Shown: positions 1 through 64,000 of the stretch, in pieces | How positions within the stretch are numbered: the stretch's first letter is position 1 | Layout of the letters: every line of letters starts with the position of its first letter | Origin: Thermoanaerobaculia bacterium | GTDB lineage: Bacteria; Acidobacteriota; Thermoanaerobaculia; Multivoradales; JAHEKO01 | DNA length: 64,000 bases | Direction: 5' to 3' | Assembly: GCA_041574955.1 (NCBI GenBank) | Contig: JBFGNS010000001.1 | Span: 28,740-92,739 of the forward strand | Notes under the pieces: model-generated | What the model saw: only the letters and a program-made list of their open reading frames with translations | The model's database searches: none | Told to the model about the DNA's origin: nothing | Translations under genes and position numbers: made by a program

Positions 1-705
1 GCCGGCGAGCGGGCCGTGTCCGGGGATGATCCGGGTGGCGTCGTCGGCCATCGCCAGGATGCGCTCCTGGGCGGCGATGTAGCCGTCGACCGAGCCGCCG
101 GAGTCGAGGTCGATGAACGGAAACATGCCGTTGAACATCACGTCGCCGGTGTGGATGACGTTGTCGTCGCGGAAGTGGATGACGGCGTCGCCGTCGGTGT
201 GGGCGCGCTCGACGTGGAACACGTGGGCGGCGCGGTCGTTGAGGTGGAAGGTGACCGAGTCGTCGAAGGTCACCACCGGCAGCGCCTCCTCGGGCGCCGG
301 CGCGCGGCCGGAGCCGGTCGACATGCCGTCGGCCAGCAGCCGCCGGCGCAGGTTGTCGTGCGCCACGATGGTGGCGTCTCTCTTGGCCAGCGCGGCGTTG
401 CCGCCGATGTGGTCGCCGTGGACGTGGGTGTTGATCAGAAAGTCGACCGGCTCGTCGGTCAGCTTGGCGACCGCCGCCAGCAGCTTCTCGGTGAGCGGCG
501 GCAGGCCGTCGTCGATCAGCACCACCCCGTCCTCGCCGGTCGACAGGCCGAGGTTGCCGCCGGCGAAACCGCCGACCCCCTCGAGCATGTACAGCCCCGG
601 CGCCAGCTCGGTCGACTTGTACGAGATCTCGGGCGCCTGGGCCGCGATCGGCAGGGCGGCCAAGGCGGCCAGCAGCAGCAAGAGAGCGAGTTTGTCGCGC
701 ATCAT
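1..705 (-). CDS. MBL-fold metallo-hydrolase (secreted), C-terminally truncated by window edge
   Basis: Minus-strand translation MMRDKLALLLLLAALAALPIAAQA (signal peptide) ... THVHGDHIGG (HxHxDH metallo-beta-lactamase motif) ... HTGD ... PGHGP; ORF runs off window start. Confidence 0.8.
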   Translation of the reverse strand, partial: MMRDKLALLLLLAALAALPIAAQAPEISYKSTELAPGLYMLEGVGGFAGGNLGLSTGEDGVVLIDDGLPPLTEKLLAAVAKLTDEPVDFLINTHVHGDHIGGNAALAKRDATIVAHDNLRRRLLADGMSTGSGRAPAPEEALPVVTFDDSVTFHLNDRAAHVFHVERAHTDGDAVIHFRDDNVIHTGDVMFNGMFPFIDLDSGGSVDGYIAAQERILAMADDATRIIPGHGPLAG

Positions 706-799
706 GGGTTCTCCGTCCGAAGTTGCCTGGTTAGGGTTCGAGGCTAGCAGATGGCCCCAGCCCCCGAACGGGAGCCGGCGGACGCCGCGCGACGGCTCC

Positions 800-1849
800 T
801 CAGGGCAGGGTGTAGCGCTCGGGGTAGCTCACCGCGGCCAGCTCGAGCGGCTCGCCCCGCCGCTCGTCGCAGCTCATGCGGTAGGCGAGATAGCCGTCCA
901 CCGCCCGTCCGCTGTCCCACTCCGAGGAGTCGAAGATGATGCCGCACCAGCCGTCGCTCTCGCCGGTGCGCACGGCGAGGGTGGGGATGGCGGTCTCGGC
1001 CCACGACCGGGTGCTGCCGAAGAAGGCCAGACGGTAGGGGTCGGTGACGTCGATCGGTCGGTCGCCGATGCGGCCATGAGCCGCCACCAGCCTGCCGGTG
1101 TAGTAGCCCAGCTCGCGGTGGCCGCTGACGGCGCGCACGACGAGCTCGAGCGCCGAGCCGTCGGCGAGCTCGAAACGGAAGCTCTCGTCGGGCTGGCCGC
1201 GCATGGCGCACGGTGCGTACAGGATGGTCTGGGGGCCGGCGCCCCGAAACAGGGCCGAGCCGCCGGCCGTCCGGATGAACAGGTTGCGGCTCGCCTGGTA
1301 GAACCAGAACAGGTCCTGCGGATCGCCCAGGCGGAACTGCCCGTGCGGCCAGCGGGGCGTGCGCAGGAAGAACCGGTCGAGCTCCAAGGCGTCGCCGAGG
1401 TACCGGGCGTCGATCTCCAGCCGCTCGGGCTGGACCAGGCTGCCGTCTTCGTCCAGCTGATCGGGTTTGATGCGGAAGGCGGCGCCGCCACCGGCGGGCG
1501 TCAGGCGGACGCTACCGGCGGGCGTGTCGAGGGTGATCGCGGGTCCCGGCAGGCTGGAGCGGCCGCTCAGAGGGTAGACGCCCGCCGCGACGGTGAGCCT
1601 GGACTTGCTGGCGAACACCGCTCCCTCGACGAGCGCGTGCGGGTCGATCGAGCAGTAGGTCGAGTCCGGCTCGACCACCAGGCAGTCGCCCGCCGGGCAG
1701 TCGACGCTCCCGACCTGCTCGGCTGGAAGCCCCTCCGGCCAGGGAGGCGGCTCGGCGCCGGCGCCGGTGCCCGAGCCGGCCCGGCAGGCGAGGAGCGCCA
1801 TCGAAGCGGCCAGGGTCAGCCGCGGGGCGCGGCGGCGGCGAGGTGGCAT
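800..1849 (-). CDS. secreted lipoprotein of unknown function
   Basis: N-terminal signal with lipobox (LLAC), no recognisable catalytic motif; sits between S1 protease and MBL genes on same strand with 7-bp gap. Confidence 0.55.
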   Translation of the reverse strand: MPPRRRRAPRLTLAASMALLACRAGSGTGAGAEPPPWPEGLPAEQVGSVDCPAGDCLVVEPDSTYCSIDPHALVEGAVFASKSRLTVAAGVYPLSGRSSLPGPAITLDTPAGSVRLTPAGGGAAFRIKPDQLDEDGSLVQPERLEIDARYLGDALELDRFFLRTPRWPHGQFRLGDPQDLFWFYQASRNLFIRTAGGSALFRGAGPQTILYAPCAMRGQPDESFRFELADGSALELVVRAVSGHRELGYYTGRLVAAHGRIGDRPIDVTDPYRLAFFGSTRSWAETAIPTLAVRTGESDGWCGIIFDSSEWDSGRAVDGYLAYRMSCDERRGEPLELAAVSYPERYTLP

Positions 1850-1856
1850 GGCGGGC

Positions 1857-2513
1857 TCATTGTGCCTCGATTTGCCGGATCCAGGGCAGCAGCCCGTCCA
1901 GCCTGACGGCGGTCTGGGCCGCCCGGCAGTCCGGGCTGCCGGACACCAGGACCGCCACCACCTCTGGCGGACCGCCCGGGCGGCCGGCCAGCACCGGTGT
2001 GCCGGAGTCGCCGCGGTCGAGGCACCCCTCGCGCGGCCGGAGCCGCAGCACGTGTGGGTCGCGCGCCAGCTCGGCCAGCGGCAGATCCGCCGCGCCGGCC
2101 GGGGGGGATCCGCCGGCGGGCCGACGGGCGACGAGCGCGCTGCCGGGCGGCGGTGCCGGAGCCAGGCCGAGCACCGGCCCTCCGCACCGGCTTCTGCCGA
2201 CGATCCGGATCAGGCCCAGGTCGTGGGTCGGATGGCGCAAGACGGCGGCGACGGGGCGGGCTTCGCTCACGCCGTCGGCGGCGGCGCAGGTGAGCCGCAC
2301 CTCGGCCGGTGGCGCCGGCAGGCAGTGGCCGGCGGTGAGGATCCAGCCCTCTCCGATCCAGCTCCCGACGCAGTCGAGCGCGCGATCCGCGCCGCCGTGC
2401 CCGCCGCTCGACAGGCGCAGCACGCCGGCGGCGGCGGCGCCCGGCGCGCCCCCGCCGCCGGCGATCAGCAGCAGGGCCGCCGCCAGTCGCCTCGTGGCAG
2501 CGCCGTTCAGCAT
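1857..2513 (-). CDS. trypsin-like serine protease (S1 family)
   Basis: WILTAGHC (His), HDLGLIRI (Asp), CLDRGDSGTPV (GDSG Ser) catalytic triad motifs; N-terminal signal peptide. Confidence 0.8.
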   Translation of the reverse strand: MLNGAATRRLAAALLLIAGGGGAPGAAAAGVLRLSSGGHGGADRALDCVGSWIGEGWILTAGHCLPAPPAEVRLTCAAADGVSEARPVAAVLRHPTHDLGLIRIVGRSRCGGPVLGLAPAPPPGSALVARRPAGGSPPAGAADLPLAELARDPHVLRLRPREGCLDRGDSGTPVLAGRPGGPPEVVAVLVSGSPDCRAAQTAVRLDGLLPWIRQIEAQ

Positions 2514-2538
2514 GCCGAAGCTAGCCGGCAGCCGCTTC

Positions 2539-3816
2539 CTACGGCACCACCGAGTTGATGAAGTCGAACCACTGCGGCGTGATGCGCCGCGCGTAGTTCG
2601 GCCGCGACCCGGTGCAGGTCGCGAAGCAGGTCTGCTCCGCCGAGGTCACCGCGAAGGTGTACGGGAACCCGTTGCGGTAGTAGTACAGGTTCGAGCCGCT
2701 GTCGCCGGGGTTGAGGTCGGAGGAGAAGCGGATACGGCGGTTCCAGCCGTCGGAGTCGGTCTGGCTGAAGTTGCCCACCGACAGCGAACCGTCGCCGTAC
2801 AGGGTGTTGGCGGTGCACGGGCTCGGGCTGTGGCCGAAGCCGCAGCCGGGGTAGCCGCGGCGGTACTTCACGTGGCTGTCGAGGAACGACTTGGGGCGGT
2901 AGCCCCAGCCCATGTTCTGGGGCGGGCTGGCGCCGGAGTTCGGCGTCGCCAGCACCAGGGCGATGTCGTGCTTGATGCAGTCGCCGCCATCCCAGTTGTC
3001 GTCGCAGTCGTTGTTCAGGAACGCCGGGTAGTACCCCCAGCCGTACACCGACCAGGAGCCCCAGGTCGGCGAGGTGTTGCCGTTGTCGCGGCGCGGCCGG
3101 ATCCTGGCGTTGGAGATGGCGCCGCCACCCACGAAGACGCAGTGCGCGGCCGTCTGGGCCACCATCCGAGTGTTGGAGGCGTACAGCACGTTGGCCGAGC
3201 AGCCTCCGTAGTCGGCGATCCGCTGGTAGATCGAGTTGGTGTCCGACCAGCCGTCGGCGATGCCGCGGCGGATGCGGTTGTCGGTGGCGTTGCTCCAGGA
3301 CTTGCGGATCTCCTCTTCGCGCTTCATGTCGTCCTCGTTCACCGGCTCGCCCTGCGGGACCCTTTCCTGAGGATCCCGGCTGACGTAGCGGGAGGCCTTG
3401 GCCAGCTCGCCACGGTCCACGGTGTAGAGGAAGTAACGCCCCGAGCCCGCGTGGTAGAACTCGAACTCGACCTCGCCGGCGCCCGGCGCCAGCTCGGGCA
3501 CCTTTTCGCGCTCCAGCTCCTCGACCTCGTCGGGGAGGTCCTCGGGCACGGTCGGGATCTCGATGCCTTCGGTGTCGCGAGGCGCCAGCTTCTCGCGCTG
3601 GATCTCACGGAAGTTGCCGGGCTGAGCCCCGCCGCGGCGCTCCGAGAAGTCGTCGGCCAGGAACGGCAGGCTGGCGAGCTCCTCGGGCACCGCCGGCTGG
3701 TCGGGCTCGTCGGGCTCGTCCGGCTCATCGTCCCGTGCGCAGGCCGGGAAGACGAGCAAGACGGTGAGGACGGCCAGGGTACTGGTCCATCGGGATCTTC
3801 GGGTCGGCTTCGGCAT
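2539..3816 (-). CDS. trypsin-like/glutamyl-endopeptidase-like S1 serine protease with long acidic pro-region, lipoprotein
   Basis: Start MPKPTRRSRW...VFPACA (lipobox); TAAHCVF (His), HDIALV (Asp), NPGDSGS (Ser); AAGGAGGTG SD upstream of ATG at 3816. Confidence 0.8.
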   Translation of the reverse strand: MPKPTRRSRWTSTLAVLTVLLVFPACARDDEPDEPDEPDQPAVPEELASLPFLADDFSERRGGAQPGNFREIQREKLAPRDTEGIEIPTVPEDLPDEVEELEREKVPELAPGAGEVEFEFYHAGSGRYFLYTVDRGELAKASRYVSRDPQERVPQGEPVNEDDMKREEEIRKSWSNATDNRIRRGIADGWSDTNSIYQRIADYGGCSANVLYASNTRMVAQTAAHCVFVGGGAISNARIRPRRDNGNTSPTWGSWSVYGWGYYPAFLNNDCDDNWDGGDCIKHDIALVLATPNSGASPPQNMGWGYRPKSFLDSHVKYRRGYPGCGFGHSPSPCTANTLYGDGSLSVGNFSQTDSDGWNRRIRFSSDLNPGDSGSNLYYYRNGFPYTFAVTSAEQTCFATCTGSRPNYARRITPQWFDFINSVVP

Positions 3817-4153
3817 CTCGCACCTCCTTGCTTGCTGCCGTCTCGAGGACTCTCTCCGCACCGCCGGCGCCCCGGGGAGGGGCGTGACGATGGCGGTGCA
3901 GGCTGTCGGGCCTCTTGTGTCAGAGGCGCCGCGGACCGGTCGTTCGTTACGGCTGCGGACCGACCGAGCCCCGAGGGTTGCCGGCGGCTACGACGCCGCG
4001 CCCGCCGACACGGTGCCCGCGGGCGGCGCCGCCGAGCCGGAGACGGCCGCCGTCTACGGCGGATTTGTGCAGAGGCACGGCGAGCGCACGACGCCCGAGG
4101 GTTCGGGAGTCACCGCCGCCCGAGGTGCCGGAGGCGCTCGCCGGCGCGTGGCG

Positions 4154-4318
4154 CTAGGCCCGGCGCGCCAGGTGCATCACCATGCTGATCACGAAGACCA
4201 GCAGGAACAGGTAGAACAGGATCTTGGCGATCCCGGCGGCGGCGCCGGCGATGCCGCCGAAGCCGAGGATCGCCGCGATGACGGCGACGGCGAGAAAAAT
4301 GAGGGACCAACGGAGCAT
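4154..4318 (-). CDS. DUF1328/UPF0391 small membrane protein
   Basis: [54 protein letters not shown], 54 aa two-TM; AGGAGA SD upstream. Confidence 0.6.
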
Positions 4319-4462
4319 GGGGAGGATCTCCTGTGGGCTCCGGGCGGCGCGCGGCTCGCCGGCGCGGAGCGGTTTGGCTCTGGCTTTGGTGCGGGAGCGT
4401 GGGCCGACGGGCGGCGACACCAATCCGGCGGCGGGCTGAGAGCGGGCCGGCGCGGGTAGGGC

Positions 4463-4609
4463 CTACGTTCGGCGGTCTTCCGCCGAGGCGGCCTCGACCC
4501 TGGCCGCGCGCTGGGCGATTTCCCGTGCCCGCACCATTCCCAGGAACACCACGCCTGTGATCACCAGCCCGAAGGCGAAGATGGCGAACAGCTGGGCCGC
4601 GGCGGTCAT
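4463..4609 (-). CDS. small hydrophobic membrane protein (48 aa), translationally coupled to upstream 61-aa protein
   Basis: MTAAAQLFAIFAFGLVITGVVFLGMVRAREIAQR...; ATGA stop/start overlap with preceding ORF, GGAGG 8 nt upstream. Confidence 0.45.
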   Translation of the reverse strand: MTAAAQLFAIFAFGLVITGVVFLGMVRAREIAQRAARVEAASAEDRRT

Positions 4610-4791
4610 GACGAGCGACCTCCGCCGCCGGCCAGCCGTACCCGGACGCCGACCCATAGGATCAGGATCGAGGGCACCCAGAGGCCGACGAACAGGCCGT
4701 AGTCGTGGTTGACGAGGAACCACAGCGCGACGCTCACCAGGAAGCTGGCGAACGCGGCGATGAGGAACGGGGTGTCGATGCTGTCGAACAT
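4606..4791 (-). CDS. small two-TM membrane protein (61 aa)
   Basis: MFDSIDTPFLIAAFASFLVSVALWFLVNHDYGLFVGLWVPSILILWVGVRVR; AAGGAGA SD 7 nt before ATG. Confidence 0.45.
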   Translation of the reverse strand: MFDSIDTPFLIAAFASFLVSVALWFLVNHDYGLFVGLWVPSILILWVGVRVRLAGGGGRSS

Positions 4792-4813
4792 TACGCTGTC
4801 TCCTTGCTGCGGG

Positions 4814-4842
4814 TTTGAACAAAAACGTCCAAATCGTTCAAA
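4814..4842. promoter_or_regulatory. inverted repeat TTTGAAC-N15-GTTCAAA in AT-rich spacer upstream of small membrane protein pair
   Basis: Perfect 7-bp arms, located -23 to -51 relative to the 4791 start on minus strand, in locally AT-rich DNA. Confidence 0.35.
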
Positions 4843-5120
4843 TTGTGCAGCAGTGGAGAGCGTCTGTCAAGCCCCTCGAGAGGTGGACGTCATCTCTGTT
4901 TTCGTAGGCAGAGAAGGGTGGTCCGAGCGGAAGCTGCCCGCGGCGCAGGCACCCGGGGTGGTGTGAGCGCTATGGACGTTTCTTTCTTGGCCTCGCGTCG
5001 GTGCCGGGTTTCGCCTCGGGGCTCGCCGCGCACCGCAGGCCGCGCGCCAGCGACCGGTTGTCCGCCACCTGGCCTGGGGTAAGCTCGCAGCCTGCCCCTT
5101 GGAGGGCTGAGGGCGAGGGG

Positions 5121-7103
5121 ATGACGCGCGGGCAGCGAGTGGCTCTTGGGCTGGTGTTGACGGCCGCAGTGGCGCTGCGCGTCCTCTACCTGGCATACCA
5201 GCCGTCCTCGGGGCGGTTCGTCGACGAGCGATACTCGTTCGACAACGTGCGGGGAGTCCTGCTCGACCGCAGCCTGCGTCCGGTGCGCTACTACTACCCG
5301 TCGCCGCTGGTCAACCTGCCGCCGGCAGCCGCGGTCGAGCTGAGTCAGGCGCTGCACCACGCCACCGGCATCTCGTGGCTCCAGGCCCGGGATGGCGGCC
5401 AGTTCCTGCCGGCTGCCTACATCGCCTGCCGGCTGCTGCAGGCGGTCTACGGCACGCTCGCGGTGTGGCTGGCGTTCCTTGTGGGGCGGCGGCTGCACAC
5501 GCCGGCCACCGGCCTGCTGGCGGCGATGATGCTCGCCTTCATGCCATGGCAGATCCACGCCTCGGGCTACTTCAAGCCGGACGCCATGCTGGTCTGCACG
5601 GTGCTGCTGGCGTTCCTGGCCTCTCTCCAGGCCCTGGACAGCCGGCGACTGCTGCCGTGGCTGTGGGCCGGCGTGGCCATCGCGCTGGCGATGAGCGCCA
5701 AGTTGACCGGCGGACTGATCGCCCTGCCGCTGACGGTCGCCGTTCTGGTCACCGGCTGGGGCGTCTGGCGCCGCTGGCTGCTGCTGGGCGCGGCCGGCAT
5801 TGCCGCGCTGGCGACCTTCGTGCTGCTCAACCCGTACTGGCAGCTCGCGCTAAAGGGCATCGAGTGGTTGCAGCAGGACTACGCGATGCGGGCGGCCTGG
5901 CAGCAGATGACCCGTGCCGAGGTTCCCGGCCGCCTGATCGAGGCGGTCACCGGGACCCTGGTGCACGGCCGGGTGCTCGGCATCGCAACCTTCGCCGGCC
6001 TCGCCCTGCTCGCCGCCCGCGTCCTCGATCGGCAGGCGGCGCGGAAAGAGAGGGCGATCGCCGGCATGACCCTGGTCTTCCCGCTGGCGTTCGTCGTCTC
6101 GTACGGGTTGGAGACGGCCTACTTCAAACCCAACCAGTTCCTGCCGGTTTTCGCGTTCACCTCCCTGGCCGTCGCCTGGCTGCTGACCAGCGGCTGGCGG
6201 GCCGCCGTCCGCCGGCTGCCGAAGCTCGCCACGCCCGGCGTCGCCGTGGTGGTGGTGGCGTGGCTGGTGGCGACCACGCTCCAGGAGGGTGCCTTGTACG
6301 CCTACCGCAGCGTCACGCCGTCGACGCTGGACGAGGCCAAGATGTTCGTCCAGCGGCGCGTGGCGCACGCCGAGGGCCGCAGCATCTACGTCGAGCCCGG
6401 TCCGGTGCGCGAGCCGCGCTGGGAGGGTGAGTTCCAGGTCGGCGGCGAGGCGGTGGCGGTCTGGGAGGTGGATCGGCTGGCCGACGTCGCGCCCGCGGCC
6501 CTCGACCTGGCCGACGCGGAGATCTTCCCCGAGGAGCGGCTGTCGGGTGAGCTCGGTGAGCCCTACCGCCGCCGGATCGAACGGCTCAAGCCGAGCCAGG
6601 TGGGGGTATCGCGGGCGCGTCTGTTCGCGGCCCACGGACCGCCGATGGTCACCCTGACCCACCGCAAGCTGCCGTACGAGCCGCCGCGGGAGGTGCCGCT
6701 GTCACGCTGCGACTCGGGCACGGGCTCGTGCTTCGAAGGCACGCTGCCCGGCGACCTGGTGGCCCAGGAGCGGCTGTCGTTCGTGGTCTGGGTGCCGCGC
6801 GAGGTGGTGCCGCCCGAGGAGCCGCTGCCGCCGTTCGTGGTGGCCGGAAAGGCGCGCCGGCTGGCGGTCAGCCGGATCGGATCCGCCGGACGGCTGGCCG
6901 TCTCGGACCGGCTGGTGCTGGCCGAGCCGGCGGCCGCGACGGTGCGGCTGGCGGGCCCGGGCGGCGGCGCGAAACCGGTGCAGGTGATGGTCTGCCGCTG
7001 GGTGGGCGGACCCCATCGCCGGCCGCTGCGCCCGCCCGCCGCGAGCGACGGTCGGGGCAACGCGCCGGCGGAGCCCGCGGCCGCCGGCCGACAGTCGCGA
7101 TGA
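5121..7103 (+). CDS. membrane glycosyltransferase, GT39/ArnT/PMT-like (GT-C fold) with C-terminal soluble extension
   Basis: Many N-terminal TM helices, YYYPSP... pattern, GGAGGG...GAGGGG before ATG 5121; family assignment by overall architecture only. Confidence 0.45.
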   Translation: MTRGQRVALGLVLTAAVALRVLYLAYQPSSGRFVDERYSFDNVRGVLLDRSLRPVRYYYPSPLVNLPPAAAVELSQALHHATGISWLQARDGGQFLPAAYIACRLLQAVYGTLAVWLAFLVGRRLHTPATGLLAAMMLAFMPWQIHASGYFKPDAMLVCTVLLAFLASLQALDSRRLLPWLWAGVAIALAMSAKLTGGLIALPLTVAVLVTGWGVWRRWLLLGAAGIAALATFVLLNPYWQLALKGIEWLQQDYAMRAAWQQMTRAEVPGRLIEAVTGTLVHGRVLGIATFAGLALLAARVLDRQAARKERAIAGMTLVFPLAFVVSYGLETAYFKPNQFLPVFAFTSLAVAWLLTSGWRAAVRRLPKLATPGVAVVVVAWLVATTLQEGALYAYRSVTPSTLDEAKMFVQRRVAHAEGRSIYVEPGPVREPRWEGEFQVGGEAVAVWEVDRLADVAPAALDLADAEIFPEERLSGELGEPYRRRIERLKPSQVGVSRARLFAAHGPPMVTLTHRKLPYEPPREVPLSRCDSGTGSCFEGTLPGDLVAQERLSFVVWVPREVVPPEEPLPPFVVAGKARRLAVSRIGSAGRLAVSDRLVLAEPAAATVRLAGPGGGAKPVQVMVCRWVGGPHRRPLRPPAASDGRGNAPAEPAAAGRQSR

Positions 7104-7236
7104 CCGGGTGGCCGGCAGCTCTGCCGGCTCGCCGCGGACGCGGCCGCCGGCCGGTGTTCTAAGATTGCGCCTCGACGGTGCCGCGCGCGGCACCAGCCGC
7201 CGGTCCGGTTGCTTGCCGCCGCGTGCCGGAGAGCCG

Positions 7237-8160
7237 ATGAAGCCCCTCAGCCGGAGAGCGCTGCTCAAGACCGTGCCGCTGGCCGGGGCCGCTCTGCTGG
7301 TGGACGCTCACTGCGGCCTGCGCGGTGTCTGGCGCACGGCGGGCGGGGTGGCGGCACTGGGCGATCGGCGCCCGGACGGCTCCGAGGCCGGTACACCACC
7401 GGCGGTCGACCCGCTCACCGACGAAGGCTCCACGCGGCACGCGACGCACGATCGGCTGCGCAAGATCCGCGACTTCGACGGCACGTTCGACGACGACTAC
7501 TTCCTGTCGGCCGAGCAGTGCGAGCTGCTGCGCACGACCGCGGCGCGGCTGGAGCGTGCGGTCGGCGTCATCGGCCACGGCAACTTCAACCTGGTCTCGT
7601 TCGACGAGCTGCTGGGCTTCGCGCGGCGCTACGAGCGGATCGCTGCCTTCGCGCCGCGCGAGCTGGAATTTCTCGAAGAGATCTTCTACACGGATGCCAC
7701 CCGCTACGGTTTCTTCGGCCCCAAGGTGCTGCACAGCCTGACCGCCGCCTTCGACCCGCGCGACGTCGAGCGGATCCCCTCGACCGGGCACTACCTGCTG
7801 CGCGGTGAGCCGCTCGAACGCTACCGGCGGATCCGGCGCGATCTTGGCGACGGGATCTTCCTGACCTCGGGCATCCGCGGCGTCGTCAAGCAGTACCAGC
7901 TGTTCCTGTCGAAGGCGGTCGAGACCGGCGGCAACCTGTCGCGCGCTTCGCGCTCGCTGGCGCCGCCCGGCTACTCGTACCATGCCATCGGCGACTTCGA
8001 CGTCGGGCGGGTGGGCTTCGGTCTGCGCAACTTCACCGCCGAGTTCGCCGACACGCCGGAATACCAGCGCCTCATCGATCTCGGCTACGTCACCATCCGC
8101 TACACCGAGACGAACCACTTCGGGGTGCGCCACGAGCCGTGGCACATCAAGATCGCCTGA
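7237..8160 (+). CDS. peptidase M15 (VanY-like D-Ala-D-Ala carboxypeptidase / LAS metallopeptidase), Tat-secreted
   Basis: SRRALLK twin-arginine signal; SYHAIGDFDVG (SxHxxGxAxD) and HEPWHIKI (ExxH) motifs. Confidence 0.65.
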   Translation: MKPLSRRALLKTVPLAGAALLVDAHCGLRGVWRTAGGVAALGDRRPDGSEAGTPPAVDPLTDEGSTRHATHDRLRKIRDFDGTFDDDYFLSAEQCELLRTTAARLERAVGVIGHGNFNLVSFDELLGFARRYERIAAFAPRELEFLEEIFYTDATRYGFFGPKVLHSLTAAFDPRDVERIPSTGHYLLRGEPLERYRRIRRDLGDGIFLTSGIRGVVKQYQLFLSKAVETGGNLSRASRSLAPPGYSYHAIGDFDVGRVGFGLRNFTAEFADTPEYQRLIDLGYVTIRYTETNHFGVRHEPWHIKIA

Positions 8161-8167
8161 CCGCGGC

Positions 8168-9298
8168 ATGACGGAGCTACCGCACCTCGAGCAGCCGCAG
8201 CCGGATCGCCCGGGAGTGGTCGTCGCCGGCGTTGCCGTGGCGGCGCTGGCCGGCCTGCTGGGCTGGGCCGTAACGCGGCCGGCACCCGAAGCGTCGCGCG
8301 ACGATGCTCCGCAGATGGCGCAGGAGCGAGACGCCGTTGCGGCGCCGGTGGAGACGGGCGCCGCTCCGTCGCCGCCAGCCACCGAGCCGGGCGAGCCTCC
8401 GGCCGTCGAGCCGCAGCAGGCCACCGGGCGCGCCGCCGGGGCCGCCACGGCAGACGCCGCCGAGCGGCTCGCGACCTGCGAGCGCATCGCGGCGAAGCTG
8501 GGCAGCGTGTCGCTCGAGGACTGCACCGACAGCCGGCTCGAGCTGTCCGGTGCGCGCTCCAACCAGGGCACGCCGATCCTGGTGGCCGAGTTCCCGCCGC
8601 TGCCGGAGCGCGAGCCGCTGGGTCGCGTGCTGCTGTTCGGCGGCATCCATGGCGACGAGTTCTCTTCGGTCAGCCTGGTCTACTCCTGGCTCGACACGCT
8701 CGAGCGGTACCACTCCGGTCTGTTCCACTGGCGCATCGCGCCCGTGGTCAACCCCGACGGCCTGCTGCGCAAGCGCTCGCAGCGAATGAACGACCGCGGC
8801 GTCGATCTCAACCGCAACTTCCCGAGCCCCAACTGGCTGGTGGAGGCGCCCGAGTACTGGATCAAACGCACGTCGCGCAACCCGCGGCGCTACCCCGGCG
8901 AGGCGCCGCTGAGCGAGCCGGAGTCGCGTTGGCTCCACCAGCAGATCGAGAGCTTCCGGCCGGCGGCGATCGTCGCGGTGCACGCGCCGAGTCACGTGGT
9001 TGACTACGACGGGCCGCCCGAACCGCCCGAGCGCCTGGGGCCGCTGCTGCTCGAGCAGCTCGGCACCTACCCAGGCTCTCTGGGGCGGTTCGCCGGCGTC
9101 CATCTCGGCCTGCCGGTGGTGACCATCGAGCTGCCGAGTGCCGGCACCATGCCGACCCGCGAGGACCAGCGTCACATGTGGGTCGACCTGGTCGCCTGGC
9201 TGCGCCGCAACGTGCCGCGCCGGGAGGCCGAGCGGATGGCGCTGCTGGAGGAGCCGGCAGCGGCGCCGTCGGCGGCCGGCGCCAACCTCGAGCGCTAG
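8168..9298 (+). CDS. M14 zinc carboxypeptidase (MpaA / murein-peptide amidase-like)
   Basis: GGIHGDEFSS (HxxE zinc site), NPDG, DLNRNF, VHAPSH motifs typical of M14/succinylglutamate-desuccinylase-like fold; TM/signal at N-terminus. Confidence 0.65.
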   Translation: MTELPHLEQPQPDRPGVVVAGVAVAALAGLLGWAVTRPAPEASRDDAPQMAQERDAVAAPVETGAAPSPPATEPGEPPAVEPQQATGRAAGAATADAAERLATCERIAAKLGSVSLEDCTDSRLELSGARSNQGTPILVAEFPPLPEREPLGRVLLFGGIHGDEFSSVSLVYSWLDTLERYHSGLFHWRIAPVVNPDGLLRKRSQRMNDRGVDLNRNFPSPNWLVEAPEYWIKRTSRNPRRYPGEAPLSEPESRWLHQQIESFRPAAIVAVHAPSHVVDYDGPPEPPERLGPLLLEQLGTYPGSLGRFAGVHLGLPVVTIELPSAGTMPTREDQRHMWVDLVAWLRRNVPRREAERMALLEEPAAAPSAAGANLER

Positions 9299-10290
9299 CC
9301 CGGCCGGTGGGCCGCGGCGCGCGCCTGCGGCCCGTCGGCCGCGAGGAGGTGCAGGGTCACGGTGTCGCCGCACGGTACCAGCGGCCCGAAGCCGCCGGCC
9401 GGGGCGCAGTCGAGCGGCTCGCCGGCGGCGCTCCAGCAGCTGTGGATCTCGAGCAGGCGGTCGGGGCGGGCGGCGTCGCAGTAGAGCCGCACCGTGCGCG
9501 GGTAGAGGGCCGCGAGGCGCGACCGCGCGACCGTGTCACCGGCCCAGCCGTCGACGGCAGCGGTGGCGTCGGCGATCCTGGCGGCGAGCTCCAGCCCGGT
9601 GGCGAAGTAGCGGAGCGCACCCTCGTCGCCGGGCTCTGTGAAGCAGGTGCCGTGCTTCTGCCACTCGTGGTTGAGCAGCTCGCAGACGGCGCCTTCGGCG
9701 ACGCCGTCGGGAGCGCTGCCGGCCGCCGGATCGGGCCACTCGGCGGCCAGCCGGGCGCGCAGCTCCGCCGGCCAGCGGGCCACCGCCGCGGGGTCGAGAG
9801 GCAGCGCCTCGCCGCAGCACTGGGGGAAGCCGGCGGTGTAGTTGGGCCACAGGCCGTGGATCGCCAGCCGCGCGGGCGTGCCGCGGCCGCAGCGAGCCTC
9901 GCCGCGGTGGGTGAGGGTGGTGTCGTAGCCGTCGGACAGTCCGGCGCAGAAGGTCGGCAGCCAGTGCTGCGAGAGCAGCAGGTAGTCGTAGTCGGCGGCA
10001 CCCGTCTTGGCGGCGCAGGCGGCGTCGCCCTCGTCGAAGCAGACGACCGCTGGCGGCCGGGCGACCGGCGAATCGGCGCGCACGCCGCAGATGTCGACGC
10101 AGCCGGAACCGTCGGCGCGCCAGCCGCCGGGATGGTCGAAGCCGGAGTCCGGCGGGCGCTCGGCCCGTTCTGCGGCGCCACAGGCGAGCGCGGTCGCGGT
10201 GAGTGCCGCGAGAGCCGCCAGACGGCTGCGCCGCCGCCGGTCGCTGCTGCGCGCCTCGGCGCCTGGCTGCGGTGGGCGGCTCAGCGCCGT
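9295..10290 (-). CDS. secreted ribonuclease T2 family lipoprotein (start codon unresolved)
   Basis: CAS I HGLWP and CAS II HEWQKHGTC motifs; signal LAALAALTATALAC; no ATG/GTG/TTG in frame before the signal peptide. Confidence 0.7.
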   Translation of the reverse strand, partial: TALSRPPQPGAEARSSDRRRRSRLAALAALTATALACGAAERAERPPDSGFDHPGGWRADGSGCVDICGVRADSPVARPPAVVCFDEGDAACAAKTGAADYDYLLLSQHWLPTFCAGLSDGYDTTLTHRGEARCGRGTPARLAIHGLWPNYTAGFPQCCGEALPLDPAAVARWPAELRARLAAEWPDPAAGSAPDGVAEGAVCELLNHEWQKHGTCFTEPGDEGALRYFATGLELAARIADATAAVDGWAGDTVARSRLAALYPRTVRLYCDAARPDRLLEIHSCWSAAGEPLDCAPAGGFGPLVPCGDTVTLHLLAADGPQARAAAHRPG

Positions 10291-11468
10291 CGCCGCCCCT
10301 GCTCGACGATCTGGCGCAGCCTGGCCGCGGGGTCGGCCACCTTGGCGAGGAAGATCATCGCCGCGATCACCGGCGGCTTGAAGCTCGCCTGGTGGTAGGT
10401 GTGCGGGATGTAGCGCTCGAACACCGGCCGGCTGACCTCGCCGCGCTCGCAGCTCAGGCCGCTGATGTCGGCCGGCAGGCAGTGCTGGTAGAGCGCCGAG
10501 CCTTCGCGGGTCAGGCCCATCCGGTCGTCGTCGCACTCCCAGGCCACGTGCTCGGCGTTCTCGGCCAGGCAGTCACGCTCGAGCTGCTTCAAACCGTCGC
10601 GGTCGCCGGCGTGCAGCAGGTCCCGCCGCCGCTCCATCACCGCCAGCGACGCCCACGACTTGGGGTAGACGACGTCGGCATCGCGGAAGGCGTCGTCCAT
10701 CGAGTCGACCACCTCGAAGCTGCCGCCGCTGGCGGCGGCGTTGCGCCCGGCCAGCTCGACCACGTCGGGCAGCAGGTCGTAGCCCGGAGGGTGGGCGAGG
10801 GTGACCCGCATCCCGAAGCGGCTCATCAGGGCGATCACCCCCTGCGGCACCGACAGCGGCTTGCCGTAGCTCGGCGAGTAGGCCCAGCTCATCGCGATCT
10901 TCTTGCCGCGCAGCTCGTCGACGCCGCCGAAGTAGTCGGCCAGCTTGGCCAGATCGGAGAGGCTCTGGGTCGGGTGGTCGAGGTCCGACTGCAGGTTGAC
11001 CACCACCGGTCGCTGGTGGAGCAGGCCCTGGCGGTGGCAGTCGGCCACGGCGTCCCGCACCTGGCGCTGATACCGGTCGCCCTCGCCGAGATAGAGGTCG
11101 TCCCGGATGCCGATCACCTCGGCCATGAAGCTGAGCATCGCCGCGGTCTCGCGCACCGTCTCGCCGTGGGCGATCTGGGACTTCTCCTCGTCGAGGCTCT
11201 CGACCGCCAGACCGAGAGCGTCGGCGGCCGAGGCGTAGCTGAAGCGGGTGCGGGTCGACTGATCGCGGAAGATCGAGATCGCCAGACCGCTGTCGAAGAT
11301 CCGGTAGGAGACGCCTTCGCGGTGTAGCCGGTCGAGGATGCCGGCGACCAGCAGGGTGGCGCGGACGTCGTCTTCGGTCTTCTCCCAGGTGAGCAGGAAG
11401 TCCTGCTCCAGCATCGCGGGGCGCAGCCGCTCCAGGGCCTCGATGTCGTGCAGCAGGGTGTCGGTCAT
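10281..11468 (-). CDS. ygeW: knotted carbamoyltransferase YgeW family (putative oxamate carbamoyltransferase)
   Basis: STRTR carbamoyl-phosphate motif, HPTQ, SMDDAF; start MTDTLLHDIEALERL; length about 395 aa as in YgeW. Confidence 0.8.
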   Translation of the reverse strand: MTDTLLHDIEALERLRPAMLEQDFLLTWEKTEDDVRATLLVAGILDRLHREGVSYRIFDSGLAISIFRDQSTRTRFSYASAADALGLAVESLDEEKSQIAHGETVRETAAMLSFMAEVIGIRDDLYLGEGDRYQRQVRDAVADCHRQGLLHQRPVVVNLQSDLDHPTQSLSDLAKLADYFGGVDELRGKKIAMSWAYSPSYGKPLSVPQGVIALMSRFGMRVTLAHPPGYDLLPDVVELAGRNAAASGGSFEVVDSMDDAFRDADVVYPKSWASLAVMERRRDLLHAGDRDGLKQLERDCLAENAEHVAWECDDDRMGLTREGSALYQHCLPADISGLSCERGEVSRPVFERYIPHTYHQASFKPPVIAAMIFLAKVADPAARLRQIVEQGRRRR

Positions 11469-11562
11469 GGCGGCTTGGGGCGGGCTCGCGGCGGGCGGTC
11501 GGAGGGAGCGGCGGGTAGCGTACGACAGGCCGGAGCCGCCGGCAACCTGCGGCTCCGACGGT

Positions 11563-12519
11563 ATGATTGCCGCCGTGCAAGCGCCGCTGATCGTCATCGC
11601 CGTGGGGGGCAACTCGCTCATCCGGGACGCCCAGCACATGACGGTGCTGGACCAGTACATCGCTGCCGGCGAGACCGCCGAGCACATCGCCGACATCGTC
11701 GAGGCCGGCTTCAGGGTGCTGATCACCCACGGCAACGGCCCGCAGGTGGGCTTCATCCTGCTGCGCTCGGAGCTGGCCAAGGACAAGGTGCACCAGGTGC
11801 CGCTGGAGAGCTGCGTCGCCGACACCCAGGGAGCGATCGGCTACCAGATCGAGCAGACGCTGTCGAACGAGCTCGTCCAGCGCGGCGTCCGCCGGCAGAT
11901 CTCGGTGGTGGTGACGCAGGTGGTGGTCGACCGCGCCGATCCGGCGCTCGGCAAGCCGTCCAAGCCGATAGGCCCGTTCCTGTCGGAGGAGGAGGCCGGC
12001 CGGCGGCGGGACAAGGACGGCTGGGAGATGGTCGAGGACGCCGGCCGCGGCTGGCGGAGGGTGGTGGCCTCGCCCCGGCCGCTCGAAGTGATCGAGCTGG
12101 AAGTGATCCGCCTGCTGCTCGACGCCGGCGTCATCGTCATCGCCGCCGGCGGCGGCGGCATCCCCGTGGTGCGCGACGAGGCCGGCCGGTTGACCGGCGT
12201 GCCGGCGGTGGTCGACAAAGACGCCGCCTCGTGCCTGCTGGCCAAGAACCTGGGGGCCGAGATCCTGATGATCTCGACCGGTGTCGAAAAGGTGGCGCTC
12301 AACTACCGCAAGCCCGACCAGACCTGGATCGACCGCATGACGGTCGCCGAGGCCCGCCGCCACCTCGAGGACGGGCAGTTCGCGGCCGGCAGCATGCGGC
12401 CGAAGATCGAGGCGGCGATCGACTTTCTGGAGAGCGGCGGCGCCAAGGTCATCATCACCGAGCCTCACGTGCTGGAGGACGCGCTGTTCGGCCGCACCGG
12501 CACGCTGGTGGTGCCGTGA
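11563..12519 (+). CDS. arcC: carbamate kinase
   Basis: LIVIAVGGNSL ... VLITHGNGPQVGF signature; divergent from ygeW. Confidence 0.85.
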   Translation: MIAAVQAPLIVIAVGGNSLIRDAQHMTVLDQYIAAGETAEHIADIVEAGFRVLITHGNGPQVGFILLRSELAKDKVHQVPLESCVADTQGAIGYQIEQTLSNELVQRGVRRQISVVVTQVVVDRADPALGKPSKPIGPFLSEEEAGRRRDKDGWEMVEDAGRGWRRVVASPRPLEVIELEVIRLLLDAGVIVIAAGGGGIPVVRDEAGRLTGVPAVVDKDAASCLLAKNLGAEILMISTGVEKVALNYRKPDQTWIDRMTVAEARRHLEDGQFAAGSMRPKIEAAIDFLESGGAKVIITEPHVLEDALFGRTGTLVVP

Positions 12520-13787
12520 GCGTGGCTTCGGCCGGCGGCGACGCACTGCCGCCGGTCGGCGAGCCGGTGGCCGAGCTGGACTCTCTGACGGCGCGAGCGG
12601 CGCCGTTCCTGATGAAGCTGGCACGTGCGCTGCACACCTACGGCATGCCGTCGCACCGCCTGGAGCTGGCGCTGTCGCAGGTCTCGGCCGAGCTCGGTGT
12701 TGCCGCCCACTACCTGGTGACGCCGACCTCGATCTTCGCCTCGATCGGTTCGGCGCCGTCGGCCCGGACGTTCATCGAGCGGCTCGAGCCGGGCCAGATC
12801 GACCTCGGCAAGCAGACCGAGCTGCACGGGCTGATCGGGGCGGTCTGCCGCCGGCGGCTGACCCTGGAGGAGGCGGCGGCGGCGGTCGACGCGCTGGTCG
12901 AGCGCCCGCCCGTGCAGGGCTGGCCGGCGGTGGTGGCCAGCTTCGGGCTGGCGTCGACGGGGGCGGCGGTGTTTTTCGGCGGCGGTCGCAGCGAGCTGAT
13001 CGCGGCCGGCGCTATCGGTCTGGCCATCGGTCTGCTGGTCCGGGCGGCGGGCGGCTCGCGGCGGCTGGCGATGGTGATGCCCGGCGTGGCGGGGGTCGCC
13101 GGCGTGTTGATCGCGGCGGCTGTACAGGCGGCGCTCGGGCCGATGTTCCCGTTCATCCCCACGCTGGCCGGTCTGATCATCCTGATCCCGGGTCTCAACC
13201 TGACCATCGCGGTCAACGAGCTGGCGCACGCCCAGCTGGTGAGTGGCACCGCCCGGCTGGGCGGAGCGTTGATGGCGTTCCTGCAGATCGCCTTCGGCGT
13301 GGCGCTCGGCAAGAAGCTGGTGGGAGTGGTGGCCGGCGCCCAGCCGGTGGTCGACCCCGCGCCGCTGACGGGCTGGATGGTGCCGCTGGCGCTGGTGGTG
13401 ACGGCGGTGGCGATGACGGTGCTGTTCCGCGCCCGGCCGCGCGACCTGCCGCTCATCCTGGTGGCGGCGGGCGTTTCGTTCGGTGGCAGCCGGTTGGGCA
13501 CCGAGGCGCTCGGGCCGGAGCTCGGCGTGCTGGTGGGCGCCTGGCTGGTCGGCACGGTCGGCCACCTCGCCGGCCGCTGGCTGGATCAGCCGTCGGCGAT
13601 CGTGATCCTGCCGGGCATCCTGCTGCTGGTGCCGGGGGCGCTCGGCTTCCGCAGCCTGTCGGCGCTGATGGCGAACGACGTCGTCTCCGGCATCCAGGCC
13701 GGCTTCACCATGCTGCTGGTGGCCGCGTCGCTGGTCACCGGCCTGCTGCTGGCCAGCCTCATCGCCCGCTCGCAAGAGGCCTTCTGA
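12516..13787 (+). CDS. threonine/serine exporter family protein (ThrE; YjjP+YjjB-like fused DUF1212/DUF3815)
   Basis: GTGA overlap with carbamate kinase stop; about 10 TM segments, typical ThrE-like pattern. Confidence 0.6.
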   Translation: MSVASAGGDALPPVGEPVAELDSLTARAAPFLMKLARALHTYGMPSHRLELALSQVSAELGVAAHYLVTPTSIFASIGSAPSARTFIERLEPGQIDLGKQTELHGLIGAVCRRRLTLEEAAAAVDALVERPPVQGWPAVVASFGLASTGAAVFFGGGRSELIAAGAIGLAIGLLVRAAGGSRRLAMVMPGVAGVAGVLIAAAVQAALGPMFPFIPTLAGLIILIPGLNLTIAVNELAHAQLVSGTARLGGALMAFLQIAFGVALGKKLVGVVAGAQPVVDPAPLTGWMVPLALVVTAVAMTVLFRARPRDLPLILVAAGVSFGGSRLGTEALGPELGVLVGAWLVGTVGHLAGRWLDQPSAIVILPGILLLVPGALGFRSLSALMANDVVSGIQAGFTMLLVAASLVTGLLLASLIARSQEAF

Positions 13788-13789
13788 AG

Positions 13790-13838
13790 CGGTGACAGGA
13801 TACTTGTGCTCCAGACGGTGTTAAGTATCCTGTCACCG
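13790..13838. terminator. bidirectional intrinsic terminator hairpin between convergent thrE-like and xdhB
   Basis: GGTGACAGGATACTT-N17-AAGTATCCTGTCACC perfect 15-bp stem, locally AT-rich, followed by GCGGTTCCC tandem. Confidence 0.7.
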
Positions 13839-13856
13839 CGGTTCCCGCGGTTCCCG

Positions 13857-16196
13857 TTACCTCTCTTTGCCGGCGGCCACACGGGGAGCCAGGCGCTGCT
13901 CGAGGTCGGCGATGGCGTTGAGCACCTCCTCGGGCGTCGCCGGCGCGTTGAGGTGCGGGCTCAGCCGGTGGTCGCCGACGCTGGCCACCGCGTCCTTGAT
14001 CGCCTGGAACGCTGAGATGGCTAGCATCAGCGGCGGCTCGCCGACCGCCTTCGAGCGGTGGATGGTCGGCTCGCGGTTGCGGCCCGACGGCAGCAGCTCG
14101 ACGTGGAACTCGTCGGGCAGGTCCGAGGCGACCGGGATCTTGTAGGTCGACGGCGCGTGGGTGCCCAGCTCGCCGTCGCCGTTCCACCACAGCTCCTCCG
14201 AGGTCAGCCAGCCCATCCCCTGGATGAAGCCGCCCTCGACCTGGCCGAGGTCGATCGCCGGATTGAGCGAGCGGCCGACGTCGTGCAGGATGTCCACCCG
14301 CAGGATTCGCGTCTCGCCGGTCAGCACGTCGATGATCGCCTCGGACACCGCGGCGCCGTAGGCGAAGTAGTAGAACGGACGGCCGGTCATCGTGCGGCGG
14401 TCGTAGTGGATCTTGGGCGTGCGGTAGAAGCCGGTGGCCGATAGCGGCACGCGCGCCAGCCAGGCGCGGTGGACGAGCTCGGCGAAGGTCGCCTCGGCGT
14501 CGCCGGCCTGCACCCGGCCGTCCTCGAACCGCACCTCGTCGGCCGCCACGCCGTGCTCGCGAGCGGCGAAGTCGGCCAGCCGTCCCCGCAGCTTGTGGGC
14601 GGCGGCCAGCGCCGCCATGCCGTTGAGGTCCGATCCCGATGAGGCCGCGGTGGCCGAGGCGTTGGGCACCTTCGAGGTGTCCGATGCGGTGCAGCGGACA
14701 TCGGCGACGTCGACTCCCAGCTCGTCGGCCACCACCTGCGCCACCTTGGTGAACAGCCCCTGGCCCATCTCGGTACCGCCGTGGTTGAGCATCACCGTGC
14801 CGTCGGTGTAGAGGTGGATGAGCGCGCCGGCCTGGTTGAAGTGGGTGGCGGTGAACGAGATGCCGAACTTGACCGGGGTGAGCGCGATGCCGCGCTTGAG
14901 CAGCCGGCTGCCGGCGTTGAACCGCTCGATATCGCGCCGCCGCCGGCGGTAGTCGGAGCTCTGCTCGAGCCGCGGCACGATTTCCTCGAGCAGGTTGTCC
15001 TCGACCTTCATCCGGTAGGGGGTCTCGTCGCGCTCGCCGACGCCGTAGAAGTTGGCGCGCCGCACGTCCAGCGGATCGATCCCCAGGTGACGGGCGATCT
15101 CGTCGACCACCGTTTCGATCGCCAGCATGCCCTGTGGGCCGCCGAAGCCGCGAAAGGCCGTGTTGGAAACCGTGTGGGTCTTGCACCGGTGCGAGACGAT
15201 CGATACGTTCTCGAGGTAGTAGGCGTTGTCGGAGTGGAAGATGGCGCGGTCGTTGACCGGGCCCGAGAGATCGGCCGACATGCCGCAGTTCGACGCCAGC
15301 TCGAGCTCGAGGCCGGCGATCACGCCGCGCTCGTCGAAGCCGACGTGGTAGTCGACGCGGAAGCCGTGCCGCTTGCCGGTCATGATCATGTCGGCATCGC
15401 GGTCCAGGCGCAGCTTGACCGGCCGGCCGATGCGGTCGGCGAGCAGCGCGGCGATGGCGGCGAACAGCGCCGGCTGCGTTTCCTTGCCGCCGAAGCCACC
15501 GCCCATCCGGCGGCACTCCACCACCACGTCGTTGGCGGTGCGGGCGAGCGCGTGGGCCACCACCATCTGCACCTCGCCGGGGTGCTGGGTCGAGCTGTAG
15601 ACCAGCATCTGGCCGTCCTCGCGCGGCAACGCGAAGGCGATCTGCCCCTCGAGGTAGAACTGGTCCTGCCCACCGATCCGCAGCCGGCCGCGCAGCCGGC
15701 GGGCGGCGCCGGCGATCGCGCCCCCGGCGTCGCCGCGCACGAGCCGCACGCTCGGCAGCACAAACGACTGCCGCGCCAGGGCGGTGTCGATGTCGAGGAT
15801 GGCCGGCAGGTCGTCGTACTCGATGACCGCTCGCCGCGCCGCTCGCCGCGCCAGATCGACACCGGTGGCGGCGACCGCGAACACCGACTGGCCGACGTAC
15901 TGCACCAGCCGGTCGGCAAAGATGGGGTCGTCTTTGAGCATGCCGCCGATGTCGTTGGCGCCGGGGATGTCGGTGGCGGTCATCACCTCGACCACGCCGG
16001 GTGAGCGTCGCACCGGCTCGAGGTCGAGCGAGCGGATGCGAGCGTGCGGCCGCGCGCTGGTGCCGACGGCGGCGTGCAGGGTGCCGGCGGGTTCGGGCAG
16101 GTCGTCGGCGTAGTCGGCGCCGCCGCTGACGTGCAGGTGGGCGCTCTCGTGGGGCAGCGGCGTCCCGACGCGGCCCGGTCTGTCGTCTCGGCTCAC
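13857..16196 (-). CDS. xdhB: xanthine dehydrogenase molybdopterin-binding subunit
   Basis: Aldehyde oxidase/xanthine DH a/b hammerhead and MoCo-binding pattern (GGGFGGK); ATGA overlap with upstream xdhA. Confidence 0.85.
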   Translation of the reverse strand: MSRDDRPGRVGTPLPHESAHLHVSGGADYADDLPEPAGTLHAAVGTSARPHARIRSLDLEPVRRSPGVVEVMTATDIPGANDIGGMLKDDPIFADRLVQYVGQSVFAVAATGVDLARRAARRAVIEYDDLPAILDIDTALARQSFVLPSVRLVRGDAGGAIAGAARRLRGRLRIGGQDQFYLEGQIAFALPREDGQMLVYSSTQHPGEVQMVVAHALARTANDVVVECRRMGGGFGGKETQPALFAAIAALLADRIGRPVKLRLDRDADMIMTGKRHGFRVDYHVGFDERGVIAGLELELASNCGMSADLSGPVNDRAIFHSDNAYYLENVSIVSHRCKTHTVSNTAFRGFGGPQGMLAIETVVDEIARHLGIDPLDVRRANFYGVGERDETPYRMKVEDNLLEEIVPRLEQSSDYRRRRRDIERFNAGSRLLKRGIALTPVKFGISFTATHFNQAGALIHLYTDGTVMLNHGGTEMGQGLFTKVAQVVADELGVDVADVRCTASDTSKVPNASATAASSGSDLNGMAALAAAHKLRGRLADFAAREHGVAADEVRFEDGRVQAGDAEATFAELVHRAWLARVPLSATGFYRTPKIHYDRRTMTGRPFYYFAYGAAVSEAIIDVLTGETRILRVDILHDVGRSLNPAIDLGQVEGGFIQGMGWLTSEELWWNGDGELGTHAPSTYKIPVASDLPDEFHVELLPSGRNREPTIHRSKAVGEPPLMLAISAFQAIKDAVASVGDHRLSPHLNAPATPEEVLNAIADLEQRLAPRVAAGKER

Positions 16197-17755
16197 GGCT
16201 GGGCTCCGTATTCGAGTATCCGGGTGGCGCCGTCGAGGGCACTACCGTCGGGGCCGGCAGTCTCGTAGAAGAACTTGCGCAGCAGGTTGCGCGCCACCTG
16301 CCGGCGGTAGCCGCGGCTGGCCCGCATGTCGCTGATCGGTGTGAAGTCGGCGTCGAGCGCCTCCAGGCCGGCGGCGACCGCCTCCTCGCTCCAGCGAGCG
16401 CCCTCGATCGCCTGCTCGCACCGCCGCGCTCGCTCGGGCGTCGCCGACATGCCGCCGAAACCGATGCGGACGTCGCGCGCCCGGCCGTCCTCGAGCCGCA
16501 GGCAGAACGCCGCGCACACCGCCGAGATGTCCTGGTCGAACCGCTTCGAGATCTTGTAGGCGCGGAACAGACGGTCCGGTGGGGTGAGCGGTATACGCAC
16601 CCGCTCGAGCAACTCGCCCGGCTCGAGGGCGGTCCGGCGGTAGCCGAGGTAGAACTCGTCGAGCGGCAGCTCGCGGCGTCGCTCGCCGCGAACCAGCACC
16701 ACGCTGGCGTCGAGCGCCAGCAGCGCCGGCATCGAGTCGCCGATCGGCGAGCCGTTGACGACGTTGCCGCCGAGGGTCGCGGCGTTGCGGATCGGCGGCG
16801 AGGCGAAGCGCCGTAGCAGCTCGCCGAAGTCGGGGAACCGCTCGGCCAGCTCCCGGTAGGTGTCGGTCAGGGTGACGGCGGCGCCGATCTCGAGGTGGCC
16901 GTCGGTCACCTCCAGCCGGCGCAGCTCCTCGACGTTGCCGACGTAGATCGTCTGCTCGATCTGCCGCAGCTCCTTGGTGATCCACAGGCCGACGTCGGTG
17001 CAGCCCGCCACCAGCCGGGCGTCGGGATGCCGCTCGGCCAGCTCGGTCAGCTCGGCCAGCCGGGTGGGCGCCCAGTAGCGGTGCTCGCCGCCGCCCGCCG
17101 CCGGGGCGGCGAGCTCGAGGCACCGGCGCCGGCCGAGGCCGCGCAGCCGCTCGACCAGCTCGCGCTCGTCGGCGCCGGGCTGTCCGCCCGGATCTGCCGG
17201 CGCGTGCAGCCAGTGGCCGTTGGCGCTCCGCCCGCGCTCGTACATCGCCCGCGCGGCGTCGAGAATCGGCCGGTAGCCGGTGCAGCGGCACAGGTTGCCG
17301 GCCAGCACGTCGCGGATACGCCGGCGGTCGGGATCGCGCTCGGACTTGTAGAGCGCGAACAGCGACATGACGAAGCCCGGCGTGCAGAAGCCGCACTGCG
17401 AGCCGTGGCAGTCGACCATCGCCCGCTGCACCGGATGCAGCTCGCCGTCGGGCGAGACCAGCGACTCGACGGTCACCAGGAGCTTGCCGTCGAGCGTCGG
17501 CAGCAGCTGGATGCAGGAGTTGAGGGCGCGGAAGCGGAGGCGGTCGCCGTCGAGCTCTCCAACCACCACCGTGCAGGCGCCGCAGTCGCCCTCGGCGCAG
17601 CCCTCCTTGGTGCCGGTGCGGCGCAGGTGCTCGCGCAGGTAGGTCAGGACCGTGGTGTTCGGGTCGAGGCCCGAGACCGCGTGGAGCTCGCCGTCGAGCA
17701 GAAAACGGACCGTGCCGCCGGGCTCGTCGGCTTCGGCCTGATTCGCCGCCGTCAT
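16193..17755 (-). CDS. xdhA: xanthine dehydrogenase small subunit ([2Fe-2S] + FAD-binding)
   Basis: CAEGDCGACTV and CGFCTPG/CRCTGY [2Fe-2S] motifs, CO-dehydrogenase flavoprotein domain; GGAGGAGG SD before ATG 17755. Confidence 0.85.
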   Translation of the reverse strand: MTAANQAEADEPGGTVRFLLDGELHAVSGLDPNTTVLTYLREHLRRTGTKEGCAEGDCGACTVVVGELDGDRLRFRALNSCIQLLPTLDGKLLVTVESLVSPDGELHPVQRAMVDCHGSQCGFCTPGFVMSLFALYKSERDPDRRRIRDVLAGNLCRCTGYRPILDAARAMYERGRSANGHWLHAPADPGGQPGADERELVERLRGLGRRRCLELAAPAAGGGEHRYWAPTRLAELTELAERHPDARLVAGCTDVGLWITKELRQIEQTIYVGNVEELRRLEVTDGHLEIGAAVTLTDTYRELAERFPDFGELLRRFASPPIRNAATLGGNVVNGSPIGDSMPALLALDASVVLVRGERRRELPLDEFYLGYRRTALEPGELLERVRIPLTPPDRLFRAYKISKRFDQDISAVCAAFCLRLEDGRARDVRIGFGGMSATPERARRCEQAIEGARWSEEAVAAGLEALDADFTPISDMRASRGYRRQVARNLLRKFFYETAGPDGSALDGATRILEYGAQP

Positions 17756-17845
17756 GGTGTCGCCTCCTCCGGACAGCACGCCAGGGAGTCGAGAAGGCTG
17801 TCGGGAGTATAGCGCCAGCCGGCGCGCTCCGGCTGCCCGCCTCGA

Positions 17846-19153
17846 CTAGCCGCCGGTGCGGACGGTGTAGAAGACGATCAGCAACGCGCCCAGCAGGTAC
17901 ATCAGCGGGTGGATGTCGCGGAAGCGGCCGCGCAGCAGCTTGATCGCCACCCAGGAGACGATGCCGAAGCTGATGCCGTTGGCGATCGAGTAGGTGAACG
18001 GCATGGTCGCGGCGGTCAGGAAGGCCGGCACCGCCTCGTCGATCCGCGACCAGTCGATCTCGCGCGCGCCCTGCATCATCAGCGCACCGACCACGATCAG
18101 CGCCGGCGCGGTGGCGAAGGCGGGCACCGCGGTGAACAGCGGCGTCAGGAACAGCGACAGCAGGAACAGCAATCCGACCACCACCGCGGTCAGGCCGGTG
18201 CGACCGCCCTCCTCGACGCCGGTGGCCGACTCGACGTAGCTGGTGACCGTGCTGGTGCCCACCGCCGCCCCGACCATGGTGCCGACGGCGTCGGCCGCGA
18301 ACGCCCGCTCGGAGCGCGGCAGCTCGCCCCGCTTGTCGACGAAGCCGGCCAGCCGGCCGACGCCGATCAGCGTACCGGCGGTGTCGAAGATGTCGACGAA
18401 CAGGAACGCCAGCACCACCAGCAGCAGCTTGCCGGTCATCAGGCCGGAGAAGTCGAGAGCGAAGAGCGTCTCCTCGGGCAGCCCCGGCCAGCTGACGAGC
18501 TGGACGGGGGGCGCGATGATCCCGGCTCCCCAGGCGATGCCGGTAACGCCCAGGATGCCGATAAGGATCGCACCCCTTACGCGCGCCGACATCAGCACCG
18601 CCATCACCACCAGCCCGGCGAGCGCCAGCAGGGCGGTCGCGGCATGCACGTCGCCCAGGGTCACCAGCGTCGCCGGGTGGTCGACCACCAGGCCGGCGTT
18701 CTGGAAGCCGATGATCGCCAGGAACAGGCCGATGCCGCTCATGGTGGCGATCTTGATCGACTGCGGGATGGCGCGCAGCAGGGCGGTGCGCACCCCGGTC
18801 AGCGCCAGCACCAGGAACAGCGCCCCCTCGACGAAGACAGCCGCCAGCGCCACCTGCCAGGAGATCCCCATGCCGAGCACGACGCCGAAGGTGAAGTAGG
18901 CGTTCAGACCCATGCCGGGCGCCAGCGCGAACGGGTAGTTGGCCAGCAGGCCCATCGCCAGGGTGGCGGCGGCCGAGGCCAGAGCGGTGGCGACCGCCAC
19001 GTCGCTCGCCGGCAGGCCGGCCTGCGACAGGATCTGCGGGTTGACGAACAGGATGTAGGACATGGTGAGGAAGGTCACCACGCCCGCCCGCACCTCGGTG
19101 GCCACCGAGCTGCCCTGGGCCTCGATCCGGAACCACCGTTCCAGCACGCTCAC
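17846..19153 (-). CDS. pbuG: NCS2 family purine permease (AzgA/PbuG-like adenine/guanine/hypoxanthine permease)
   Basis: VLERWFRIEAQGSSVATEVRAGVVTFLTMSYILFVNPQIL typical AzgA N-terminus; GTG start 19153 (or 19147) inferred. Confidence 0.75.
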   Translation of the reverse strand: MSVLERWFRIEAQGSSVATEVRAGVVTFLTMSYILFVNPQILSQAGLPASDVAVATALASAAATLAMGLLANYPFALAPGMGLNAYFTFGVVLGMGISWQVALAAVFVEGALFLVLALTGVRTALLRAIPQSIKIATMSGIGLFLAIIGFQNAGLVVDHPATLVTLGDVHAATALLALAGLVVMAVLMSARVRGAILIGILGVTGIAWGAGIIAPPVQLVSWPGLPEETLFALDFSGLMTGKLLLVVLAFLFVDIFDTAGTLIGVGRLAGFVDKRGELPRSERAFAADAVGTMVGAAVGTSTVTSYVESATGVEEGGRTGLTAVVVGLLFLLSLFLTPLFTAVPAFATAPALIVVGALMMQGAREIDWSRIDEAVPAFLTAATMPFTYSIANGISFGIVSWVAIKLLRGRFRDIHPLMYLLGALLIVFYTVRTGG

Positions 19154-19159
19154 GGAGTG

Positions 19160-19175
19160 GCGATTATACCTCCGG
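19160..19175 (-). promoter_or_regulatory. candidate -10 box (TATAAT) plus GGAGG immediately upstream of pbuG-like start
   Basis: GGAGGTATAATCGCCACTCCGTG on minus strand; TATAAT 10 nt before GTG suggests near-leaderless transcript. Confidence 0.3.
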
Positions 19176-19213
19176 CGCCGGGCGTCGGCGGTGAGGGGGC
19201 TTGAGGCTTCGGG

Positions 19214-19290
19214 CCGGGTGCGCTGGGCGGTCGGGGCCCGGGGCTGCGCTCCAAAGGCGAGGGTGATGTCGCTCCGCCCCGGGCCCCCGC
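19214..19290. repeat. about 75-bp conserved element, copy A (inverted relative to copy B at 23152-23225)
   Basis: ctgcgctccaa(a/t)ggcgagggtgatgtcgctccgccc(c)gggcccccgc shared with reverse complement of 23152-23225; about 85% identity over about 75 bp. Confidence 0.8.
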
Positions 19291-19452
19291 GCGGTTGGCG
19301 CACCCTCCGGGGGGGTGGCTGAGGAGCGGCGGTCGCTTCGAGGGGCAGCGAGATCCGGGGCTACCTCCTGCTATGCTGACTTCGTTCCCTCAGCGATGGC
19401 CCGCGCTCCCCGGGCGAGTGCCTCGTCAGGCTGGAGGCGGGCGGCCGAGCCG

Positions 19453-21507
19453 ATGCCCGATCTGATCCCGTATCCCTTCCCGGCACTGGTCGAGCACATG
19501 CTCGACGGGCTCGAGCGGCAGGGCGAGATCTTCCATCTGCCGGCGGGCAAGTTCGTGCGCGGTCTGGACGGGCTGGACCTGTCGGTCGACTTCCACGGCC
19601 ACCCGGTGTCGAGCCCGCTGGGGCCCGCCGCCGGGCCGCAGACCCAGATGGCCCAGAACATCGTGCTCTCCTGGCTCGGCGGCTGCCGCGTGATGGAGCT
19701 CAAAACGGTCCAGATCCTCGACGAGCTGCACATCCCGCGGCCGTGCATCGATGTCCACCAGGTCGGCCTGAACGCCGAGTGGTCGCAGGAGCTCAAGCTC
19801 GAGGAGTCGCTCGAGGAGTACGTCAAGGGCGCCATGCTGGTCGAGATGCTGCGCTCGGGCGAGGTGGCGCCGGCGGCGGGGTTCGGCTCGGTGGTCTACG
19901 ACATGAGCGTCGGCTACGACCTGCACGGCATCCGCAGCCGGCGGGTGCTCGAGTTCATCGACGCCATGCGCGACGCGACGCCGATCGTCGACCGGCTGCG
20001 TCGCCAGATCCCCGACCGCTTCAAGCGGCTGCGCGACCTCGACTACCCGACGCGGCTGTCGGACAGCATCACCCTGAGCACCTTCCACGGCTGTCCGCCG
20101 GACGAGATCGAGAAGATCATGGAGTTTCTGTTGCGCGACCTCGGGGTGCACGCCATCGTCAAGTTCAACCCGATGCTGCTCGGACCCGAGCGGGCACGCT
20201 GGCTGCTGCACGACACCCTGGGCTACGACGATCTGGCGATCCCGGACTCGGCCTTCGAGCGCGACACCACGTGGCCGCAGGCGGTGGGTATCGTCGAGCG
20301 GCTGGGCGAGCTGGCCGCCGAGCTCGGGCTCGGCTTCGGCGCCAAGTTCAGCAACACCATGATCGTCGAGAACCGGCGCGGCTTCCTGGCCCCGGGGGTG
20401 GAGGAGGTCTACCTCTCCGGCCAGCCGCTGCACGTCCTGGCGGTGCATCTGGTGCGCCGCTTCCGCCGGGTGTTCGGCGACCGCTACCCGATCTCGTTCG
20501 CCGCCGGCGTCGACCGCGGCAACTTTCCCGACGCCGTGGCGCTCGGGCTGGTGCCGATCACCGTCTGCACCGACCTGCTGCGCAAGGGCGGCTACGGCCG
20601 GCTGCGCGGCTACCACTCCGAGCTGGCGCGGCGCATGCGCGAGCTGGGGGCCGCCAGCGTCGAGCAGTTCACACTGCTGGCCTACGGCGAGGCGGAGCCG
20701 GCGCTGGCCGCGCTCGATCCGACGCCGTCCGGCGAGCGGCTCGAGCGCTGCCGTCGTGCGCTGGCCGAGGGCGGCGATCTGCGGCAGGCGGCGGGCGACG
20801 AGCTGTTCGAGCGCTGGGTCTCGGCCGCGCGCCTGCGCAACACCGAGCGGTATGTCGACCAGGCCACCGCCGATCCACGCTACACGCGTGTCGGCGTCGA
20901 CCCGCCGCCCCGCAAGATCGGCAGCCACCTGGAGCTGTTCGACTGCGTGACCTGCGACATCTGCGTGCCGGTGTGCCCCAACGACGCCAACTTCACCTTC
21001 GGCAGCGAGCAGCGCCAGATCGCGGTGGCGCGCGCCGTGCCCGACGGCGGTGGCTGGCGGTGGCACCACGGCGAGCCGCTCGAGCTCGAGCGCCGCCACC
21101 AGATCGGCAACTTCTACGACTTCTGCAACGACTGCGGTAACTGCGACATCTTCTGCCCCGAGGACGGCGGCCCGTACGTCATCAAGCCGCGCTTCTTCGG
21201 CCACGAGGAGGCCTGGCGGCAGTTCCGGCATCTCGACGGTTTCGTGCTGGCGCGCGGCGGCGACGGCGACCGGGTGCTCGGCCGGTTCGGCGGGCGTGAG
21301 TTCCGGCTCGAGACGGCGGGTGGGAGGATACGCTACGCGGGGCCCGGCTTCGCCGTCGAGTTCGACGCCGGCTCGCCCGAGGAGACCTTGCGGGGCGAAG
21401 CGCGTGGCGAGGTCGACCTGACCTACTGCCACATCATGGACTACCTCAGGCGTTCCATCCTGGACTCGCCACAGGTAACCTACGTCGCCAGCCTGGCCGC
21501 GCGCTAG
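19453..21507 (+). CDS. Fe-S oxidoreductase with DHODH/DPD-like TIM-barrel region and 2x[4Fe-4S] ferredoxin motifs (possibly YgfK-N-terminal-like)
   Basis: FHGCPPDE...FNPML (DHODH-like), CVTCDICVPVCPND and CNDCGNCDIFCPEDGGP cluster motifs; embedded in the purine cluster. Confidence 0.5.
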   Translation: MPDLIPYPFPALVEHMLDGLERQGEIFHLPAGKFVRGLDGLDLSVDFHGHPVSSPLGPAAGPQTQMAQNIVLSWLGGCRVMELKTVQILDELHIPRPCIDVHQVGLNAEWSQELKLEESLEEYVKGAMLVEMLRSGEVAPAAGFGSVVYDMSVGYDLHGIRSRRVLEFIDAMRDATPIVDRLRRQIPDRFKRLRDLDYPTRLSDSITLSTFHGCPPDEIEKIMEFLLRDLGVHAIVKFNPMLLGPERARWLLHDTLGYDDLAIPDSAFERDTTWPQAVGIVERLGELAAELGLGFGAKFSNTMIVENRRGFLAPGVEEVYLSGQPLHVLAVHLVRRFRRVFGDRYPISFAAGVDRGNFPDAVALGLVPITVCTDLLRKGGYGRLRGYHSELARRMRELGAASVEQFTLLAYGEAEPALAALDPTPSGERLERCRRALAEGGDLRQAAGDELFERWVSAARLRNTERYVDQATADPRYTRVGVDPPPRKIGSHLELFDCVTCDICVPVCPNDANFTFGSEQRQIAVARAVPDGGGWRWHHGEPLELERRHQIGNFYDFCNDCGNCDIFCPEDGGPYVIKPRFFGHEEAWRQFRHLDGFVLARGGDGDRVLGRFGGREFRLETAGGRIRYAGPGFAVEFDAGSPEETLRGEARGEVDLTYCHIMDYLRRSILDSPQVTYVASLAAR

Positions 21508-21578
21508 GCGCCTTGCGAGGACGGGCCGGCAGGCGGGCGCACGGCGCCCGGCGCGGCCGCGAAAGGAGACTAGCGTTG

Positions 21579-23096
21579 GACGACAAGATCCGGGAGCTGG
21601 CCGACGGCTCGACAGCGCTGGCGGTCGAGATCCTGCGCGAGGCGATCCGGCTGCCGGCCGACTACGTCGAGCGCGCGCTGGAGGACGGCGGCGATCCGGC
21701 TTGCGGCCTGTCGAACCACGAGAAGCCACGGCTCGAGTACCTGCGCCGCACGATCGTCGAGATCGGCGCCGTCGACCGGCCCGAGGACGTCGGCTACGAC
21801 GCATTCGGCAACCTGCGCTGGACGGTCGAGGACCCGGCCGACGGCGTTGCCGATTCCGACAAGACGGTGGTCTACCTCGACGGCCATACCGACACCGTCA
21901 AGGCGCTGCGTCCACGGTGGCACGAGACGATCGGCGGCGGCATCGACGCTTACGACGGGCTGACGGACCCGCGGTGCGTGGACCGCGAGTTCCTGCGCCG
22001 TGAGCTCGGCTACCTGCCGCCGGACGACGAGTGGCGGCACCTGGTGTGGGGACGCGGCGCGGCCGACCAGCTCGCCGGCGTCGTCTGCCAGATGCTGGCC
22101 ACCCGGCTGCTGCGCGAGCTGCGGGCCGAAGGCGCGCTGGCCGGGGTGGCGGTGCGCAGCTACGCCACCGTCGCCGAGGAGGACAACGACGGTGGCGGGC
22201 CGATGCACCTGATGCGCCGCCAGCTGCCGGCGGCGCCGCCGGCGCTGCTGCCCGACGTCTTCCTGCTGAGCGAGCCCACCGGGTCGGCGAGCGAGGGCGC
22301 GCTGGGGATCTACCGCGGGCAGCGCGGTCGGATGCAGATCGAGGTCGAGGTCACCGGCAAGAGCTGCCACGGCTCGATGCCGTGGGAGGGGCGCAACCCG
22401 CTCGAGCACGGGGCGTCGATCCTGGCCGAGGCCGCCGCCTACGCCGCCGGCGACGGCTTCGCGCGCGACGAGTTCCTCGGGCCCGGTACCCGTACCGCCA
22501 GCTGGGCGGTGCTGGAGACCCCGTCCGACTGCGCGGTGCCCGAGCGGTTCACCTTCCGCTTCGACCGCCGGTTGACCACCGGCGAGGATCCCGAGCGGGC
22601 GCTGGCCGACGTCGAGCAGCTGCCGGCGGTCGAGCGGGCGCGGCAGGACGGCCTGGTGGTGGAGGTGCGGGCGCCGCTCTACGACGAGCCCACCTGGTGC
22701 GGCCAGCGACCCGGCAACCCGCAGATCTACCCCGGCTGGGTGACCCCCGCCGAGCACCCGGCGATCGCGGCGGCGCTCGAGACCTACCGCCGGGTGGTGA
22801 CCCCCGGCGTGGCGCGCGACGCGCCGGCCGGTGGCATGCGGCGCGAGCCGCGGCTGTCACGCTGGACCTTCTCGACCGACGGCGTCGGCGTGCCGGTGGA
22901 GCAGGGCTCGCTGGCGGTGCCGGAGGAGAAGAACTGGGTGACGGCCGGCCGTTTCACCCATCCCGCGATGTTCGGCTTCGGTCCCGGCATCGAGCAGAAC
23001 ACGCACAAGATCGGCGAGTGCGTCGACGGCCGCGAGCTGGCGCCGGTGATCGCGTTCTACGCGCGCTATCCGAGCCTGTACCGGGGGTGGAGGTAG
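21579..23096 (+). CDS. M20 family peptidase (YgeY-like)
   Basis: LDGHTDTVK (HxDTV M20 motif); TTG start with AAAGGAG 7 nt upstream; cluster context. Confidence 0.65.
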   Translation, partial: DDKIRELADGSTALAVEILREAIRLPADYVERALEDGGDPACGLSNHEKPRLEYLRRTIVEIGAVDRPEDVGYDAFGNLRWTVEDPADGVADSDKTVVYLDGHTDTVKALRPRWHETIGGGIDAYDGLTDPRCVDREFLRRELGYLPPDDEWRHLVWGRGAADQLAGVVCQMLATRLLRELRAEGALAGVAVRSYATVAEEDNDGGGPMHLMRRQLPAAPPALLPDVFLLSEPTGSASEGALGIYRGQRGRMQIEVEVTGKSCHGSMPWEGRNPLEHGASILAEAAAYAAGDGFARDEFLGPGTRTASWAVLETPSDCAVPERFTFRFDRRLTTGEDPERALADVEQLPAVERARQDGLVVEVRAPLYDEPTWCGQRPGNPQIYPGWVTPAEHPAIAAALETYRRVVTPGVARDAPAGGMRREPRLSRWTFSTDGVGVPVEQGSLAVPEEKNWVTAGRFTHPAMFGFGPGIEQNTHKIGECVDGRELAPVIAFYARYPSLYRGWR

Positions 23097-23151
23097 AAGG
23101 GCTGGGGGTCTTGTGGGCTCGGAGCAGTTCGCCGGGAGGGAGCGGCGGCCG

Positions 23152-23225
23152 GCGGGGGCCCGGGCGGAGCGACATCACCCTCGCCATTGGAGCGCAGCCG
23201 GGGCCACCGCTGGCCTAGCGACCGG
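23152..23225. repeat. about 75-bp conserved element, copy B (inverted copy of 19214-19290)
   Basis: Reverse complement aligns to copy A; lies between convergent M20 and deaminase genes. Confidence 0.8.
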
Positions 23226-23385
23226 GCTCTACTCCAAAGCACCTGCTACGCCTCTCACACCGTCAGTGCCAGCGCGGAGTCTGCTTGGCTTGGGGACCTG
23301 AGGGCCAGTCCCGCCATCGCGAGGGAGCCCGGAACCAGCTCTGCCGCGAGTGCCGCGCTCTGGCGCGCGCGAGCTCCCGTCGGCC

Positions 23386-23982
23386 TCATGGCAGCGGGAT
23401 CTGGCCGGCGGGCTTGACTGCCTGGTAGCGCGCCGACAGGTCGGCGTATATCGCCTCGATGCGGCGGACCTTCTCGCGCAGCGGATCGGCCCTGTCGCCG
23501 GGCAGGGCGGCGATCTCGGCGCGCAGGTCGTGTGCCTGCCAGTACGCATTGCGCCGCCGGTAGCGGCCCTCCGGCAGGTCGAACACCTGGGCCAGGATGC
23601 GCAGGTCGTGCGGGATGGCGAAGCGGTCTCGCGAGTCCTCGTAGCCGAACAGGTAGTGGAAGTTGTCGAAGCCGGACCAGGTGATGGCCGAAAGGCACAG
23701 CGAGCACGGCTCGTGCGAGGCGAGAAAGAGGCAGTCGCCGGGAGCCGGACGCTCGGCCGCGGGCAGCCGCCACAGCCGGCGCACCGCCTCCACCTCGCCG
23801 TGCCACAGCGGGCAGTCGGTCTCCTGGTTGGTGGCGGCGATCACCAGCGACAGGTCGCTCTTGCGCAGCACCGCGGCGCCGAAGATCTTGTTGCCGGCGT
23901 CGACACCCTCGACGGTCAGCGGCACGACGTCGTGCTCTAGGACCTCGAGCAGGCGGGCGATCCGCTCGCTGTCCGTCGGCAT
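23386..23982 (-). CDS. CDA-fold nucleotide/nucleobase deaminase (candidate guanine deaminase)
   Basis: HGEVEA (H-x-E) and PCSLC (PCxxC) zinc-binding motifs of cytidine/deoxycytidylate deaminase superfamily; 198 aa; start MPTDSERIARL. Confidence 0.65.
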   Translation of the reverse strand: MPTDSERIARLLEVLEHDVVPLTVEGVDAGNKIFGAAVLRKSDLSLVIAATNQETDCPLWHGEVEAVRRLWRLPAAERPAPGDCLFLASHEPCSLCLSAITWSGFDNFHYLFGYEDSRDRFAIPHDLRILAQVFDLPEGRYRRRNAYWQAHDLRAEIAALPGDRADPLREKVRRIEAIYADLSARYQAVKPAGQIPLP

Positions 23983-23986
23983 CGGA

Positions 23987-25210
23987 TCAGCCGGGCGCCA
24001 GCGCCGCCATCCGCCGCCACAGGCGCGGCGCCTGGCGCTCGGCCTCGGCGCGGATCTCCTCGAGGTCGGCGGTGAGCAGCCGGCGGTCTGCCACCACCAC
24101 CCGGCCGTCGACCACCACGTGCCGCGCGCCGCCGTCGTCGGCCGCCACCGCGTCGGCCAGCGCACCCGGCGCCAGCGGCGCCAGCTGGCCGCCCAGCCGC
24201 TCGCCCGCCAGCAGGTGGCCGCCGGCCAGGCGTGGCGCCACCTCCGCCGCCGGCTGACCGTGGTCGGCGGCCTCGTCGAACAGCGCCGCCGCCTCCTCGT
24301 CGAGCCGCGACGGATAGCCGTCGGTGCCGAGAGCCACCCGCGGGCTGGCGGCGAGGGCGGCGGCGTATCCCACCCGGTTGCCGCGGTTCGAGCGCGGGTT
24401 GTGGACGAACCACAGGCCGCGCTCGGCCGCCAGCTCGACCTGCTCGCGGCTGCAATGCACGCCGTGCGCCAGGATCGAGCCGGGCGGCAGCGCGCCGAGC
24501 TGGAGCAGCCGCTCGAGCGGGCCGGCCCAGCCGCGCTCGCGGGCGTCCGCGACGTCGGCGCCGTCCTCGGCGACGTGAACGTGCTGCACCGTGCCGAGCT
24601 CGCGACACAGCTCGCCGGCCTCGCGCACGGTGTCGTCGGACACCGTGAACGAGGCGTGCAGGCCGACCACACCACGCACCAGCGGCCGCCGGTTGCCGGT
24701 GATGAAGCGGCGGCACTCGGCCAGCCCGCGGCGGGCCTCCGCGCGGCCGCCGTTGCGTTCGGTGGCGCCGAAGGTGAGCACCGCCCGGATCCCCACCTCC
24801 TGGCAGGCGTCGGCCAGGATGTCGAGCGAGCCCTCGATGAGCGCCGGCGACTCGTGGTGGTCGACCAGGGTGGTGACGCCGGCGAGCAGCGACTCGGCGG
24901 CGTAGTAGCGCGCCGAGGCGCGCAAGCTGGCCTCGTCGAGCGCCCGGTCGAGGCGCCACCAGACCCGCTCGAGGATCTCGAGGAAGCTGCGGGGCGGCGG
25001 CTCGGCGGCGGGCATGCCGAGCGGAGCCAGGCCGCTGTAGATGTGGGTGTGGGCGTTGACGCCGCCGGGGACGATGCGGCAGCCGCCGCAGTCGAGCTCG
25101 CCGGCGGCACCGTGCGCCGCGCCGAACGCCGTGACCCGACCGCCGGCCGCGGTCAGCACCGCGCCGTCGCGGTCGGGACCGAGCACCAGCGCCGCCGAAC
25201 CGGCCGCCAT
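23987..25210 (-). CDS. ssnA: SsnA-like amidohydrolase (metal-dependent hydrolase)
   Basis: [18 protein letters not shown], amidohydrolase fold pattern; start [11 protein letters not shown]; 4-bp gap to deaminase. Confidence 0.65.
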
Positions 25211-25212
25211 GG

Positions 25213-27837
<2,625 letters not shown>

Positions 27838-28180
27838 CTGGAACCTCCTGGCTGGCCGGGGACAGGCCCGGCGATGGCTACCGGCTCGACCGTGCGGCCG
27901 GAGCATGGTGGCTGCCGGGGGTCGGCGGCCCTGCTTCGGAGCTCCGGGGTCGCCCCGTGCGAGCAGCGGCAAAAAGGACGCATTGATTCTATCAGGTGGC
28001 GGGCCGAGGCCGCCCGCGGCGAGTCAAACCGCGCCGCTTCAGGAGGTTACGCCGAGGGGCGGAATCCGTCTCGCGGATCGGCTACAATCCGGGCGTCTCA
28101 AGACCATCGCTTTCAGCGGGGGCGCCGGAGTCGCCGGGTCGGTCGCGCCGGTGCAGTTCCGCAGGCTGAAGGGAGGCGCC

Positions 28181-29704
28181 ATGTCCGAAGCAGGCTCGTC
28201 GACCACCGGTCACGTGCAGCCGATCTACGCGATCGAAGACCGCCCGCCGCCGGGTCGCGCCTTCGTTCTCGGCGCGCAGCACGTGCTGACGATGTTCGGC
28301 GCGACGGTCAGCGTGCCGCTGCTGTTCGGTCCGGTGATGGGGATGAGCGCGGCCGAGACCGCGCGGCTGATCTCGGCGGTGATGCTGTGCTCCGGACTGG
28401 CGACGCTGGTCCAGACCACCATCGGCTCGCGGCTGCCGATCGTGCAGGGCGTGTCGTTCTCGTTCCTGGCCGCCTTCTTCCTGATCATCAGCGAGGTCGG
28501 CCAGGAGGCGGCGGCGGCGGGAGTGGCGGTCGGGCCGCTGGCGATGCAGTACATCGCCGGCGCGATCATCGCCGGCTCGCTGATCGAGATCCTGATCGGC
28601 TTCAGCGGGCTGGTCGGGGTGCTGCGCAAGGCGCTGTCGCCGGTGGTCATCGGACCGGTCATCATGCTGATCGGCCTTGCGCTGTTCCAGCACGGCGCGC
28701 CCAAGGCCGGCACCCACTGGCCGATCTCGAGCCTGACCATCGTGCTGATCGTCGTCTTCTCGCTGGTGCTGGCCCGCAAGCACAGGTTCTTCAGGCTGTT
28801 CCCGATCCTCACCGCGGTGATCGCGGTGACCACGGTCTGTTTCGTGCTCACAAAGACCGGCGCGTTCCCGGCCGGGCACCCCTCCCACGTCAGCCTGGAG
28901 GCGGTCGAGCAGTCGAGCTGGGTGCGGCTGTCGCCCGGCGAGCTGTTCTTCCCGTGGGGCGCGCCGAAGTTCAAGCTGGGGTTCTTCCTCGCCATCCTGG
29001 CCGCCTACCTGGCGTCGATGATCGAGTCGATCGGCGACTATCACGCCGCTTCGTACATGGCGGGCGGCGGCGACCCGACGCCCCGCCAGCTCAACCGGGG
29101 GATCGGCTCGGAGGGCATCGGCTGCCTGCTGACCGGCGTGTTCGGCGGCTTCGCCTCGACCTCCTACTCCGAGAACATCGGCCTGATCGGCCTCACCAAG
29201 GTGGGCTCGCGCTGGGTGGTCCAGGTGGGAGCTCTGCTGCTGGTTGCGCTCGGTATCTTCGGCAAGTTCGGCGGCTTCGCCGCCGCCATCCCCGGCCCGG
29301 TGGTGGGCGGGCTGTACTGCGCGCTGTTCGGCCTGATCGCGGCGATCGGGGTCCAGCAGCTGGCCAAGGCGGACCTGTCGAGCGACCGCAACCTGTTCAT
29401 CGCCGGCTTCTCGCTGTTCATGGGCCTGTCGGTGCCCGCCTACTTCGCCGCCCGCGCCAGCGCCGACCTGCTGGGACCTGGGCAGACCCTGGCGATGTAC
29501 ACGCCGAGCGCCGAGAGCCTGCTGGCGAGCCTGCCGGCGACCCTCGGCGGGGTGCTCACCTCGATCGGCTCGACCGGCATGGCGGTGGCCGCGGTCTTCG
29601 GCATCCTGCTCGACAACCTGATACCGGGCAGCCCGGAGGAGCGCGGTCTGGGGCCCAGCACGCTGGTGCCCGAGGGCGGCGACATCGGGGTGGGGGGGGA
29701 GTGA
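28181..29704 (+). CDS. NCS2 nucleobase:cation symporter (xanthine/uracil/urate permease)
   Basis: QHVLTMFGATVSVPLL signature; GGGAGG SD before ATG 28181. Confidence 0.8.
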   Translation: MSEAGSSTTGHVQPIYAIEDRPPPGRAFVLGAQHVLTMFGATVSVPLLFGPVMGMSAAETARLISAVMLCSGLATLVQTTIGSRLPIVQGVSFSFLAAFFLIISEVGQEAAAAGVAVGPLAMQYIAGAIIAGSLIEILIGFSGLVGVLRKALSPVVIGPVIMLIGLALFQHGAPKAGTHWPISSLTIVLIVVFSLVLARKHRFFRLFPILTAVIAVTTVCFVLTKTGAFPAGHPSHVSLEAVEQSSWVRLSPGELFFPWGAPKFKLGFFLAILAAYLASMIESIGDYHAASYMAGGGDPTPRQLNRGIGSEGIGCLLTGVFGGFASTSYSENIGLIGLTKVGSRWVVQVGALLLVALGIFGKFGGFAAAIPGPVVGGLYCALFGLIAAIGVQQLAKADLSSDRNLFIAGFSLFMGLSVPAYFAARASADLLGPGQTLAMYTPSAESLLASLPATLGGVLTSIGSTGMAVAAVFGILLDNLIPGSPEERGLGPSTLVPEGGDIGVGGE

Positions 29705-29772
29705 AGCCGACCGGCGGCGGCCGGCGGCGGAGCCAGAAGAGCTTTCCAAGGTTCACGAAAGGAGTGTTACGG

Positions 29773-30903
29773 ATGTTCACTGAATCGAGATCCAAGTTCC
29801 TGGCGACGGCTCTCTGCCTGGGCGCCGTCGGCGGCCTGCTGTTGATCGGCTGTGGCGGTGGCGAGGAGCCGGCCGCGCCGGCGGGCGGCGAGCAGGAGGC
29901 GGGTGGCGTTGCGGTCAAGGCGGCGTTCGTCTACGTCAGCCCGGTGGGCGACGCCGGCTGGACGCTGGCGCACGACAAGGGGCGCCAGGCCATCGACGAG
30001 CTGCCGTACGTCGAGACGGCCTACACCGAGGCGGTGCCCGAGGGCGCCGAGGCCGAACGCACCATCCGGCAGTACGTACGCGGCGGCTACAACCTGATCT
30101 TCACCACCAGCTTCGGCTACATGGATCCGACGATCAACGTGGCGGCGTCGAGCCCGGACGTGGTCTTCATGCACTGCTCCGGGTTCAAGACGGCGGACAA
30201 CGTCGGGACCTACTTCGGGCGGATGTACCAGCCGCGCTACCTGTCGGGCATGGTGGCCGGGATGATGAGCAAGTCCGGCAAGCTCGGCTACGTCGCGGCC
30301 CACCCGATCCCGGAGGTGATCCGCGGCATCAACGCCTTCGCGCTCGGCGCGCGGTCGGTGAACCCCAAGACCAAGGTGCACGTGGTCTGGACCCAGACCT
30401 GGTACGACCCGGCGAAGGAGCGCGAGGCGGCGGAGAGCCTGCTCGACATCGGTGCCGACGTCATCGCGCAGCACCAGGACACGCCGGCTCCGCAGCAGGC
30501 GGCGGAGAAGCGCGGCAACTACAGCATCGGCTACAACTCCGACATGACGAGCTTTGCCCCCGCCGCCCACCTGACGGCGCCGGTCTGGAACTGGGCGGTG
30601 GTCTATAAGCGGGTGGCCGAGGAGGTGCACAACGGCACCTGGACCTCGTCTCAGTACTGGGGCGGCATGGAGGACGGCGTGGTGGGTCTGGCGCCATACA
30701 GCGACCTGGTGCCGCAAGAGGTGCGCGATGCGGTCGAGGCCAAGAAGGCCGAGATCGTGGCCGGCTCGTGGGACGTCTTCACCGGCCCGATCAACAACCA
30801 GGCCGGCGAGCCCTGGGTGGCGGCCGGCGAGCGTATGTCGGACCAGGACATGCTGGGCATGACCGCCTTCGTCGAGGGCGTGGTGGGCACCATCCCGCAG
30901 TAG
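29773..30903 (+). CDS. BMP family (Med/PnrA-like) ABC transporter substrate-binding lipoprotein, nucleoside-binding
   Basis: Lipobox LLLIGC; BMP fold pattern (AAFVYVSPVGDAGW...); AAAGGAG SD. Confidence 0.7.
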   Translation: MFTESRSKFLATALCLGAVGGLLLIGCGGGEEPAAPAGGEQEAGGVAVKAAFVYVSPVGDAGWTLAHDKGRQAIDELPYVETAYTEAVPEGAEAERTIRQYVRGGYNLIFTTSFGYMDPTINVAASSPDVVFMHCSGFKTADNVGTYFGRMYQPRYLSGMVAGMMSKSGKLGYVAAHPIPEVIRGINAFALGARSVNPKTKVHVVWTQTWYDPAKEREAAESLLDIGADVIAQHQDTPAPQQAAEKRGNYSIGYNSDMTSFAPAAHLTAPVWNWAVVYKRVAEEVHNGTWTSSQYWGGMEDGVVGLAPYSDLVPQEVRDAVEAKKAEIVAGSWDVFTGPINNQAGEPWVAAGERMSDQDMLGMTAFVEGVVGTIPQ

Positions 30904-30955
30904 ATCCACCGGCGACGGTCCGGCGGCGGACGCCGCCGGACCGGGTTCGAGGCCC

Positions 30956-32518
30956 ATGACCGAGCCATCTGCAGAAAGCGCCGAGCCACGGACCGCAAGC
31001 GAGGTCGCGGTGGCGCTGCGCGGCATCACCAAGCGGTTCCCCGGGGTGATCGCCAACGACAGCGTAGACCTCGAGCTGCGGCGCGGCGAGATCCACACGC
31101 TGCTGGGTGAGAACGGCGCCGGCAAGAGCACGCTGATGAACGTGCTGACCGGCATCTACCGCCCCGAGGCCGGCACCATCGAGGTATGGGGCGAGCCGGT
31201 GCAGCTGAGATCCCCCAAGGACGCGATCGACCTGGGGATCGGCATGGTGCACCAGAGCTTCAAGCTGGTGGCGACCCACACCGTGACCGAGAACATCATT
31301 CTCGGGCTCGGGCGGGGCCTCGCGCCGGTCGATCTCGACAAGGCGGAGAAGAGGGTCGGCGAGCTGTCCCGGCGCTACGGGCTCGAGGTCGACCCGGCGG
31401 CGAGCGTCTGGCAGCTGTCGATCGGCGAGCAGCAGCGGGTCGAGATTCTCAAGATCCTCTACCGCGGAGCCCGCATCCTGCTGCTCGACGAGCCGACGGC
31501 GGTGCTCACGCCGCAGGAGGCCGACGAGCTGTTCGTCACCCTGCGGGCGATGCGCGAGAAGGGCCACTCGATCGTCTTTATCTCCCACAAGCTGGACGAG
31601 GTGATGGCCATCTCGGACCGCGTGACGGTGCTGCGCGGCGGCAGGAACGTGGGCACGGTAGAGGCCGCGGGTACCAGCCCGCAGCAGCTGTCAAACCTCA
31701 TGGTGGGCCGCGAGATCCGCTTCACCAGGTTCCCGCGGCGCGACGAGCTGGGGGAGCTGGTGCTCGAGGTCGAGGGAGTCAGCGCCACCAACAGCCGCGG
31801 CCTGCCGGCGCTCACCGACGTCAGCTTCACTGTCAAGGCGGGCGAGATCCTGGGCTTCGCCGGCGTCGCCGGCAACGGCCAGGAGGAGCTGGCGCAGGTC
31901 GTCACCGGCCTGATCCAACCCGACCGCGGGGCGGTGCGGGTGAACCAGCGGCCGATGCAGGGGGCCAGCGCTCGCAAGTTCATCGACGCGGGAGTCAGCT
32001 ACGTGCCGGCCGACCGCCACGGGGTCGCCACGGTCGGCGACATGTCGCTGAGCAACAACAGCGTGCTGCGCCGCTACCGGGAGGCCGAGTTCGGCAGCGG
32101 CCCGTTCCTCAACTTCACCGCCGCCACGATCTACGCGCGCGAGCTCATCAAGCAGTACGACATCAAGACGCCCGGCGCGCGCACCCCGGTCCGTCAGCTG
32201 TCCGGCGGCAACCTGCAGAAGGTGATCCTGGCGCGCGAGATGACCACCCGCCACCGGCTGCTGGTGGTGATGTCGGCGACCCGCGGGCTGGACGTCGGCG
32301 CCACCGAGTTCGTGCGGCAGGCGCTCAACGAGCACCGTCACCAGGGCGGCGCCATCGTGCTCATCTCGGAGGACCTGGAGGAGCTGCTGAGCCTGTCAGA
32401 CCGCATCGCGGTGCTGTTCCACGGCCGGATCATGGGCATCGTGGACGCCGCCGACGCGGAGATCGAGACCCTGGGGCTGATGATGGCGGGCCGCCCGCTG
32501 TCCGAGGTGGGCGCCTGA
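30956..32518 (+). CDS. ABC transporter ATP-binding protein, duplicated ATPase domains (sugar/nucleoside type)
   Basis: GENGAGKST Walker A, LLLDEPT Walker B, second half repeats; 520 aa. Confidence 0.8.
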   Translation: MTEPSAESAEPRTASEVAVALRGITKRFPGVIANDSVDLELRRGEIHTLLGENGAGKSTLMNVLTGIYRPEAGTIEVWGEPVQLRSPKDAIDLGIGMVHQSFKLVATHTVTENIILGLGRGLAPVDLDKAEKRVGELSRRYGLEVDPAASVWQLSIGEQQRVEILKILYRGARILLLDEPTAVLTPQEADELFVTLRAMREKGHSIVFISHKLDEVMAISDRVTVLRGGRNVGTVEAAGTSPQQLSNLMVGREIRFTRFPRRDELGELVLEVEGVSATNSRGLPALTDVSFTVKAGEILGFAGVAGNGQEELAQVVTGLIQPDRGAVRVNQRPMQGASARKFIDAGVSYVPADRHGVATVGDMSLSNNSVLRRYREAEFGSGPFLNFTAATIYARELIKQYDIKTPGARTPVRQLSGGNLQKVILAREMTTRHRLLVVMSATRGLDVGATEFVRQALNEHRHQGGAIVLISEDLEELLSLSDRIAVLFHGRIMGIVDAADAEIETLGLMMAGRPLSEVGA

Positions 32519-33603
32519 TGGCGGCGCGCCTCGAGCTGCGGCTCAACCCGTCGCGCAAGCTCGAGTACCTGGTGCCGGTGTTCTCGGTGCTGCTGTCGCT
32601 GGTGGTCTGTGCCGGGCTGCTGCTGGCCACCGGCACCAATCCGCTGGTCGCCTACGGCGCCATGCTGCGCGAAGCGTTCGGCTCGTCGTACGGCTTCGCC
32701 GAGGTGCTGGTCAAGGCGACGCCGCTCATCCTGTGCGGGTTGGGGGTGATGCTGGCGTTCAAGATGCTGTTCTGGAACATCGGCGCCGAAGGCCAGCTCC
32801 ACATGGGCGCCTGGGGCGCCACCGCGGTGGTGATGACCGGCTGGCAGGGACCGGGCTGGTTGATGATCCCGGCCATGATGGTGGCGGCGATGGCCGCCGG
32901 CGCGCTATGGGCGCTGATCCCGGCGTATCTCAAGGTGCGGCTGAACACCAACGAGATCATCACCACTCTGCTGCTCAACTACGTCGCCATCCTGTGGGTG
33001 GCGCACTTCATCTACGGTCCGTGGAAGGATCCGGTGAGCTTCGGCTTTCCGATGACCCAGCAGTTCCCGCCCGGCGCCCAGCTGCCCAGGCTGGCAGACA
33101 GCCGCGTCCATCTCGGCTTCCTGGTGGCGCTGGCGCTGGTGGTGGTCGTCTACTTCGTGCAGGAGAAGAGCCGCTGGGGCTTCGAGATCGCGGTCACCGG
33201 AGGCAACCCGCGCGCCGCCGAGTACGCCGGCATGAACGCCGCGCGCAACGTGCTGGTGGTGATGGCGATCAGCGGCGGGCTGGCCGGGCTGGCCGGCATG
33301 GTGGAGGTGAGCGCCATCCAGCTCAAGCTGCTCAAGGACATCTCGCCCCACGCCGCGCCGTACGGCTACACGGCGATCATCATCGCCTGGCTGGCGCGCC
33401 GCAACCCTTGGGGGGTGCTGCTGGTGTCGATCCTGATGGGGGCGCTGTACGTCGGCGGCGAGACGGTGCAGATCACCATGAAGCTGCCGGTGAACATCGT
33501 CCTGATCATCCAGGCGCTGATCCTGTTCTTCGTCCTGGGAGGCGACATCCTGTCGCGTTACCGGCTGGTCTTCGACCGCCAGGAGGCTGTCGGTGGAGGG
33601 TGA
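32518..33603 (+). CDS. ABC transporter permease
   Basis: ATGA overlap with ATPase stop; multi-TM branched-chain/nucleoside permease-like. Confidence 0.7.
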   Translation: MAARLELRLNPSRKLEYLVPVFSVLLSLVVCAGLLLATGTNPLVAYGAMLREAFGSSYGFAEVLVKATPLILCGLGVMLAFKMLFWNIGAEGQLHMGAWGATAVVMTGWQGPGWLMIPAMMVAAMAAGALWALIPAYLKVRLNTNEIITTLLLNYVAILWVAHFIYGPWKDPVSFGFPMTQQFPPGAQLPRLADSRVHLGFLVALALVVVVYFVQEKSRWGFEIAVTGGNPRAAEYAGMNAARNVLVVMAISGGLAGLAGMVEVSAIQLKLLKDISPHAAPYGYTAIIIAWLARRNPWGVLLVSILMGALYVGGETVQITMKLPVNIVLIIQALILFFVLGGDILSRYRLVFDRQEAVGGG

Positions 33604-34531
33604 TCTCGGTGTCCTGATCGTGGCGATCCTGCAGGCGGCGGTGCGCTCGGGCACGCCGATCCTGTTCGTCTGTATCGGCGAGATCTTTGCCGAGCGGGCG
33701 GGAGTGCTCAACGTCGGCCTCGAGGGTCTGATGCTGGTCGGCGCCATCGCCGGCTTCACCGCCGGCTTTACCGCCGGCAACCCGGTGGTCGGGGTGCTGG
33801 TGGCCGCCGTGGCCGGCGCCGTGTTCTCGTTGATCCACGCCTTCGTCACCATCACCCTGCGCGCCGACCAGATCGTCAGCGGGCTCACCCTGACCATCCT
33901 GGGGACCGGTATCAGCGGCTTCTTCGGCAAGCCGATGATCGGCCAGGTCGGGCCCGGGTTCGACAAGCTGCCGGTGCCGGGGCTGTCGCAGATCCCGGTG
34001 CTGGGCCAGGTGCTGTTCGAGCAGGACGCCATGGTCTACCTGTCGTACCTGCTGGTGCCGGTCGCCTGGTGGGTGCTGTACAAGAGCCACCTGGGGCTGG
34101 CCATCCGCTCGGTGGGGGAGAGCCCGGCCACCGCCGACTCGCTGGGCGTGCCGGTGGTGCGCATCCGCTACGGCTGCGTGCTGTTCGGCGGCGCCATGGC
34201 CGGCATCGGTGGCGCCTACCTGTCGCTGGCCTACACCACGATGTGGATCGAGCAGATGAGCGGCGGGCGCGGCTGGATCACGCTGGCGCTGGTCATCTTC
34301 GCCGGCTGGGACCCTGCCAAGGCCATTCTGGGCGCCTACCTGTTCGGCGGCGCCGACGCCCTGCAGCTACGCATCCAGGCGGTCGGGCTGGGCATCCCGA
34401 CCTACTTCCTGATGATGCTGCCGTACGTTCTGACGATCGTCATCCTGGTGCTGGCTTCGCGCGCCACGCTGCGCCAGCGGCTCGGCGCCCCCGCGGCGCT
34501 CGGGCTGCCCTGGGCGAGAGAGGAGCGTTAG
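33593..34531 (+). CDS. ABC transporter permease (second subunit)
   Basis: GTG start overlapping previous gene; multi-TM. Confidence 0.65.
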   Translation: MEGDLGVLIVAILQAAVRSGTPILFVCIGEIFAERAGVLNVGLEGLMLVGAIAGFTAGFTAGNPVVGVLVAAVAGAVFSLIHAFVTITLRADQIVSGLTLTILGTGISGFFGKPMIGQVGPGFDKLPVPGLSQIPVLGQVLFEQDAMVYLSYLLVPVAWWVLYKSHLGLAIRSVGESPATADSLGVPVVRIRYGCVLFGGAMAGIGGAYLSLAYTTMWIEQMSGGRGWITLALVIFAGWDPAKAILGAYLFGGADALQLRIQAVGLGIPTYFLMMLPYVLTIVILVLASRATLRQRLGAPAALGLPWAREER

Positions 34532-34582
34532 CGCGGCCAGGCCGCCCGCAACACCCCACAACTTCAACGGGAGACCCCACAG

Positions 34583-35383
34583 ATGAAACGACCCGCGAAC
34601 CGATCGAGCCTTCTGATCACCCTGCTGTTGGCGTTGGTGTGGGCGGGCGCGCTGCCCGCCGGCGCCGCCATCTGGAGCAACACCGAGCTGCACATCCAGG
34701 TGGGCACGCTCGACACGCCCCAGTTCCTGGTCGACCTGTTCGGCGATCTGCCCGACAAGAGCACCACGATCTTCACCCTGCAGCACGCCAGCGGCTGGAA
34801 GTACGGCGACAACTTCTTCTTCTTCGACGTCATCTCGGCCGAGGGCGGCGGTTTCAACGACTACGACACCTACGGCGAGTGGTACTCCTACTTCAGCTTC
34901 CGCAAGATGGCGGGCAAGGAGGAGATGAAGGGTGCGCTCAAGGACGTGCGCTTCATTGCCGGCTTCAACTGGGCGCCGGACGCCGACGTGCGCAAGTACC
35001 TGCCAGGCATCGGGCTGTCCTGGAACGCGCCGGGCTTCGCTTTCCTCAACACCGACTTCACCCTGTACATCGACGACAGCGTGGGCGTCGCCGGCGGCGG
35101 CTCGGCGCCGAGCGAGGACGACTCGTTCATGATCGACGTCAACTGGGCGCGGCCGTTCGGCGGCGGCAAGTGGTCCATCGAGGGCCATGCCGAGTACATC
35201 GGCTCGCGCACCGACGAGTTCGGCGGCAACGTCTCGTCCTGGATCCTGGCCCAGCCGCAGCTGCGCTATTACGTCAACCCCAGCGTCGCGATCGGCATCG
35301 AGTACCAGTACTGGCAGAACAAGCTGGGAGACGATCGCACCGACGAGAGCGCCGTACAGGCGTTGTTGGTGTGGAAGTTCTAG
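34583..35383 (+). CDS. outer-membrane beta-barrel, Tsx-like nucleoside channel
   Basis: Signal peptide, aromatic-rich beta-strand pattern, C-terminal ...WKF; loose resemblance to Tsx (WKYGDNFFFFDV vs KDWFDFYGYADA). Confidence 0.45.
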   Translation: MKRPANRSSLLITLLLALVWAGALPAGAAIWSNTELHIQVGTLDTPQFLVDLFGDLPDKSTTIFTLQHASGWKYGDNFFFFDVISAEGGGFNDYDTYGEWYSYFSFRKMAGKEEMKGALKDVRFIAGFNWAPDADVRKYLPGIGLSWNAPGFAFLNTDFTLYIDDSVGVAGGGSAPSEDDSFMIDVNWARPFGGGKWSIEGHAEYIGSRTDEFGGNVSSWILAQPQLRYYVNPSVAIGIEYQYWQNKLGDDRTDESAVQALLVWKF

Positions 35384-35442
35384 TGGCTTGAGGGCTCGAG
35401 GGCTTGGGCCTGGGGGCTTGAGCGGGCTCAGTCTGTCCCCCG

Positions 35443-35560
35443 GGGTGGAGGATGACGAGGCGACGGCCGGCGGTCACCGTCTCGAGCCGCTGCCGGCGCT
35501 CGTCCGGCCAGCTCAGCTCGAGCGTGGCGCTGGAGCTTGTGCCGAGGCCGAGCGCGGCCG
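35443..35560 (-). pseudogene. remnant C-terminal fragment of a CRTAC1/ASPIC-UnbV paralog
   Basis: About 100-bp near-identical direct repeat of 36911-37030; encodes LGLGTSSSATLELSWPDERRQRLETVTAGRRLVILHP matching the C-terminus of the intact downstream gene. Confidence 0.6.
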
Positions 35561-35565
35561 CCGGG

Positions 35566-36738
35566 CTACCGGCCGGGCGGCGAGCGGTAGTAGCCGCGAG
35601 GGTGGACGACGGTCGGCTGTTGCGCGGTGCCGTTGATCCGGATGTCGAGCCGGCGGTAACCGCTGCGTCGCGGCTTGCGCGGCTCGAAGGTCACCAGGTA
35701 GCTGACGGCGGTTCGCCGTAGCGCCTCCGCGACCGCTGCGGTGAGCTCGGCGGCCGTGTCGGCGAAGCTGCCGCGAGTGCGTGCGGCCAGCAGCCGCAGC
35801 CCCTCCGGTCCCTGCCCCCTTGGGGGGGTGTCCGCGAGGTCGATGACGTGGATCGCGCGCCCGGTTCGCCGGTACTCGTCGAGGGTGTGGAACAGGGCGT
35901 TCTCGACCATGCCGCCGCCGAAGCGAGCCGTACTGTTGACGCGCCACGGCTCGCCCACCGCGGCGGCCTCGGCGGCGTCGCTGAGATAGGCCCAGTCGCG
36001 GGCTCGGGTCGCCGGGTTGCCGAGAATGGCCGAGCTGTCGAAGCCGCGCGAGAAGAGCACGACGGCCGTGTGCCCGGAGACGGCATGCGACAGCTCGACC
36101 AGCCTCGCCAGTGCGCGGATCAGGGCGTGGATCTCGGCCTGGCGCTGCTGCACGATGCCGAGATCGGTTTCGCGGCCGCTGTCGGCCGCCGCCAGCGCGC
36201 TGTCGGCGGTGACCAGGGGCCCGGCACCGGCCGCTGCCCGCGCGGGAGGATCGTCGGCGGACGCGGCGCCCAGCTCGGTCACTGCGTCGAGCACCGCCCG
36301 CCGATCGGTGGTGGGAGCCACCCGCAGCTCGACCTCGCCGGCCCCTCGATGGACCGCCAGCGCGACCGAGTCGGCGGGCAGGACTGCATGCGACAGCAGC
36401 TCACGGGCGGCGGCCGAGCCCTCGGCCAGCGCCGCCTCAGTCAGCGCCGGCAGATCGTACAGCAGCAGCAGATGGCGGCGATCTCGCGGCGCCAGCTCGG
36501 GCGGTGCGGCGCCGGGCGATACGAGATCGATCTCACGGATGGCGACGACGGGCACCTTCCTACCCTCCTCGCGAACGGTGAAGCTCGGTGCACTGAGCCC
36601 GCGAACGGGTGAACCGCCGTGGAGCACCTGGACCTGGACGGTCGCCGACGGCCGCTGCGCCGCCGCCGGCCAGGCGGCCAGAGGGGCGGTTGCCACGACC
36701 GTCAGCAGACTGGCGAGAAGCCGCTCAAACCTGGGCAT
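35566..36738 (-). CDS. secreted hypothetical protein, VWA-related (Acidobacterial-type) domain suspected
   Basis: Signal peptide MPRFERLLASLLTVVATAPLAA; C-terminal ...RINGTAQQPTVVHPRGYYRSPPGR pattern. Confidence 0.4.
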   Translation of the reverse strand: MPRFERLLASLLTVVATAPLAAWPAAAQRPSATVQVQVLHGGSPVRGLSAPSFTVREEGRKVPVVAIREIDLVSPGAAPPELAPRDRRHLLLLYDLPALTEAALAEGSAAARELLSHAVLPADSVALAVHRGAGEVELRVAPTTDRRAVLDAVTELGAASADDPPARAAAGAGPLVTADSALAAADSGRETDLGIVQQRQAEIHALIRALARLVELSHAVSGHTAVVLFSRGFDSSAILGNPATRARDWAYLSDAAEAAAVGEPWRVNSTARFGGGMVENALFHTLDEYRRTGRAIHVIDLADTPPRGQGPEGLRLLAARTRGSFADTAAELTAAVAEALRRTAVSYLVTFEPRKPRRSGYRRLDIRINGTAQQPTVVHPRGYYRSPPGR

Positions 36739-36904
36739 GACGAGCTCCTTTCCCGGGGAGGGCCCGGTTCATCGGTGCGAAGTCCGTGCCACCGAGGGTG
36801 GAGCCGGTGGCTGTCGCCGCAACGGCCAGATCGTCGCCGCTTCCCCCGCGGTGTCCCCCGGTGGGTACACCGCCGTGTCCCGAGGGGCTGGGTCGGCGAG
36901 GTTC

Positions 36905-39322
36905 TCAAGGGTGGGCGGGGTGGCGGATCCTGAGGCGACGGTCGGCGGTCACCGTCTCGAGCCGCTGCCGGCGCCCGTCCGGCCAGCGCAGCTCGAGCGT
37001 GGCGCTGGAGCTTGCGCCGAGGCCGAGCTCGACCGCCGGCGTGCTCATGGAGAGATACCCTTCGCCGCCGGTGACCTGGCGCCAGATCGGTGCCGCGCGG
37101 CCGGGCAGCCGGGTCAGCACCACGGCGCCGAAGGCGTCGCGCCCCCCGGCCGAGGTCGTTGCGCCGAGCAGCTCGACGGCCAGCCAGTGGCGGCCGGCCG
37201 GGAGCTCGTTGCGGAACAGCCGAGCCGGGCCGTGGAACGCGCTCACCGCCAGGTCGACGTCGCCGTCGAGATCGAAGTCGGCCAGCGCCAGGCCGCGCGA
37301 GTTGGCCTCGGCCATCTCGGCGCCGCTCGCCACCGGCCGCGTCGGCAGGCCGCCGTCGCTGACCAGCAGCCGGTTGGCGTCGCGGCCGTTGTTCACCGCG
37401 TAGCGCCGTCCCGGTTGCTCGGGGTGCGCCCGGTACTGGAAGGTGGTCCAGTAGTCGGTGAAGCCGTTGACCAGGAACAGGTCGTCGTCGGCGTCGTGGT
37501 CGAAGTCGAGGAACAGCGCCGCCCACGACCAGCCGGTGTCGATCGCCGCCAGCGCCGGATCGTCGGCTGTGGTGAAGCGCGGCCGCGCCGGCCCGTCGCG
37601 CGACAGCAGCAGGCTGTTGGTCTCCACCAGCTCGAGACGGCGCGGTTCGAGCGACCAGATGTTGGTGATGAAGATGTCGGGCAGCAGGTCGGCGTTGAGA
37701 TCGGCGAAGGCGACGTTCATGCCGTGGTTCGGGTCGGCGGCGCCGCTGTCCTCGGGAGCCGGCTCGAAGCTGCCGTCGCCGCGGTTGAGCAGCAGCTCGT
37801 TGCGGCCGAAGTCGTTGGCGACATAGACGTCCTGATCGCCGTCAAGGTCGACGTCGGTGTGCGACACGGCCTGCGCCCAGCCGGTGCTGCCGACGCCGGC
37901 CGCGGCGCTGACGTCTTCGAACCGCAGACCGCCCAGGTTGCGGAAGTAGCGGTCGGGCTGGCCGTTGCGGTTGTCTCCGGGCCGGAACGGGCTCTCGCCG
38001 GCCAGGTAGTTGCCGAAGTAGCCGACGTACAGGTCGAGCAGGCCGTCGCCGTCGCCGTCGAAGGCGGTCGCCGGGCCGCTGATGCCCGCTGCCGCGTCGA
38101 GGCCGGCCCCGGCCGTGGCGTCGGCGAAGCTGCCGTCGGGCAGGCCGCGGTACAGCCGGTCGGGGTCGCGAGCGCAGCCGGTGTACAGGTCCCGCCAGCC
38201 GTCGTTGTCGAAGTCGGCGATCAGCGGCGTGCGCGCCTCGCACGGGGCGCCGATGCCGAGCCGCTCGGTGACGTCGGTGAAGCGCATGCCGCCGAGGTTG
38301 CGGAACGCCCGGCAGCCCTGGCCGCCGCACACCACCAGGTCGGGCCAGCCGTCGCCGTCGAGGTCGCCGGCTGCCAGCCCGCCGCCGCTGAAGCTGGGCG
38401 CCAGGGGGCCGAACCTGCGCCAGCGCGCGAGCCAGTCGCTCGATACGTGCCGGAACTCGACACCGCTCGCCGCCGTGACGTCGGTGAACGGCGGGTCGAC
38501 CGCCGGCGGTGCCTGCCGGTCGGGAGCCATGGCGGGCTGCTGCAGCCGCTGCGCGGCGGTCTGCACGTGGACCGCGCGCACCGCCTCGGCCCGCTCCCGG
38601 CGCGCCAGCTCGCCGGCGCGCCGCAGCAGCAGCAGCCCGATCGCCGCCGCCTCGCCGGCCAGCCGCTCAGCCGCCTGCGGACCGAGCGCCGGCAGCGTCG
38701 CCGGGCCCGTCTGCGCGGCCAGCGACAGGACGACCTGCCAGCCGAAGCCGGTGGCGGCGAACGCCTCGAGGTCCCAGCGCTCGATCACCGTCCCACCGTC
38801 CTGCCGGTCCGGCAGGAAGACCGTCTCGTCCCACGGCGTGGGACGGCGGGGGAGGGTCAGCGCGGCGGCCGTCGCGACGGCCTCGGCCGAGAGCGGTGCC
38901 GCATCGTCACCGCCGGGGGGCTGGGCTCGCACCGCGGCCTGCACCACCGCCACCAGGTAGCGCCGGGCGAGCTCCTCGCACACTCCCAGCAGGGCCGACA
39001 GCTCCTCGGCCTCGGCCGCCACCGGGTAGGCCACGAAGTAACGCGCCAGGTTGCGCAGCAGGACGTCGAGCGGCGTCAAGCCCTCGATCCGCTGGTTGCC
39101 GAGCTCCTCCAGGCGGTCGGCGGCGGTAGCGGCGAGGTCTGCCTGGGCGCCTGCCGCTGCGCCGCTGGCCGGCAGCGCGATCCCGACCGTCGCGAGTGCC
39201 GCGCACCAGAGCCCGAGCCGCCGCCGGTGCCGGATCACGGCCGGCAGGATATCAGCGGCGTTCCGGGTCCCGGCGGTCGTCGCCCCACCCCCTGCGGTCC
39301 GGGGTGGCGGACGGCGCGTCAC
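36905..39322 (-). CDS. FG-GAP/VCBS repeat protein with C-terminal ASPIC/UnbV domain (CRTAC1 family)
   Basis: DLDGDGWPDL, FDNDGWRDL, DFDLDGDVDL repeats; C-terminal LELRWPDGRRQRLETVTADRRLRI. Confidence 0.75.
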   Translation of the reverse strand: MTRRPPPRTAGGGATTAGTRNAADILPAVIRHRRRLGLWCAALATVGIALPASGAAAGAQADLAATAADRLEELGNQRIEGLTPLDVLLRNLARYFVAYPVAAEAEELSALLGVCEELARRYLVAVVQAAVRAQPPGGDDAAPLSAEAVATAAALTLPRRPTPWDETVFLPDRQDGGTVIERWDLEAFAATGFGWQVVLSLAAQTGPATLPALGPQAAERLAGEAAAIGLLLLRRAGELARRERAEAVRAVHVQTAAQRLQQPAMAPDRQAPPAVDPPFTDVTAASGVEFRHVSSDWLARWRRFGPLAPSFSGGGLAAGDLDGDGWPDLVVCGGQGCRAFRNLGGMRFTDVTERLGIGAPCEARTPLIADFDNDGWRDLYTGCARDPDRLYRGLPDGSFADATAGAGLDAAAGISGPATAFDGDGDGLLDLYVGYFGNYLAGESPFRPGDNRNGQPDRYFRNLGGLRFEDVSAAAGVGSTGWAQAVSHTDVDLDGDQDVYVANDFGRNELLLNRGDGSFEPAPEDSGAADPNHGMNVAFADLNADLLPDIFITNIWSLEPRRLELVETNSLLLSRDGPARPRFTTADDPALAAIDTGWSWAALFLDFDHDADDDLFLVNGFTDYWTTFQYRAHPEQPGRRYAVNNGRDANRLLVSDGGLPTRPVASGAEMAEANSRGLALADFDLDGDVDLAVSAFHGPARLFRNELPAGRHWLAVELLGATTSAGGRDAFGAVVLTRLPGRAAPIWRQVTGGEGYLSMSTPAVELGLGASSSATLELRWPDGRRQRLETVTADRRLRIRHPAHP

Positions 39323-39637
39323 CGGACCGTCCGCGCCGGGCTGCGGGCGGCGGGTGGGCGAGCCGCGCTCCTGCGGTCGGCGCCGGGCGGCGGCGCAGCC
39401 GCCAGCGCAGCGACCACGACACCTGGACCAGGTAGGCGCGCAGACCGCCGATCTGGCGTAGCGGACGGCGATCGGTGAACAGGCTCATGGCAGCTCGCTG
39501 GTCGGCCCGGGGCGCCGGCCGGCCCTGTCTGTCCTGTTGGATGCTGTGGCGGACGGCTTCCTTCGCGCTTCTTCGCGGCGGGCCGCGGCGAGCGCCGCGG
39601 GCTAGAATGCCGTGGCCCGCCGGAAGGTGTTCCCGCC

Positions 39638-40072
39638 GTGAAGAAGATCCTGTTCCTGTGCACCGGCAACTCGTGCCGCAGCCAGATGGCGGAGGGCTGG
39701 GCTCGGCACCTGCTCGACGGCGTGGAGGCCCACTCGGCCGGTACCGCGCCGGGGCGGATCGATCCGAGGGCGGTCGCGGTGATGGCCGAGGCCGGCGTCG
39801 ACATCTCGGGCCAGCGCTCGAAGGGGGTCGACGAGCTGGCGGAGGTGCCGTTCGACCTGGTGGTGACGGTGTGCGACGCTGCCAGCCAGAGCTGTCCGGT
39901 GTTCCCGGGCGCCACCCGCGTAGTGCACCACGGCTTCGACGATCCGCCACGGCTGGCGGCGGCGGCCGGCGACGTGGCGACGGCGCTGGCGGCCTACCGG
40001 CGGGTACGCGACGAGATCCGGACGATGGTGGCCGGGCTGCCGGCGCGCGAGCTGTCCGGGCACGGCGGCTGA
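39638..40072 (+). CDS. arsC: arsenate reductase, thioredoxin-coupled LMW-PTP type
   Basis: CTGNSCRSQMAEG P-loop plus VCDAASQSCP (Cys82/Cys89 equivalents); GTG start. Confidence 0.75.
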   Translation: MKKILFLCTGNSCRSQMAEGWARHLLDGVEAHSAGTAPGRIDPRAVAVMAEAGVDISGQRSKGVDELAEVPFDLVVTVCDAASQSCPVFPGATRVVHHGFDDPPRLAAAAGDVATALAAYRRVRDEIRTMVAGLPARELSGHGG

Positions 40073-40087
40073 GCGACCGGCCGCGGT

Positions 40088-43000
40088 TCAGCTCAACAGC
40101 ATCTGGAGATCTTCGGCCGTGAGCTGCTTGAGCGGCTCGCCGCCGCCGTCGAGGATGGCCTCGGCGATCTTGCGCTTCGAGCGCTGCAGCTCGAGGATCT
40201 TCTCCTCGACCGTGTCGCGCGCGATCAAGCGGTAGGCGAACACCGGCTGGGTCTGCCCGATGCGGTGCGCCCGGTCGATGGCCTGGGCCTCGACCGCCGG
40301 GTTCCACCACGGATCGATCAGGAAGACGTAGCCGGCGGCGGTGAGGTTGAGCCCCAGGCCACCGGCCTTGAGGCTGACCAGGAACAGGTTGCAGTCGGGG
40401 TCGTTCTGGAACCGGTCGACCACCTCGCCGCGCTTGCGGGTCTGGCCGTCGAGGTAGGCGTACTCGACACCCTGCTCGTCGAGATGCCGCCGTACGAACG
40501 CCAGTAGCTGGGTGAACTGGGAGAACACCAGCACTTTGTGCCCCTCGTCGAGCACCTCGGCGACCTGCTCGTAGAGCGCCTCCAGCTTGGAGCTGCCCGC
40601 CGGCACCCAGTCGTCGTCCACCAGGCCCGGGTGGCAGGCGATCTGGCGCAGTCGCAGCAGCGCCTCGAGCACCTGGATGGTCGAGCCCGCCACCCCCTTG
40701 CTCTCGACCTGGCGCAGCAGGCTGGCCTGGTAGCTGCGCTTGACCTGGTCGTAGATCTCGCGCTGGCGGTCGTTGAGGGTGCAGAGCAGGACCTGCTCGG
40801 TCTTGGGCGGCAGGTCGGGCAGCACCTGGCTTTTGGTGCGGCGCAGGATGAACGGCCGGATGCCCTCGGCGACCAGCGCCAGCTCCTGCTGGCTGGCGGT
40901 GCGGCCGCTGGTCAGCACCTCGAGGGTGGGGAGCCGGCCGAGCAGTCCGGGGTTGAGAAAGTCGAACAGCGAGCCCAGCTCACCCAGGTGGTTCTCGATC
41001 GGCGTGCCGGTGAGGGCCAGCCGGTGGCGCCCGACCAGTAACCGGCTGGCCTTGGCCGCTTGCGATTCGCGGTTCTTGATCGCCTGTGCCTCGTCCAGGA
41101 TGATGGTGTCGAACTCGACCTCGACCAGGAAGCCGACGTCGCGTCGCAGCGTGCCGTAGGTGGTGACCACCAGATCGTAGTCGCCCAGCCTGGCCTGCAG
41201 CGCCTCCCGGCCGGGGCCGCCGTACTCCACCACCTTCAGATCGGGGGTGAAGCGCTGCGCTTCGTCTAGCCAGTTGTAGACCAGGCTGCGCGGCGCCACC
41301 ACCAACCAGGGCAGCCCGGTGGTCTTCGACGCCGTGCGGTGGGTGCGCAGCAGGGCCAGCACCTGGACCGTCTTGCCGAGGCCCATGTCGTCGGCCAGCA
41401 CGCCTCCGAGGCCGAACTCGCGCAGGAAGTCGAGCCATCCGAGACCGTCGCGCTGGTAGCCGCGCAGCGTGCCGCGGAAGCTGCGCGGCTCCTTCTTGGG
41501 TTTGATGCGGTCGAACGAGCGCAGCTTGTCGCGCAGCTTCGAGAAGCCCTGGTCGACCTCGGGCTCGGGCATCTGCGCCAGCAGCGCGTCGACCAGCAGG
41601 GCCTGCGACGGAATGAACCTCAGGCCGGTGTCGGTGGTCGAGTGGGCGAGCTGCGCCAGCGAGCCGTAGGCCTCGCTCACCGAAGCCGGCAGCAGGCCGC
41701 GGGAGCCGTCGCCCAGCGAGACGAAGCGGTCGCCGCGGGCCAGCGCCGCCAGCACCTCCGAGATGTCGATCTCCTCGCCGGCGAAGTCGAGCTCACCGCT
41801 CAGCTCGAACCAGTCGATGCCGCTCTCGACGCGCAGCGCCGGCGGGCTGGGCGAGCGCAGCGAGCTGCCGTGCACTTCGACGGTCCAGCCGTCGGCGAGC
41901 AGCGGCTCGGCCACCACCGGCACCTCCTGCGGCGGCAGCTCGAGCTCGTGCCCCTTGCCGGCGGGCACCGGCCGCACGCCGGCCTCCAGCAGCCGTACCA
42001 GGGCGGCGTGCTCCCAGTCCATGTCGCGCCGCAGCACGGTGCGCCGCGGCCAGTCGACGATCGTCGAGCGCGAGTCGGCGGCGCTGACCTCCATCGAGCC
42101 GTAGACGAACGACAGCTCGGCCACCAGCGGCGCGTTGGGCAGCACCGAGGCCGCGTCCTGCTCCAGCACCAGCCTCGGGGCCGGCTCCTCCCGCTCCTCG
42201 AACAGCCCCAGCTCGGTAGGCAGCTCGAGCTGAGGCAGGTCGCCGATCTCGTGCAGCTGGGTCAGGGCCTCCTCGAGCTCTTCCTTGGGGATCAGGATCT
42301 CTTCCGAGTGGCGCAGCAGCCGGCACCATTCGATGTCCCGCGCGCGCCCGGCCATCAGGCGGCCGAGCGACGCACCGGCGACGACCAGGGCCGTGTCGTC
42401 GCCGTCCGGGGGCAGCACCAGCTGCACCGCGTCGAGCGGCACGCTGTCGTCGCCGCGCTCCAGGCTGCCGCCCAGCTTGACCGCGCCGGCCGGCGCCGCC
42501 TGCAGCCGCAGCGCCAGGCGCCAAGGCTGTCCGGAGTCCCAGGAGAGCTGGCGCCGGTTGGCCGGGTTGCGGCCGTCCCACCAGCCCAGGAGGCCGGCCT
42601 CGGCGAGCTGCGGCAGCACCGCGGCGTGCAGTCGGGCAGGCAGGCGGAACTGCTGCGCGCGACCGGCGTCGACCGGCTTCCGGCCACGCGGCCCGCGTCC
42701 CTTGCGCAGCGGCGGGGCGGCGGCGAAGGCGGTGACCAGCGCCGGCGCACGCTGCGACGTGTTGCCATCGGGAGCCTGGGCCAGCAGTGCGGCCAGCTCG
42801 TCGGTCGCCAGGGTGGCGCGCTTGAGCTTGCCGGATTTGCCGCCGCCGCGTCGCTGGAACAGGTCGATGACCACCGCGCCGGCGGCTTCGCTGGCCGCGG
42901 TGTTGATCAGCAGGCGGAGGTTGGGGGGGGCCTGCGGCCGCTGCTGTTGGCCGTCGCCTGGAGTCTCGGCTTCGACGCCCTCGAGCTCCTCGCGGAGCCG

Positions 43001-43543
43001 CCCCAGCTGGTCCTGCCAGCCGGCACGCCGTCCGCGGCTGCGGCCGCGCGGCCCCGCCGCCTTGCGCTGGCGTCGCGGTCTCGCCAGATGCACCCGCGCT
43101 CGCTGCTCGATCTGGCCGGGGTCGTCCTCGCGCTCGGTTGGCCGTTCCTTGCGCAGCGCCAGCCTGCCCCGGCCCGGCGGTTGGACCGACGGATCGAGGC
43201 TACCGATTGCCAGCAGGGTCGCCCACAGGTGCTTGCACGGGCGCCCGCCGGCAAACCGCTGGCAGGTGCACGAGGCGCGCAGCAGCCTGGACTCCGGGAC
43301 CTCGGACCAGTCGACCTCCACGGTGTAGCTCTCGTGCTCGGTGCCGGCGACGCGCGCCATCGCCCGGCCGCCGTTGACCGCCAGCTGCACCCGGCCCTCG
43401 TCGAAGTAGTCGTCCCCGCGCTGGCGGTCTCCGGGCTGGAAGTGCGAGCTGCTTCGCTTGTGCAGCGGTACGGGGCGCGGGCCGGAGCCACCGCGGGGCT
43501 TGCGTCCCGGCGGCGGACCTTTCTCCGTGGTCGTCGTGGACAT
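40088..43543 (-). CDS. SNF2-family helicase with N-terminal SWIM zinc finger
   Basis: CTCQRFAGGRPCKHLW (SWIM CxC...CxH); DEAQAIKN (DExx box), LTGTPIENHLGEL, HELICc QAIDRAHRIGQ. Confidence 0.85.
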   Translation of the reverse strand: MSTTTTEKGPPPGRKPRGGSGPRPVPLHKRSSSHFQPGDRQRGDDYFDEGRVQLAVNGGRAMARVAGTEHESYTVEVDWSEVPESRLLRASCTCQRFAGGRPCKHLWATLLAIGSLDPSVQPPGRGRLALRKERPTEREDDPGQIEQRARVHLARPRRQRKAAGPRGRSRGRRAGWQDQLGRLREELEGVEAETPGDGQQQRPQAPPNLRLLINTAASEAAGAVVIDLFQRRGGGKSGKLKRATLATDELAALLAQAPDGNTSQRAPALVTAFAAAPPLRKGRGPRGRKPVDAGRAQQFRLPARLHAAVLPQLAEAGLLGWWDGRNPANRRQLSWDSGQPWRLALRLQAAPAGAVKLGGSLERGDDSVPLDAVQLVLPPDGDDTALVVAGASLGRLMAGRARDIEWCRLLRHSEEILIPKEELEEALTQLHEIGDLPQLELPTELGLFEEREEPAPRLVLEQDAASVLPNAPLVAELSFVYGSMEVSAADSRSTIVDWPRRTVLRRDMDWEHAALVRLLEAGVRPVPAGKGHELELPPQEVPVVAEPLLADGWTVEVHGSSLRSPSPPALRVESGIDWFELSGELDFAGEEIDISEVLAALARGDRFVSLGDGSRGLLPASVSEAYGSLAQLAHSTTDTGLRFIPSQALLVDALLAQMPEPEVDQGFSKLRDKLRSFDRIKPKKEPRSFRGTLRGYQRDGLGWLDFLREFGLGGVLADDMGLGKTVQVLALLRTHRTASKTTGLPWLVVAPRSLVYNWLDEAQRFTPDLKVVEYGGPGREALQARLGDYDLVVTTYGTLRRDVGFLVEVEFDTIILDEAQAIKNRESQAAKASRLLVGRHRLALTGTPIENHLGELGSLFDFLNPGLLGRLPTLEVLTSGRTASQQELALVAEGIRPFILRRTKSQVLPDLPPKTEQVLLCTLNDRQREIYDQVKRSYQASLLRQVESKGVAGSTIQVLEALLRLRQIACHPGLVDDDWVPAGSSKLEALYEQVAEVLDEGHKVLVFSQFTQLLAFVRRHLDEQGVEYAYLDGQTRKRGEVVDRFQNDPDCNLFLVSLKAGGLGLNLTAAGYVFLIDPWWNPAVEAQAIDRAHRIGQTQPVFAYRLIARDTVEEKILELQRSKRKIAEAILDGGGEPLKQLTAEDLQMLLS

Positions 43544-43807
43544 GGAGCGAAGAGGCTCGAAAGGCGGAGCAGCTTGGCGCCGTACGGGCTGGCGCGGGCT
43601 GCGAGCGCTCGCCTGGTACTGCCCCGTCAGTCTTCCGCGCGCCGGCCGAACAGCCGCGGCGGGGCGAGCGACCGCGTTAGTGTACAGCATCCGAGGCGGT
43701 TTTTGGGCAGGTGCCCTCAAATCCGACCGAAGGATCGGCGCCCGGTGGGCATCCAACATGACAGATCGGAGGAAACCGCCAGCGGCACGGCCGGGCAGGC
43801 TGACGAG

Positions 43808-44443
43808 ATGAGAGCGACGAAGACCGAGCGGGAGCTGGTCCGGCGGATGGTGGCCGGCGACGCTTCGGCTTTCGACGAGTTCGCCGACGGCTACCTGCCG
43901 GGTCTCTACCGGTTCGCGGCCGCCCGGCTGGCCGGAGACCGGGAGCTGACCCGCGACATCGTCCAGAGCACCGCCTGCAAGGTGATCGCCAAGATCGCCT
44001 CGTTTCGCGGCGAGGCGGCGCTGATGACCTGGCTCTGCGCCTGCTGCCGCAACGAGATCGCAGCCCACTTTCGCCGTCACATGCGGAGCGCGCACGAGGT
44101 CGACCTGGAGGTCGCCGAGGAGACCGGGGCGGGTGAGTCCGTCACGCCGCCACCGGACGGGCCGGAGAGCGCCGCCATTCGCCGCCAGGCCGCCGATCTG
44201 GTCCACGTCGCGCTCGACACGCTACCGGCGCACTACAGCCAGGCGCTCGAATGGAAATACCTCGAGGAGCTGCCGGTGAGCGAGATCGCCGGCCGCCTCA
44301 ACCTCGGCCTCAAGGCCGCCGAGTCGCTTCTCACCCGCGCCCGCCAGGCGTTTCGCGACAGCTACGGCCGCCTCGCGGCCACCCCCGGCAGGGCCGCTTC
44401 GGCGCCGGCCTGGATCGGGCGGAGAATGGAGCTCGAATCATGA
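43808..44443 (+). CDS. ECF (sigma-70 family) RNA polymerase sigma factor
   Basis: Region 2/4 pattern (FDEFADGYLPGLYRFAAARL..., C-terminal HTH); ATGA-coupled to FecR gene. Confidence 0.8.
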   Translation: MRATKTERELVRRMVAGDASAFDEFADGYLPGLYRFAAARLAGDRELTRDIVQSTACKVIAKIASFRGEAALMTWLCACCRNEIAAHFRRHMRSAHEVDLEVAEETGAGESVTPPPDGPESAAIRRQAADLVHVALDTLPAHYSQALEWKYLEELPVSEIAGRLNLGLKAAESLLTRARQAFRDSYGRLAATPGRAASAPAWIGRRMELES

Positions 44444-45510
44444 GCGATCCCAGACCAGCGGCCGGCCGGCCGGTCGATCCGGCCGAGGAAGAACGTGAGC
44501 TGCGGCACCTGATCCGCCAGGCCGGACCACGCCCGGCGGTGCCGGCGTCCGATCTCGGGGAGATCAAGGCGGCGGCGCGCCGCGAGTGGCAGCGGCTGGT
44601 AGCGGCGGAGGCGGCGCGGCGCCGCTGGGCCCGGCGGCTGGCCTGGGCTGCCGGCCTGGCGGTGGCGGCGGTCGGCGCCTGGTGGTGGAGCGCCCGCACG
44701 GTGCCCCAGCCGCCGCCGGCGGTGGTGGCCCGGGTCGAGCTGGCGCGCGGCGACGTGCGGGTGGGCGGCGACGCGATCGACGGCGGCGGCGAGCCGCTGG
44801 GGTCGGGCGGAGAGCTGGTGGCGGGCAGCGAGCTGGTGACCGCGGGCGCCGCCGCTGGCAGCCCCGGCCGGCTGGCCATCCGGCTGGCCGGCGGTCCCTC
44901 GGTGCGGCTCGACCACGACTCGCACGTCCGTTTGGCTTCGCACCGGCGGCTCGAGCTGCTCGCGGGCGCGCTTTACGTCGACTCGGGCGTCTCGCCGGCG
45001 GCGGGCGGCGGCATCGAGATCGACACGGGACTCGGCGTGGTGCGCGACATCGGCACGCAGTTCGAAGTTCGGCTGAGCGACACCGGCGAGGCGCTGCGCA
45101 TCCGGGTGCGCGAAGGCCGGGTGACCCTGTCGGCCGCCGGCGAGTCGCATTCGGCCGCCGCCGGCGAGGAGCTCACCTGGCAGCGAGACGCGCCGCCGGT
45201 GCGTGGCCGGGTCGACTCGTGGAGTGCCGAGTGGGAGTGGGTGGTGGCGGCGGCGCCGCCGATCGAGATCGAAGGCCGGACGCTGGGCGAGTTTCTCGAT
45301 TGGGTCTGTCGCGAGGCCGGCTGGCGGCTGGAGTTCGTCGACCCGGCGCTGGCCGAGTCGGCGCGCGACATCCGCGTCCACGGCGCCATCGAGGAGCTGA
45401 CGCTCGAGCAGGCACTGAGCGTCGTGCTGCCCGGCAGCCGGCTGAGCTACCGGCTCGAGGACGGCGTGCTGCGGGTGGCCCGCGGCGCGGGCCGGCTTCA
45501 GAACTCGTAG
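44440..45510 (+). CDS. FecR family anti-sigma factor / signal transducer
   Basis: N-terminal cytoplasmic anti-sigma region, single TM (LAWAAGLAVAAVGAWWW), periplasmic FecR domain. Confidence 0.7.
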   Translation: MSDPRPAAGRPVDPAEEERELRHLIRQAGPRPAVPASDLGEIKAAARREWQRLVAAEAARRRWARRLAWAAGLAVAAVGAWWWSARTVPQPPPAVVARVELARGDVRVGGDAIDGGGEPLGSGGELVAGSELVTAGAAAGSPGRLAIRLAGGPSVRLDHDSHVRLASHRRLELLAGALYVDSGVSPAAGGGIEIDTGLGVVRDIGTQFEVRLSDTGEALRIRVREGRVTLSAAGESHSAAAGEELTWQRDAPPVRGRVDSWSAEWEWVVAAAPPIEIEGRTLGEFLDWVCREAGWRLEFVDPALAESARDIRVHGAIEELTLEQALSVVLPGSRLSYRLEDGVLRVARGAGRLQNS

Positions 45511-48104
45511 CTGACGCCGAGCGAGGGCAGGATACCGACCCACTGCTCCGGGTTGGGCTCGATCGCCCCCGTGTCCTGGTCGATCTGGTAGTCGAAGCCG
45601 GCCAGGTTGCCGCGGTCGTAGACGTTCTGGACGTCGAGGAAGACCGACAGGACGCCGCTGCCCAGCCGCCAGTCCCGGCTGGCGCGCAGATCGAGGCGGT
45701 GGTAGTCGGACAGCCGGCGGCTGTAGGCCGGCCCGAGCACGGGCACCAGCTCGACCTCGCCCTCGGCGTCGACCTCGCGCTCGAGCGACAGCGGCGTCGT
45801 CGGCCAGCCGGTGTGGTAGCGCCAGGCCAGGTTGAGCTTCCAGTGGCGGCTGATGCGGTAGTCCAGGTCGAGGTTGAGGGTGTGCGGCTGGTCGTAGCGG
45901 CGGGGCACGCGCCGGCCGTCGATCTGGTCCTCGGTCGAGGCCCAGGAGTAGTTGATCCACCAGCCGATCCGGTCGCCGAAGCTGCCGCGCAGGAAGAACT
46001 CGATGCCCTCGGCGACGCCCCGCTCGGGCGCCACCAGGACGCGATCGGGCTCGACTTCTGGAAAGGTGTTGACCGCCTCGTACAGGTTCTCGTAGCGCGG
46101 CAGCGGGTTGCGGACGCGCCGCTGGTACAGCTCGATGCGCAGCGCCAGGCCCGGCGAGCGGCCGAGTCGGGGCCACAGCCGCTCGTAGCCCAGCACCCGG
46201 TGCTCGGAGCGCTCGACCCGGCGGAACTCGGTTTCGCCGTCCTCCACCTGGAGCTCGTACGGACGCTGGCTCTGCGTGAACCGGCCCCACGCCAGACGCA
46301 CCACGCCGCTGGTTCCGACCGCCCAGGCGAAGTTGAGGCGCGGGCTCAGCAGGCTCTCGTCGGTCAGCGTGTAGCGGTCGTAGCGCAGCCCCACCTCGGC
46401 GGTGAGCCGCTCGCCGAAGCGGCGCCGCTCGGCGACGTAGACGGCGCCGTGGTTGTCCCGGAAGCGGCCCCGGAAGTCGATCGAGTCGAACGGGTTGGCG
46501 CGGACCCGCGCCAGCGGGTTGTCGAAGCTGCCGCTGCCGCGGTAGTCGTAGTCGGCGTCGAAGCGCCGCAGCGAGAAGCCGGCCTCCAGGCTGTCGCGCG
46601 GCGACAGCCCCAGGTTCCATTCCTGGCGCACCGCCAGGACCTCGAGCCGGCGGCGGTCGCTGATCTCGAACTGCACGTCCTCCTCGAGCTCCAGCCCGAA
46701 CCGGTCGCGCTCCACGCGGCTCCTGGAGACGGCGGTCTCGAAGTAGCGCTCGGCGTCGAGCACGGTGACCAGGGTGAGCCACAGGTAGCTGCTCTGATAG
46801 TCGGTCTCGAAATGCTTGAGCTCGCCCTCCACCGTCTCGAGCACCTCCAGCTCGTCGCCGGAGCGCAGCGCGTTGATGCGCAGCCCGACACCGCGGGCCA
46901 ACTGGTAGTCGAGCTTGCCGAAGCCGTCCCAGTAGCGCGGCCGCTCGCGGCCCAGCAGCCGGGAGGCCAGGTCGGCGGTGCCGCGGCGCAGCTGGACCAG
47001 CCAGCTGCCGCGCTGCGAGTCGAAGGCGCCGGCGCCGCCGGCCTGGGCGCTCAGCAGGCCCAGGCCGAAGCGCAGCCGCCGCGGCCCGGTGGGGGTGGCG
47101 GTGGTCATGTCCAGCACCCCGCTCATGCGGTCGCCGTGTCGCACCGGGAAGCCGCCGGTCGACAGGTCGACGTGCTCGAGGGTGGCCGGCGCGACCACGC
47201 TCAGGGCACTGTCGAAGTCCTTGAGGTGAAAGGTGTCGTAGAGCTCCTGACCGTCGAGCAGGATCTGGGTCTCGTCGCGGCGGCCGCCGCGGACATGGAA
47301 CTCGGCGGTGAGGTCGTTGGAGGTGACGCCCGGCAGCAGGCTGAGGGCGCGGAAGAAATCGTCCCCCAGATGCGGTAGCGACAGGATGTCCTCACGGCTC
47401 AGCGCCAGCGGCGCTACCGGCTGTTCGCGCAGCAGCGAGACGCGGCTGGGGGTCACTTCCAGCCACTCCTCGGTGATCGGCGCCGGGTCGAGCAGGATGT
47501 CGACGTGGGTGCCGCCGTCGGCCGTCACCGGCAGTCCCGGCAGGCGCTCGACCACGAAGCCCCGGCGCCGCACCTCGAGCGTGTAGCTGCCCTCGCTCAG
47601 TTCGGCCAGGCGGAAGCCGCCGTCCGGCGCGGTGGTGGTCCGGTTACCCGTCTCCAGCAGCCGCACGGCGACGCCGGCGATCGGCGAGCCGTCGCGCCGC
47701 GAGTGGATCGTGCCGGTGATCGCCTGCGGTCTGCCGGCCGAGGCTCCGCTGCGCGGCACGATCACGATGGTGCCGCCGGCACCCTCGACGGCTTCGAGGC
47801 CGAACGGGTTCAGCAGCTCTTCGAGCTGCCGACGTGGCGCGCCGGCAGCCGGTTCGCCCGCGATCACCATCTCGGGCCGCACCACGCTGGTGGTGAACAG
47901 GATGCGCAGGCCGCGAGCGCGCAGCTCCTGCAGGGCCTCCGCCAGCGACCTGCCGGCGTAGCTGCTCGCGGCTTCGGCCGGCCCGACCGCGGCCTGCTGC
48001 GCCGGCGTGGCGGTGGCTGCCAGCAGCACGACTGCCAGGAGCGCGCAGCAGCGAAGGCGTCGTCGAGCGGCCGGGGTCCGCCGCGGGCCAGGGAGTTTCA
48101 GCAT
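45498..48104 (-). CDS. TonB-dependent receptor/transducer with N-terminal STN signalling domain and CarboxypepD_reg domain
   Basis: STN (SLAEALQELRARGLRILF), plug, 22-strand barrel ending ...GVSYEF; convergent and 13-bp overlapping with fecR. Confidence 0.8.
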   Translation of the reverse strand: MLKLPGPRRTPAARRRLRCCALLAVVLLAATATPAQQAAVGPAEAASSYAGRSLAEALQELRARGLRILFTTSVVRPEMVIAGEPAAGAPRRQLEELLNPFGLEAVEGAGGTIVIVPRSGASAGRPQAITGTIHSRRDGSPIAGVAVRLLETGNRTTTAPDGGFRLAELSEGSYTLEVRRRGFVVERLPGLPVTADGGTHVDILLDPAPITEEWLEVTPSRVSLLREQPVAPLALSREDILSLPHLGDDFFRALSLLPGVTSNDLTAEFHVRGGRRDETQILLDGQELYDTFHLKDFDSALSVVAPATLEHVDLSTGGFPVRHGDRMSGVLDMTTATPTGPRRLRFGLGLLSAQAGGAGAFDSQRGSWLVQLRRGTADLASRLLGRERPRYWDGFGKLDYQLARGVGLRINALRSGDELEVLETVEGELKHFETDYQSSYLWLTLVTVLDAERYFETAVSRSRVERDRFGLELEEDVQFEISDRRRLEVLAVRQEWNLGLSPRDSLEAGFSLRRFDADYDYRGSGSFDNPLARVRANPFDSIDFRGRFRDNHGAVYVAERRRFGERLTAEVGLRYDRYTLTDESLLSPRLNFAWAVGTSGVVRLAWGRFTQSQRPYELQVEDGETEFRRVERSEHRVLGYERLWPRLGRSPGLALRIELYQRRVRNPLPRYENLYEAVNTFPEVEPDRVLVAPERGVAEGIEFFLRGSFGDRIGWWINYSWASTEDQIDGRRVPRRYDQPHTLNLDLDYRISRHWKLNLAWRYHTGWPTTPLSLEREVDAEGEVELVPVLGPAYSRRLSDYHRLDLRASRDWRLGSGVLSVFLDVQNVYDRGNLAGFDYQIDQDTGAIEPNPEQWVGILPSLGVSYEF

Positions 48105-48203
48105 GGCGGCTGCCGGCAGAATAGCAGGCAACCGCGCCGGCCGGCGCCGCCGCGTTCACGGCCGCGCCGGCCTCGGGCTGCAGCCGAGAGAGCTGCCGAC
48201 CGG

Positions 48204-48911
48204 CTAGCCGGCCGGGGCCTCGGCGGACACGATCTCGAGCAGCTCGACCTCGAACACCAGGGCCGCGCCGCCGGGGATGCCCGGGCGGCCGTCGTCGCCG
48301 TAGGCCAGCTCGGCCGGGCAGACGATGCGGCTCTTGCCGCCGACGCGCATGGTCTGGACGGCCTCGGTCCAGCACGGCACGACCTGGTCGAGGCTGAACT
48401 CGGCGGGCGTGCCGCGCTGCCGCGAGCTGTCGAACAGCTTGCCGTCTCGCAGCCTGCCCTCGTAGTGCACCTTGACGCGGTCGGTCGCCGACGGGCTGGG
48501 CCCGGAGCCGGCGGCGAGCTCGGAGATGACGATGCCCGACTCGGTGCGGGAGGCGCCGGTCGCGGTCGCTTGCTGGTCGACGTAGGCCGCGCTGGCCTTC
48601 TTCTCCTTGGCGGTGGCTTCGGCCACGCGCACCTGGACGAACGGCTGGATCTTGGGTCCGTACTCCTCCAGCTCGACCTGCGGTGCGCGCGCCAGCACCG
48701 AATCGGAAATGCCGGCCTGGACCATCTTCAGCTCGTCGGCGTCGAGGGCGAGCTGAGCGAGCTGCTGCGCCACGGCGAGCCCGATGGCGTAAAGGACCTT
48801 CTGGTCCTCGCTGTCGGGGGTCGTCTGGGCGGGGGCGGGCGCCGCGGCCAGCAGGACGGCGGCCAGCAGGCAGACTGCGGCGGCACGAGAAGAGGCAACG
48901 AAAACGGTCAT
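48204..48911 (-). CDS. FKBP-type peptidyl-prolyl cis-trans isomerase (FkpA-like, periplasmic)
   Basis: Signal peptide; VKVHYEGRLRDGKLFDSS ... GGAALVFEVELLEI FKBP domain. Confidence 0.8.
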   Translation of the reverse strand: MTVFVASSRAAAVCLLAAVLLAAAPAPAQTTPDSEDQKVLYAIGLAVAQQLAQLALDADELKMVQAGISDSVLARAPQVELEEYGPKIQPFVQVRVAEATAKEKKASAAYVDQQATATGASRTESGIVISELAAGSGPSPSATDRVKVHYEGRLRDGKLFDSSRQRGTPAEFSLDQVVPCWTEAVQTMRVGGKSRIVCPAELAYGDDGRPGIPGGAALVFEVELLEIVSAEAPAG

Positions 48912-49137
48912 GGGATCTCCTTTGATTCTGAGGCAGCCCGCTCCCGGCGTGCACCGGCGCGGGCGGGGAGCCCGGCAGCGGAGCGCGCCGGGCGGTGTGG
49001 CGGCTCCGAGCCTAGCACCGTTGCGCCCGCCGCAGCCGCCGGCTCCGTGCTACTCTGATGCCGCACTTTCAGCTCGAATCACGCGCGACCGGGGCGCCCG
49101 CCGGTTCGGCGGCCCGGTCGCCGGCTAGGCCAGCCGC

Positions 49138-50013
49138 TTGCCGTCACAGCGCTCCACCGTCCGCCGCCCGCCGCTGGCCGCGTACCTGCTGGTGTTCGGT
49201 CTGATCGTCGCCAACCTGCCGTCGTCCGCCGCCGGCGCGACCGACTGTGCGGCAATCGCGTCCGCCGACCTGCGGCGCATCTGCGAGCGCGGCGAGCTGC
49301 GGGTCGCGCGCTACGGCGGCGAGCGTCCGCCGTTCTTCTCCCGCACCGACGGCAGCTGGAACGGCTTCGACGTCGACCTGGCGCGCGACATCGCGGCCCG
49401 GCTCGGGGTGCGCTACAGCGAGGACGCCTCGGCGTCGTCCTTCGACGAGGTGGTGGAACGGGTGGTGAGCGGCGAGGCCGACATCGCGGTGTCCAAGCTC
49501 AGCGCGACTCTCGATCGCGCTTTCAAGGTGCGGTTCACGCGGCCGTACCTGACGGTGTATCAGGCGGTGCTGGTCAACCGCCTGTCGGTCCCCTCCGGAC
49601 GCGATCCGTTCGCCGCCCTGGATGCGCGGGGAGTGGTGGTCGGCGCGCTCGACGGCACCGCCTACATGGGCTACGCCGCCGCGACCTTCGGCCGCTCCGA
49701 GATCCGCGGCTTCGCCAGCTTCGAGCAGATGATGGAGCAGGTGGTGTCGGGCGGGATCGACGCCGCGCTCATGGACAGCGCCCGCGCCAACAGCTGGCGC
49801 CAGGCCAACCGGCGGCAGCTGATCCACGTGCGTACCACCGTCGACAAGAGTCGCCGCGACCCGCTGGCGATCGCCGTCGGCTGGCAGGACACCCACCTGC
49901 TGGCCTGGCTCGACCTGTACCTCGACACCATCCGCGCCGACGGCACCGCCCGTCGGCTCTACCGCAAGTGGTTCGCGGCGGCGGACTCCGCCGAAGAGGC
50001 GGGCTCGCCGTGA
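49138..50013 (+). CDS. substrate-binding protein family 3 (PBPb) domain protein
   Basis: GFDVDLARDIAARLGV classic SBP_bac_3 motif; N-terminal TM/signal. Confidence 0.65.
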   Translation: MPSQRSTVRRPPLAAYLLVFGLIVANLPSSAAGATDCAAIASADLRRICERGELRVARYGGERPPFFSRTDGSWNGFDVDLARDIAARLGVRYSEDASASSFDEVVERVVSGEADIAVSKLSATLDRAFKVRFTRPYLTVYQAVLVNRLSVPSGRDPFAALDARGVVVGALDGTAYMGYAAATFGRSEIRGFASFEQMMEQVVSGGIDAALMDSARANSWRQANRRQLIHVRTTVDKSRRDPLAIAVGWQDTHLLAWLDLYLDTIRADGTARRLYRKWFAAADSAEEAGSP

Positions 50014-51362
50014 CCGGTGGGGCGGAGCGCGGCGGCTGGGCCACGCTGCGAAGGCTGGCGCCGATTCTGCTCGCCATCGGCGCCGGCGTGGGGGTAGGCG
50101 AGCTGGCGCCCGAGGTCGGTGAGCTGGCGGCGCCGTTCGGACGCCTGTACGTGTCGCTGCTGCTGATGTGCGTGATCCCGATCCTCGGCGCCGCGGTGGT
50201 CTCGAGCCTCGGCCGGATGGTGGCCACCCACAGACTGGGACGGAACCTGGTCGGCATCCTGGTTGTGTTCTGGGGCGGCATGCTGCTGTCCGCGACGATC
50301 GGCACCGGTATCGGCTGGGTGACGCGGGTCGGGGCCGACCTCGAGACCTCGGCCGCGCTCGGCGACCTGCTGCTCGAGATGGAAGGCGGCGGCGGGCCGG
50401 GCGGCGGGGAAGCCACCGGCGAGGAGGCCGATGCCTACGTCGAGCTGTTCGCCGGCTCGCCGCCGCGGGCGCCGGCGGCCGGCGGGGCCGCGCCCGAGAT
50501 GCGTGGCCCGCGCCTGCTGACCTATCTCGACAAGCTGATTCCGGGCAACCTGGTGGCGGCTTACCTGGAGGACAACTACCTGGCCGTGCTGTTCTTCTCG
50601 GTGCTGCTTGGGGTGGCCCTGGGTCTGTCGCCGGGCGCGACGCGCGACCTGGCGCTCGGCGTGCTGGAGGCGATGTTCAACTCGCTGCTACGGATCATCA
50701 CCTGGGTGATCTGGCTGCTGCCGCTCGGCCTGTTCTGCCTGGTGGCCGGGCAGGTGGCGGCCGGTGGACTGGCTTTCGTGGTGGTCTTTCGCCGGGTCAT
50801 CCTGGTCAGCCTGGTGACCACGGTGGCCACCATGGTGCTGTTCACGGTGACCATCTGGAAGGTGCGCGGCGGCACGCTGGCCGGCACCCTGCGCGGCATG
50901 CGGGAGCCGTTGCTGATCGCCTTCGCCACCTCCAGCAGCTTCGCCTCGATCCCGGCGGCGATGGTGGCGCTCAAGGACAACTTCGGCCTGGGGCGCGAGA
51001 ACGTCAACCTCTTTCTGCCGCTCGGCATCACCATGAATCCGATCGGCAGCGCGCTGTTCTTCAGCCTGTCGTCGATCTTCGCGGTTCAGCTCCACGGCAG
51101 CGCCGGGCTCAGCCTGGCGCCGTTCGACGCCGTGATGCTGATCCTGGGATCGGTGCTGGCGGGCATCGCCGCCATGGGGCTGCCGGGGGTCAGCGCGCTG
51201 TGGATGCTCGGGCTGGTGCTGGAGCCGATCGGCGTGCCGCCCGAGGTCGGGATCGTGGCGCTGGTGGCGGTGGCGCCGATCATCGACCCGCTGTTCACGA
51301 TGGTGAACGTCTACGGCAACTGCACCGCCACCTGCATCCTGGATCGCTACGTCGGCCGCTGA
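50010..51362 (+). CDS. dicarboxylate/amino acid:cation symporter (DAACS, GltP/DctA family)
   Basis: GTGA overlap with SBP3 gene; LGITMNPIGSALFFSLSSIF and other DAACS hairpin motifs. Confidence 0.75.
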   Translation: MTGGAERGGWATLRRLAPILLAIGAGVGVGELAPEVGELAAPFGRLYVSLLLMCVIPILGAAVVSSLGRMVATHRLGRNLVGILVVFWGGMLLSATIGTGIGWVTRVGADLETSAALGDLLLEMEGGGGPGGGEATGEEADAYVELFAGSPPRAPAAGGAAPEMRGPRLLTYLDKLIPGNLVAAYLEDNYLAVLFFSVLLGVALGLSPGATRDLALGVLEAMFNSLLRIITWVIWLLPLGLFCLVAGQVAAGGLAFVVVFRRVILVSLVTTVATMVLFTVTIWKVRGGTLAGTLRGMREPLLIAFATSSSFASIPAAMVALKDNFGLGRENVNLFLPLGITMNPIGSALFFSLSSIFAVQLHGSAGLSLAPFDAVMLILGSVLAGIAAMGLPGVSALWMLGLVLEPIGVPPEVGIVALVAVAPIIDPLFTMVNVYGNCTATCILDRYVGR

Positions 51363-51378
51363 ACAGCGACCGGGGCCG

Positions 51379-51651
51379 CTACCACCTGCCGCCGGAGCGG
51401 GGCCTGTCGTTGCGCGGCCGCGCCTCGCTCACGCTCAGCCGCCGGCCACCCATGTCCGAGCCGTTGACTGCTTCGATCGCCTCGTCGCCGCCGCTCTCCA
51501 TCTCGACGAAGCCGAAGCCCCGCGGGCGGCCGGTCTCACGGTCGGTGATCAGGTTCACCGACGTGACGTTGCCGTGGGCGCTGAACAGGTCGCGCACCTC
51601 GTCTTCGGTGGCGGAAAAGGGCAGGTTGCCCACGTAGATCTTCTTCGACAT
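51379..51651 (-). CDS. RRM-domain RNA-binding protein
   Basis: KIYVGNLPF (RNP2) and RGFGFVEM (RNP1) motifs; 90 aa. Confidence 0.85.
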   Translation of the reverse strand: MSKKIYVGNLPFSATEDEVRDLFSAHGNVTSVNLITDRETGRPRGFGFVEMESGGDEAIEAVNGSDMGGRRLSVSEARPRNDRPRSGGRW

Positions 51652-51775
51652 CGGGTGATCTCCTTGGAAGGCCGGTGAAGGGCTGACTGGAACAGCGGGA
51701 CTATTGTAGCTCAGGAGCCGTTCGCTGGCCGCCACGGCGGCCCGCCGGGTCGGCGGCGGCGGCGCCACCCGAGGC

Positions 51776-53341
51776 TCACAGCCGGCGCAGGTCGAGGCGC
51801 GAGAAGTCCGGGATCCCCAGTGGGTCGGGCTCGAAGTTGCGCACCTGGAAGGAGTGCACGTAGACCACCGAGCCAGTGACCAGGGGCAGCAGCGGCACCT
51901 CCTCCGCGATCGCTGCCAGCAGCTCGTGCTGGAGCGCCGTCGAGGGGTCCAGCCGGAGCTCCTTGAGCAGCCCATCGACCGCCTCGTTGCGCCAGCGCGA
52001 CAGGTTGGCGTGGATGGAGATCGGGCGGTCGGTGGTCGGGATGGAGTCGGAAGCCAGGCATGCCTCGAGGTAGTCGACCGGGTCGAGGGTGTCGGCGATC
52101 CAGCCGGTGAGCGCCATGTCGTAGTCGCCGCTGGCGACCCGGCGGAAGTAGTCCTCGCTGTCGCGCGCCGGCTCGATCTCGACGGCGATGCCCAGCTCGG
52201 CGAGCTGTCCGGCGATGTAGCGGGCGACGGCGCGCGGCTGCGGCAGGTAGGGACGAGGTCCGAAGATCACCATCAGGCGCAGCCGCTCGGGGCGGGGCCC
52301 GGGTGCCTGCTCGAGCAGCGACCTGGCCCGGTCCAGCCGGTAGAGGAGGCCGTCACGCCAGCTCGACATCATCGGCGGCAGCAGACCGGCAGCCGTGATC
52401 GCCAGCGGATTGGTGGGGTAGCACAGGGTCGCCACCTCGACGCGGTCGATGGCGGTCGCCAGGGCTCTGCGCACCTCGCTGCTGGCCAGCTCGGGCCGCT
52501 CGGTGTTGAAGTACAGGATCGACGTGGAGTTGCCCGGGGCGAACGCCTTGCGCACCCGGCGCAGCTCGCTGGTGTCCTCCCGGTTGAGCACGTTGGTGAA
52601 GTCGACCCGGCCCTCTTCGAGCGCCGCCAGCAGCGCGGTCGGTCGGCCCTCCTCGTCCGGTGGATAGCAGGTGAAGCGCAGCTCGCCGATCGCCGGCGGC
52701 GGCTGGTGGTGCGGGTTGCGCGTCAGGTGGAGGCGCTGGGGGGTGGAGTCGTCGGCCAGCCGGTACGGTCCGGTGCCGAGCAGCGCCGAGCCGCTCTCGA
52801 GCACCACCCCGGAATACGGCTCGGCCAGCACCAGCTCGAAGCGGGCGTTGGAACGACGCAGGTGGAAATGCAGGCGGTCGCCGCTCACTTCGGTGGAGGC
52901 CAGGTCGCGGATGTGACTGACGCGCGCCAGCGAGCGCGCCAGCAGCTCGGGCGTGAGCGGCGTGCCGTCGGAGAATCGGACGTCGGGACGCACCTGCGCC
53001 GAGTAGCGGGTGCGATCTTCGGACTCGCTCGCCAGCGGCTCGCTGAACAGCACCGGTCGGGCTGGCTCGTCTCCCTGTGGCGGCGCGAACGGTGTCTCGA
53101 AGATCTGCGATACCGCCATCAGGCTGACGAAATCCTGCGCGCGGCTGGGGTCGAGGTTCTGCACCTCGGAGATCAGGCCGATACGCAGCAGTTTAGCGTC
53201 GCCGGCGGTGGCTTCGGGATCGGGCAAGGTGGGCCTCCTCAAAGCGTCGGGCGGGGTGTCGTCCGGTCGGTTACGATACCAGTCCCTCATCGAGCGCGGG
53301 CCGCTCGGCGGCCGGTCGCTCGCGCCTTCGGTGGCCGTCAT
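51776..53341 (-). CDS. SBP_bac_5 (peptide/nickel-type) solute-binding-like protein, no obvious signal peptide
   Basis: KLLRIGLISEVQNLDPSRAQD... family-5 SBP pattern; start M1 or M18 (53290). Confidence 0.55.
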   Translation of the reverse strand: MTATEGASDRPPSGPRSMRDWYRNRPDDTPPDALRRPTLPDPEATAGDAKLLRIGLISEVQNLDPSRAQDFVSLMAVSQIFETPFAPPQGDEPARPVLFSEPLASESEDRTRYSAQVRPDVRFSDGTPLTPELLARSLARVSHIRDLASTEVSGDRLHFHLRRSNARFELVLAEPYSGVVLESGSALLGTGPYRLADDSTPQRLHLTRNPHHQPPPAIGELRFTCYPPDEEGRPTALLAALEEGRVDFTNVLNREDTSELRRVRKAFAPGNSTSILYFNTERPELASSEVRRALATAIDRVEVATLCYPTNPLAITAAGLLPPMMSSWRDGLLYRLDRARSLLEQAPGPRPERLRLMVIFGPRPYLPQPRAVARYIAGQLAELGIAVEIEPARDSEDYFRRVASGDYDMALTGWIADTLDPVDYLEACLASDSIPTTDRPISIHANLSRWRNEAVDGLLKELRLDPSTALQHELLAAIAEEVPLLPLVTGSVVYVHSFQVRNFEPDPLGIPDFSRLDLRRL

Positions 53342-56300
53342 CGCCGGGGCTCGGCGCCTGCCGCGTCTCGGGCAGCGAGAAGTGGAAGCTGGCCCCGCTG
53401 CCGGCGCCCGCCGACTCGACCCACACCCGCCCGCCGTGGGACTCGATGACGCGCCGAACGATCGCCAGGCCGACCCCCGTCCCCTCGCGGCGGGGGTCGA
53501 GGCGCTCGAACAGGTCGAAGATCTTGCGGTGGAAGCGCGGATCGATGCCGATGCCGTTGTCGCGCACCCAGACCTGCGGTTGTTCCCCGTCCGGCGTCCA
53601 GCCGACTTCGACGCGCGGCGGAACCGACTCGCGCCGGAACTTGATCGCGTTCTCGATCAGGCTCTGGAAGACCTCCACCAGCCGGGCGCCGTCGACGCGC
53701 GCCATCGGCAGATCGGGGGCGACCCGCACGGTCGCCCGTGCTTCGCGGATCGGGCCTTCGCAGCGCTGAAGCGCCTCCTCCGCCAGCGCGGTCAGCGGAT
53801 GCCAGCGCGGAGCGTGCTCGACCCGCCCGATGCGCGCCAGATCCAGCAGGTGGCCGAGCTTGGAGGCCATGCTCCGGGTGGCTCGGTCGATGCGGTCGAG
53901 GTCGTGCCTCACGCGATCGAAGTCGCCCTCCTCGAGGTCCCGCTCGAGCACGCCCAGAAAGCCGCGGATGGTGACCAGCGGACTCTTCAGGTCGTGCGAG
54001 ATGGAGTAGGTGAACCGCTCGACCTCTTCGCGGCTGGCGCTCAGCTTCTGCACCAGCTGCTCGAGCTGGGCGTTGCGGCGGCGGCTGGCCGCGAGCCGCC
54101 ACCGGAACAGCTGCGCCACCACCGCCGCGGCCGCCAGCAGACCGAGCAGGCGGATGGTGGGGCGCTGGTGCCACAGCGGCAGCACGCGCAACGGCCGGCT
54201 GGCGCCGGCCGGGTCCCACACCCCATCGTTGTTGGCCGCGATGACGTGGAAGGTATACGCCCCCGGCTCTAGGTTGGTGTAGCGCACGCTGCGCGCACCG
54301 CTCGCCTCCTGCCACTCGGTCTCGAAGCCGTCGAGCCGGTAGCGCGCGCGCACCTTGGCGGGCGCGACGAAGCTCAACACCGAGAACCGGAAGACCAGCT
54401 CGCGGGTGCCGGCGGCGATCCGCGGCCGGAGCCCCGGCTCGGACACCCTGCGGCTGTCGGCCACCAGCGCGTCGACGGCCACCAGCGGCGGCACCGAGTT
54501 GCGCAGGATGCGATCGGGCCGGATGCGGGCCACCCCGGCAAGTGTCGGGAACCACAGCCGTCCGCCGGCGTCCTTGAGGATCGCTGCCGAGGCCGTGCAC
54601 TCGCGGTGAGGCAGACCGTCGCTCTCGTCGAAGACCTCGACCGACAGGCGCCCGCCCGAGCCGTCCAGCACCGAGGCCAGCTGGCGGTGTTCGAGCCGCA
54701 GTACGCCGATCGGCGAGGTCGCCCAGATCGCGCCCTCGCCGTCGTGCAGCAGATCGAAGACGGCGTCCGTCGGCAGCCCCTGGCCGACCGACACGGCCGA
54801 CACCCGTCCGTCGCGCAGCCGGGCGATGCCGCCGTTGGTGGCGATCCAGAGGCCACCCTCGGCATCAGGGCGCGCCCTGAAGACCAGGCTCCCGGGCAGG
54901 CCGTCGGCCACCGTGTAGCTGCGGATCGAGCCGTCGGGCGCCCGCACGTCGAGACCGGCGTGGGTACCGACCAGCAGGTTGCCGGCGGCGTCCTCGCCCA
55001 GCGACAGGATGAAGTTGGAGCTCAGCCCGGCGGACTGGTCGAGCGTCTCGAATCCGCCGCCCTCCAGCCGGCGCAGCAGGCCGGCGTTGCGGGTGCCGAC
55101 CCACAGTTCGCCGGTGCGATCTTCGAAGACCAGCCGCACCTGGTTGGTCGGCAGCCCGTCAGCCGTGGTGTAGAGCCGCTCGACGCTGCCGCGCTTGGCG
55201 AGCAGTCCGGCGTGGCTGGAGATCCACAGCGTGCCGTCGCGGGCGCGCAGCGCGTGCCTCATGCGCACGCGGCCGACCGGGGTGGCGAGCGGAAACGGTT
55301 CGACGGCGTCGTCACGGATGAGCTGGAGCATGCCGTTGTCGGCGCCGATGAGGTGACGGCCTGGTGCGATCTCGGAGATGAAGTTGACCCGCTCCGGGGC
55401 CGGGCCTCCGCTCACCCGGAAGCGGCTGAACTTGGCCGAGCGCAGCTGAAACAGGCCCTCGCCGTAGCTGGCCAGCCACAGGCTGCCCTCGCGATCGACC
55501 AGCAGCGCGCTGACCGGACCGAAGGCGGCGCCGTCGGCGGTCAGCGGGCGGGTGAGGGATCCGTCGGCGGGGGTGTAGCGAAACGCTCCCTGCTGCGACG
55601 CGATCCACAGGCTGCCGCGCTCCCCCTCGTACAGCCGGAAGATCTCCAGGTGGCCGGTATCCGGCACGGATTCCAAGCGGCCGTCGGACAGTCTGCTGAG
55701 CCCTTCCTGGGTTCCGATCCAGAGCGCTTCGGCGGTCTCGAGCAGGCTGCTGGCGGCGTTACTGATCAGGCCGTCGGCCGTGGTGTAGGTGCGGCTCGCC
55801 TCGCCGTCCGCCAGTCGGGTGACGCCCTTGCCCTCGGTGGCGAACCAGAGCGCGCCGTCGGCGGCGCGCAGGATGTCGCGGACGCTCACCGCCTGCAGGG
55901 CGGCGACGTCGACCGGTTCGATCCGGCCGTCGGTGAAGCGGAAGGCGCCGGCATCGTCGGTGCCGACCCAGACGCTGCCGCCGGGCTCGGGCAGCAGGCT
56001 GCGCACGCTGTAGGCGAACTTCTCCGAGGTCGCCAGCGGATGGAAGTCGCCGTCGCGCAGCAGCAGCACGCCGCTGCTCTGGGTGCCGATCCACAGCACG
56101 CCGTCACGGTCCTCGACCAGCTCGAGGACGCCGTTGCCGCGCAGCTCGGCGCGACGCGGTCGGGCCATGGTCGCGGCGATGCGGTGGCGGTCGAAGTTGA
56201 CGAAGCTGCTGCCGTCGAAACGCACCAGCCCGCTGAGGCTGGCGATCCAGAGATAGCCGTCGCGCGACTGCAGCACATCGAGCAGCAGGTTGCTGGCCAG

Positions 56301-56485
56301 CCCCTCCTCACTCGTCCAGCGCGTCACCAGCTGCTGCGCGGGTGCCGGCGGCTCGAAGGTCGCCGAGCGGTGGGCATCGGCCGCCGCGACCGGTGGCGCG
56401 AGTGCCGCCAGCGCCGCCACCACGGCGGCTGGCGACCGGCGCCGACGCGGCGGGTGTGCCTCGAGCGAGGCTCTGGCGGCAGAGG
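53271..56485 (-). CDS. sensor histidine kinase with periplasmic two-component-regulator propeller repeats and Y_Y_Y domain
   Basis: Repeated ...DG.LWIGT... propeller blades, TM, HisKA FTYSISHDLKSPL, HATPase VRDNGIGID; start inferred (TTG about 56485) after FetB stop. Confidence 0.7.
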
Positions 56486-56557
56486 TACCCAAAGCCGATC
56501 TTCCGTAACCCTGGCCGCAATTATAGGGGCGGTTCCGCTGGAGCTCCCGGCTTCGGC

Positions 56558-57364
56558 TCAACGCCGGCCGACGGAGCGCAGCCGGGCGTGCAGGAACTGG
56601 TGGGCCGGAGTGAACAGCCGCCGGTAGCCGAGCAGCACCACGCCCAGGGTGCCCAGGGCGGTGGCCGAGGCGATCAGGAACATGATCACCACCTGGTAGC
56701 GCACCGCCTGCACCGGCTCGACTCCCGCCAGCAGCTGTCCGGTCATCATGCCCGGCAAGCTGACGATGCCGGCGATCATCATCGAGTTGACGATCGGGAT
56801 CATGCCGGTGCGCACCGCAGAGCGCACCGGCCCGCGGGCCGCCTCCCAGCGCGTTGCGCCGAGTGCCAGCAGCCCCTCGACCTCCGCGCGGCGCCCGGTG
56901 AGCTCTTCTCCCAGCCGGTCCAGCCCGAGCGAGATGCCGTTGAGCGCGTTGCCCAGGATCATGCCCAGGAAGGGGATCGCGTACTGCGGACGGAACCACG
57001 GCCGGACCTCGACCACCGCCGCCAGCGCCACCGCCGCGATCAGCCACGAGGCGGCCCAGATCGATACCAGACTGTCGAGCCAGATGCCCGGGTAGCGCCG
57101 CGGCGTGCGGCGAACGGCCGCGATGCCGGCGGCGATCGTCATCAGAGCCATCAGGTCGACCACCGGCGGCCAGCGGCTGATGGCGAAGACCCACTCCAGC
57201 ACCAGTCCGACCAGCAGCAGCTGGACGGTCATGCGCACCGCCGCGAGCAGCAGCCGACGGTGGAGCTCCAGCCTGAGCGTCAGCGAGATCGCGGCGTTGA
57301 TCAGGATGAGCAGGGCCGCGATGCCGAGCTGGCCGTACGACAGCTCCAGGTAGCCTGCCGTCAC
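56558..57364 (-). CDS. fetB: FetB/YbbM-like (UPF0014) ABC exporter permease
   Basis: VTAGYLELSYGQLGIAALLIL N-terminus typical of FetB; GTGA overlap with upstream ATPase. Confidence 0.65.
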   Translation of the reverse strand: MTAGYLELSYGQLGIAALLILINAAISLTLRLELHRRLLLAAVRMTVQLLLVGLVLEWVFAISRWPPVVDLMALMTIAAGIAAVRRTPRRYPGIWLDSLVSIWAASWLIAAVALAAVVEVRPWFRPQYAIPFLGMILGNALNGISLGLDRLGEELTGRRAEVEGLLALGATRWEAARGPVRSAVRTGMIPIVNSMMIAGIVSLPGMMTGQLLAGVEPVQAVRYQVVIMFLIASATALGTLGVVLLGYRRLFTPAHQFLHARLRSVGRR

Positions 57365-58029
57365 GCCGGCTCCTCTTCCAGGCGCCCGCCGCTCAGCCTG
57401 AGGTGGCGGTCGGCGACGCCGCCGGCGAGTCCCGCGTCGTGGGTGACCCACAGGTAGGCGCGGCGGCCGGCGGCGGCGTGCCAGCCGGCGATCGACCGCC
57501 GCGCGAGCTCGGCCGAGGCGGGGTCGAGGGCCGCCGTCGGCTCGTCCAGCAACAGCACCGTGGGCTCGAGCTGGAGCAGGCGGGCGAGGGCCACGAGCTG
57601 CGCCTCGCCGCCGGAGAGCTGTGAGCGGTCGCGGGCCAGCAGGGAGGCGTCGCGGCCCAGCTGCTCGAGCAGCTCGGCCGCCCGCCGCCGCTCGAACCGC
57701 CTCTGGCGGTGCACCGCGAGCGAGAACGGCAGCCGCAGGTTGTCCTCGACCGAGCCGTCGAGCAGCGCCGGCTGCTGGTGGAGGTAGGCGATCCGGCTGC
57801 GGTAGGCCGGGCTGTCGCCTGGCGCCAGCTCACGGCCTTCGAGACGTAGCGAGCCCTCGGCCAGCGGGTCGAGCAGCGCCAGGGCACGCAGCAGGAGGGT
57901 CTTTCCGGAGCCCGAGGGACCGCTCAGCGAGATCCGCTCACCGGCTCCGATCGTGAGGCTCCGGTCGCGGAACAGCCAGCCGCCGTTGGCGCGGCGACCG
58001 AGTCGGCGGGCTTCGACGAGCGGCGGCAT
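57361..58029 (-). CDS. fetA: FetA/YbbL-like ABC transporter ATP-binding protein
   Basis: GPSGSGKT Walker A, LSGGEAQ signature, LLLDEPT Walker B; 222 aa. Confidence 0.75.
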   Translation of the reverse strand: MPPLVEARRLGRRANGGWLFRDRSLTIGAGERISLSGPSGSGKTLLLRALALLDPLAEGSLRLEGRELAPGDSPAYRSRIAYLHQQPALLDGSVEDNLRLPFSLAVHRQRRFERRRAAELLEQLGRDASLLARDRSQLSGGEAQLVALARLLQLEPTVLLLDEPTAALDPASAELARRSIAGWHAAAGRRAYLWVTHDAGLAGGVADRHLRLSGGRLEEEPA

Positions 58030-58138
58030 CGTATGGCGGCCGGGCCCTCGGGCCGGCGGCCTGCATGCTAGCGTGTCGCCGGCCGCGGCCCGTCGCCGGC
58101 GCCGCGGCCGCGAAGGACGCAGGCAGGGGGCGAGGTCG

Positions 58139-59515
58139 ATGCGGAGCGACAACGGCGCAGCCGAGGCGGGAGGGCTTTTCGGACAGGCCTGGGCGGCGAG
58201 CCTGGGCGGCGAGCTGCGCCGCAGCGAGGCGTTTCGCCGGGCCGCGGCCGGCTGGCAGGGCACCCTCGTGCTCGAGCTGCTGGAGGAGCCGGCGGCCGAT
58301 GGCGGCCAGCGGGGAGTGCTCATCGAGCTGGCCGACGGCGTCTGCCGCCAGGCGCGCGCCAGCCGGCCGGCCGACCGGGAGCGCGCCGCGTTCGTCATCG
58401 CGGGCGGAGTCGACGGCTGGCAAGGCGTGCTGGCCGGCTCGGCGTCGCCGCTGACCGCTCTGCTGCGCGGCCGCCTGCGCCTGGTGAAGGGCAAGCTCAC
58501 CAGCCTGATGCCGTTCGCCGCCGCCGCCGAAGAGCTGGCGCGCTGCGCCGCGCGCCTGGTCGGCGCCGGCGCCGCGCCGGCCGCCGCCGAGGCGCCGCGC
58601 CGGCCGCCGTTTCGCAGCACCTCGGCCGCCGGTCTGGCGACGGACTCGCCGCCGATGCAGCTGTGGGAGAAGGCCAAGCGCCATGGGATCTGGAATCCGC
58701 GCGCCATCGACTTCACCACCGACCGGCGCCAGTGGCTGGAGCTCGACGACGAGGAGCGCGACCTGCTGCTGCGGCTGGCGGCGCTGTTCGGAGGCGGCGA
58801 GGAGTCGGTGACGCGCGAGCTGCTGCCGCTGATCCGGGTCATCGCCCGCGAGGGCCGGTTGGAGGAGGAGATGTTCCTCACCGCCTTCCTGTGGGAGGAG
58901 GCCAAGCACGTCGAGGCCTTTCGGCTGTTCTTCGACGAGGTGGCCGGTGAGCAGGGCGATCTGGACCGCTACCACACGCCGGCCTGGCGCCGCATCTTCT
59001 GCCACGAGCTGCCGGCGGCGATGGCCCGTCTCGACGACGATCGCTCGGCGGTGGCCCAGGCGCGCGCCTCGGTGACCTACAACATGATCGTCGAGGGGGT
59101 GCTTGCCGAGACCGGATACCACGTCTACCACTCGGTGCTCGTGGAGAGGGACATCCTGCCCGGCACCCGGGAGATGGTCGGTTACCTGCAGCGCGACGAG
59201 TCGCGTCACCTGGCCTACGGCGTCTACCTGCTGACGCGGCTGGTGGAGGAGCACGGCGAGCCGGTCTGGCAGGCGATCGAGCAGCGGATGGACGAGCTGC
59301 TGCAGCCGGCGCTGGCGATCGTGCAGGAGGTGTTCGATCTCTACCCTCCGGGAGGCGCCCCGTTCGGGCTCGAGGCGAGCGCCTTCCTCGACTACGCCAA
59401 CGGCCAGTTCGAGCGCCGCCTGGAGCGGATCGACCGCGGCCGGCGCGGTCGCCCACCGGGCAGCGAGCCCTCAAACGGAGCCGGCGGGCCCCAACATCTA
59501 GCGCCTGGCGCTTGA
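58139..59515 (+). CDS. fusion protein: N-terminal SCP2 sterol-carrier domain + C-terminal R2-like ligand-binding oxidase (ferritin-like di-metal carboxylate)
   Basis: SCP2-like ...LRGRLRLVKGKLTSLMPFA; R2lox metal ligands GEE, EEAKHVE (ExxH), NMIVEGV, RDESRH (ExxH). Confidence 0.7.
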   Translation: MRSDNGAAEAGGLFGQAWAASLGGELRRSEAFRRAAAGWQGTLVLELLEEPAADGGQRGVLIELADGVCRQARASRPADRERAAFVIAGGVDGWQGVLAGSASPLTALLRGRLRLVKGKLTSLMPFAAAAEELARCAARLVGAGAAPAAAEAPRRPPFRSTSAAGLATDSPPMQLWEKAKRHGIWNPRAIDFTTDRRQWLELDDEERDLLLRLAALFGGGEESVTRELLPLIRVIAREGRLEEEMFLTAFLWEEAKHVEAFRLFFDEVAGEQGDLDRYHTPAWRRIFCHELPAAMARLDDDRSAVAQARASVTYNMIVEGVLAETGYHVYHSVLVERDILPGTREMVGYLQRDESRHLAYGVYLLTRLVEEHGEPVWQAIEQRMDELLQPALAIVQEVFDLYPPGGAPFGLEASAFLDYANGQFERRLERIDRGRRGRPPGSEPSNGAGGPQHLAPGA

Positions 59516-59538
59516 CAGGGCGCAGCATGTTGTACAGT
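59512..59538 (+). promoter_or_regulatory. candidate sigma70-type promoter TTGACA-N15-TACAGT
   Basis: AT-richer spacer; 30 nt upstream of GAGAGGAG SD and ATG 59570. Confidence 0.35.
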
Positions 59539-59569
59539 CTTGCGCGGGTTCTGGTAGAGAGGAGCGTCC

Positions 59570-59884
59570 ATGGCGGCAGACTGGAAGTTCGACGACGCGG
59601 CGGTTGGCAGCGACCTGGACGGTTTCGCCACCGACGGCCGGCGGGCCCTTGCCGTCGCGCGCGCCACACTGCAGGCGTACCAGGAGAAACGGCCGGAGCG
59701 TGCCGACCCGCAGGCTTTGCGCGAGGCGGCGGTCCAGGTGACCGAGGCCAGGCGCAGGCTGCGCGAGATCGACCGCGACCTGCTTGCCGACGCCGAGAGC
59801 CTGCTCGAGGAGCTGCTCGATCGTATCGACCGGCCCGAGGCTGCCGCCGCTCCCCGGACGGCCGCCCTGGGTACCGGGCGGTAG
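59570..59884 (+). CDS. small acidic hypothetical protein (104 aa) leading the ECF sigma operon
   Basis: Good SD, helical/acidic composition, no recognisable domain. Confidence 0.5.
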   Translation: MAADWKFDDAAVGSDLDGFATDGRRALAVARATLQAYQEKRPERADPQALREAAVQVTEARRRLREIDRDLLADAESLLEELLDRIDRPEAAAAPRTAALGTGR

Positions 59885-59983
59885 CGGTCGCCGGCGCCCG
59901 GTGCCGGCCGCCACGGCCCGCTCCGCAAGACGGATTCCGTTCGTGCTGTAAACCCTCCGGCGCCGCCGCTCGTCCAATCAGGC

Positions 59984-60565
59984 ATGAGAGCGGAATGCGC
60001 CAGCCTGGGCCGGTCGCCGCTGGCCCCTACCGCGCGGATGGCAGCCGGCGCCGACGTTGATGCCGAGCTGGTGCGACGCGCGCGCGGCGGCGAGCTGGGC
60101 GCCTTCGAGCATCTCTACCGCCGCCACTGCGGGCGCGTCTACGCGCTCTGCCTGCGGCTGACGGCCGACGCCGGCAGCGCGGAGGAGCTGACCCAGGAAG
60201 CGTTCGTGCGGGCCTGGCGCCGGCTGGGCTCGTTCCGGGCCGCCAGCAGCTTCGGCACCTGGCTCCACCGGCTGGCCGCCAATCTGTCGATCGACGCCTT
60301 GCGCGCGCGGCAGCGCTGGCACCAGCGGTTCATCGGCGGCGAGCTGCCGGAGGCTTCCTCCGCGCCGGCCGACCCGGCGGCGGCGGTAGATCTCGAGCGC
60401 GCCATCGCGACGCTGCCGCCGCGCGCGCGAGCCGTGTTCGTGCTGCACGACGTCGAGGGCTACCGTCACCGCGAGATCGCGCGGATGTGCGGCCTCTCGG
60501 TCGGCACCAGCAAGGCCCATCTGCACCGGGCGCGACGCAAGCTGAGGGAGGTACTGGATCGATGA
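59984..60565 (+). CDS. ECF sigma factor (second copy in window)
   Basis: DAELVRRARGGELGAFEHLYRRH region 2, C-terminal region 4 HTH; alternative start at 60038. Confidence 0.8.
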   Translation: MRAECASLGRSPLAPTARMAAGADVDAELVRRARGGELGAFEHLYRRHCGRVYALCLRLTADAGSAEELTQEAFVRAWRRLGSFRAASSFGTWLHRLAANLSIDALRARQRWHQRFIGGELPEASSAPADPAAAVDLERAIATLPPRARAVFVLHDVEGYRHREIARMCGLSVGTSKAHLHRARRKLREVLDR

Positions 60566-61218
60566 GCTGTGATCGCGTGGACCGACGTCTCGAGGAGCTG
60601 GCCGCCGGCCGGCTGCTGGGCGCCGCGCGCCGCGCCGCCGAGCGCCACCTGGAGAGTTGTGCGCGCTGCCGGCAGCAGCTCCGCCTGGCGCGGCGGTTGG
60701 CGCGGGAGGTGGCCGCCCTACCGCGACGCTCGGAGCCGCGCCGCGACCTGTGGCCCGGCGTCACGCGGCGCCTCGGCCCGGCCGGACCCGGGCGTCGCGA
60801 CGCCATGGTGGGCGGCCGCGGGCCGGGTTCGGCCTGGCGGCTGGCCGCCGGTCTGGCGGTGGTGAGCGCGGGGCTGGTCGCCGGCTGGCTCGCCGGCCGG
60901 CCCGCCGCGGGTCCGGTGGCGGTGGCCGAACCGCCGGCGGCAGCCGAGGCGCCGGCAGCGGCCGCGGCGAGCGCCCGTCACGAGGCCGGCATGGACCACG
61001 CCTACCGCGACCTGGTGGTGGCGGCGGCGGAGCGGCGCGACCGGCTCGACGAAAGCGGCACCGCGGCGCTCGAAGCCGGTCTCGCCGAGCTCGAGAGGGC
61101 GGTGGCCGAGGTCGGGGAAGCCGCCACCTTCAGCCCCGGCAACCTGCGGTTGGAGCTGCTGCTGGCGGCAGCGCTGCGACGGGAATCGGAATGGGCTTCG
61201 AGGCTGCGCCAGCTGTGA
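60562..61218 (+). CDS. zf-HC2 zinc-finger anti-sigma factor
   Basis: ATGA-coupled to sigma; HLESCARCRQ (H-x3-C-x2-C), single TM. Confidence 0.7.
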   Translation: MSCDRVDRRLEELAAGRLLGAARRAAERHLESCARCRQQLRLARRLAREVAALPRRSEPRRDLWPGVTRRLGPAGPGRRDAMVGGRGPGSAWRLAAGLAVVSAGLVAGWLAGRPAAGPVAVAEPPAAAEAPAAAAASARHEAGMDHAYRDLVVAAAERRDRLDESGTAALEAGLAELERAVAEVGEAATFSPGNLRLELLLAAALRRESEWASRLRQL

Positions 61219-61265
61219 CGCCGGCCCAGGTGTCCAAGCAACGACTGTCGAAGGAGAATCGGACA

Positions 61266-62153
61266 ATGCGCAAGATCACCCTGCTGTTCCTGGCTGCGAC
61301 CGCCGTCGCCGGCGTAGCTTTCGCCGACCGCCCGGTGGACGAGACCCGGCCGGCGGCGGCGAACGCGACCATCTCGATCGAGGTCATCTCCGGCGGCGTC
61401 ACGGTGACCGGTTGGGCGCGCCCGGAGCTGTCGATCCGCGGCAGCCTGGGGGACGACGTCGAGGAGTTGCGGATCGACGGCGACCGCGACGGCTGGACGG
61501 TCAAGGTCAAGGTGCCGCGGCAGGCGGGGCGCAGGCACCGCGACATCCACGCCAACCTCGAGGTGCGCGTGCCGGCCGGCGCCAGCCTCGACGTCGAGGC
61601 GGTCAGCGCCTCGGTCGGCGCCAGCGGGCTCACCGGCCGCGTCGAGCTGTCGGCGGTGAGCGGTGACGTGACGCTCGACGGCGGCCTGGAGGAGGCCAAG
61701 CTGACCTCGATCAGCGGCGACGTGCGGTTGAAGGGGTCGGCCGGGCGGGTGACGGCCGAGGCGGTGAGCGGCGACATCGTGCTCGAAGGCGTCGGCCGCC
61801 GGGTCGCGGCCAGCACGGTGAGCGGCTCGATCGAGCTGACCGCCGGCAGCGTGGAGCGGGCGGAGCTCGAGTCGGTCTCGGGCTCCATCGACTACCGCGG
61901 CGGCCTGGCGGCCAGCGGCTCGCTCGAGGTGGACGCGCACAGTGGCAACGTCAGGCTGCAGATGCCGGCGGCAACCAGTGCGCGCTGGTCGGTGTCGACC
62001 TTCAGCGGCCGCATCGACAACGGCTTCGGGCCGCCGGCGCAGCGCGACAGCCGCCACGCCCCCGGGTCGAGCGTCGAGTTCGAGACCGGCGCGGCCGGCG
62101 GCCGGATCGAGGTGCAGACCTTCAGCGGCAACGTGACCCTGAAGCAGAGTTGA
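61266..62153 (+). CDS. DUF4097 beta-repeat putative adhesin
   Basis: Signal peptide; repeated ...SGDV.L.G... beta-strand units typical of DUF4097 found downstream of sigma/anti-sigma pairs. Confidence 0.65.
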   Translation: MRKITLLFLAATAVAGVAFADRPVDETRPAAANATISIEVISGGVTVTGWARPELSIRGSLGDDVEELRIDGDRDGWTVKVKVPRQAGRRHRDIHANLEVRVPAGASLDVEAVSASVGASGLTGRVELSAVSGDVTLDGGLEEAKLTSISGDVRLKGSAGRVTAEAVSGDIVLEGVGRRVAASTVSGSIELTAGSVERAELESVSGSIDYRGGLAASGSLEVDAHSGNVRLQMPAATSARWSVSTFSGRIDNGFGPPAQRDSRHAPGSSVEFETGAAGGRIEVQTFSGNVTLKQS

Positions 62154-62223
62154 GCTCGGACGGCCGGTGCGGGTGGCGAGTGTGGCGACTGCCATCCGCC
62201 GGCCGCTGGCCGCGCACCGTGGA

Positions 62224-62712
62224 TCAGCCGCGTTCAGGCTCGAGCAGCCGCTGCAACCGGCCGCGCGCACCAGCCAGCCGCGGCCACTCTTCGAGCGGCA
62301 GCTCGACGACCGCCAGAAAGGCGGTTTTGAGCCGCACTGTGGCGCCGGTCAGCCGGCCAACCAGCGCTTCGAGGTCGGGGTTGTGTCCGACGATCATCAC
62401 CACCCGGTCGCTCTCCCGGGCGTGGCTCGCCACCACCCGCAAGTGGCCGGACACGCCGCTGCCGTAGAGCTCGCGCGTCACGACGAAGCGCGGCTCGCAG
62501 CCGGCGGCCGCCACCACCCGGCGGGCGGTGTCATGGGCGCGCCGCGCGCTCGAGGTGGTCACCAGGTCGGGCAGCAGGTCGAGCTCCGCGAGCAGCTCGC
62601 CGATGCGCTTGGCGGCACGCCGCCCGCGCTTCTTGAGCGGCCGGTCGTGATCGGCCAACGCCGGGTCGGACCAGCTCGACTTGCCGTGTCGCAGGACCAG
62701 CAGGGTCTTCAC
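62224..62712 (-). CDS. histidine phosphatase family protein (SixA-like phosphohistidine phosphatase)
   Basis: LVLRHGKS (RHG catalytic motif), 162 aa. Confidence 0.7.
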   Translation of the reverse strand: MKTLLVLRHGKSSWSDPALADHDRPLKKRGRRAAKRIGELLAELDLLPDLVTTSSARRAHDTARRVVAAAGCEPRFVVTRELYGSGVSGHLRVVASHARESDRVVMIVGHNPDLEALVGRLTGATVRLKTAFLAVVELPLEEWPRLAGARGRLQRLLEPERG

Positions 62713-62734
62713 GGTACCGTCCGGCCGCCGTCGC

Positions 62735-63496
62735 TCAGCTCAACAGATCGACGATCTCGGGCACGCTGCCACGCTCACCGAGCCGCACCAGCCAGGTGGT
62801 GAGCCGGGTGAGCGGCGGCGGATCCCGGACCAGCCGGCCGAGCAGCGCGACCTTGAGGTCGGTGCGGGCGATCTCGCGGGCCTGCGCGCCGGGGTCGAGC
62901 GGCGCCAGCCTGCGCGCCAACTCCCAGGCGCGCCCCCGCGCCTCGCTCATCGAGAAGTTGATCACCGCATCCTCGCGGTCGCCGGCCAGCCGGTCCAGCC
63001 GGCGCAGCTTCGGCCACACCTCGCTCAGCTCCTGCTTGACGCCGTCGACGAGCGACGCCAGCACGTCGTTGATCTTGTTGAAGTCGCCGGCCAGCGCCGG
63101 CAGCTCGTCGCCGGGTGCGGTTCGCGCCGCCGCGATACCCAGGTCCAGGTTGATGTGGGCGTTCATGCCGAGCAGCAGATGCTGCAGGACGATCGGCCGC
63201 CAGCGGCGGGCGGCGTCGAACGCCAGCCGCCAGCTGGCGCTCGGCGGCTCGCCCCGGCTGTAGCGCTGGTAGGCGTCTAGGTAGCGGTTGGCGAACACCA
63301 CGTCGAGCCGCTCCATGCGGGAGCCATCCTCGAACTCGCCGGCGGCGATGCCCTCGCGCACCCGCACGGTGACCTTGCGGTACAAAGCGGCGAAGTAGCC
63401 GTTGCGGCTGGCCTGCCGCCGGCAGCTGTCGACGATCTCGTCGAGGGCGGCGACAACCTCGTCGATCGAGCGCGCGCCGCCCGTCTCACCGCTCAC
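62735..63496 (-). CDS. DUF5995-like hypothetical protein
   Basis: GTGA overlap with PilZ gene stop; conserved-looking helical protein, family call tentative. Confidence 0.4.
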   Translation of the reverse strand: MSGETGGARSIDEVVAALDEIVDSCRRQASRNGYFAALYRKVTVRVREGIAAGEFEDGSRMERLDVVFANRYLDAYQRYSRGEPPSASWRLAFDAARRWRPIVLQHLLLGMNAHINLDLGIAAARTAPGDELPALAGDFNKINDVLASLVDGVKQELSEVWPKLRRLDRLAGDREDAVINFSMSEARGRAWELARRLAPLDPGAQAREIARTDLKVALLGRLVRDPPPLTRLTTWLVRLGERGSVPEIVDLLS

Positions 63497-63816
63497 GGCG
63501 ACGAGATGACGAACTCGATGCCGGCGCGGTACGGCGGAAGCCAGTCGCCGTAATGCGGATCTGCGCTCGGGACCATCCGGCACCAGACCACCCGCCCCCT
63601 CATCCGTACCCGGCTGCCCGGCGCGCCGAAGGTGAAGAAGTACTCCTTGTTCACCGCCAGGCCCGACCAGGTGCGCACTGCCATGCCGCCCGCGCTGATG
63701 GTCAGCACCTCGCCCTCGACCGGCTGCACCAGCGGCATGTCGCGCAGCTGCCTGCGCTCGTGGCGGCGCAGCCCGGACTCTTCTGCGGTCCCCTGAGCTG
63801 CTGCAGGCTCGGTCAT
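63493..63816 (-). CDS. PilZ domain protein (c-di-GMP binding)
   Basis: RRHERRQ (RxxxR) and LTISAGGMAV (D/NxSxxG-like) PilZ motifs. Confidence 0.6.
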   Translation of the reverse strand: MTEPAAAQGTAEESGLRRHERRQLRDMPLVQPVEGEVLTISAGGMAVRTWSGLAVNKEYFFTFGAPGSRVRMRGRVVWCRMVPSADPHYGDWLPPYRAGIEFVISSP

Positions 63817-63880
63817 CGACTGTCGGCTCCGTGGCCGGGATTCTACACGACGCACCGCCGGCCGCCAGCCGGGCCGCGCG

Positions 63881-64000
63881 TCAGAACCTCAGCAGCACAC
63901 CTGCCCAGTGGAAGCCGGCGCCGAAGGCGGCCAGCAGCACCAGATCGCCCGGCGCGATTCGTCCCTGCTGTCGCGCTTCCCACAGCGCCAGGGGCACCGA
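63881..64000 (-). CDS. fabH: 3-oxoacyl-ACP synthase III, C-terminal fragment (gene continues beyond window)
   Basis: ...[24 protein letters not shown] typical FabH C-terminus. Confidence 0.65.

Follow-up and report, generated by a model that had tools for sequence, protein, structure and literature searches.

Which pathway could be served by a cluster of purine-related genes that has no HyuA and no YgeX nearby? This question is raised by the genes between 9.3 and 35.4 kb of a 64-kb window, the whole stretch of DNA analysed here. The host is a diderm of the Acidobacteriota with 72% GC, of soil or sediment type; at species level, a Thermoanaerobaculia 'Ca. Multivoradales' MAG is nearest to it. 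Gene content was established by third-position GC framing and by Pfam and NCBIfam profile scans of the window, and families were assigned through curated HMM cut-offs and pairwise identity to characterised E. coli proteins, with the following result:

9295..10083, minus strand: RNase T2 family protein (Pfam PF00445, E 1.3e-20), start uncertain
10281..11468, minus: YgeW knotted carbamoyltransferase, 395 aa
11563..12519, plus: carbamate kinase (YqeA/ArcC type), divergent from ygeW
12516..13787, plus: ThrE-family membrane transporter, start overlapping the carbamate kinase stop by 4 nt
13857..16196, minus: XdhB, molybdopterin subunit (TIGR02965 1260 bits, cut-off 850)
16193..17779, minus: XdhA, 2Fe-2S and FAD subunit of xanthine dehydrogenase (TIGR02963 647 bits, cut-off 467)
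17846..19153, minus: NCS2 permease for purine bases (AzgA/GhxQ-like), leading the permease-xdhA-xdhB operon
19221..19287, no strand: left arm of the window's longest inverted repeat (67 nt, 84% complementary; core matches 2 against 0 expected), intergenic, upstream of the short-ygfK operon
19453..21507, plus: short YgfK, 684 aa
21576..23096, plus: long YgeY-type M20 amidohydrolase, 506 aa
23154..23220, no strand: right arm of this inverted repeat, separated by 58 nt from the end of the M20 gene
23386..23982, minus: zinc deaminase of the CDA fold, 198 aa, closing the Mo-enzyme/ssnA operon
23987..25210, minus: SsnA-like amidohydrolase, 407 aa
25213..27837, minus: fused 2x[2Fe-2S] and molybdopterin hydroxylase, 874 aa, with neither FAD domain nor FAD subunit
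28181..29704, plus: NCS2 permease of the xanthine/urate type, leading the uptake operon
29773..34531, plus: BMP-family (PnrA-like) ABC importer, putatively for nucleosides (binding protein 29773-30903; double ATPase 31010-32518; permeases 32518-33603 and 33620-34531)
34583..35383, plus: outer-membrane beta-barrel, a divergent Tsx-like channel with which the uptake operon ends

The purine uptake and breakdown gene cluster is real: all genes of the initial annotation lie where it had placed them, and profile searches uphold nearly every family call. Its description as an anaerobic urate cluster of the ygeW-ssnA type, equipped with genes for the uptake of purines and nucleosides, is upheld as well. 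The "island" of that annotation shows no signs of being a mobile element: composition is even across the window and neither a tRNA nor an integrase was found in it. On homology for all steps, we consider, with a probability of roughly two in three, that the region is a purine-scavenging and reductive urate-degradation cluster and would encode not a different pathway but the known 2,8-dioxopurine pathway, the oxygen-free urate route recently elucidated in gut bacteria, in a rearranged form that does without the NAD(P)H module. This variant, in which the key reductase is shortened and two genes of the pathway are missing from the vicinity, is previously undescribed.

Nucleosides and bases would enter through the Tsx-like channel, the BMP ABC importer and the two NCS2 permeases. 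The permease preceding xdhA (Pfam Xan_ur_permease, 2e-49) is 38% identical to E. coli GhxQ, and that of the uptake operon (1.7e-87; start adopted from the gene call of locus L083) reaches 252 bits against a TIGR03173 cut-off of 414 and shares 29% identity with UacT and XanQ. The importer matches Pfam Bmp (4e-67), ABC_tran and BPD_transp_2 (twice), and its gene order is identical in the relative L087. The RNase T2 gene, downstream of and co-directional with ygeW, has an in-frame upstream lipobox-like RRRRSRLAALAALTATALAC but no ATG, GTG or TTG start for it; its product is possibly a secreted or lipid-anchored RNA scavenger.

Inside the cell, guanine would be converted to xanthine by the CDA-fold deaminase, and XdhAB would oxidise hypoxanthine and xanthine to urate, the conversion carried out by the Rhodobacter/Pseudomonas-type xanthine dehydrogenase to which XdhB belongs. 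The deaminase (Pfam dCMP_cyt_deam_1, 2.9e-7) has B. subtilis guanine deaminase (1WKQ/1TIY, E 8e-8) as best PDB sequence match, followed by NE0047 and plant guanosine deaminase, and is most likely a guanine (or guanosine) deaminase that supplies xanthine.

Urate would then be reduced to 2,8-dioxopurine by the FAD-less FeS-molybdenum enzyme, a candidate DOPDH-like urate reductase. Previously called XdhD-like, this protein belongs to TIGR03311 (912 bits, cut-off 830) and not to the XdhD model TIGR03313 (268 bits vs 1102); it is 28% identical to XdhD and offers no aligned position for E606, the one published XdhD specificity residue, which lies inside an XdhD-specific insertion. Among 49 related loci, 16 have a homologue of it, at 43-80% identity, beside YgfK/SsnA genes.

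The short YgfK, as a 2,8-dioxopurine reductase homologue, would subsequently reduce 2,8-dioxopurine with an external low-potential electron donor, e.g., ferredoxin. Left as an unassigned Fe-S TIM-barrel protein in the initial annotation, it is a truncated YgfK homologue: TIGR03315 matches with 377 bits over model positions 5-406 only, and BLAST aligns it to residues 1-405 of E. coli YgfK at 39% identity and to residues 904-963, the C-terminal Fer4 motif, at 35%. The protein consists of a DPD/DHODH-like flavin TIM barrel, a helical linker, a 2x[4Fe-4S] domain with two ferredoxin-type CxxCxxCxxxCP motifs (Pfam detects Fer4 domains only) and a small C-terminal domain, and lacks the GltD-like NADPH/FAD module of ~500 residues. 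Its AF2 model (pLDDT 82) has pig DPD and DHODH as top Foldseek matches, and this short type is widespread in environmental phyla. The SsnA-like hydrolase would then open the ring of dihydro-2,8-dioxopurine; it is 36% identical to E. coli SsnA and scores 286 bits with NF005540 (cut-off 444), the next family reaching only 112 bits.

After hydantoin ring opening, 2,3-diureidopropionate would lose one ureido group to phosphorolysis by YgeW. Carbamate kinase would form ATP from the resulting carbamoyl phosphate, and the long YgeY, as a decarbamoylase, would strip off the other ureido group, leaving 2,3-diaminopropionate. YgeW exceeds the cut-offs of NF005538 (604 bits vs 453) and TIGR03316 (585 vs 500), aligns with E. 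coli YgeW at 60% identity and has STRTR71, HPTQ165 and HCLP329 at the same positions; the family and the STRTR motif noted earlier stand, whereas the raw ORF from 10281 was over-long (514 aa) and the real protein has 395 aa. Carbamate kinase scores 366 bits with TIGR00746 (cut-off 358) and 389 bits with NF009007 and is 45% identical to E. coli YqeA, which makes the proposed ATP-yielding step plausible by homology. The long YgeY scores 181 bits with NF009555 (cut-off 321) and has several insertions relative to E. coli YgeY; the alignment is full length, the HxD, D, EE and H metal ligands are invariant, and orthologues with 59-76% identity adjoin short YgfK in 10 other loci. The SsnA-like and YgeY-like calls are retained as clear best matches that, together with the YgfK-like protein, score below the curated equivalog cut-offs. 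Cleavage of 2,3-diureidopropionate by YgeW and the pathway chemistry, including ATP formation from this compound by YgeW and YqeA, are experimental findings (10.1101/2025.04.24.650524; 10.1101/2025.05.19.654654).

Could purine salvage and uptake genes instead lie by chance beside unrelated enzymes that form no single catabolic pathway? The mosaic gene order among 80 YgfK-centred loci, from nearly all of which XdhAB, the CDA deaminase and ThrE are missing, speaks for such a loose neighbourhood, as do the divergent promoters of the cluster, in which no common operator motif was found, and the window, in which no regulator was found. Like the missing HyuA and YgeX, the scores below cut-off and the non-XdhD type of the Mo enzyme, the lack of YqeB, YqeC, SelD selenium-cofactor genes and ferredoxin in the 64-kb window counts against the preferred reading. 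In addition, tblastn with E. coli YqeB, YqeC, MocA, GuaD, YgfT, YgfS and YgeV gave no match across it. A chance assembly is nevertheless quite improbable: short YgfK, the TIGR03311-type Mo enzyme, SsnA-like, YgeW, long YgeY and carbamate kinase co-recur in Acidobacteriota, Myxococcota and SAR324 loci, this six-gene core forms tight operons across several phyla, and it fits 6 of the 8 enzymes of the experimentally reconstituted 2,8-dioxopurine pathway. Oxamate transcarbamylase had long been a guess for YgeW, and the initial annotation suggested a variant purine fermentation in which oxalurate and Pi are converted to oxamate and carbamoyl phosphate, with carbamate kinase yielding ATP. The adjacent, divergent ygeW and carbamate kinase genes are in line with this chemistry, but it has been superseded by the demonstrated substrate, 2,3-diureidopropionate (two 2025 preprints), and it becomes extremely improbable given the identity and conserved motifs shared with the E. 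coli enzyme, the lack in the window of any allantoinase, allantoate or ureidoglycolate-type gene to make oxalurate, and neighbours that are homologues of reductive-pathway genes (Mo enzyme, YgfK, SsnA, YgeY).

The missing steps bear on how far the pathway runs. Linked ygeX and hyuA are absent, as had been noted: E. coli YgeX and HyuA gave no tblastn match in the whole window, and no other PALP or cyclic amidohydrolase gene occurs in the 64 kb. The absence of hyuA, formerly taken as a special trait, is typical because only 1 of the 49 related loci has a linked HyuA, though other pathway genes cluster tightly, and the loss of the lyase YgeX looks lineage-specific. Nor do three proteins stand in for the missing enzymes, as once suggested: one is the YgfK homologue, the CDA-fold deaminase, whose nearest match is B. 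subtilis guanine deaminase, is a feeder enzyme comparable to guaD of the E. coli cluster, and ThrE (Pfam ThrE 3e-51, ThrE_2 3.6e-16) is ruled out as a YgeX replacement by the relative L086, in which a 66%-identical ThrE homologue follows DpaL and an amidohydrolase in one operon. In the relative L002, a true DpaL (NF006058 501 bits, cut-off 276) adjoins carbamate kinase; since the close relatives L002 and L086 carry a true DpaL beside carbamate kinase or ThrE, respectively, the lineage uses the diaminopropionate ammonia-lyase step. That ThrE transports small polar amino acids such as diaminopropionate is a guess. It is unlikely that HyuA and/or YgeX are truly lacking and that urate is degraded only to ureido intermediates or 2,3-diaminopropionate, with ammonia and ATP harvested via YgeW/carbamate kinase and the skeleton exported by the co-transcribed ThrE. 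The two absences, the 4-nt overlap that puts ThrE in the slot of the true DpaL of L002, the rarity of HyuA beside YgfK in environmental loci and the distinct long YgeY subfamily with conserved insertions would suit this outcome. However, should HyuA really be missing, opening of the hydantoin ring would fall to the SsnA-like enzyme or the long YgeY, an activity that is not known for M20 and SsnA-type enzymes; moreover, dihydropyrimidinase-type genes are common elsewhere in genomes, diaminopropionate build-up is toxic, and the L086 operon argues against ThrE as a substitute for DpaL. The complete 2,8-dioxopurine pathway remains our preferred reading, with unlinked genes most likely providing the HyuA and YgeX steps; in C. 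sporogenes, too, a pathway gene, that for carbamate kinase, lies outside the cluster (10.1101/2025.04.24.650524).

Compared with the E. coli uricolytic cluster of the reductive/2,8-dioxopurine pathway (ygeW-ygeX-ygeY-hyuA-yqeA ... ygfK-ssnA-ygfM-xdhD; Li et al. 2025, Liu et al. 2025), the window shares YgeW, YqeA, the catalytic N-domain of YgfK and SsnA at the identities given above and YgeY at 32%, along with a fused FeS-MoCo hydroxylase, purine permeases, guanine deaminase function and a separate xanthine dehydrogenase. Conversely, its 64 kb are without HyuA, YgeX, the YgfM FAD subunit, YqeB/YqeC/MocA and the sigma-54 regulator YgeV; its YgfK lacks the NADPH/FAD module, its YgeY carries the insertions, its Mo enzyme is TIGR03311-type and not XdhD-type, its guanine deaminase is CDA-fold whereas E. 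coli guaD is amidohydrolase-fold, and the BMP importer, Tsx-like channel, ThrE and RNase T2 are additions. Precedents come from the clostridia: C. sporogenes XdhAC is an FAD-less DOPDH that does not use NAD(P)H, and C. difficile UacX is a dearomatising reductase without FAD domain (10.1101/2025.04.24.650524; 10.1101/2025.05.19.654654). Compared by description, the window has in common with them a single FeS-MoCo polypeptide without FAD subunit and a dearomatising reductase without NAD(P)H/FAD module, which together imply a non-pyridine-nucleotide electron donor. By the same descriptions, the window reductase is a truncated YgfK whereas UacX is PydA/PF01180-type, YgeW and carbamate kinase are kept where C. 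difficile has UacY instead, and the host is a high-GC Acidobacteriota diderm, not a Bacillota gut anaerobe.

The predicted fold of the short YgfK matches the FMN barrel and adjoining [4Fe-4S] domain of DPD/PydA and also class 2 dihydroorotate dehydrogenase; however, with only 14-16% identity and no N-terminal FeS/FAD/NADPH domains, it represents a family of its own, in which 2,8-dioxopurine is the substrate of the full-length relative. The outer-membrane barrel has a signal peptide and ends in Phe. Its own sequence matches nothing in Pfam or the PDB and is only 13% identical to E. coli Tsx, but 7 of 25 homologues match PF03502 (Channel_Tsx), it ends a predicted nucleoside-uptake operon, and its AF2 model (pLDDT 86.5) has Tsx 1TLW as top Foldseek match (E 2.3e-8, TM 0.63/0.67), a fold that bears out the earlier claim of a Tsx-like, here predicted, channel. 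Lastly, as in arginine deiminase-type systems, a phosphorolytic carbamoyltransferase adjoins carbamate kinase and ATP would be gained from a ureido group; in the window, the carbamoyl donor would be 2,3-diureidopropionate instead of citrulline, and YgeW belongs to the knotted subfamily.

The window has a GC content of about 72% throughout, with an even local range of 0.68-0.75, and for this reason raw ORF lists are full of spurious frames. The gene map was built from third-position GC framing, with start codons refined by ribosome-binding sites, profile coordinates and the genes called on a public contig that is nearly identical (L083), and was annotated by Pfam and NCBIfam scans. Five transcription units were delineated in the 9.3-35.4 kb region, followed by plus-strand uptake genes, and the other genes of the 64-kb window are unrelated to the pathway.

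Transcription units of the cluster, in gene order
Unit 1, minus strand: ygeW, then an RNase T2 gene (9295-10083)
Unit 2, plus strand: carbamate kinase gene, then the ThrE gene, with a 4-nt overlap
Unit 3, minus strand: NCS2 permease gene, then xdhA, then xdhB
Unit 4, plus strand: short ygfK homologue (19453-21507), then the M20 hydrolase gene (21576-23096)
Unit 5, minus strand: fused FeS-molybdenum enzyme gene (25213-27837), SsnA-like amidohydrolase gene, CDA-fold deaminase gene, in that order
Downstream uptake genes, plus strand: NCS2 permease, BMP ABC importer (binding protein, double ATPase, two permeases), outer-membrane barrel

An origin of this "island" by horizontal transfer is rejected because the GC content is even and the window contains neither an integrase nor a tRNA. 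When the entire window was scanned against Rfam at the gathering thresholds, it returned zero riboswitch or tRNA matches, and a search for a shared operator, in which k-mers were compared between the three divergent promoters and the other intergenic regions, gave GC-rich noise only. The RNase T2 frame runs on upstream into 10084-10280 through a lipoprotein-like signal sequence, RRRRSRLAALAALTATALAC, and has no ATG, GTG or TTG start between 10083 and 10536, where a long ORF would overlap the 3' end of ygeW; a non-canonical start codon could account for this, as could a frameshift or sequencing error.

The pathway of the corresponding E. coli and Clostridium clusters has been reconstituted in two 2025 preprints. 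Urate is converted to 2,8-dioxopurine by XdhD-YgfM or XdhAC and dearomatised by YgfK; SsnA opens the ring to ureidomethyl-hydantoin, from which HyuA forms 2,3-diureidopropionate; YgeW phosphorolyses one ureido group, and YqeA uses the carbamoyl phosphate to make ATP; lastly, decarbamoylation by YgeY yields 2,3-diaminopropionate, which YgeX deaminates to pyruvate (10.1101/2025.04.24.650524; 10.1101/2025.05.19.654654).

Several components named in the initial annotation are borne out by curated cut-offs. Specifically, the YgeW-type carbamoyltransferase passes two equivalog models (NF005538, 604 bits vs 453; TIGR03316, 585 vs 500), shares 60% identity with E. coli YgeW and keeps the STRTR, HPTQ and HCLP motifs at identical positions. 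The carbamate kinase, encoded divergently from ygeW, passes TIGR00746 (366 bits vs 358) and is 45% identical to YqeA, and both xanthine dehydrogenase subunits score above their cut-offs (XdhA, 647 bits vs 467; XdhB, 1260 vs 850). The two hydrolases hold as family best matches but stay below the thresholds: the SsnA-like protein (36% identity to E. coli SsnA) scores 286 bits with NF005540 against a cut-off of 444, with the next family at 112 bits, and the YgeY-like M20 protein scores 181 bits against 321, with full-length homology, invariant metal ligands and several conserved insertions in the alignment to YgeY. A phmmer search of the M20 protein against the PDB returned a spurious designed protein as its sole match. 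The CDA-fold deaminase, with zero NCBIfam matches, finds its best PDB matches in the B. subtilis guanine deaminase (1WKQ/1TIY, E 8e-8 over about 100 residues), and the HGE and PCSLC motifs of the zinc-binding HxE...PCxxC pattern are visible in its sequence.

The protein at 19453-21507, initially left as an unassigned Fe-S TIM-barrel protein, can be named. It spans 684 aa and matches positions 5-406 of the 1012-position YgfK model (E 1.7e-112), aligning with residues 1-405 of E. coli YgfK at 39% identity and, in a second match, with residues 904-963, the C-terminal ferredoxin motif; its sequence contains two copies of the CxxCxxCxxxCP motif. The approximately 500 intervening residues of E. coli YgfK, corresponding to the GltD-like NADPH/FAD module, are absent and about 100 mostly helical residues stand in their place, while the score with TIGR03315, the model of full-length YgfK/DOPOR, is 377 bits and misses the cut-off of 835. 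The predicted model (pLDDT 82) finds pig dihydropyrimidine dehydrogenase and dihydroorotate dehydrogenases as structural matches. Judged by sequence, this is a YgfK homologue and not a full-length NADPH-dependent member of about 1000 aa, and it can be considered equivalent to the reductase half of YgfK in its possible activity. It belongs to a large family: the best 120 database matches all measure about 670-740 aa in length and originate from Acidobacteriota, Thermoleophilia and "Deltaproteobacteria". A near-identical copy on GCA_041608635.1 is uninformative because that contig begins just upstream of the gene. In ten Verrucomicrobia loci (L029, L036, L039-L044, L046, L078; match at about 10001-12000), a short ygfK of about 44% identity adjoins genes for YgfT-like (GltD-type NADPH/FeS) proteins, apart from other pathway genes; this arrangement may represent a "split YgfK" with the NADPH module in trans or another function of the family.

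The initial annotation also listed an XdhD-like Fe-S/MoCo enzyme. A fused 2Fe-2S/MoCo enzyme is present, but its family is a different one: it passes TIGR03311, the "selenium-dependent xanthine dehydrogenase" model (912 bits vs 830), and fails the XdhD model TIGR03313 (268 bits vs 1102), with 28% identity to E. coli XdhD. The XdhD specificity residue E606 was discarded as a test of specificity, being uninformative because it sits in an XdhD-only insertion to which the enzyme of the window is not alignable. The linkage of this Mo enzyme to the YgfK and SsnA genes is conserved among the loci of relatives, and the protein is a candidate urate to 2,8-dioxopurine reductase. As to selenium, tblastn with the E. 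coli cofactor markers YqeB and YqeC gave zero matches in the 64-kb window. A YqeB-like gene (XdhC/CoxI family), absent from the window, lies directly upstream of the short ygfK in four Eisenbacteria loci (L006-L009), and SelB is encoded near the cluster in another relative (L087). On contig_43902 of ERZ25039508 (L086, 4089-7991), the gene call for the Mo enzyme extends to 1300 aa and includes an Amidohydro_3 domain, the result of either a genuine fusion or a frameshift.

The outer-membrane protein of the uptake operon has no Pfam Tsx match itself, and single-sequence and profile searches against the PDB were negative; among the PDB searches, only the fold search led to Tsx, with E. coli Tsx as the top Foldseek match of a confident AlphaFold model (pLDDT 86.5). 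Moreover, 7 of 25 homologues match PF03502 (Channel_Tsx). Permease, BMP ABC importer and Tsx-like barrel are likewise encoded in one operon in the relative represented by L086 and L087, where this operon adjoins a full-length YgfK. The same contig_43902 of ERZ25039508 (L087, 1-2301 and 11465-18409) carries a short SsnA-like gene together with the full-length YgfK beside the uptake operon, and an Asp/Glu/hydantoin-racemase-family gene and SelB nearby.

The genomic context of YgfK was compared across 80 species-level loci from Acidobacteriota, Eisenbacteria, SAR324, Myxococcota, Verrucomicrobia, Planctomycetota and Acidimicrobiia.

Genes within 10 kb of YgfK in the 37 short-YgfK loci of at least 15 kb
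SsnA-like: 13/37
TIGR03311-type Mo enzyme: 12/37
YgeW: 11/37
YgeY-type: 11/37
carbamate kinase: 8/37
YgeX-type lyase: 3/37
other PLP beta-family genes: 15/37
HyuA: 1/37
ThrE: 0/37
CDA-fold deaminase: 0/37

The SAR324 loci are compact operons of ssnA, short ygfK, the Mo enzyme, carbamate kinase, ygeW and long ygeY that lack hyuA, and the closest relatives have an operon of short ygfK, a second YgeW-like gene and long ygeY, of which the middle gene is absent from the window. Since gene sets and orders differ among relatives, the cluster is a mosaic, and the arrangement in the window looks like a lineage-specific reshuffle. The longest inverted repeat of the window (19221-19287 and 23154-23220, 67 nt, 84% complementary) has its arms precisely at either side of the operon formed by short ygfK and long ygeY, the two genes between which relatives have the YgeW-like carbamoyltransferase gene. 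The element is found at this locus only, represented by L083 and two small metagenome contigs, and hence is not a multi-copy REP; a MITE was likewise rejected, the metagenome scan having returned only the two contigs and the folding z-scores being not significant. It could be the scar of a recombination event or serve to pair the 5' and 3' parts of the transcript.

Two further repeats were observed. A perfect 17-bp palindrome, GCGGTGACAGGATACTT ... AAGTATCCTGTCACCGC (13789-13805 and 13823-13839), lies within the 69 nt that separate the convergent ThrE gene and xdhB and probably terminates transcription in both directions. A 124-nt direct repeat (92% identical; 35441-35564 and 36916-37039) brackets an ORF with a weak acidobacterial VWA-domain match (35566-36738, minus strand), its second copy lying inside the 3' end of an FG-GAP/ASPIC gene (36905-39322, minus strand); it suggests an insertion or duplication at the very edge of the cluster.

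YgeX and HyuA had been reported missing from the cluster, and neither was found in the 64 kb by tblastn or domain scans. E. coli queries for YgeX, HyuA, YqeB, YqeC, MocA, GuaD, YgfT, YgfS and YgeV found nothing; for HyuA there is no match at E<=1e-3 and no second cyclic amidohydrolase, and for YgeX no PALP-domain gene. Linked hyuA is absent as a rule in these environmental clusters, since the SAR324 compact operons are also without it; it is likewise found in 0/12 full-length-YgfK loci. The lack of any lyase is less usual among relatives than the lack of linked hyuA. Specifically, a 72%-related MAG (L002) encodes a bona fide diaminopropionate ammonia-lyase (DpaL, YgeX type) directly 3' of carbamate kinase, the place taken by ThrE in the window, and L086, whose Mo enzyme is 78% identical, has an operon of DpaL, an amidohydrolase and a ThrE that is 66% identical to that of the window. 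The proposal that ThrE and the CDA-fold deaminase stand in place of YgeX and HyuA is rejected on the grounds of the DpaL-ThrE operon, the likeness of the deaminase to guanine deaminase and the locus counts. Three NCBI YgeX candidates retrieved with the L002 lyase were discarded as same-genome orthologues, as they belong to GCA_044231025.1, GCA_044233465.1 and ERZ25039508.

Other genes occur at these positions in relatives. A threonine-synthase-like PLP gene recurs where ygeX is expected (L010, 8971-11643; L015, 8541-11379; L004, 14923-16293), paired in L010 and L015 with a cysteine-synthase-like PLP gene that also has homologues in L086 (568-2051); neither type is present in the window. Four SAR324/proteobacterial loci (L047, 14847-18270, as well as L011, L020 and L074) have no ygeW or ygeY near the short ygfK and instead carry a CN-hydrolase and an allantoate-amidohydrolase-type M20 gene, with a DpaL-like lyase gene in addition in L047; the two hydrolases would be an alternative, non-ATP-yielding decarbamoylase pair.

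The preferred explanation, at a probability of about 0.68, is that the cluster encodes the reductive urate route, with the missing steps supplied by unlinked genes. Purines and nucleosides would be taken up and channelled towards urate through the CDA-fold deaminase and XdhAB, and the FAD-less Mo enzyme would convert urate to 2,8-dioxopurine. The short YgfK would then dearomatise this compound with electrons from an external low-potential donor, the SsnA-like enzyme would open the ring, and the two ureido groups would be removed by YgeW, with formation of ATP by carbamate kinase, and by the long YgeY. The chemistry comes from the literature where so stated, and its assignment to these genes from sequence comparison. 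Hydantoin opening and diaminopropionate deamination would most likely be provided from elsewhere in the genome; unlinked HyuA and YgeX are plausible, with a precedent in the C. sporogenes carbamate kinase, which is encoded away from the cluster (10.1101/2025.04.24.650524).

A truncated or HyuA-independent route with ThrE-mediated export is consistent with the window, where HyuA and YgeX are missing and ThrE follows carbamate kinase; with ThrE in an operon with a lyase in L086, it is considered unlikely. A broader proposal, rated as rather improbable, is that three enzymes (the short YgfK, the FAD-less Mo enzyme of the TIGR03311 type and the long YgeY) may mark out an environmental 2,8-dioxopurine pathway of its own, independent of pyridine nucleotides and driven by ferredoxin or a partner. 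This pathway would be widespread outside guts in Acidobacteriota, SAR324, Myxococcota and Eisenbacteria, would have no HyuA-type hydantoinase, would open the second ring by another cluster enzyme and, in this lineage, would end in ThrE export of diaminopropionate or a ureido-amino acid and not in pyruvate. The oxalurate/oxamate chemistry of the initial annotation shares YgeW and carbamate kinase with the reductive route and is superseded because the reconstituted pathway has YgeW acting on 2,3-diureidopropionate, leaving it little weight. Equally little is given to the absence of any common pathway, a reading that the varied gene sets would allow and that the conserved linkage of Mo enzyme, YgfK and SsnA genes speaks against.

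The pathway itself is known, having been worked out only in 2025 and described for gut and other host-associated anaerobes. Three aspects are new: its host range, which takes in Acidobacteriota that are free-living and of high GC content as well as other environmental phyla; the family of truncated YgfK proteins and the long YgeY subfamily; and the consistent absence of linked hyuA. The window and about 50 related loci present a recognisable but re-engineered version, in which the dearomatising reductase is without the NADPH/FAD module. Such clusters were probably missed by published surveys because these required 80% coverage of full-length YgfK and high identity to C. sporogenes proteins, or used an InterPro signature built on TIGR03315 (10.1101/2025.05.19.654654). 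The variant bears on how hydantoin opening proceeds where a linked hyuA is lacking and on the field's question of the physiological electron donor for the FAD-less Mo enzyme and the reductase. A version free of NAD(P)H modules has precedent, although not in this form, in C. sporogenes, whose XdhAC is free of an FAD subunit and makes no use of NAD(P)H, and in C. difficile, where an FAD-domain-less reductase takes the place of YgfK (10.1101/2025.04.24.650524; 10.1101/2025.05.19.654654).

What the first reader, a model, noticed from the sequence alone, without database searches (positions are those of the whole stretch)
19214..23225. Conserved ~75-bp inverted repeat pair bracketing the Fe-S protein / M20 peptidase module
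Two non-coding copies (19214-19290 and the reverse complement of 23152-23225) share about 85% identity over about 75 bp, with core ctgcgctccaaNggcgagggtgatgtcgctccgcccgggcccccgc. Copy A lies in the divergent promoter region between pbuG and the Fe-S gene. Copy B lies between the convergent M20 and deaminase genes. No regulator gene is present in the island. The element could be a cis-regulatory RNA/operator, a REP-like element, or the inverted ends of a small mobilised cassette of about 4 kb.
Basis: seen in the sequence. Interest (0 to 1): 0.7.

Follow-up and report, generated by a model that had tools for sequence, protein, structure and literature searches.

The report
Dispersed palindromic intergenic repeat, not regulator
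The two inverted 75-bp copies are real, but they are two members of a lineage-specific, multi-copy hairpin-forming "junk-like" intergenic repeat (comparable to ERIC, Correia or REP elements) that landed in two old gene spacers, not a purine-specific switch or the ends of a mobile gene cassette.

Summary
The inverted pair is confirmed: arms 19221-19287 and 23154-23220, 67 nt at 84%, with a core of 49 nt at 96%. There is no third copy in the 64 kb.

Each copy is itself a roughly 100-110 nt imperfect palindrome with an invariant 37-nt apex (GGCGGAGCGACATCACCCTCGCCWTTGGAGCGCAGCC).

The same element occurs at unrelated loci:
- upstream of an Rv2578c-type radical-SAM gene, in the window's own species and in a relative;
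- upstream of a DUF2147 gene in that relative.

Two contigs of one MAG of the same species run through copy A and exit into different flanks, so I infer at least four copies per genome.

More distant relatives (68-76% protein identity) keep the same gene order at all three insertion sites. Their spacers are short (13-107 nt) and lack the element. It is therefore a recent insertion into ancestral spacers.

This argues against a purine operator or riboswitch and against cassette ends. Rfam gives no match, substitution covariation is zero, and no transposase, recombinase or regulator domain was found in the window genes scanned.

Best reading: a new, low-to-moderate copy-number family of non-autonomous palindromic intergenic repeats in a Thermoanaerobaculia-like acidobacterium. 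This is ordinary in kind. The unusually conserved apex is the only intriguing feature.

The parts
19200..19310 (-). Copy A, hairpin module of the repeat (read on the minus strand it has the same orientation as copy B on the plus strand)
   Evidence: The nhmmer profile of 7 copies hits 19310->19200, E=5e-26. Internal arms 19216-19243 / 19278-19305 and 19233-19249 / 19271-19287. Folds as one long hairpin, -62.6 kcal/mol as RNA.
19242..19278 (-). Invariant 37-nt apex of copy A (GGCGGAGCGACATCACCCTCGCCTTTGGAGCGCAGCC on the minus strand)
   Evidence: 1 variable column of 37 across 7 copies, against 29 of 66 in the arms; Fisher p=2.8e-6. Alignments.
19311..19363 (-). Extension module specific to the copy-A-like subfamily (TAGCCCCGG...CCTCGAAGCGACCGCCGCTCC...). 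It is shared with another copy seen at the start of MAG contig L033.
   Evidence: The local alignment of the window spacer with L033 extends to TAGCCCC. The tail of L010 carries the same CCTTCGAAGCGA motif.
23128..23243 (+). Copy B, hairpin module of the repeat
   Evidence: nhmmer 23128-23243, E=4.5e-27. Folds as one long hairpin, -58.5 kcal/mol. Identical, bar one base, in MAG contigs L010 and L011.
23163..23199 (+). Invariant 37-nt apex of copy B (carries the only variable apex position: A instead of T at 23187)
19163..19168 (-). TATAAT box 9 nt upstream of the GTG start (19153) of the permease gene. Probably a promoter for a leaderless mRNA. The repeat lies upstream of it, not in a 5' UTR.
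   Evidence: Sequence. The same TATAAT-then-start arrangement is seen in relatives L020 and L021. That it is a promoter is inference.
19372..19377 (+). Candidate extended -10 box (TGCTATGCT) of the YgfK-like gene, immediately outside the repeat
   Evidence: Sequence. Analogous TGGTAGCTT in L021. Inference only; the consensus scan found no full sigma-70 match.
19167..19173 (.). TACCTCC, the right-hand member of a 7-nt direct repeat (the other is at 19362-19368) that brackets the 195-nt insert between the two -10 boxes. Possible target duplication or microhomology.
   Evidence: Read from the sequence. Its significance was not established.
19362..19368 (.). TACCTCC, the left-hand member of the 7-nt direct repeat
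   Evidence: Read from the sequence.
17846..19153 (-). Flanking gene: xanthine/uracil-family (AzgA/PbuG-like) permease, 435 aa
   Evidence: Pfam PF00860. Exact protein found on MAG contig L033.
19453..21507 (+). Flanking gene: YgfK-like Fe-S protein, 684 aa
   Evidence: Pfam Fer4 domains. NCBIfam TIGR03315 Se_ygfK, 377 bits, below the cutoff; it covers the N-terminal part of the model only. Gene call in L010.
21576..23096 (+). Flanking gene: YgeY-like M20 hydrolase (the start could be as early as 21513)
   Evidence: Pfam M20 and M20_dimer. NCBIfam YgeY, 181 bits, below the cutoff. Called as a 507-aa gene in L010.
23386..23982 (-). Flanking gene: 198-aa cytidine/deoxycytidylate-deaminase-fold protein
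   Evidence: Pfam PF00383. Exact protein on 23 contigs read (the index lists it in 77 blocks of the collection).

Best explanation
The two copies belong to a lineage-specific family of non-coding, non-autonomous, imperfect-palindrome intergenic repeats. It is the same kind of element as the enterobacterial ERIC/IRU, the neisserial Correia elements and REP/BIME repeats.

Structure (shown): the unit is about 100-110 nt, or about 160 nt in the copy-A-like subfamily. It is a long G+C-rich hairpin of roughly 12-22 bp of inner stem, with an additional 8-bp outer stem in the copy-A subfamily. The stem closes an invariant 37-nt apex that contains two GGAGCG half-sites.

Distribution (shown): copies sit at unrelated loci, and I infer at least four in this species. 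They were inserted into ancestral short spacers at two divergent promoter regions and one convergent 3' region.

Consequences at the two window sites: at the pbuG|ygfK site a 195-nt insert now separates two -10 boxes that lie only about 20 nt apart in one relative (L021). At the ygeY|deaminase site the hairpin lies 56 nt and 160 nt downstream of the two stop codons.

Mechanism (inferred): the element spreads through a trans-acting enzyme encoded elsewhere in the genome, most plausibly one that recognises the hairpin or its apex, such as an HUH/Y1 RAYT- or TIRYT-type transposase. Gene conversion among copies is an additional or alternative route. If it has any effect on the neighbouring genes, that effect is generic: an RNA hairpin acting as a 3' barrier or processing site, and spacing or insulation of divergent promoters. 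It is not specific to purine metabolism.

The inverted orientation of the two window copies is incidental.
For: Repeat and palindrome:
- The inverted pair is confirmed.
- Each full copy folds into one long hairpin of -58 to -73 kcal/mol.
- 85.8% of the arm cells pair, against 27-50% when the partner is slid by 1-3 columns.

Presence at unrelated loci:
- L028 carries the element upstream of a DUF2147 gene. L030 carries it upstream of a radical-SAM gene. Only the element matches the window, at 92-93% over 75-96 nt.
- L034, from a MAG that is 99.7% identical to the window over the 10.3 kb they share (L011), starts inside the apex 124 nt upstream of the orthologous radical-SAM gene.

More copies in the same genome:
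- Contigs L010 and L033 of one MAG both traverse copy A and leave into flanks that differ from the window and from each other. Those flanks carry the extension-module motif.
- Eight Logan contigs from different runs end inside copy B. Five end exactly at 23170, the last 31-mer that still contains a copy-B-specific base.

Insertion into ancestral spacers:
- Relatives keep the gene order permease(-)|YgfK(+) ... YgeY(+)|(-) and fpg(-)|radical-SAM(+). Their spacers are 73-107, 13-60 and 77-101 nt.
- A profile search finds no hit in them.

No coding capacity or known family:
- A six-frame peptide query found nothing among 5.8 billion proteins.
- Rfam gave nothing.
- Plasmid, phage and viral searches gave nothing.
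Against: - Copy number could not be measured. There are only two copies in the 64 kb, none in a further 6.4 kb beyond the window or in the remaining 11 kb of L034. The family may therefore be small.
- The 20-mer core had no true hit among the 185,579 species-representative genomes. The source species seems not to be represented there, or the window is masked.
- No transposase was identified, and no clear target-site duplication was found.
- The conservation pattern is the opposite of a classical MITE, whose ends are conserved. Here the apex is invariant (1 of 37 columns vary) and the arms are variable but still pairing (29 of 66 columns vary, p=2.8e-6). This fits a functionally constrained hairpin tip and leaves room for a domesticated role.
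- The two strains differ at 4 positions within the 100 nt of copy A, against about 0.2% genome-wide. All four changes increase pairing. That points either to selection for structure or to gene conversion or template switching.
Confidence: 0.75

Rival explanations
1. A domesticated structured element. The invariant 37-nt apex, presented on a long stem, is a recognition module bound by a protein (as RNA or as DNA). It was distributed by duplication into promoter regions and 3' regions, wiring several operons (reductive purine/urate catabolism, fpg / radical-SAM repair, DUF2147) into one response.
For: - The apex is far more conserved than the arms.
- The arms differ between subfamilies by paired one-base indels: GGGG...CCCC versus GGG...CCC. 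They differ between strains by a G->T change plus an inserted A that together create a T-A pair.
- The apex can form a symmetrical irregular helix with tandem G.A/A.G mismatches (my reading of the fold).
- Three of the four located copies lie directly upstream of promoters in the same orientation: pbuG, radical-SAM and DUF2147.
Against: - No substitution covariation.
- Copy B has no co-directional downstream gene.
- The neighbouring genes have no evident common function.
- The element is missing from the orthologous promoters in relatives.
- The G and C runs in the arms are prone to slippage, which alone could make them faster-evolving.
- Only about 5 independent copies were available.
Confidence: 0.15
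2. A purine-responsive cis-regulatory element for this island: either an operator pair that allows DNA looping, or a riboswitch-like leader.
For: Both window copies lie inside a purine/urate catabolism cluster that has no regulator gene. Copy A lies between two divergent promoters.
Against: - Other copies sit at non-purine genes.
- Absent from orthologous spacers of relatives with the same cluster.
- In the pbuG orientation copy A lies upstream of the -10 box of a probably leaderless gene, so it is not in a 5' UTR.
- Copy B lies between two stop codons.
- Homology of at least 100 nt between the copies indicates duplication, not convergent operator sites.
- No Rfam match.
Confidence: 0.03
3. 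The inverted repeats are the termini of a mobilised or invertible 3.9-kb ygfK-ygeY segment.
For: Two inverted copies exactly bracket a two-gene module.
Against: - Both junctions are ancestral. Permease|YgfK and YgeY|(deaminase-like)/XDH adjacency exists in relatives L020, L021 and L023 without the repeats.
- No transposase, integrase or invertase domain was found in the window genes scanned.
- Every contig that spans a junction has the window's orientation.
- The longest perfect identity between the arms is 21 nt, a poor substrate for homologous inversion.
Confidence: 0.03
4. Assembly artefact: the window is mis-joined through a repeat, so the inverted-pair geometry is not real.
For: Short-read MAG contigs break or switch path at copy A.
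Against: - Copy B, with both of its flanks, is reproduced in two independent MAG contigs.
- Each flank of copy A is reproduced in an independent contig.
- The permease|YgfK adjacency is conserved in relatives.
Confidence: 0.02

Closest known systems
ERIC / IRU (enterobacterial repetitive intergenic consensus, about 127 bp)
   Same: It is an imperfect palindrome of about 100-130 nt, strictly intergenic, and found at both promoter-proximal and 3' positions. Copy number is moderate. The centre is the best conserved part. Presence varies between related species at orthologous spacers. No coding capacity. (The ERIC properties are from my own knowledge: Hulton et al. 1991; Wilson and Sharp 2006.)
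   Different: There is no sequence similarity. The host phylum is different (an Acidobacteriota / Thermoanaerobaculia-like MAG). G+C content is far higher. The copy-A subfamily has an extra roughly 55-nt module and shows signs of head-to-tail arrangement.
Correia elements (Neisseria MITEs, 100-155 bp)
   Same: A non-autonomous hairpin-forming repeat inserted next to or between promoters and in 3' regions. It can move promoter elements apart or supply new ones, and when transcribed it forms a long hairpin.
   Different: Correia elements have well conserved 26-bp terminal inverted repeats, a TA target duplication and an IHF site. Here the termini are the least conserved part, no clear target duplication was found (only a 7-nt TACCTCC repeat at one site), and no IHF-like AT-rich core is present.
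REP / BIME repeats and REPINs mobilised by RAYT (IS200/IS605-like Y1 transposases); TIRYT-associated TIR repeats reported in Acidobacteria (PMC3733652)
   Same: Palindromic, extragenic and multi-copy, often between convergent genes. Hairpin shape is maintained while the stem sequence drifts. A trans-acting HUH enzyme that recognises the hairpin is the most plausible mobiliser.
   Different: Classical REPs are 20-40 nt with a GTAG or CGTC tag and short loops (PMC3733652). This element is about 100 nt with a 31-37-nt conserved apex and no consistent tag: GTAG precedes the extension module in copy A, but the L033 copy has CTAG. The GGGGWSAS motif described for TIRYT TIRs is not present. No RAYT or TIRYT gene could be searched for, because the genome is not available here.
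Riboswitches / cis-regulatory leaders of purine genes (for example the purine, xanthine/NMT1 and 8-oxoguanine classes)
   Same: Non-coding, structured, and next to a purine permease gene.
   Different: No Rfam match even at E<=10. The position is wrong (upstream of the -10 box, or between stop codons). It also occurs at unrelated genes, is not conserved in orthologous leaders, and shows no covariation.

Membership tests
Dispersed intergenic palindromic repeat (generic MITE/ERIC-like class) | Several copies at non-homologous loci in one genome | tested here: met
   Copies A and B are in the window. Copy C is on L034 in a MAG of the same species. At least one more copy is inferred from the divergent exits of L010 and L033. 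Further copies are present in a relative, on L028 and L030.
Dispersed intergenic palindromic repeat (generic MITE/ERIC-like class) | Presence/absence polymorphism at orthologous spacers of related genomes | tested here: met
   Absent from the short orthologous spacers in L020-L023, L035 and L036. The profile search gave no hit.
Dispersed intergenic palindromic repeat (generic MITE/ERIC-like class) | No coding capacity; self-complementary unit | tested here: met
   The six-frame peptide search found nothing. Long hairpin folds. 85.8% of arm cells paired.
MITE in the strict sense | Conserved terminal inverted repeats related to those of an autonomous IS | tested here: inconclusive
   The copy-A subfamily ends in GGGTGCGC...GCGCACCC. 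The copy-B subfamily ends pair poorly. The termini are the most variable part. No parent IS is known.
MITE in the strict sense | Target-site duplication | tested here: inconclusive
   Only a 7-nt TACCTCC direct repeat brackets the 195-nt insert at copy A. Nothing comparable was seen at copy B or on L028. No empty site in a close relative was available.
REP / REPIN (RAYT-mobilised) | 20-40-nt palindrome with a terminal GTAG or CGTC tag | tested here: not met
   The unit is about 100 nt and has no consistent tag. Definition taken from PMC3733652.
REP / REPIN (RAYT-mobilised) | A cognate RAYT/Y1 transposase gene in the genome, flanked by the repeat | not testable with these tools
   Only about 90 kb of this species could be read. 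No transposase domain was found in the window genes scanned.
REP / REPIN (RAYT-mobilised) | High copy number (tens to hundreds) | not testable with these tools
   The genome-collection scan returned only chance hits, so the species is apparently not represented. There are 2 copies in the 64 kb plus the adjacent 6.4 kb sampled without regard to the element. L034's remaining 11 kb adds none, but that contig was fetched because it carries the element.
Riboswitch / cis-regulatory RNA | Match to a curated RNA family, or covariation supporting a conserved fold | tested here: not met
   Rfam gathering and E<=10 scans both gave nothing at the element. 0 pairs show compensatory substitutions.
Riboswitch / cis-regulatory RNA | Consistent position in the 5' UTR of functionally related genes | tested here: not met
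   Copies A and C lie upstream of the -10/-35 boxes. Copy B lies between two stop codons. The neighbouring genes are unrelated in function.
Transcription-factor operator of the purine cluster | Short motif conserved in orthologous promoters; cognate regulator | tested here: not met
   Not present in orthologous promoters. Similarity between copies spans at least 100 nt. No regulator gene in the cluster.
Composite transposon / invertible segment | Recombinase or transposase present; the segment is absent, relocated or inverted in relatives or strains | tested here: not met
   No such domain was found in the window genes scanned. Both junctions are ancestral. Only one orientation was seen.

The most novel reading that the evidence does not exclude
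The element is a mobile hairpin whose invariant 37-nt apex has been co-opted as a binding module for an unknown protein or RNA partner. The apex carries two GGAGCG half-sites 23 nt apart and can form tandem G.A mismatches. Its spread into promoter regions and 3' regions would then have placed reductive purine/urate catabolism genes, the fpg / radical-SAM repair pair and other genes under one control in this Thermoanaerobaculia lineage. That would be a young, repeat-borne regulon caught in the act.
Probability: 0.1. Interest if true: 0.5.

Novelty: new member of a known kind. Interest (0 to 1): 0.2.

Why it matters
Practical value:
- It removes a tempting but wrong regulatory annotation from an uncharacterised acidobacterial version of the YgeW/YgeY/YgfK/SsnA/selenium-dependent XDH purine-urate cluster.
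- It probably contributes to short-read MAG contigs of this lineage breaking or switching path at these spacers.

Biological value is modest. It documents a previously undescribed repeat family in a poorly studied phylum. The family inserts precisely between back-to-back promoters and has an unusually conserved hairpin tip. If a cognate enzyme or binding protein is found, it would give a simple system for studying how hairpin repeats spread and are co-opted in high-G+C uncultured bacteria.

Tried and rejected
Searches that found nothing useful:
- Rfam at gathering thresholds over the whole window and at E<=10 over 18900-23600. No hit at either copy; the six weak hits elsewhere are chance.
- tRNA/tmRNA scan: none.
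- Fold z-scores of the 96-nt copies against dinucleotide shuffles are not significant in this 72% G+C context (z from -0.07 to -0.96). Thermodynamic stability alone therefore says nothing here.
- Exact 20-mer scan of 185,579 representative genomes: 9 hits, all chance, with no flank similarity.
- The same 20-mer in metagenome contigs: 9 hits, of which 2 are genuine.
- Two viral-contig scans: 0 hits.
- blastn against plasmids and phages: no match.
- Concatenated six-frame peptides of the element against 5.8 billion proteins, to catch spurious ORFs over other copies: nothing at E<=10.
- nhmmer profile (--max) over the window and all 40 loci: no diverged extra copies.
- Promoter and terminator consensus scans of both spacers: no hits. 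The element is therefore not a canonical intrinsic terminator (there is no T-run) and does not carry a full sigma-70 consensus.

Structure:
- RNAalifold proposed an alternative pairing of the 5' GGAGGG with the apex CCCTC, but without covariation.
- Pair counting on the long hairpin showed good pairing and zero compensatory substitutions.

Ideas considered and dropped:
- integron attC sites (those are direct repeats, with conserved stems and variable loops);
- DGR template/variable repeats and retron msr/msd (no reverse-transcriptase domain was found in the window genes scanned);
- a CRISPR remnant;
- a sigma-54 promoter in the apex (the GG-N10-GC spacing is not met);
- SECIS (the element is not in a coding frame).

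A covariance model was not built, because with four full-length copies it would add nothing beyond the HMM.

Full report
OBSERVATION

The reported inverted pair exists.
- The repeat finder gives arms 19221-19287 and 23154-23220, 67 nt, 84% complementary. It is the longest inverted repeat in the region and in the whole 64-kb window.
- A gapped alignment extends the similarity to about 115 nt.
- The central 49 nt are 96% identical, E=6e-16.
- The 24-nt core occurs exactly twice in the window even with three mismatches allowed, and never in 100 shuffles.

Copy A read on the minus strand has the same orientation as copy B read on the plus strand.

GENE CONTEXT

The window is 72% G+C.
- Copy A lies in a 299-nt spacer between a PbuG/AzgA-like permease (17846-19153, minus strand) and a 684-aa YgfK-like Fe-S protein (19453-21507, plus strand).
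- Copy B lies in a 289-nt spacer between the stop of a YgeY-like M20 hydrolase (23096) and the stop of a 198-aa deaminase-fold gene (23386).

The surrounding roughly 26 kb encodes:
- a selenium-dependent XDH (NCBIfam, above cutoff);
- YgeW (above cutoff);
- an SsnA-like amidohydrolase;
- a second XDH, carbamate kinase, two permeases and a Bmp/ABC nucleoside transporter.

This gene set matches the cluster recently assigned to reductive urate / 2,8-dioxopurine degradation. I base that on the titles and abstracts of bioRxiv 10.1101/2025.05.19.654654 and 10.1101/2025.04.24.650524; I did not read the papers in full.

No regulator domain was seen in the cluster. No transposase or recombinase domain was seen in the window genes scanned. 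The nearest homologues of the window's YgfK-like protein that carry a source name are labelled Acidobacteriota, and those of the radical-SAM protein Thermoanaerobaculia.

ANATOMY OF THE ELEMENT

Each copy is itself an imperfect palindrome.
- Tool-detected arms in copy A are 19216-19243 / 19278-19305 and 19233-19249 / 19271-19287.
- Each of four full-length copies folds into a single extended hairpin of about 100 nt, -58 to -73 kcal/mol as RNA and -28 to -41 kcal/mol as DNA.
- On the alignment, 85.8% of arm cells pair, against 27-50% when the partners are slid by 1-3 columns. No pair shows a compensatory substitution.
- Folding energies of the 96-nt copies are not better than shuffles in this G+C-rich background.

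The stem closes a 37-nt apex, GGCGGAGCGACATCACCCTCGCCWTTGGAGCGCAGCC. Only one of its 37 columns varies among seven copies, against 29 of 66 columns in the arms (Fisher p=2.8e-6).

Two subfamilies exist, one like copy A and one like copy B. They differ in the arms by matched one-base indels: GGGG-CCC-GGGG / CCCC-GGG-CCCC versus GGG-CCC-GGGGG / CC(A)CC-GGG-CCC.

A MAG contig (L010) that is 99.8% identical to the window over the 14.8 kb they share differs at four positions within the 100 nt of copy A. All four changes add base pairs. One of them is a G->T change matched by an inserted A, which creates a T-A pair.

The copy-A subfamily has an additional roughly 55-nt module (19311-19363). A degenerate, shortened repeat of this module seems to lie between the hairpin and the pbuG -10 box (the latter is my reading of the sequence).

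COPIES ELSEWHERE

- An exact 20-mer scan of 185,579 representative genomes gave only chance matches.
- The same 20-mer in metagenome contigs gave two genuine hits in one assembly (JABAOD01).
  - L028 has a copy-B-like element upstream of a DUF2147 gene.
  - L030 starts four bases before the apex. There a copy-A-like element is followed after 12 nt by TTGACA-17 nt-TAAACA and an Rv2578c-family radical-SAM gene.
  - Apart from the element, these contigs do not match the window.
- The closest homologue of that radical-SAM protein (92% identity) is encoded in MAG GCA_041609615.1. Another contig of that MAG (L011) is 99.7% identical to the window over 10.3 kb. Its radical-SAM contig, L034, also begins inside the apex, 124 nt upstream of the gene. 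The window's own species therefore has a third copy at a non-purine locus.
- In MAG GCA_041608635.1, contig L010 comes from the ygfK side and contig L033 comes from the pbuG side. Both run through copy A and then leave into sequences that differ from the window and from each other. Those sequences carry the extension-module motif CCTTCGAAGCGA. The simplest reading is that the assembler switched into other copies. This implies at least four copies and at least one head-to-tail arrangement.
- Eight Logan contigs from different runs end inside copy B. Five end exactly at 23170, the last 31-mer that still contains a copy-B-specific base. This would fit a graph branch caused by further copies if Logan contigs are built with k=31, which I recall but did not check. 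It is suggestive only.
- A profile search found no additional or degenerate copy in the window, in 6.4 kb beyond its right end, or in the rest of L034. The family is therefore not dense.

THE ELEMENT IS AN INSERTION INTO ANCESTRAL SPACERS

Relatives whose YgfK-like protein is 72-76% identical keep the order permease(-)|YgfK(+)...YgeY(+)|(-). Their spacers are 73-107 nt and 13-60 nt and contain no trace of the element.

Relatives whose radical-SAM protein is 68-69% identical keep fpg(-)|radical-SAM(+). They have the same TTGACA...TAAATA promoter, spacers of 77-101 nt, and no element.

In the window, 195 nt now lie between the pbuG TATAAT box (19163-19168, minus strand, 9 nt before the GTG start; the same arrangement is seen in the relatives, which suggests a leaderless mRNA) and the candidate ygfK extended -10 box (TGCTATGCT, 19369-19377). 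In relative L021 the equivalent boxes are about 20 nt apart. The insert is bracketed by a 7-nt direct repeat, TACCTCC (19167-19173 and 19362-19368). I could not decide whether this is a target duplication or microhomology.

INTERPRETATION

The findings are:
- at least 100 nt of homology between copies at unrelated loci;
- a self-complementary unit;
- strictly intergenic location, at both divergent and convergent spacers;
- presence/absence at orthologous sites;
- no coding capacity;
- no match in Rfam, plasmids, phages or viral contigs.

Together they define a dispersed, non-autonomous palindromic repeat of the ERIC / Correia / REP-BIME kind.

The purine-operator or riboswitch reading fails on four counts: distribution, position (upstream of the -10 box, or between two stop codons), lack of orthologous conservation, and lack of covariation.

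The cassette or invertible-segment reading fails because both junctions are ancestral, no recombinase domain was found in the window genes scanned, only one orientation is seen, and the longest perfect match between the arms is 21 nt.

A mis-assembly is unlikely. Copy B with both flanks, and each flank of copy A, are reproduced in independent contigs, and the gene adjacency is conserved in relatives.

MECHANISM

Shown: the repeat is a long hairpin-former with a conserved tip. It has multiplied within one lineage and has split two pairs of back-to-back promoters and one pair of convergent 3' ends.

Inferred:
- Mobilisation is by a trans-acting enzyme that reads the hairpin or its tip. An HUH/Y1 RAYT- or TIRYT-like transposase is the best precedent, and such enzymes with long TIR repeats are reported in Acidobacteria (PMC3733652). 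Gene conversion among copies is an additional or alternative route and would explain the locally elevated, pairing-improving strain differences.
- Any effect on neighbouring genes is generic: an RNA 3' hairpin barrier, or spacing of promoters.

The conserved apex is atypical for a classical MITE. It is the one feature that keeps a domesticated-function hypothesis alive, at roughly 10-15%.

COMPARISON WITH KNOWN FAMILIES, AND NOVELTY

The element works like ERIC or Correia elements. It fails the defining tests for a classical REP (size and tag) and for a riboswitch or operator. The strict MITE criteria (terminal inverted repeats, target-site duplication, parent IS) are inconclusive or untestable here. 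I file it as a new member (a new sequence family) of a known kind of element.

VERDICT

Interest is low (0.2).

Noticed in passing
window 35441-35564 and 36916-37039: A direct repeat of 124 nt at 92% identity. One copy lies just downstream of an unannotated 390-aa gene (35566-36738, minus strand). The other lies inside the 3' end of the FG-GAP/ASPIC gene (36905-39238, minus strand). This is possibly a partial gene duplication.
   Followed up: no
window 19151-19168 (minus strand); L020 9895-9915; L021 9929-9945: The PbuG-like permease gene has a perfect TATAAT box 8-9 nt upstream of its start codon, in the window and in relatives at about 75% protein identity. This suggests a conserved leaderless transcript.
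   Followed up: partly
window 8000-34000: A large purine/urate catabolism supercluster. It contains a selenium-dependent XDH (25213-27837, above the NCBIfam cutoff), a second XDH (13857-17779), YgeW (10281-11468, above cutoff), and YgeY-like, YgfK-like and SsnA-like genes (all below cutoffs). It also encodes carbamate kinase, two permeases and a Bmp/ABC transporter. The YgfK-like protein is only 684 aa and matches only the N-terminal part of the 1012-position model. In relatives ygeW sits between ygfK and ygeY; here it has moved about 9 kb away.
   Followed up: partly
window 19167-19173 and 19362-19368: A 7-nt direct repeat, TACCTCC, brackets exactly the 195 nt that separate the two divergent -10 boxes. 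It could be a target-site duplication of the repeat insertion, or microhomology used in its acquisition.
   Followed up: partly
L010 14673-14786 versus window 19200-19312: Copy A differs at 4 positions in about 100 nt between two strains that are otherwise 99.8% identical. All four changes make the hairpin more perfect. This hints at gene conversion among copies or at hairpin-templated mutation.
   Followed up: partly
L028 2925-2950 and 3120-3150: In the relative's contig the element is flanked on both sides by a different short repeat (…GTCCTGAGCGTAGCGAAGGATCTCAGC… and …GTCATCCCGAGCGCAGCGAGGGATCTCGGC…). From memory I recognise this as a motif common in soil-bacterial intergenic DNA. It is absent from the window.
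   Followed up: partly
window 23244-23385: About 140 nt of the ygeY|deaminase spacer, to the right of copy B, is non-coding and slightly lower in G+C. It matches nothing found here. The equivalent spacer in relative L020 is only 60 nt in total, so this stretch is also extra sequence of unknown origin.
   Followed up: no
window 22163-22197: A perfect 11-bp-stem hairpin inside the M20 coding region gave the best, still far sub-threshold, Rfam hit: EAV_LTH, 23 bits against a gathering score of 70. I treat it as chance.
   Followed up: no

Follow-up and report, generated by a model that had tools for sequence, protein, structure and literature searches.

The closest described relative of the protein considered here is YgfK, an NADPH:2,8-dioxopurine oxidoreductase in which the substrate is handled at FMN and NAD(P)H at FAD, and whose reduction of 2,8-dioxopurine was shown in 2025 to be a step of the reductive uric-acid pathway (bioRxiv 10.1101/2025.04.24.650524; PMC12507026). 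This 2,8-dioxopurine route of urate breakdown, worked out in 2025, has been presented as a characteristic of anaerobes living in the gut. For the same reduction step, UacX from C. difficile has been proposed, which was assayed with reduced methyl viologen (PMC12507026), and a proposed F420 enzyme forms another class. UacX and PydAc from C. chromiireducens combine an FMN barrel with a C-terminal 2x[4Fe-4S] domain and have no NAD(P)H/FAD module; the FAD-less PydAc uses ferredoxin (PMC7332683). Published neighbourhood surveys sought the reductase via IPR017701, PF01180 or PF00296.

A short version of YgfK is encoded among purine genes in the 64-kb window, i.e. the whole stretch of DNA that was analysed:

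10281-11468, - strand: YgeW knotted carbamoyltransferase (605 bits, cut-off 453)
11563-12519, + strand: carbamate kinase (YqeA-like)
13857-16196, - strand: Mo subunit XdhB of a classical xanthine dehydrogenase (1260 bits)
16193-17779, - strand: xanthine dehydrogenase small subunit XdhA ([2Fe-2S] and FAD)
17846-19153, - strand: xanthine/uracil permease-family transporter, divergent from the short YgfK gene
19453-21507, + strand: short YgfK-type reductase gene (684 aa and stop)
21576-23096, + strand: YgeY-like M20 hydrolase (181 bits, below the equivalog cut-off of 321)
23386-23982, - strand: CDA-fold deaminase-like protein (198 aa)
23987-25210, - strand: SsnA-like amidohydrolase (286 bits, cut-off 444)
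25213-27972, - strand: fused [2Fe-2S] and Moco enzyme, matching the Se-dependent xanthine dehydrogenase (XDH) model TIGR03311 (912 bits, cut-off 830)
28181-29704, + strand: second xanthine/uracil permease-family transporter

The Se-type XDH comes without an FAD subunit and likely starts at the ATG at 27906. HyuA, YgeX, YqeB, YqeC and MocA gave no match in the window at E <= 1e-3, nor did the recurrent PALP enzyme and CN_hydrolase, and 9000-31000 contained no match to Rfam families, purine riboswitches included. With HyuA and YgeX absent, the window by itself shows an incomplete pathway.

The open reading frame enclosing the reductase gene spans 19315-21507 (+), within which the ATG at 19453 yields 684 residues and a stop codon. 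This start is supported by 35 homologues that align from the same MxxLxPYPF N-terminus. The reading frame in the original prediction is real, but the 685 assigned to it as amino acids is its number of codons. An identical 684-aa protein is annotated in NCBI assembly GCA_041608635.1, and the GC contents at the three codon positions (0.72/0.48/0.93) are typical of real genes in this window of 72% GC. The protein is organised as follows:

19453-20667, + strand: DHODH/DPD-like barrel, predicted to bind FMN (residues 1-405; homologous to YgfK 1-405)
20668-20934, + strand: conserved helical linker (residues ~406-494; occupies the site of Fer4_20 and Pyr_redox_2 in YgfK)
20935-21165, + strand: 2x[4Fe-4S] ferredoxin-type domain (residues 495-571; homologous to YgfK 904-955)
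21166-21504, + strand: C-terminal beta-rich domain (residues 572-684; its first half aligns with the YgfK tail up to 995)

The FHGCPP/FNP segment and the two CxxCxxCxxxCP motifs on which the original prediction was built are all in place. FHGCPP occupies residues 211-216 (20083-20100) and KFNP residues 237-240, while the ferredoxin motifs read CVTCDICVPVCP at residues 498-509 (20944-20979) and CNDCGNCDIFCP at residues 558-569 (21124-21159). Further barrel motifs are ELKT (82-85), RPCID (96-100) and FSNT (299-302). Across 36 homologues, none of the eight motif cysteines varies, nor does C98 or C214. From these motifs and the modelled fold, the protein would be expected to bind FMN and [4Fe-4S] clusters.

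Kinship with YgfK is evident at several levels. TIGR03315 matches residues 6-404 (E 1e-112), with a score of 377.1 bits versus a curated cut-off of 835.3 and coverage of only model positions 6-406 of 1012. BLASTP against E. coli YgfK gives 39% identity over residues 1-391 (E 6e-83) and, in a second segment, 35% over residues 500-583 versus YgfK 904-963; hhalign relates the two barrels with a probability of 100%. The catalytic domain is hence homologous to an enzyme characterised in 2025, although the protein as a whole scores below the equivalog cut-off, and the earlier view that it could not be confidently assigned to a characterised family has been overtaken. Comparison of 45 short and 52 long forms revealed 65 barrel positions whose conservation reaches 90% or more in either class, including K84, C98, N107, H212, C214, K237, N239, K298 and N301, and only one barrel position that separates them. 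What distinguishes the short form is the lack of Fer4_20 and of the FAD/NAD(P)H-binding Pyr_redox_2, which E. coli YgfK carries at 453-839: a Pfam scan of the short form detected neither Pyr_redox nor Fer4_20, as anticipated from the missing GltD-like half. In place of this module stands the conserved helical linker of 85 residues, for which no match to YgfK was detected. Moreover, both ferredoxin motifs are canonical CxxCxxCxxxCP in the short form. The suggested "truncated YgfK" was therefore right as to kinship and wrong as to a C-terminal truncation, since an internal module is missing and both ferredoxin domain and tail are kept. Likewise, about 115 residues do follow the second motif, in keeping with the roughly 100 noted before, but they are not extra, as they match the YgfK tail 927-995 (E 1e-12).

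An AlphaFold2 model of the short YgfK reached a pLDDT of 82 and a pTM of 0.86, with low confidence in the cluster loops and in loop 91-104. Foldseek returned pig DPD first and class-2 DHODH next among PDB matches, in line with the DHODH/DPD-like barrel proposed at the outset. A phmmer search agrees, aligning residues 282-404 to M. tuberculosis DHODH, with DHODH chain matches that are weak (E 0.005); PDB sequences probed with a profile of A1 gave no match. Structurally, the short YgfK comes closest to pig DPD and E. coli PreA-PreT (Foldseek E 5e-9 over ~590 columns), which share the barrel-plus-ferredoxin layout and an active-site segment bearing a cysteine. They differ in that identity to the short YgfK is about 15%, that the GltD-like half precedes the barrel in DPD, giving another domain order, and that DPD acts on a pyrimidine, in contrast to the purine presumed here. 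The layout of UacX and PydAc is also similar, yet their barrel is a PF01180 DHO_dh domain, whereas that of the window protein, for which the Pfam scan gave no PF01180 match at E <= 1, derives from the YgfK barrel and is accompanied by an additional C-terminal beta domain.

The short architecture is by no means confined to this locus. From 592 genome matches, 80 loci from many phyla were kept, and all of these, together with the top 120 protein clusters, encode proteins of 670-740 aa, i.e. of the short architecture. In a phylogenetic tree, the short forms constitute a clade of their own apart from the long YgfK. One protein of long architecture, P0166, branches inside this clade, which indicates that the internal module has been gained or lost. 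The short form is found mainly in environmental Gram-negative phyla, not in Clostridia. This previously undescribed version of YgfK is thus an ancient, stable and widespread subfamily rather than a one-off.

Gene neighbourhoods were counted by targeted tblastn at the 56 related loci whose flanks extend to 10 kb or more. Single-linkage clustering, tried on all neighbourhood ORFs, was dropped as noisy, since in high-GC DNA long antisense ORFs caused clusters to fuse. SsnA lies near the short YgfK in 35/56 loci, the Se-type XDH in 34/56, and at least two pathway genes in 36/56. Where the Se-type XDH has a strong orthologue (24 loci), the XDH gene adjoins SsnA in 18 and the short YgfK in 10. The clustering with SsnA, an XDH homologue, YgeW and YgeY is a further likeness to YgfK. 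In two Chloroflexota loci, the gaps checked contained no F420 luciferase-like gene.

Homology, architecture, conservation and gene neighbourhood are shown by the data, and from these we infer substrate, cofactors, proton donor and electron donor: the short YgfK probably catalyses a YgfK-type reductive dearomatisation of 2,8-dioxopurine with an external reductant. The ring-reduction role ascribed to it earlier gains from the identity of YgfK as a 2,8-dioxopurine reductase and from the recurrence, in different phyla, of the short form in clusters with SsnA and Se-type XDH, and no clean assignment to a non-purine enzyme family emerged. In its main lines, the original prediction was thus right. 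Less in keeping with the reading are the incomplete set of pathway genes in the window and the 15/56 well-flanked loci in which none of the genes searched for was seen. In the suggested sequence of events, the adjacent FAD-less Se-type XDH would form 2,8-dioxopurine from urate, the short YgfK would reduce it and thereby dearomatise the ring, and the neighbouring SsnA-like amidohydrolase would hydrolyse the ring, which may pull the reduction product forward. Electrons could travel from the two [4Fe-4S] clusters via FMN to the substrate. In DPD, Cys671 is the proton donor. In the short YgfK, this part may fall to an invariant cysteine, either C214 of FHGCPP or C98, which lies in loop 91-104, modelled with low confidence.

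Without the NAD(P)H module, dependence on NAD(P)H is unlikely, and an external reductant is required. The most likely donor, by analogy with PydAc and UacX, is a low-potential ferredoxin-type carrier. Within the 64-kb window, no ORF other than the short YgfK itself contains the canonical ferredoxin motif, and a search for separate canonical ferredoxin ORFs in all loci returned one only in Propionivibrio (L028). There, the cluster is followed by genes for a small ferredoxin and for GltD/PyrK-like and PFOR-like proteins, a single, anecdotal example. The absence of an FAD subunit from the Se-type XDH as well points to a shared donor other than NAD(P)H. A class I RNR small subunit is encoded in the organism, which is therefore probably not a strict anaerobe; a ferredoxin-driven, oxygen-sensitive route fits less easily with such a host.

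Alternatively, the short YgfK could be the PreA-like half of a two-subunit enzyme, in which a GltD/PreT-like subunit encoded elsewhere restores NAD(P)H-dependent 2,8-dioxopurine reduction. DPD-type enzymes are known in a fused form (pig DPD) and in a split form (E. coli PreT/PreA), the long YgfK carries exactly such a module, and the position of P0166 within the short clade implies its gain or loss. The separate GltD-like partner that the original prediction proposed to look for did not turn up in the 64-kb window at E <= 1e-3, however, and a GltD-like gene occurs within 10 kb in only 2/80 loci (L028 and L080). It is absent from the other 78 neighbourhoods, in contrast to the tight clustering of the other pathway genes, and the linked Se-type XDH likewise goes without its FAD subunit, which adjoins it in 1/24 loci. 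We thus consider a split enzyme rather unlikely.

Even less probable is that the short YgfK reduces an N-heterocycle other than that of YgfK, be it xanthine, urate, a different oxopurine or a pyrimidine, or that it works oxidatively. Such a change of function would suit the separation of short and long forms into distinct clades with ~40% identity, the 15/56 well-flanked loci that have none of the searched pathway genes nearby, and the classical XdhAB and two purine permeases that are also adjacent in the window. Against this, the candidate active-site residues are common to both classes, with a single discriminating position, and the commonest neighbours, SsnA and the Se-type XDH, catalyse the steps that directly follow and precede that of YgfK. 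That the gene is a decayed or mis-assembled ygfK fragment, or a glutamate-synthase fragment, without a function of its own would fit some source names and the score below the TIGR03315 cut-off, but is highly improbable in view of the intact reading frame, the normal codon bias, the conserved linker and tail, and the hundreds of full-length short homologues with invariant cysteines in many phyla. A pseudogene or truncation was rejected on conservation and domain evidence, and glutamate synthase was rejected as an identity, there being no match to the Glu_synthase FMN domain (PF01645) or to a GltD-type subunit.

Returning to 2,8-dioxopurine reduction with an external donor, the short YgfK would add to YgfK, UacX and the proposed F420 enzyme as a fourth, uncatalogued reductase class within an NAD(P)H-independent urate pathway common in environmental phyla, an extension that we regard as conceivable rather than probable. 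If it is true, the short YgfK and the FAD-less Se-type XDH would free the "anaerobic gut" urate pathway from NAD(P)H, and the pathway would be common among Acidobacteriota, Myxococcota, Planctomycetota, Chloroflexota and Proteobacteria of soil and aquatic habitats, including carriers whose lifestyle is probably not strictly anaerobic. Electrons might then be recycled via ferredoxin from pyruvate (by PFOR, as hinted by Propionivibrio) or from xanthine oxidation. Recognition of the short form would sharpen the question of what reduces the Se-type XDH and the reductase, both of them FAD-less. Scoring below the TIGR03315 cut-off and lacking a PF01180 match, it presumably escapes searches by IPR017701 and PF01180; the Pfam scan gave no match to the luciferase family PF00296 either. 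Its recognition would also widen the range of the pathway to include many environmental phyla, and the short form could serve as an annotation marker for proteins now called "glutamate synthase" or "selenate reductase". Indeed, the source names of short homologues include "glutamate synthase" and "putative selenate reductase".

The protein encoded at 19453-21507 (+) is classified here, judging from its sequence, as a member of a widespread, uncatalogued, FAD-less subfamily of putative YgfK-type 2,8-dioxopurine reductases. The reductive urate pathway of E. coli and Clostridium was characterised in two 2025 studies: urate is reduced to 2,8-dioxopurine by a homologue of XDH (XdhD, or XdhAC 'DOPDH' in Clostridium), YgfK ('DOPOR') reduces the latter with NAD(P)H, and SsnA, HyuA, YgeW/YqeA, YgeY and YgeX lead on to pyruvate; neither study mentions a YgfK without the FAD/NAD(P)H module (bioRxiv 10.1101/2025.04.24.650524; PMC12507026). 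[quoted passage not shown]

The open reading frame spans 19315-21507 (+) in a window of 72% GC, and its codon-position GC (0.72/0.48/0.93) is that of the genuine genes of the window. Starting from the ATG at 19453, it encodes 684 residues plus stop, one residue fewer than originally predicted; this start is backed by 35 homologues that share an MxxLxPYPF N-terminus at the same point, and NCBI assembly GCA_041608635.1 has an identical protein of 684 aa annotated. All predicted motifs were found, i.e. FHGCPP (residues 211-216), KFNP (237-240) and the cluster motifs CVTCDICVPVCP (498-509) and CNDCGNCDIFCP (558-569), the latter followed by ~115 further residues. No other ORF in the window carries a canonical CxxCxxCxxxCP. 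AlphaFold2, given 36 sequences, produced a model (mean pLDDT 81.9, pTM 0.86) whose confidence is low only for residues 91-104 and the two loops that bind the clusters. Pig dihydropyrimidine dehydrogenase (DPD) headed the Foldseek hits in the PDB (E 5e-9, up to ~590 aligned columns), with class-2 dihydroorotate dehydrogenases (DHODHs) next, and phmmer aligned residues 282-404 with M. tuberculosis DHODH (GAKFSNT over GIVATNT). The predicted DHODH/DPD-like barrel is thus borne out by both sequence and fold; we infer that the protein also binds cofactors.

Within NCBIfam, residues 6-404 match positions 6-406 of the 1012 in the YgfK model TIGR03315 (E 1e-112), yet the protein falls outside this equivalog on two counts: its score of 377 bits lies below the cut-off of 835, and the FAD/NAD(P)H module is absent. 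Direct comparison with E. coli K-12 YgfK gave 39% identity between residues 1-391 and YgfK 1-405, and 35% between 500-583 and 904-963; for the barrel, hhalign returned a probability of 100%. For the last 285 residues, a profile alignment covers YgfK 904-922 and 927-995. Hence, both the ferredoxin domain and no less than the first half of the C-terminal beta domain correspond to the C-terminus of YgfK itself, and the C-terminal residues are not 'extra' as had been assumed. Between barrel and C-terminal parts, E. coli YgfK harbors Fer4_20 (453-532) and Pyr_redox_2 (552-839), in whose place a conserved helical linker of ~85 residues is found; Pfam detects 4Fe-4S dicluster families alone (495-571), with neither Pyr_redox nor Fer4_20. 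The protein therefore corresponds to YgfK minus the internal GltD-like electron-entry module: the suspected kinship and the missing GltD-like half are confirmed, whereas a C-terminal truncation is ruled out. A glutamate synthase identity was rejected on the Pfam and NCBIfam searches. The short form would resemble YgfK in its working and UacX and PydAc in its electron logic; it does not belong to PF01180.

The gene is part of the following cluster:

10281-11468 (-), YgeW (605 bits, above cut-off)
11563-12519 (+), carbamate kinase
~12522-13787 (+), ThrE-like membrane protein of ~420 aa, read by eye directly downstream of carbamate kinase; no Pfam or NCBIfam match
13857-16196 (-), XdhB, Mo subunit of a classical XDH
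16193-17779 (-), XdhA, [2Fe-2S] and FAD
17846-19153 (-), purine permease, divergent from the short YgfK
19453-21507 (+), short YgfK
21576-23096 (+), YgeY-like M20 hydrolase (below cut-off)
23386-23982 (-), CDA-fold deaminase-like protein of 198 aa (PF00383, E 3e-7; no NCBIfam match)
23987-25210 (-), SsnA-like amidohydrolase (below cut-off)
25213-27972 (-), fused [2Fe-2S]-Moco enzyme matching the selenium-dependent XDH model TIGR03311 (912 vs 830 bits), hereafter Se-type XDH
28181-29704 (+), second permease

The CDA-fold protein, whose gene lies between those of the YgeY-like and SsnA-like enzymes, may be a small guanine-deaminase-type enzyme that supplies the pathway. The 300-bp intergenic region between permease and short YgfK (19153-19453) contains an imperfect inverted repeat (19216-19243/19278-19305; 71% complementary, inner arms 88%); a search of 9000-31000 yielded no Rfam family.

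Window and E. coli genes were searched by tblastn against 80 loci encoding homologues, and neighbours were counted in the 56 flanked by at least 10 kb. SsnA (35/56) and Se-type XDH (34/56) were most frequent, followed by YgeW (18), YgeY (16), carbamate kinase (13) and HyuA (8); at least two pathway genes occurred in 36 loci and none of those searched in 15. Among the 24 loci with a strong Se-type XDH orthologue, this gene is adjoined by SsnA in 18 and by the short YgfK in 10. This association is as expected of a 2,8-dioxopurine reductase, does not fit a non-purine role, and supports the proposed ring-reduction candidate; with the above corrections, the original prediction holds overall. Also recurring beside the cluster are a PLP (PALP) enzyme of ~500 aa (34 loci) and a CN_hydrolase (14 loci), which probably replace downstream steps.

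At E ≤ 1e-10 there are more than 7000 matching proteins, the best 120 clusters all being ~670-740 aa long. A scan covering one genome per species yielded 592 relatives, and each of the best 80 loci carried the short form; these loci belong to Acidobacteriota, Myxococcota, Planctomycetota, Gemmatimonadota, Elusimicrobiota, Chloroflexota, Verrucomicrobiota, Bacteroidota, and Alpha- and Betaproteobacteria, among the latter two the isolates Propionivibrio dicarboxylicus DSM 5885, Pleomorphomonas carboxyditropha and Rhodoplanes sp. The closest relatives are from Acidobacteriota MAGs (73-77% identity). The short form would extend the newly discovered urate pathway well beyond gut anaerobes. In the Chloroflexota, which a published survey described as lacking YgfK and UacX and using an F420 enzyme instead, two MAG loci (L050, 8596-11950; L057, 8378-11770) encode SsnA and, immediately downstream, a short YgfK; the gaps checked there showed no luciferase-like gene. 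Searched exhaustively, 50%-identity representatives gave 584 clusters at E ≤ 1e-30, with short (~590-760 aa) and long (~840-1220 aa) forms mixed. Neighbour-joining on the barrel domain placed 45 short and 52 long sequences in two clades with few exceptions, i.e. the long protein P0166 within the short clade and a few short sequences, which may be fragments, within the long one. The short form is hence an old lineage rather than a recent truncation. Both classes share 65 barrel positions conserved at ≥ 90%, among them K84, C98, N107, H212, C214, K237, N239, K298 and N301, and only one position discriminates them (F211 vs M), which argues for the same chemistry. One homologue, P0164 (1046 aa), is a short YgfK fused C-terminally to a DHDPS-family (pyruvate-lyase-type) domain.

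The short form makes the question of the electron donor concrete. An external low-potential donor appears plausible by analogy, since both reductive enzymes of the window are devoid of flavin/NAD(P)H modules and PydAc and UacX provide precedent; to anyone familiar with these two, the finding comes as no surprise. The main rival explanation is supply by a PreT-like subunit encoded elsewhere. By tblastn, the whole 64 kb contains no GltD-like gene, HyuA, YgeX, YqeB, YqeC or MocA; the sole YgfM-like signal is the XdhA FAD domain, and the Se-type XDH has no FAD subunit there, such a gene adjoining its strong orthologues in only 1/24 loci. A GltD-like gene was found within 10 kb in only two of the 80 loci (L028, L080), the other 78 lacking it, and a separate canonical ferredoxin gene in the neighbourhood of L028 alone. 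In this P. dicarboxylicus DSM 5885 locus (13652-21867), HyuA is directly followed by genes for three proteins that make up a candidate electron-supply module for the FAD-less enzymes: a 63-aa 2x[4Fe-4S] ferredoxin, an oxidoreductase with Fer4_20 + Pyr_redox_2 + DHODB_Fe-S_bind domains, and a 1662-aa PFOR-like protein. As pyruvate is the end product of the pathway, these genes suggest a loop from pyruvate via ferredoxin to the reductase in this one organism.

Building on the homology, architecture, conservation and gene neighbourhood established here, the remaining steps with an external donor may be envisaged as follows. A reduced carrier would charge the two [4Fe-4S] clusters of residues 495-571, from which electrons would pass via the barrel FMN to C4=C5 of 2,8-dioxopurine. 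The proton could be donated by C214, or by C98 in the flexible loop 91-104, modelled on Cys671, which performs the protonation in DPD. The SsnA-like hydrolase would then pull the unfavourable equilibrium forward, an effect described for YgfK and SsnA (PMC12507026). As for the host, a TonB-dependent receptor (45498-48131, -) and a class I ribonucleotide reductase small subunit (57953-59515, +) indicate a Gram-negative, probably O2-using bacterium.
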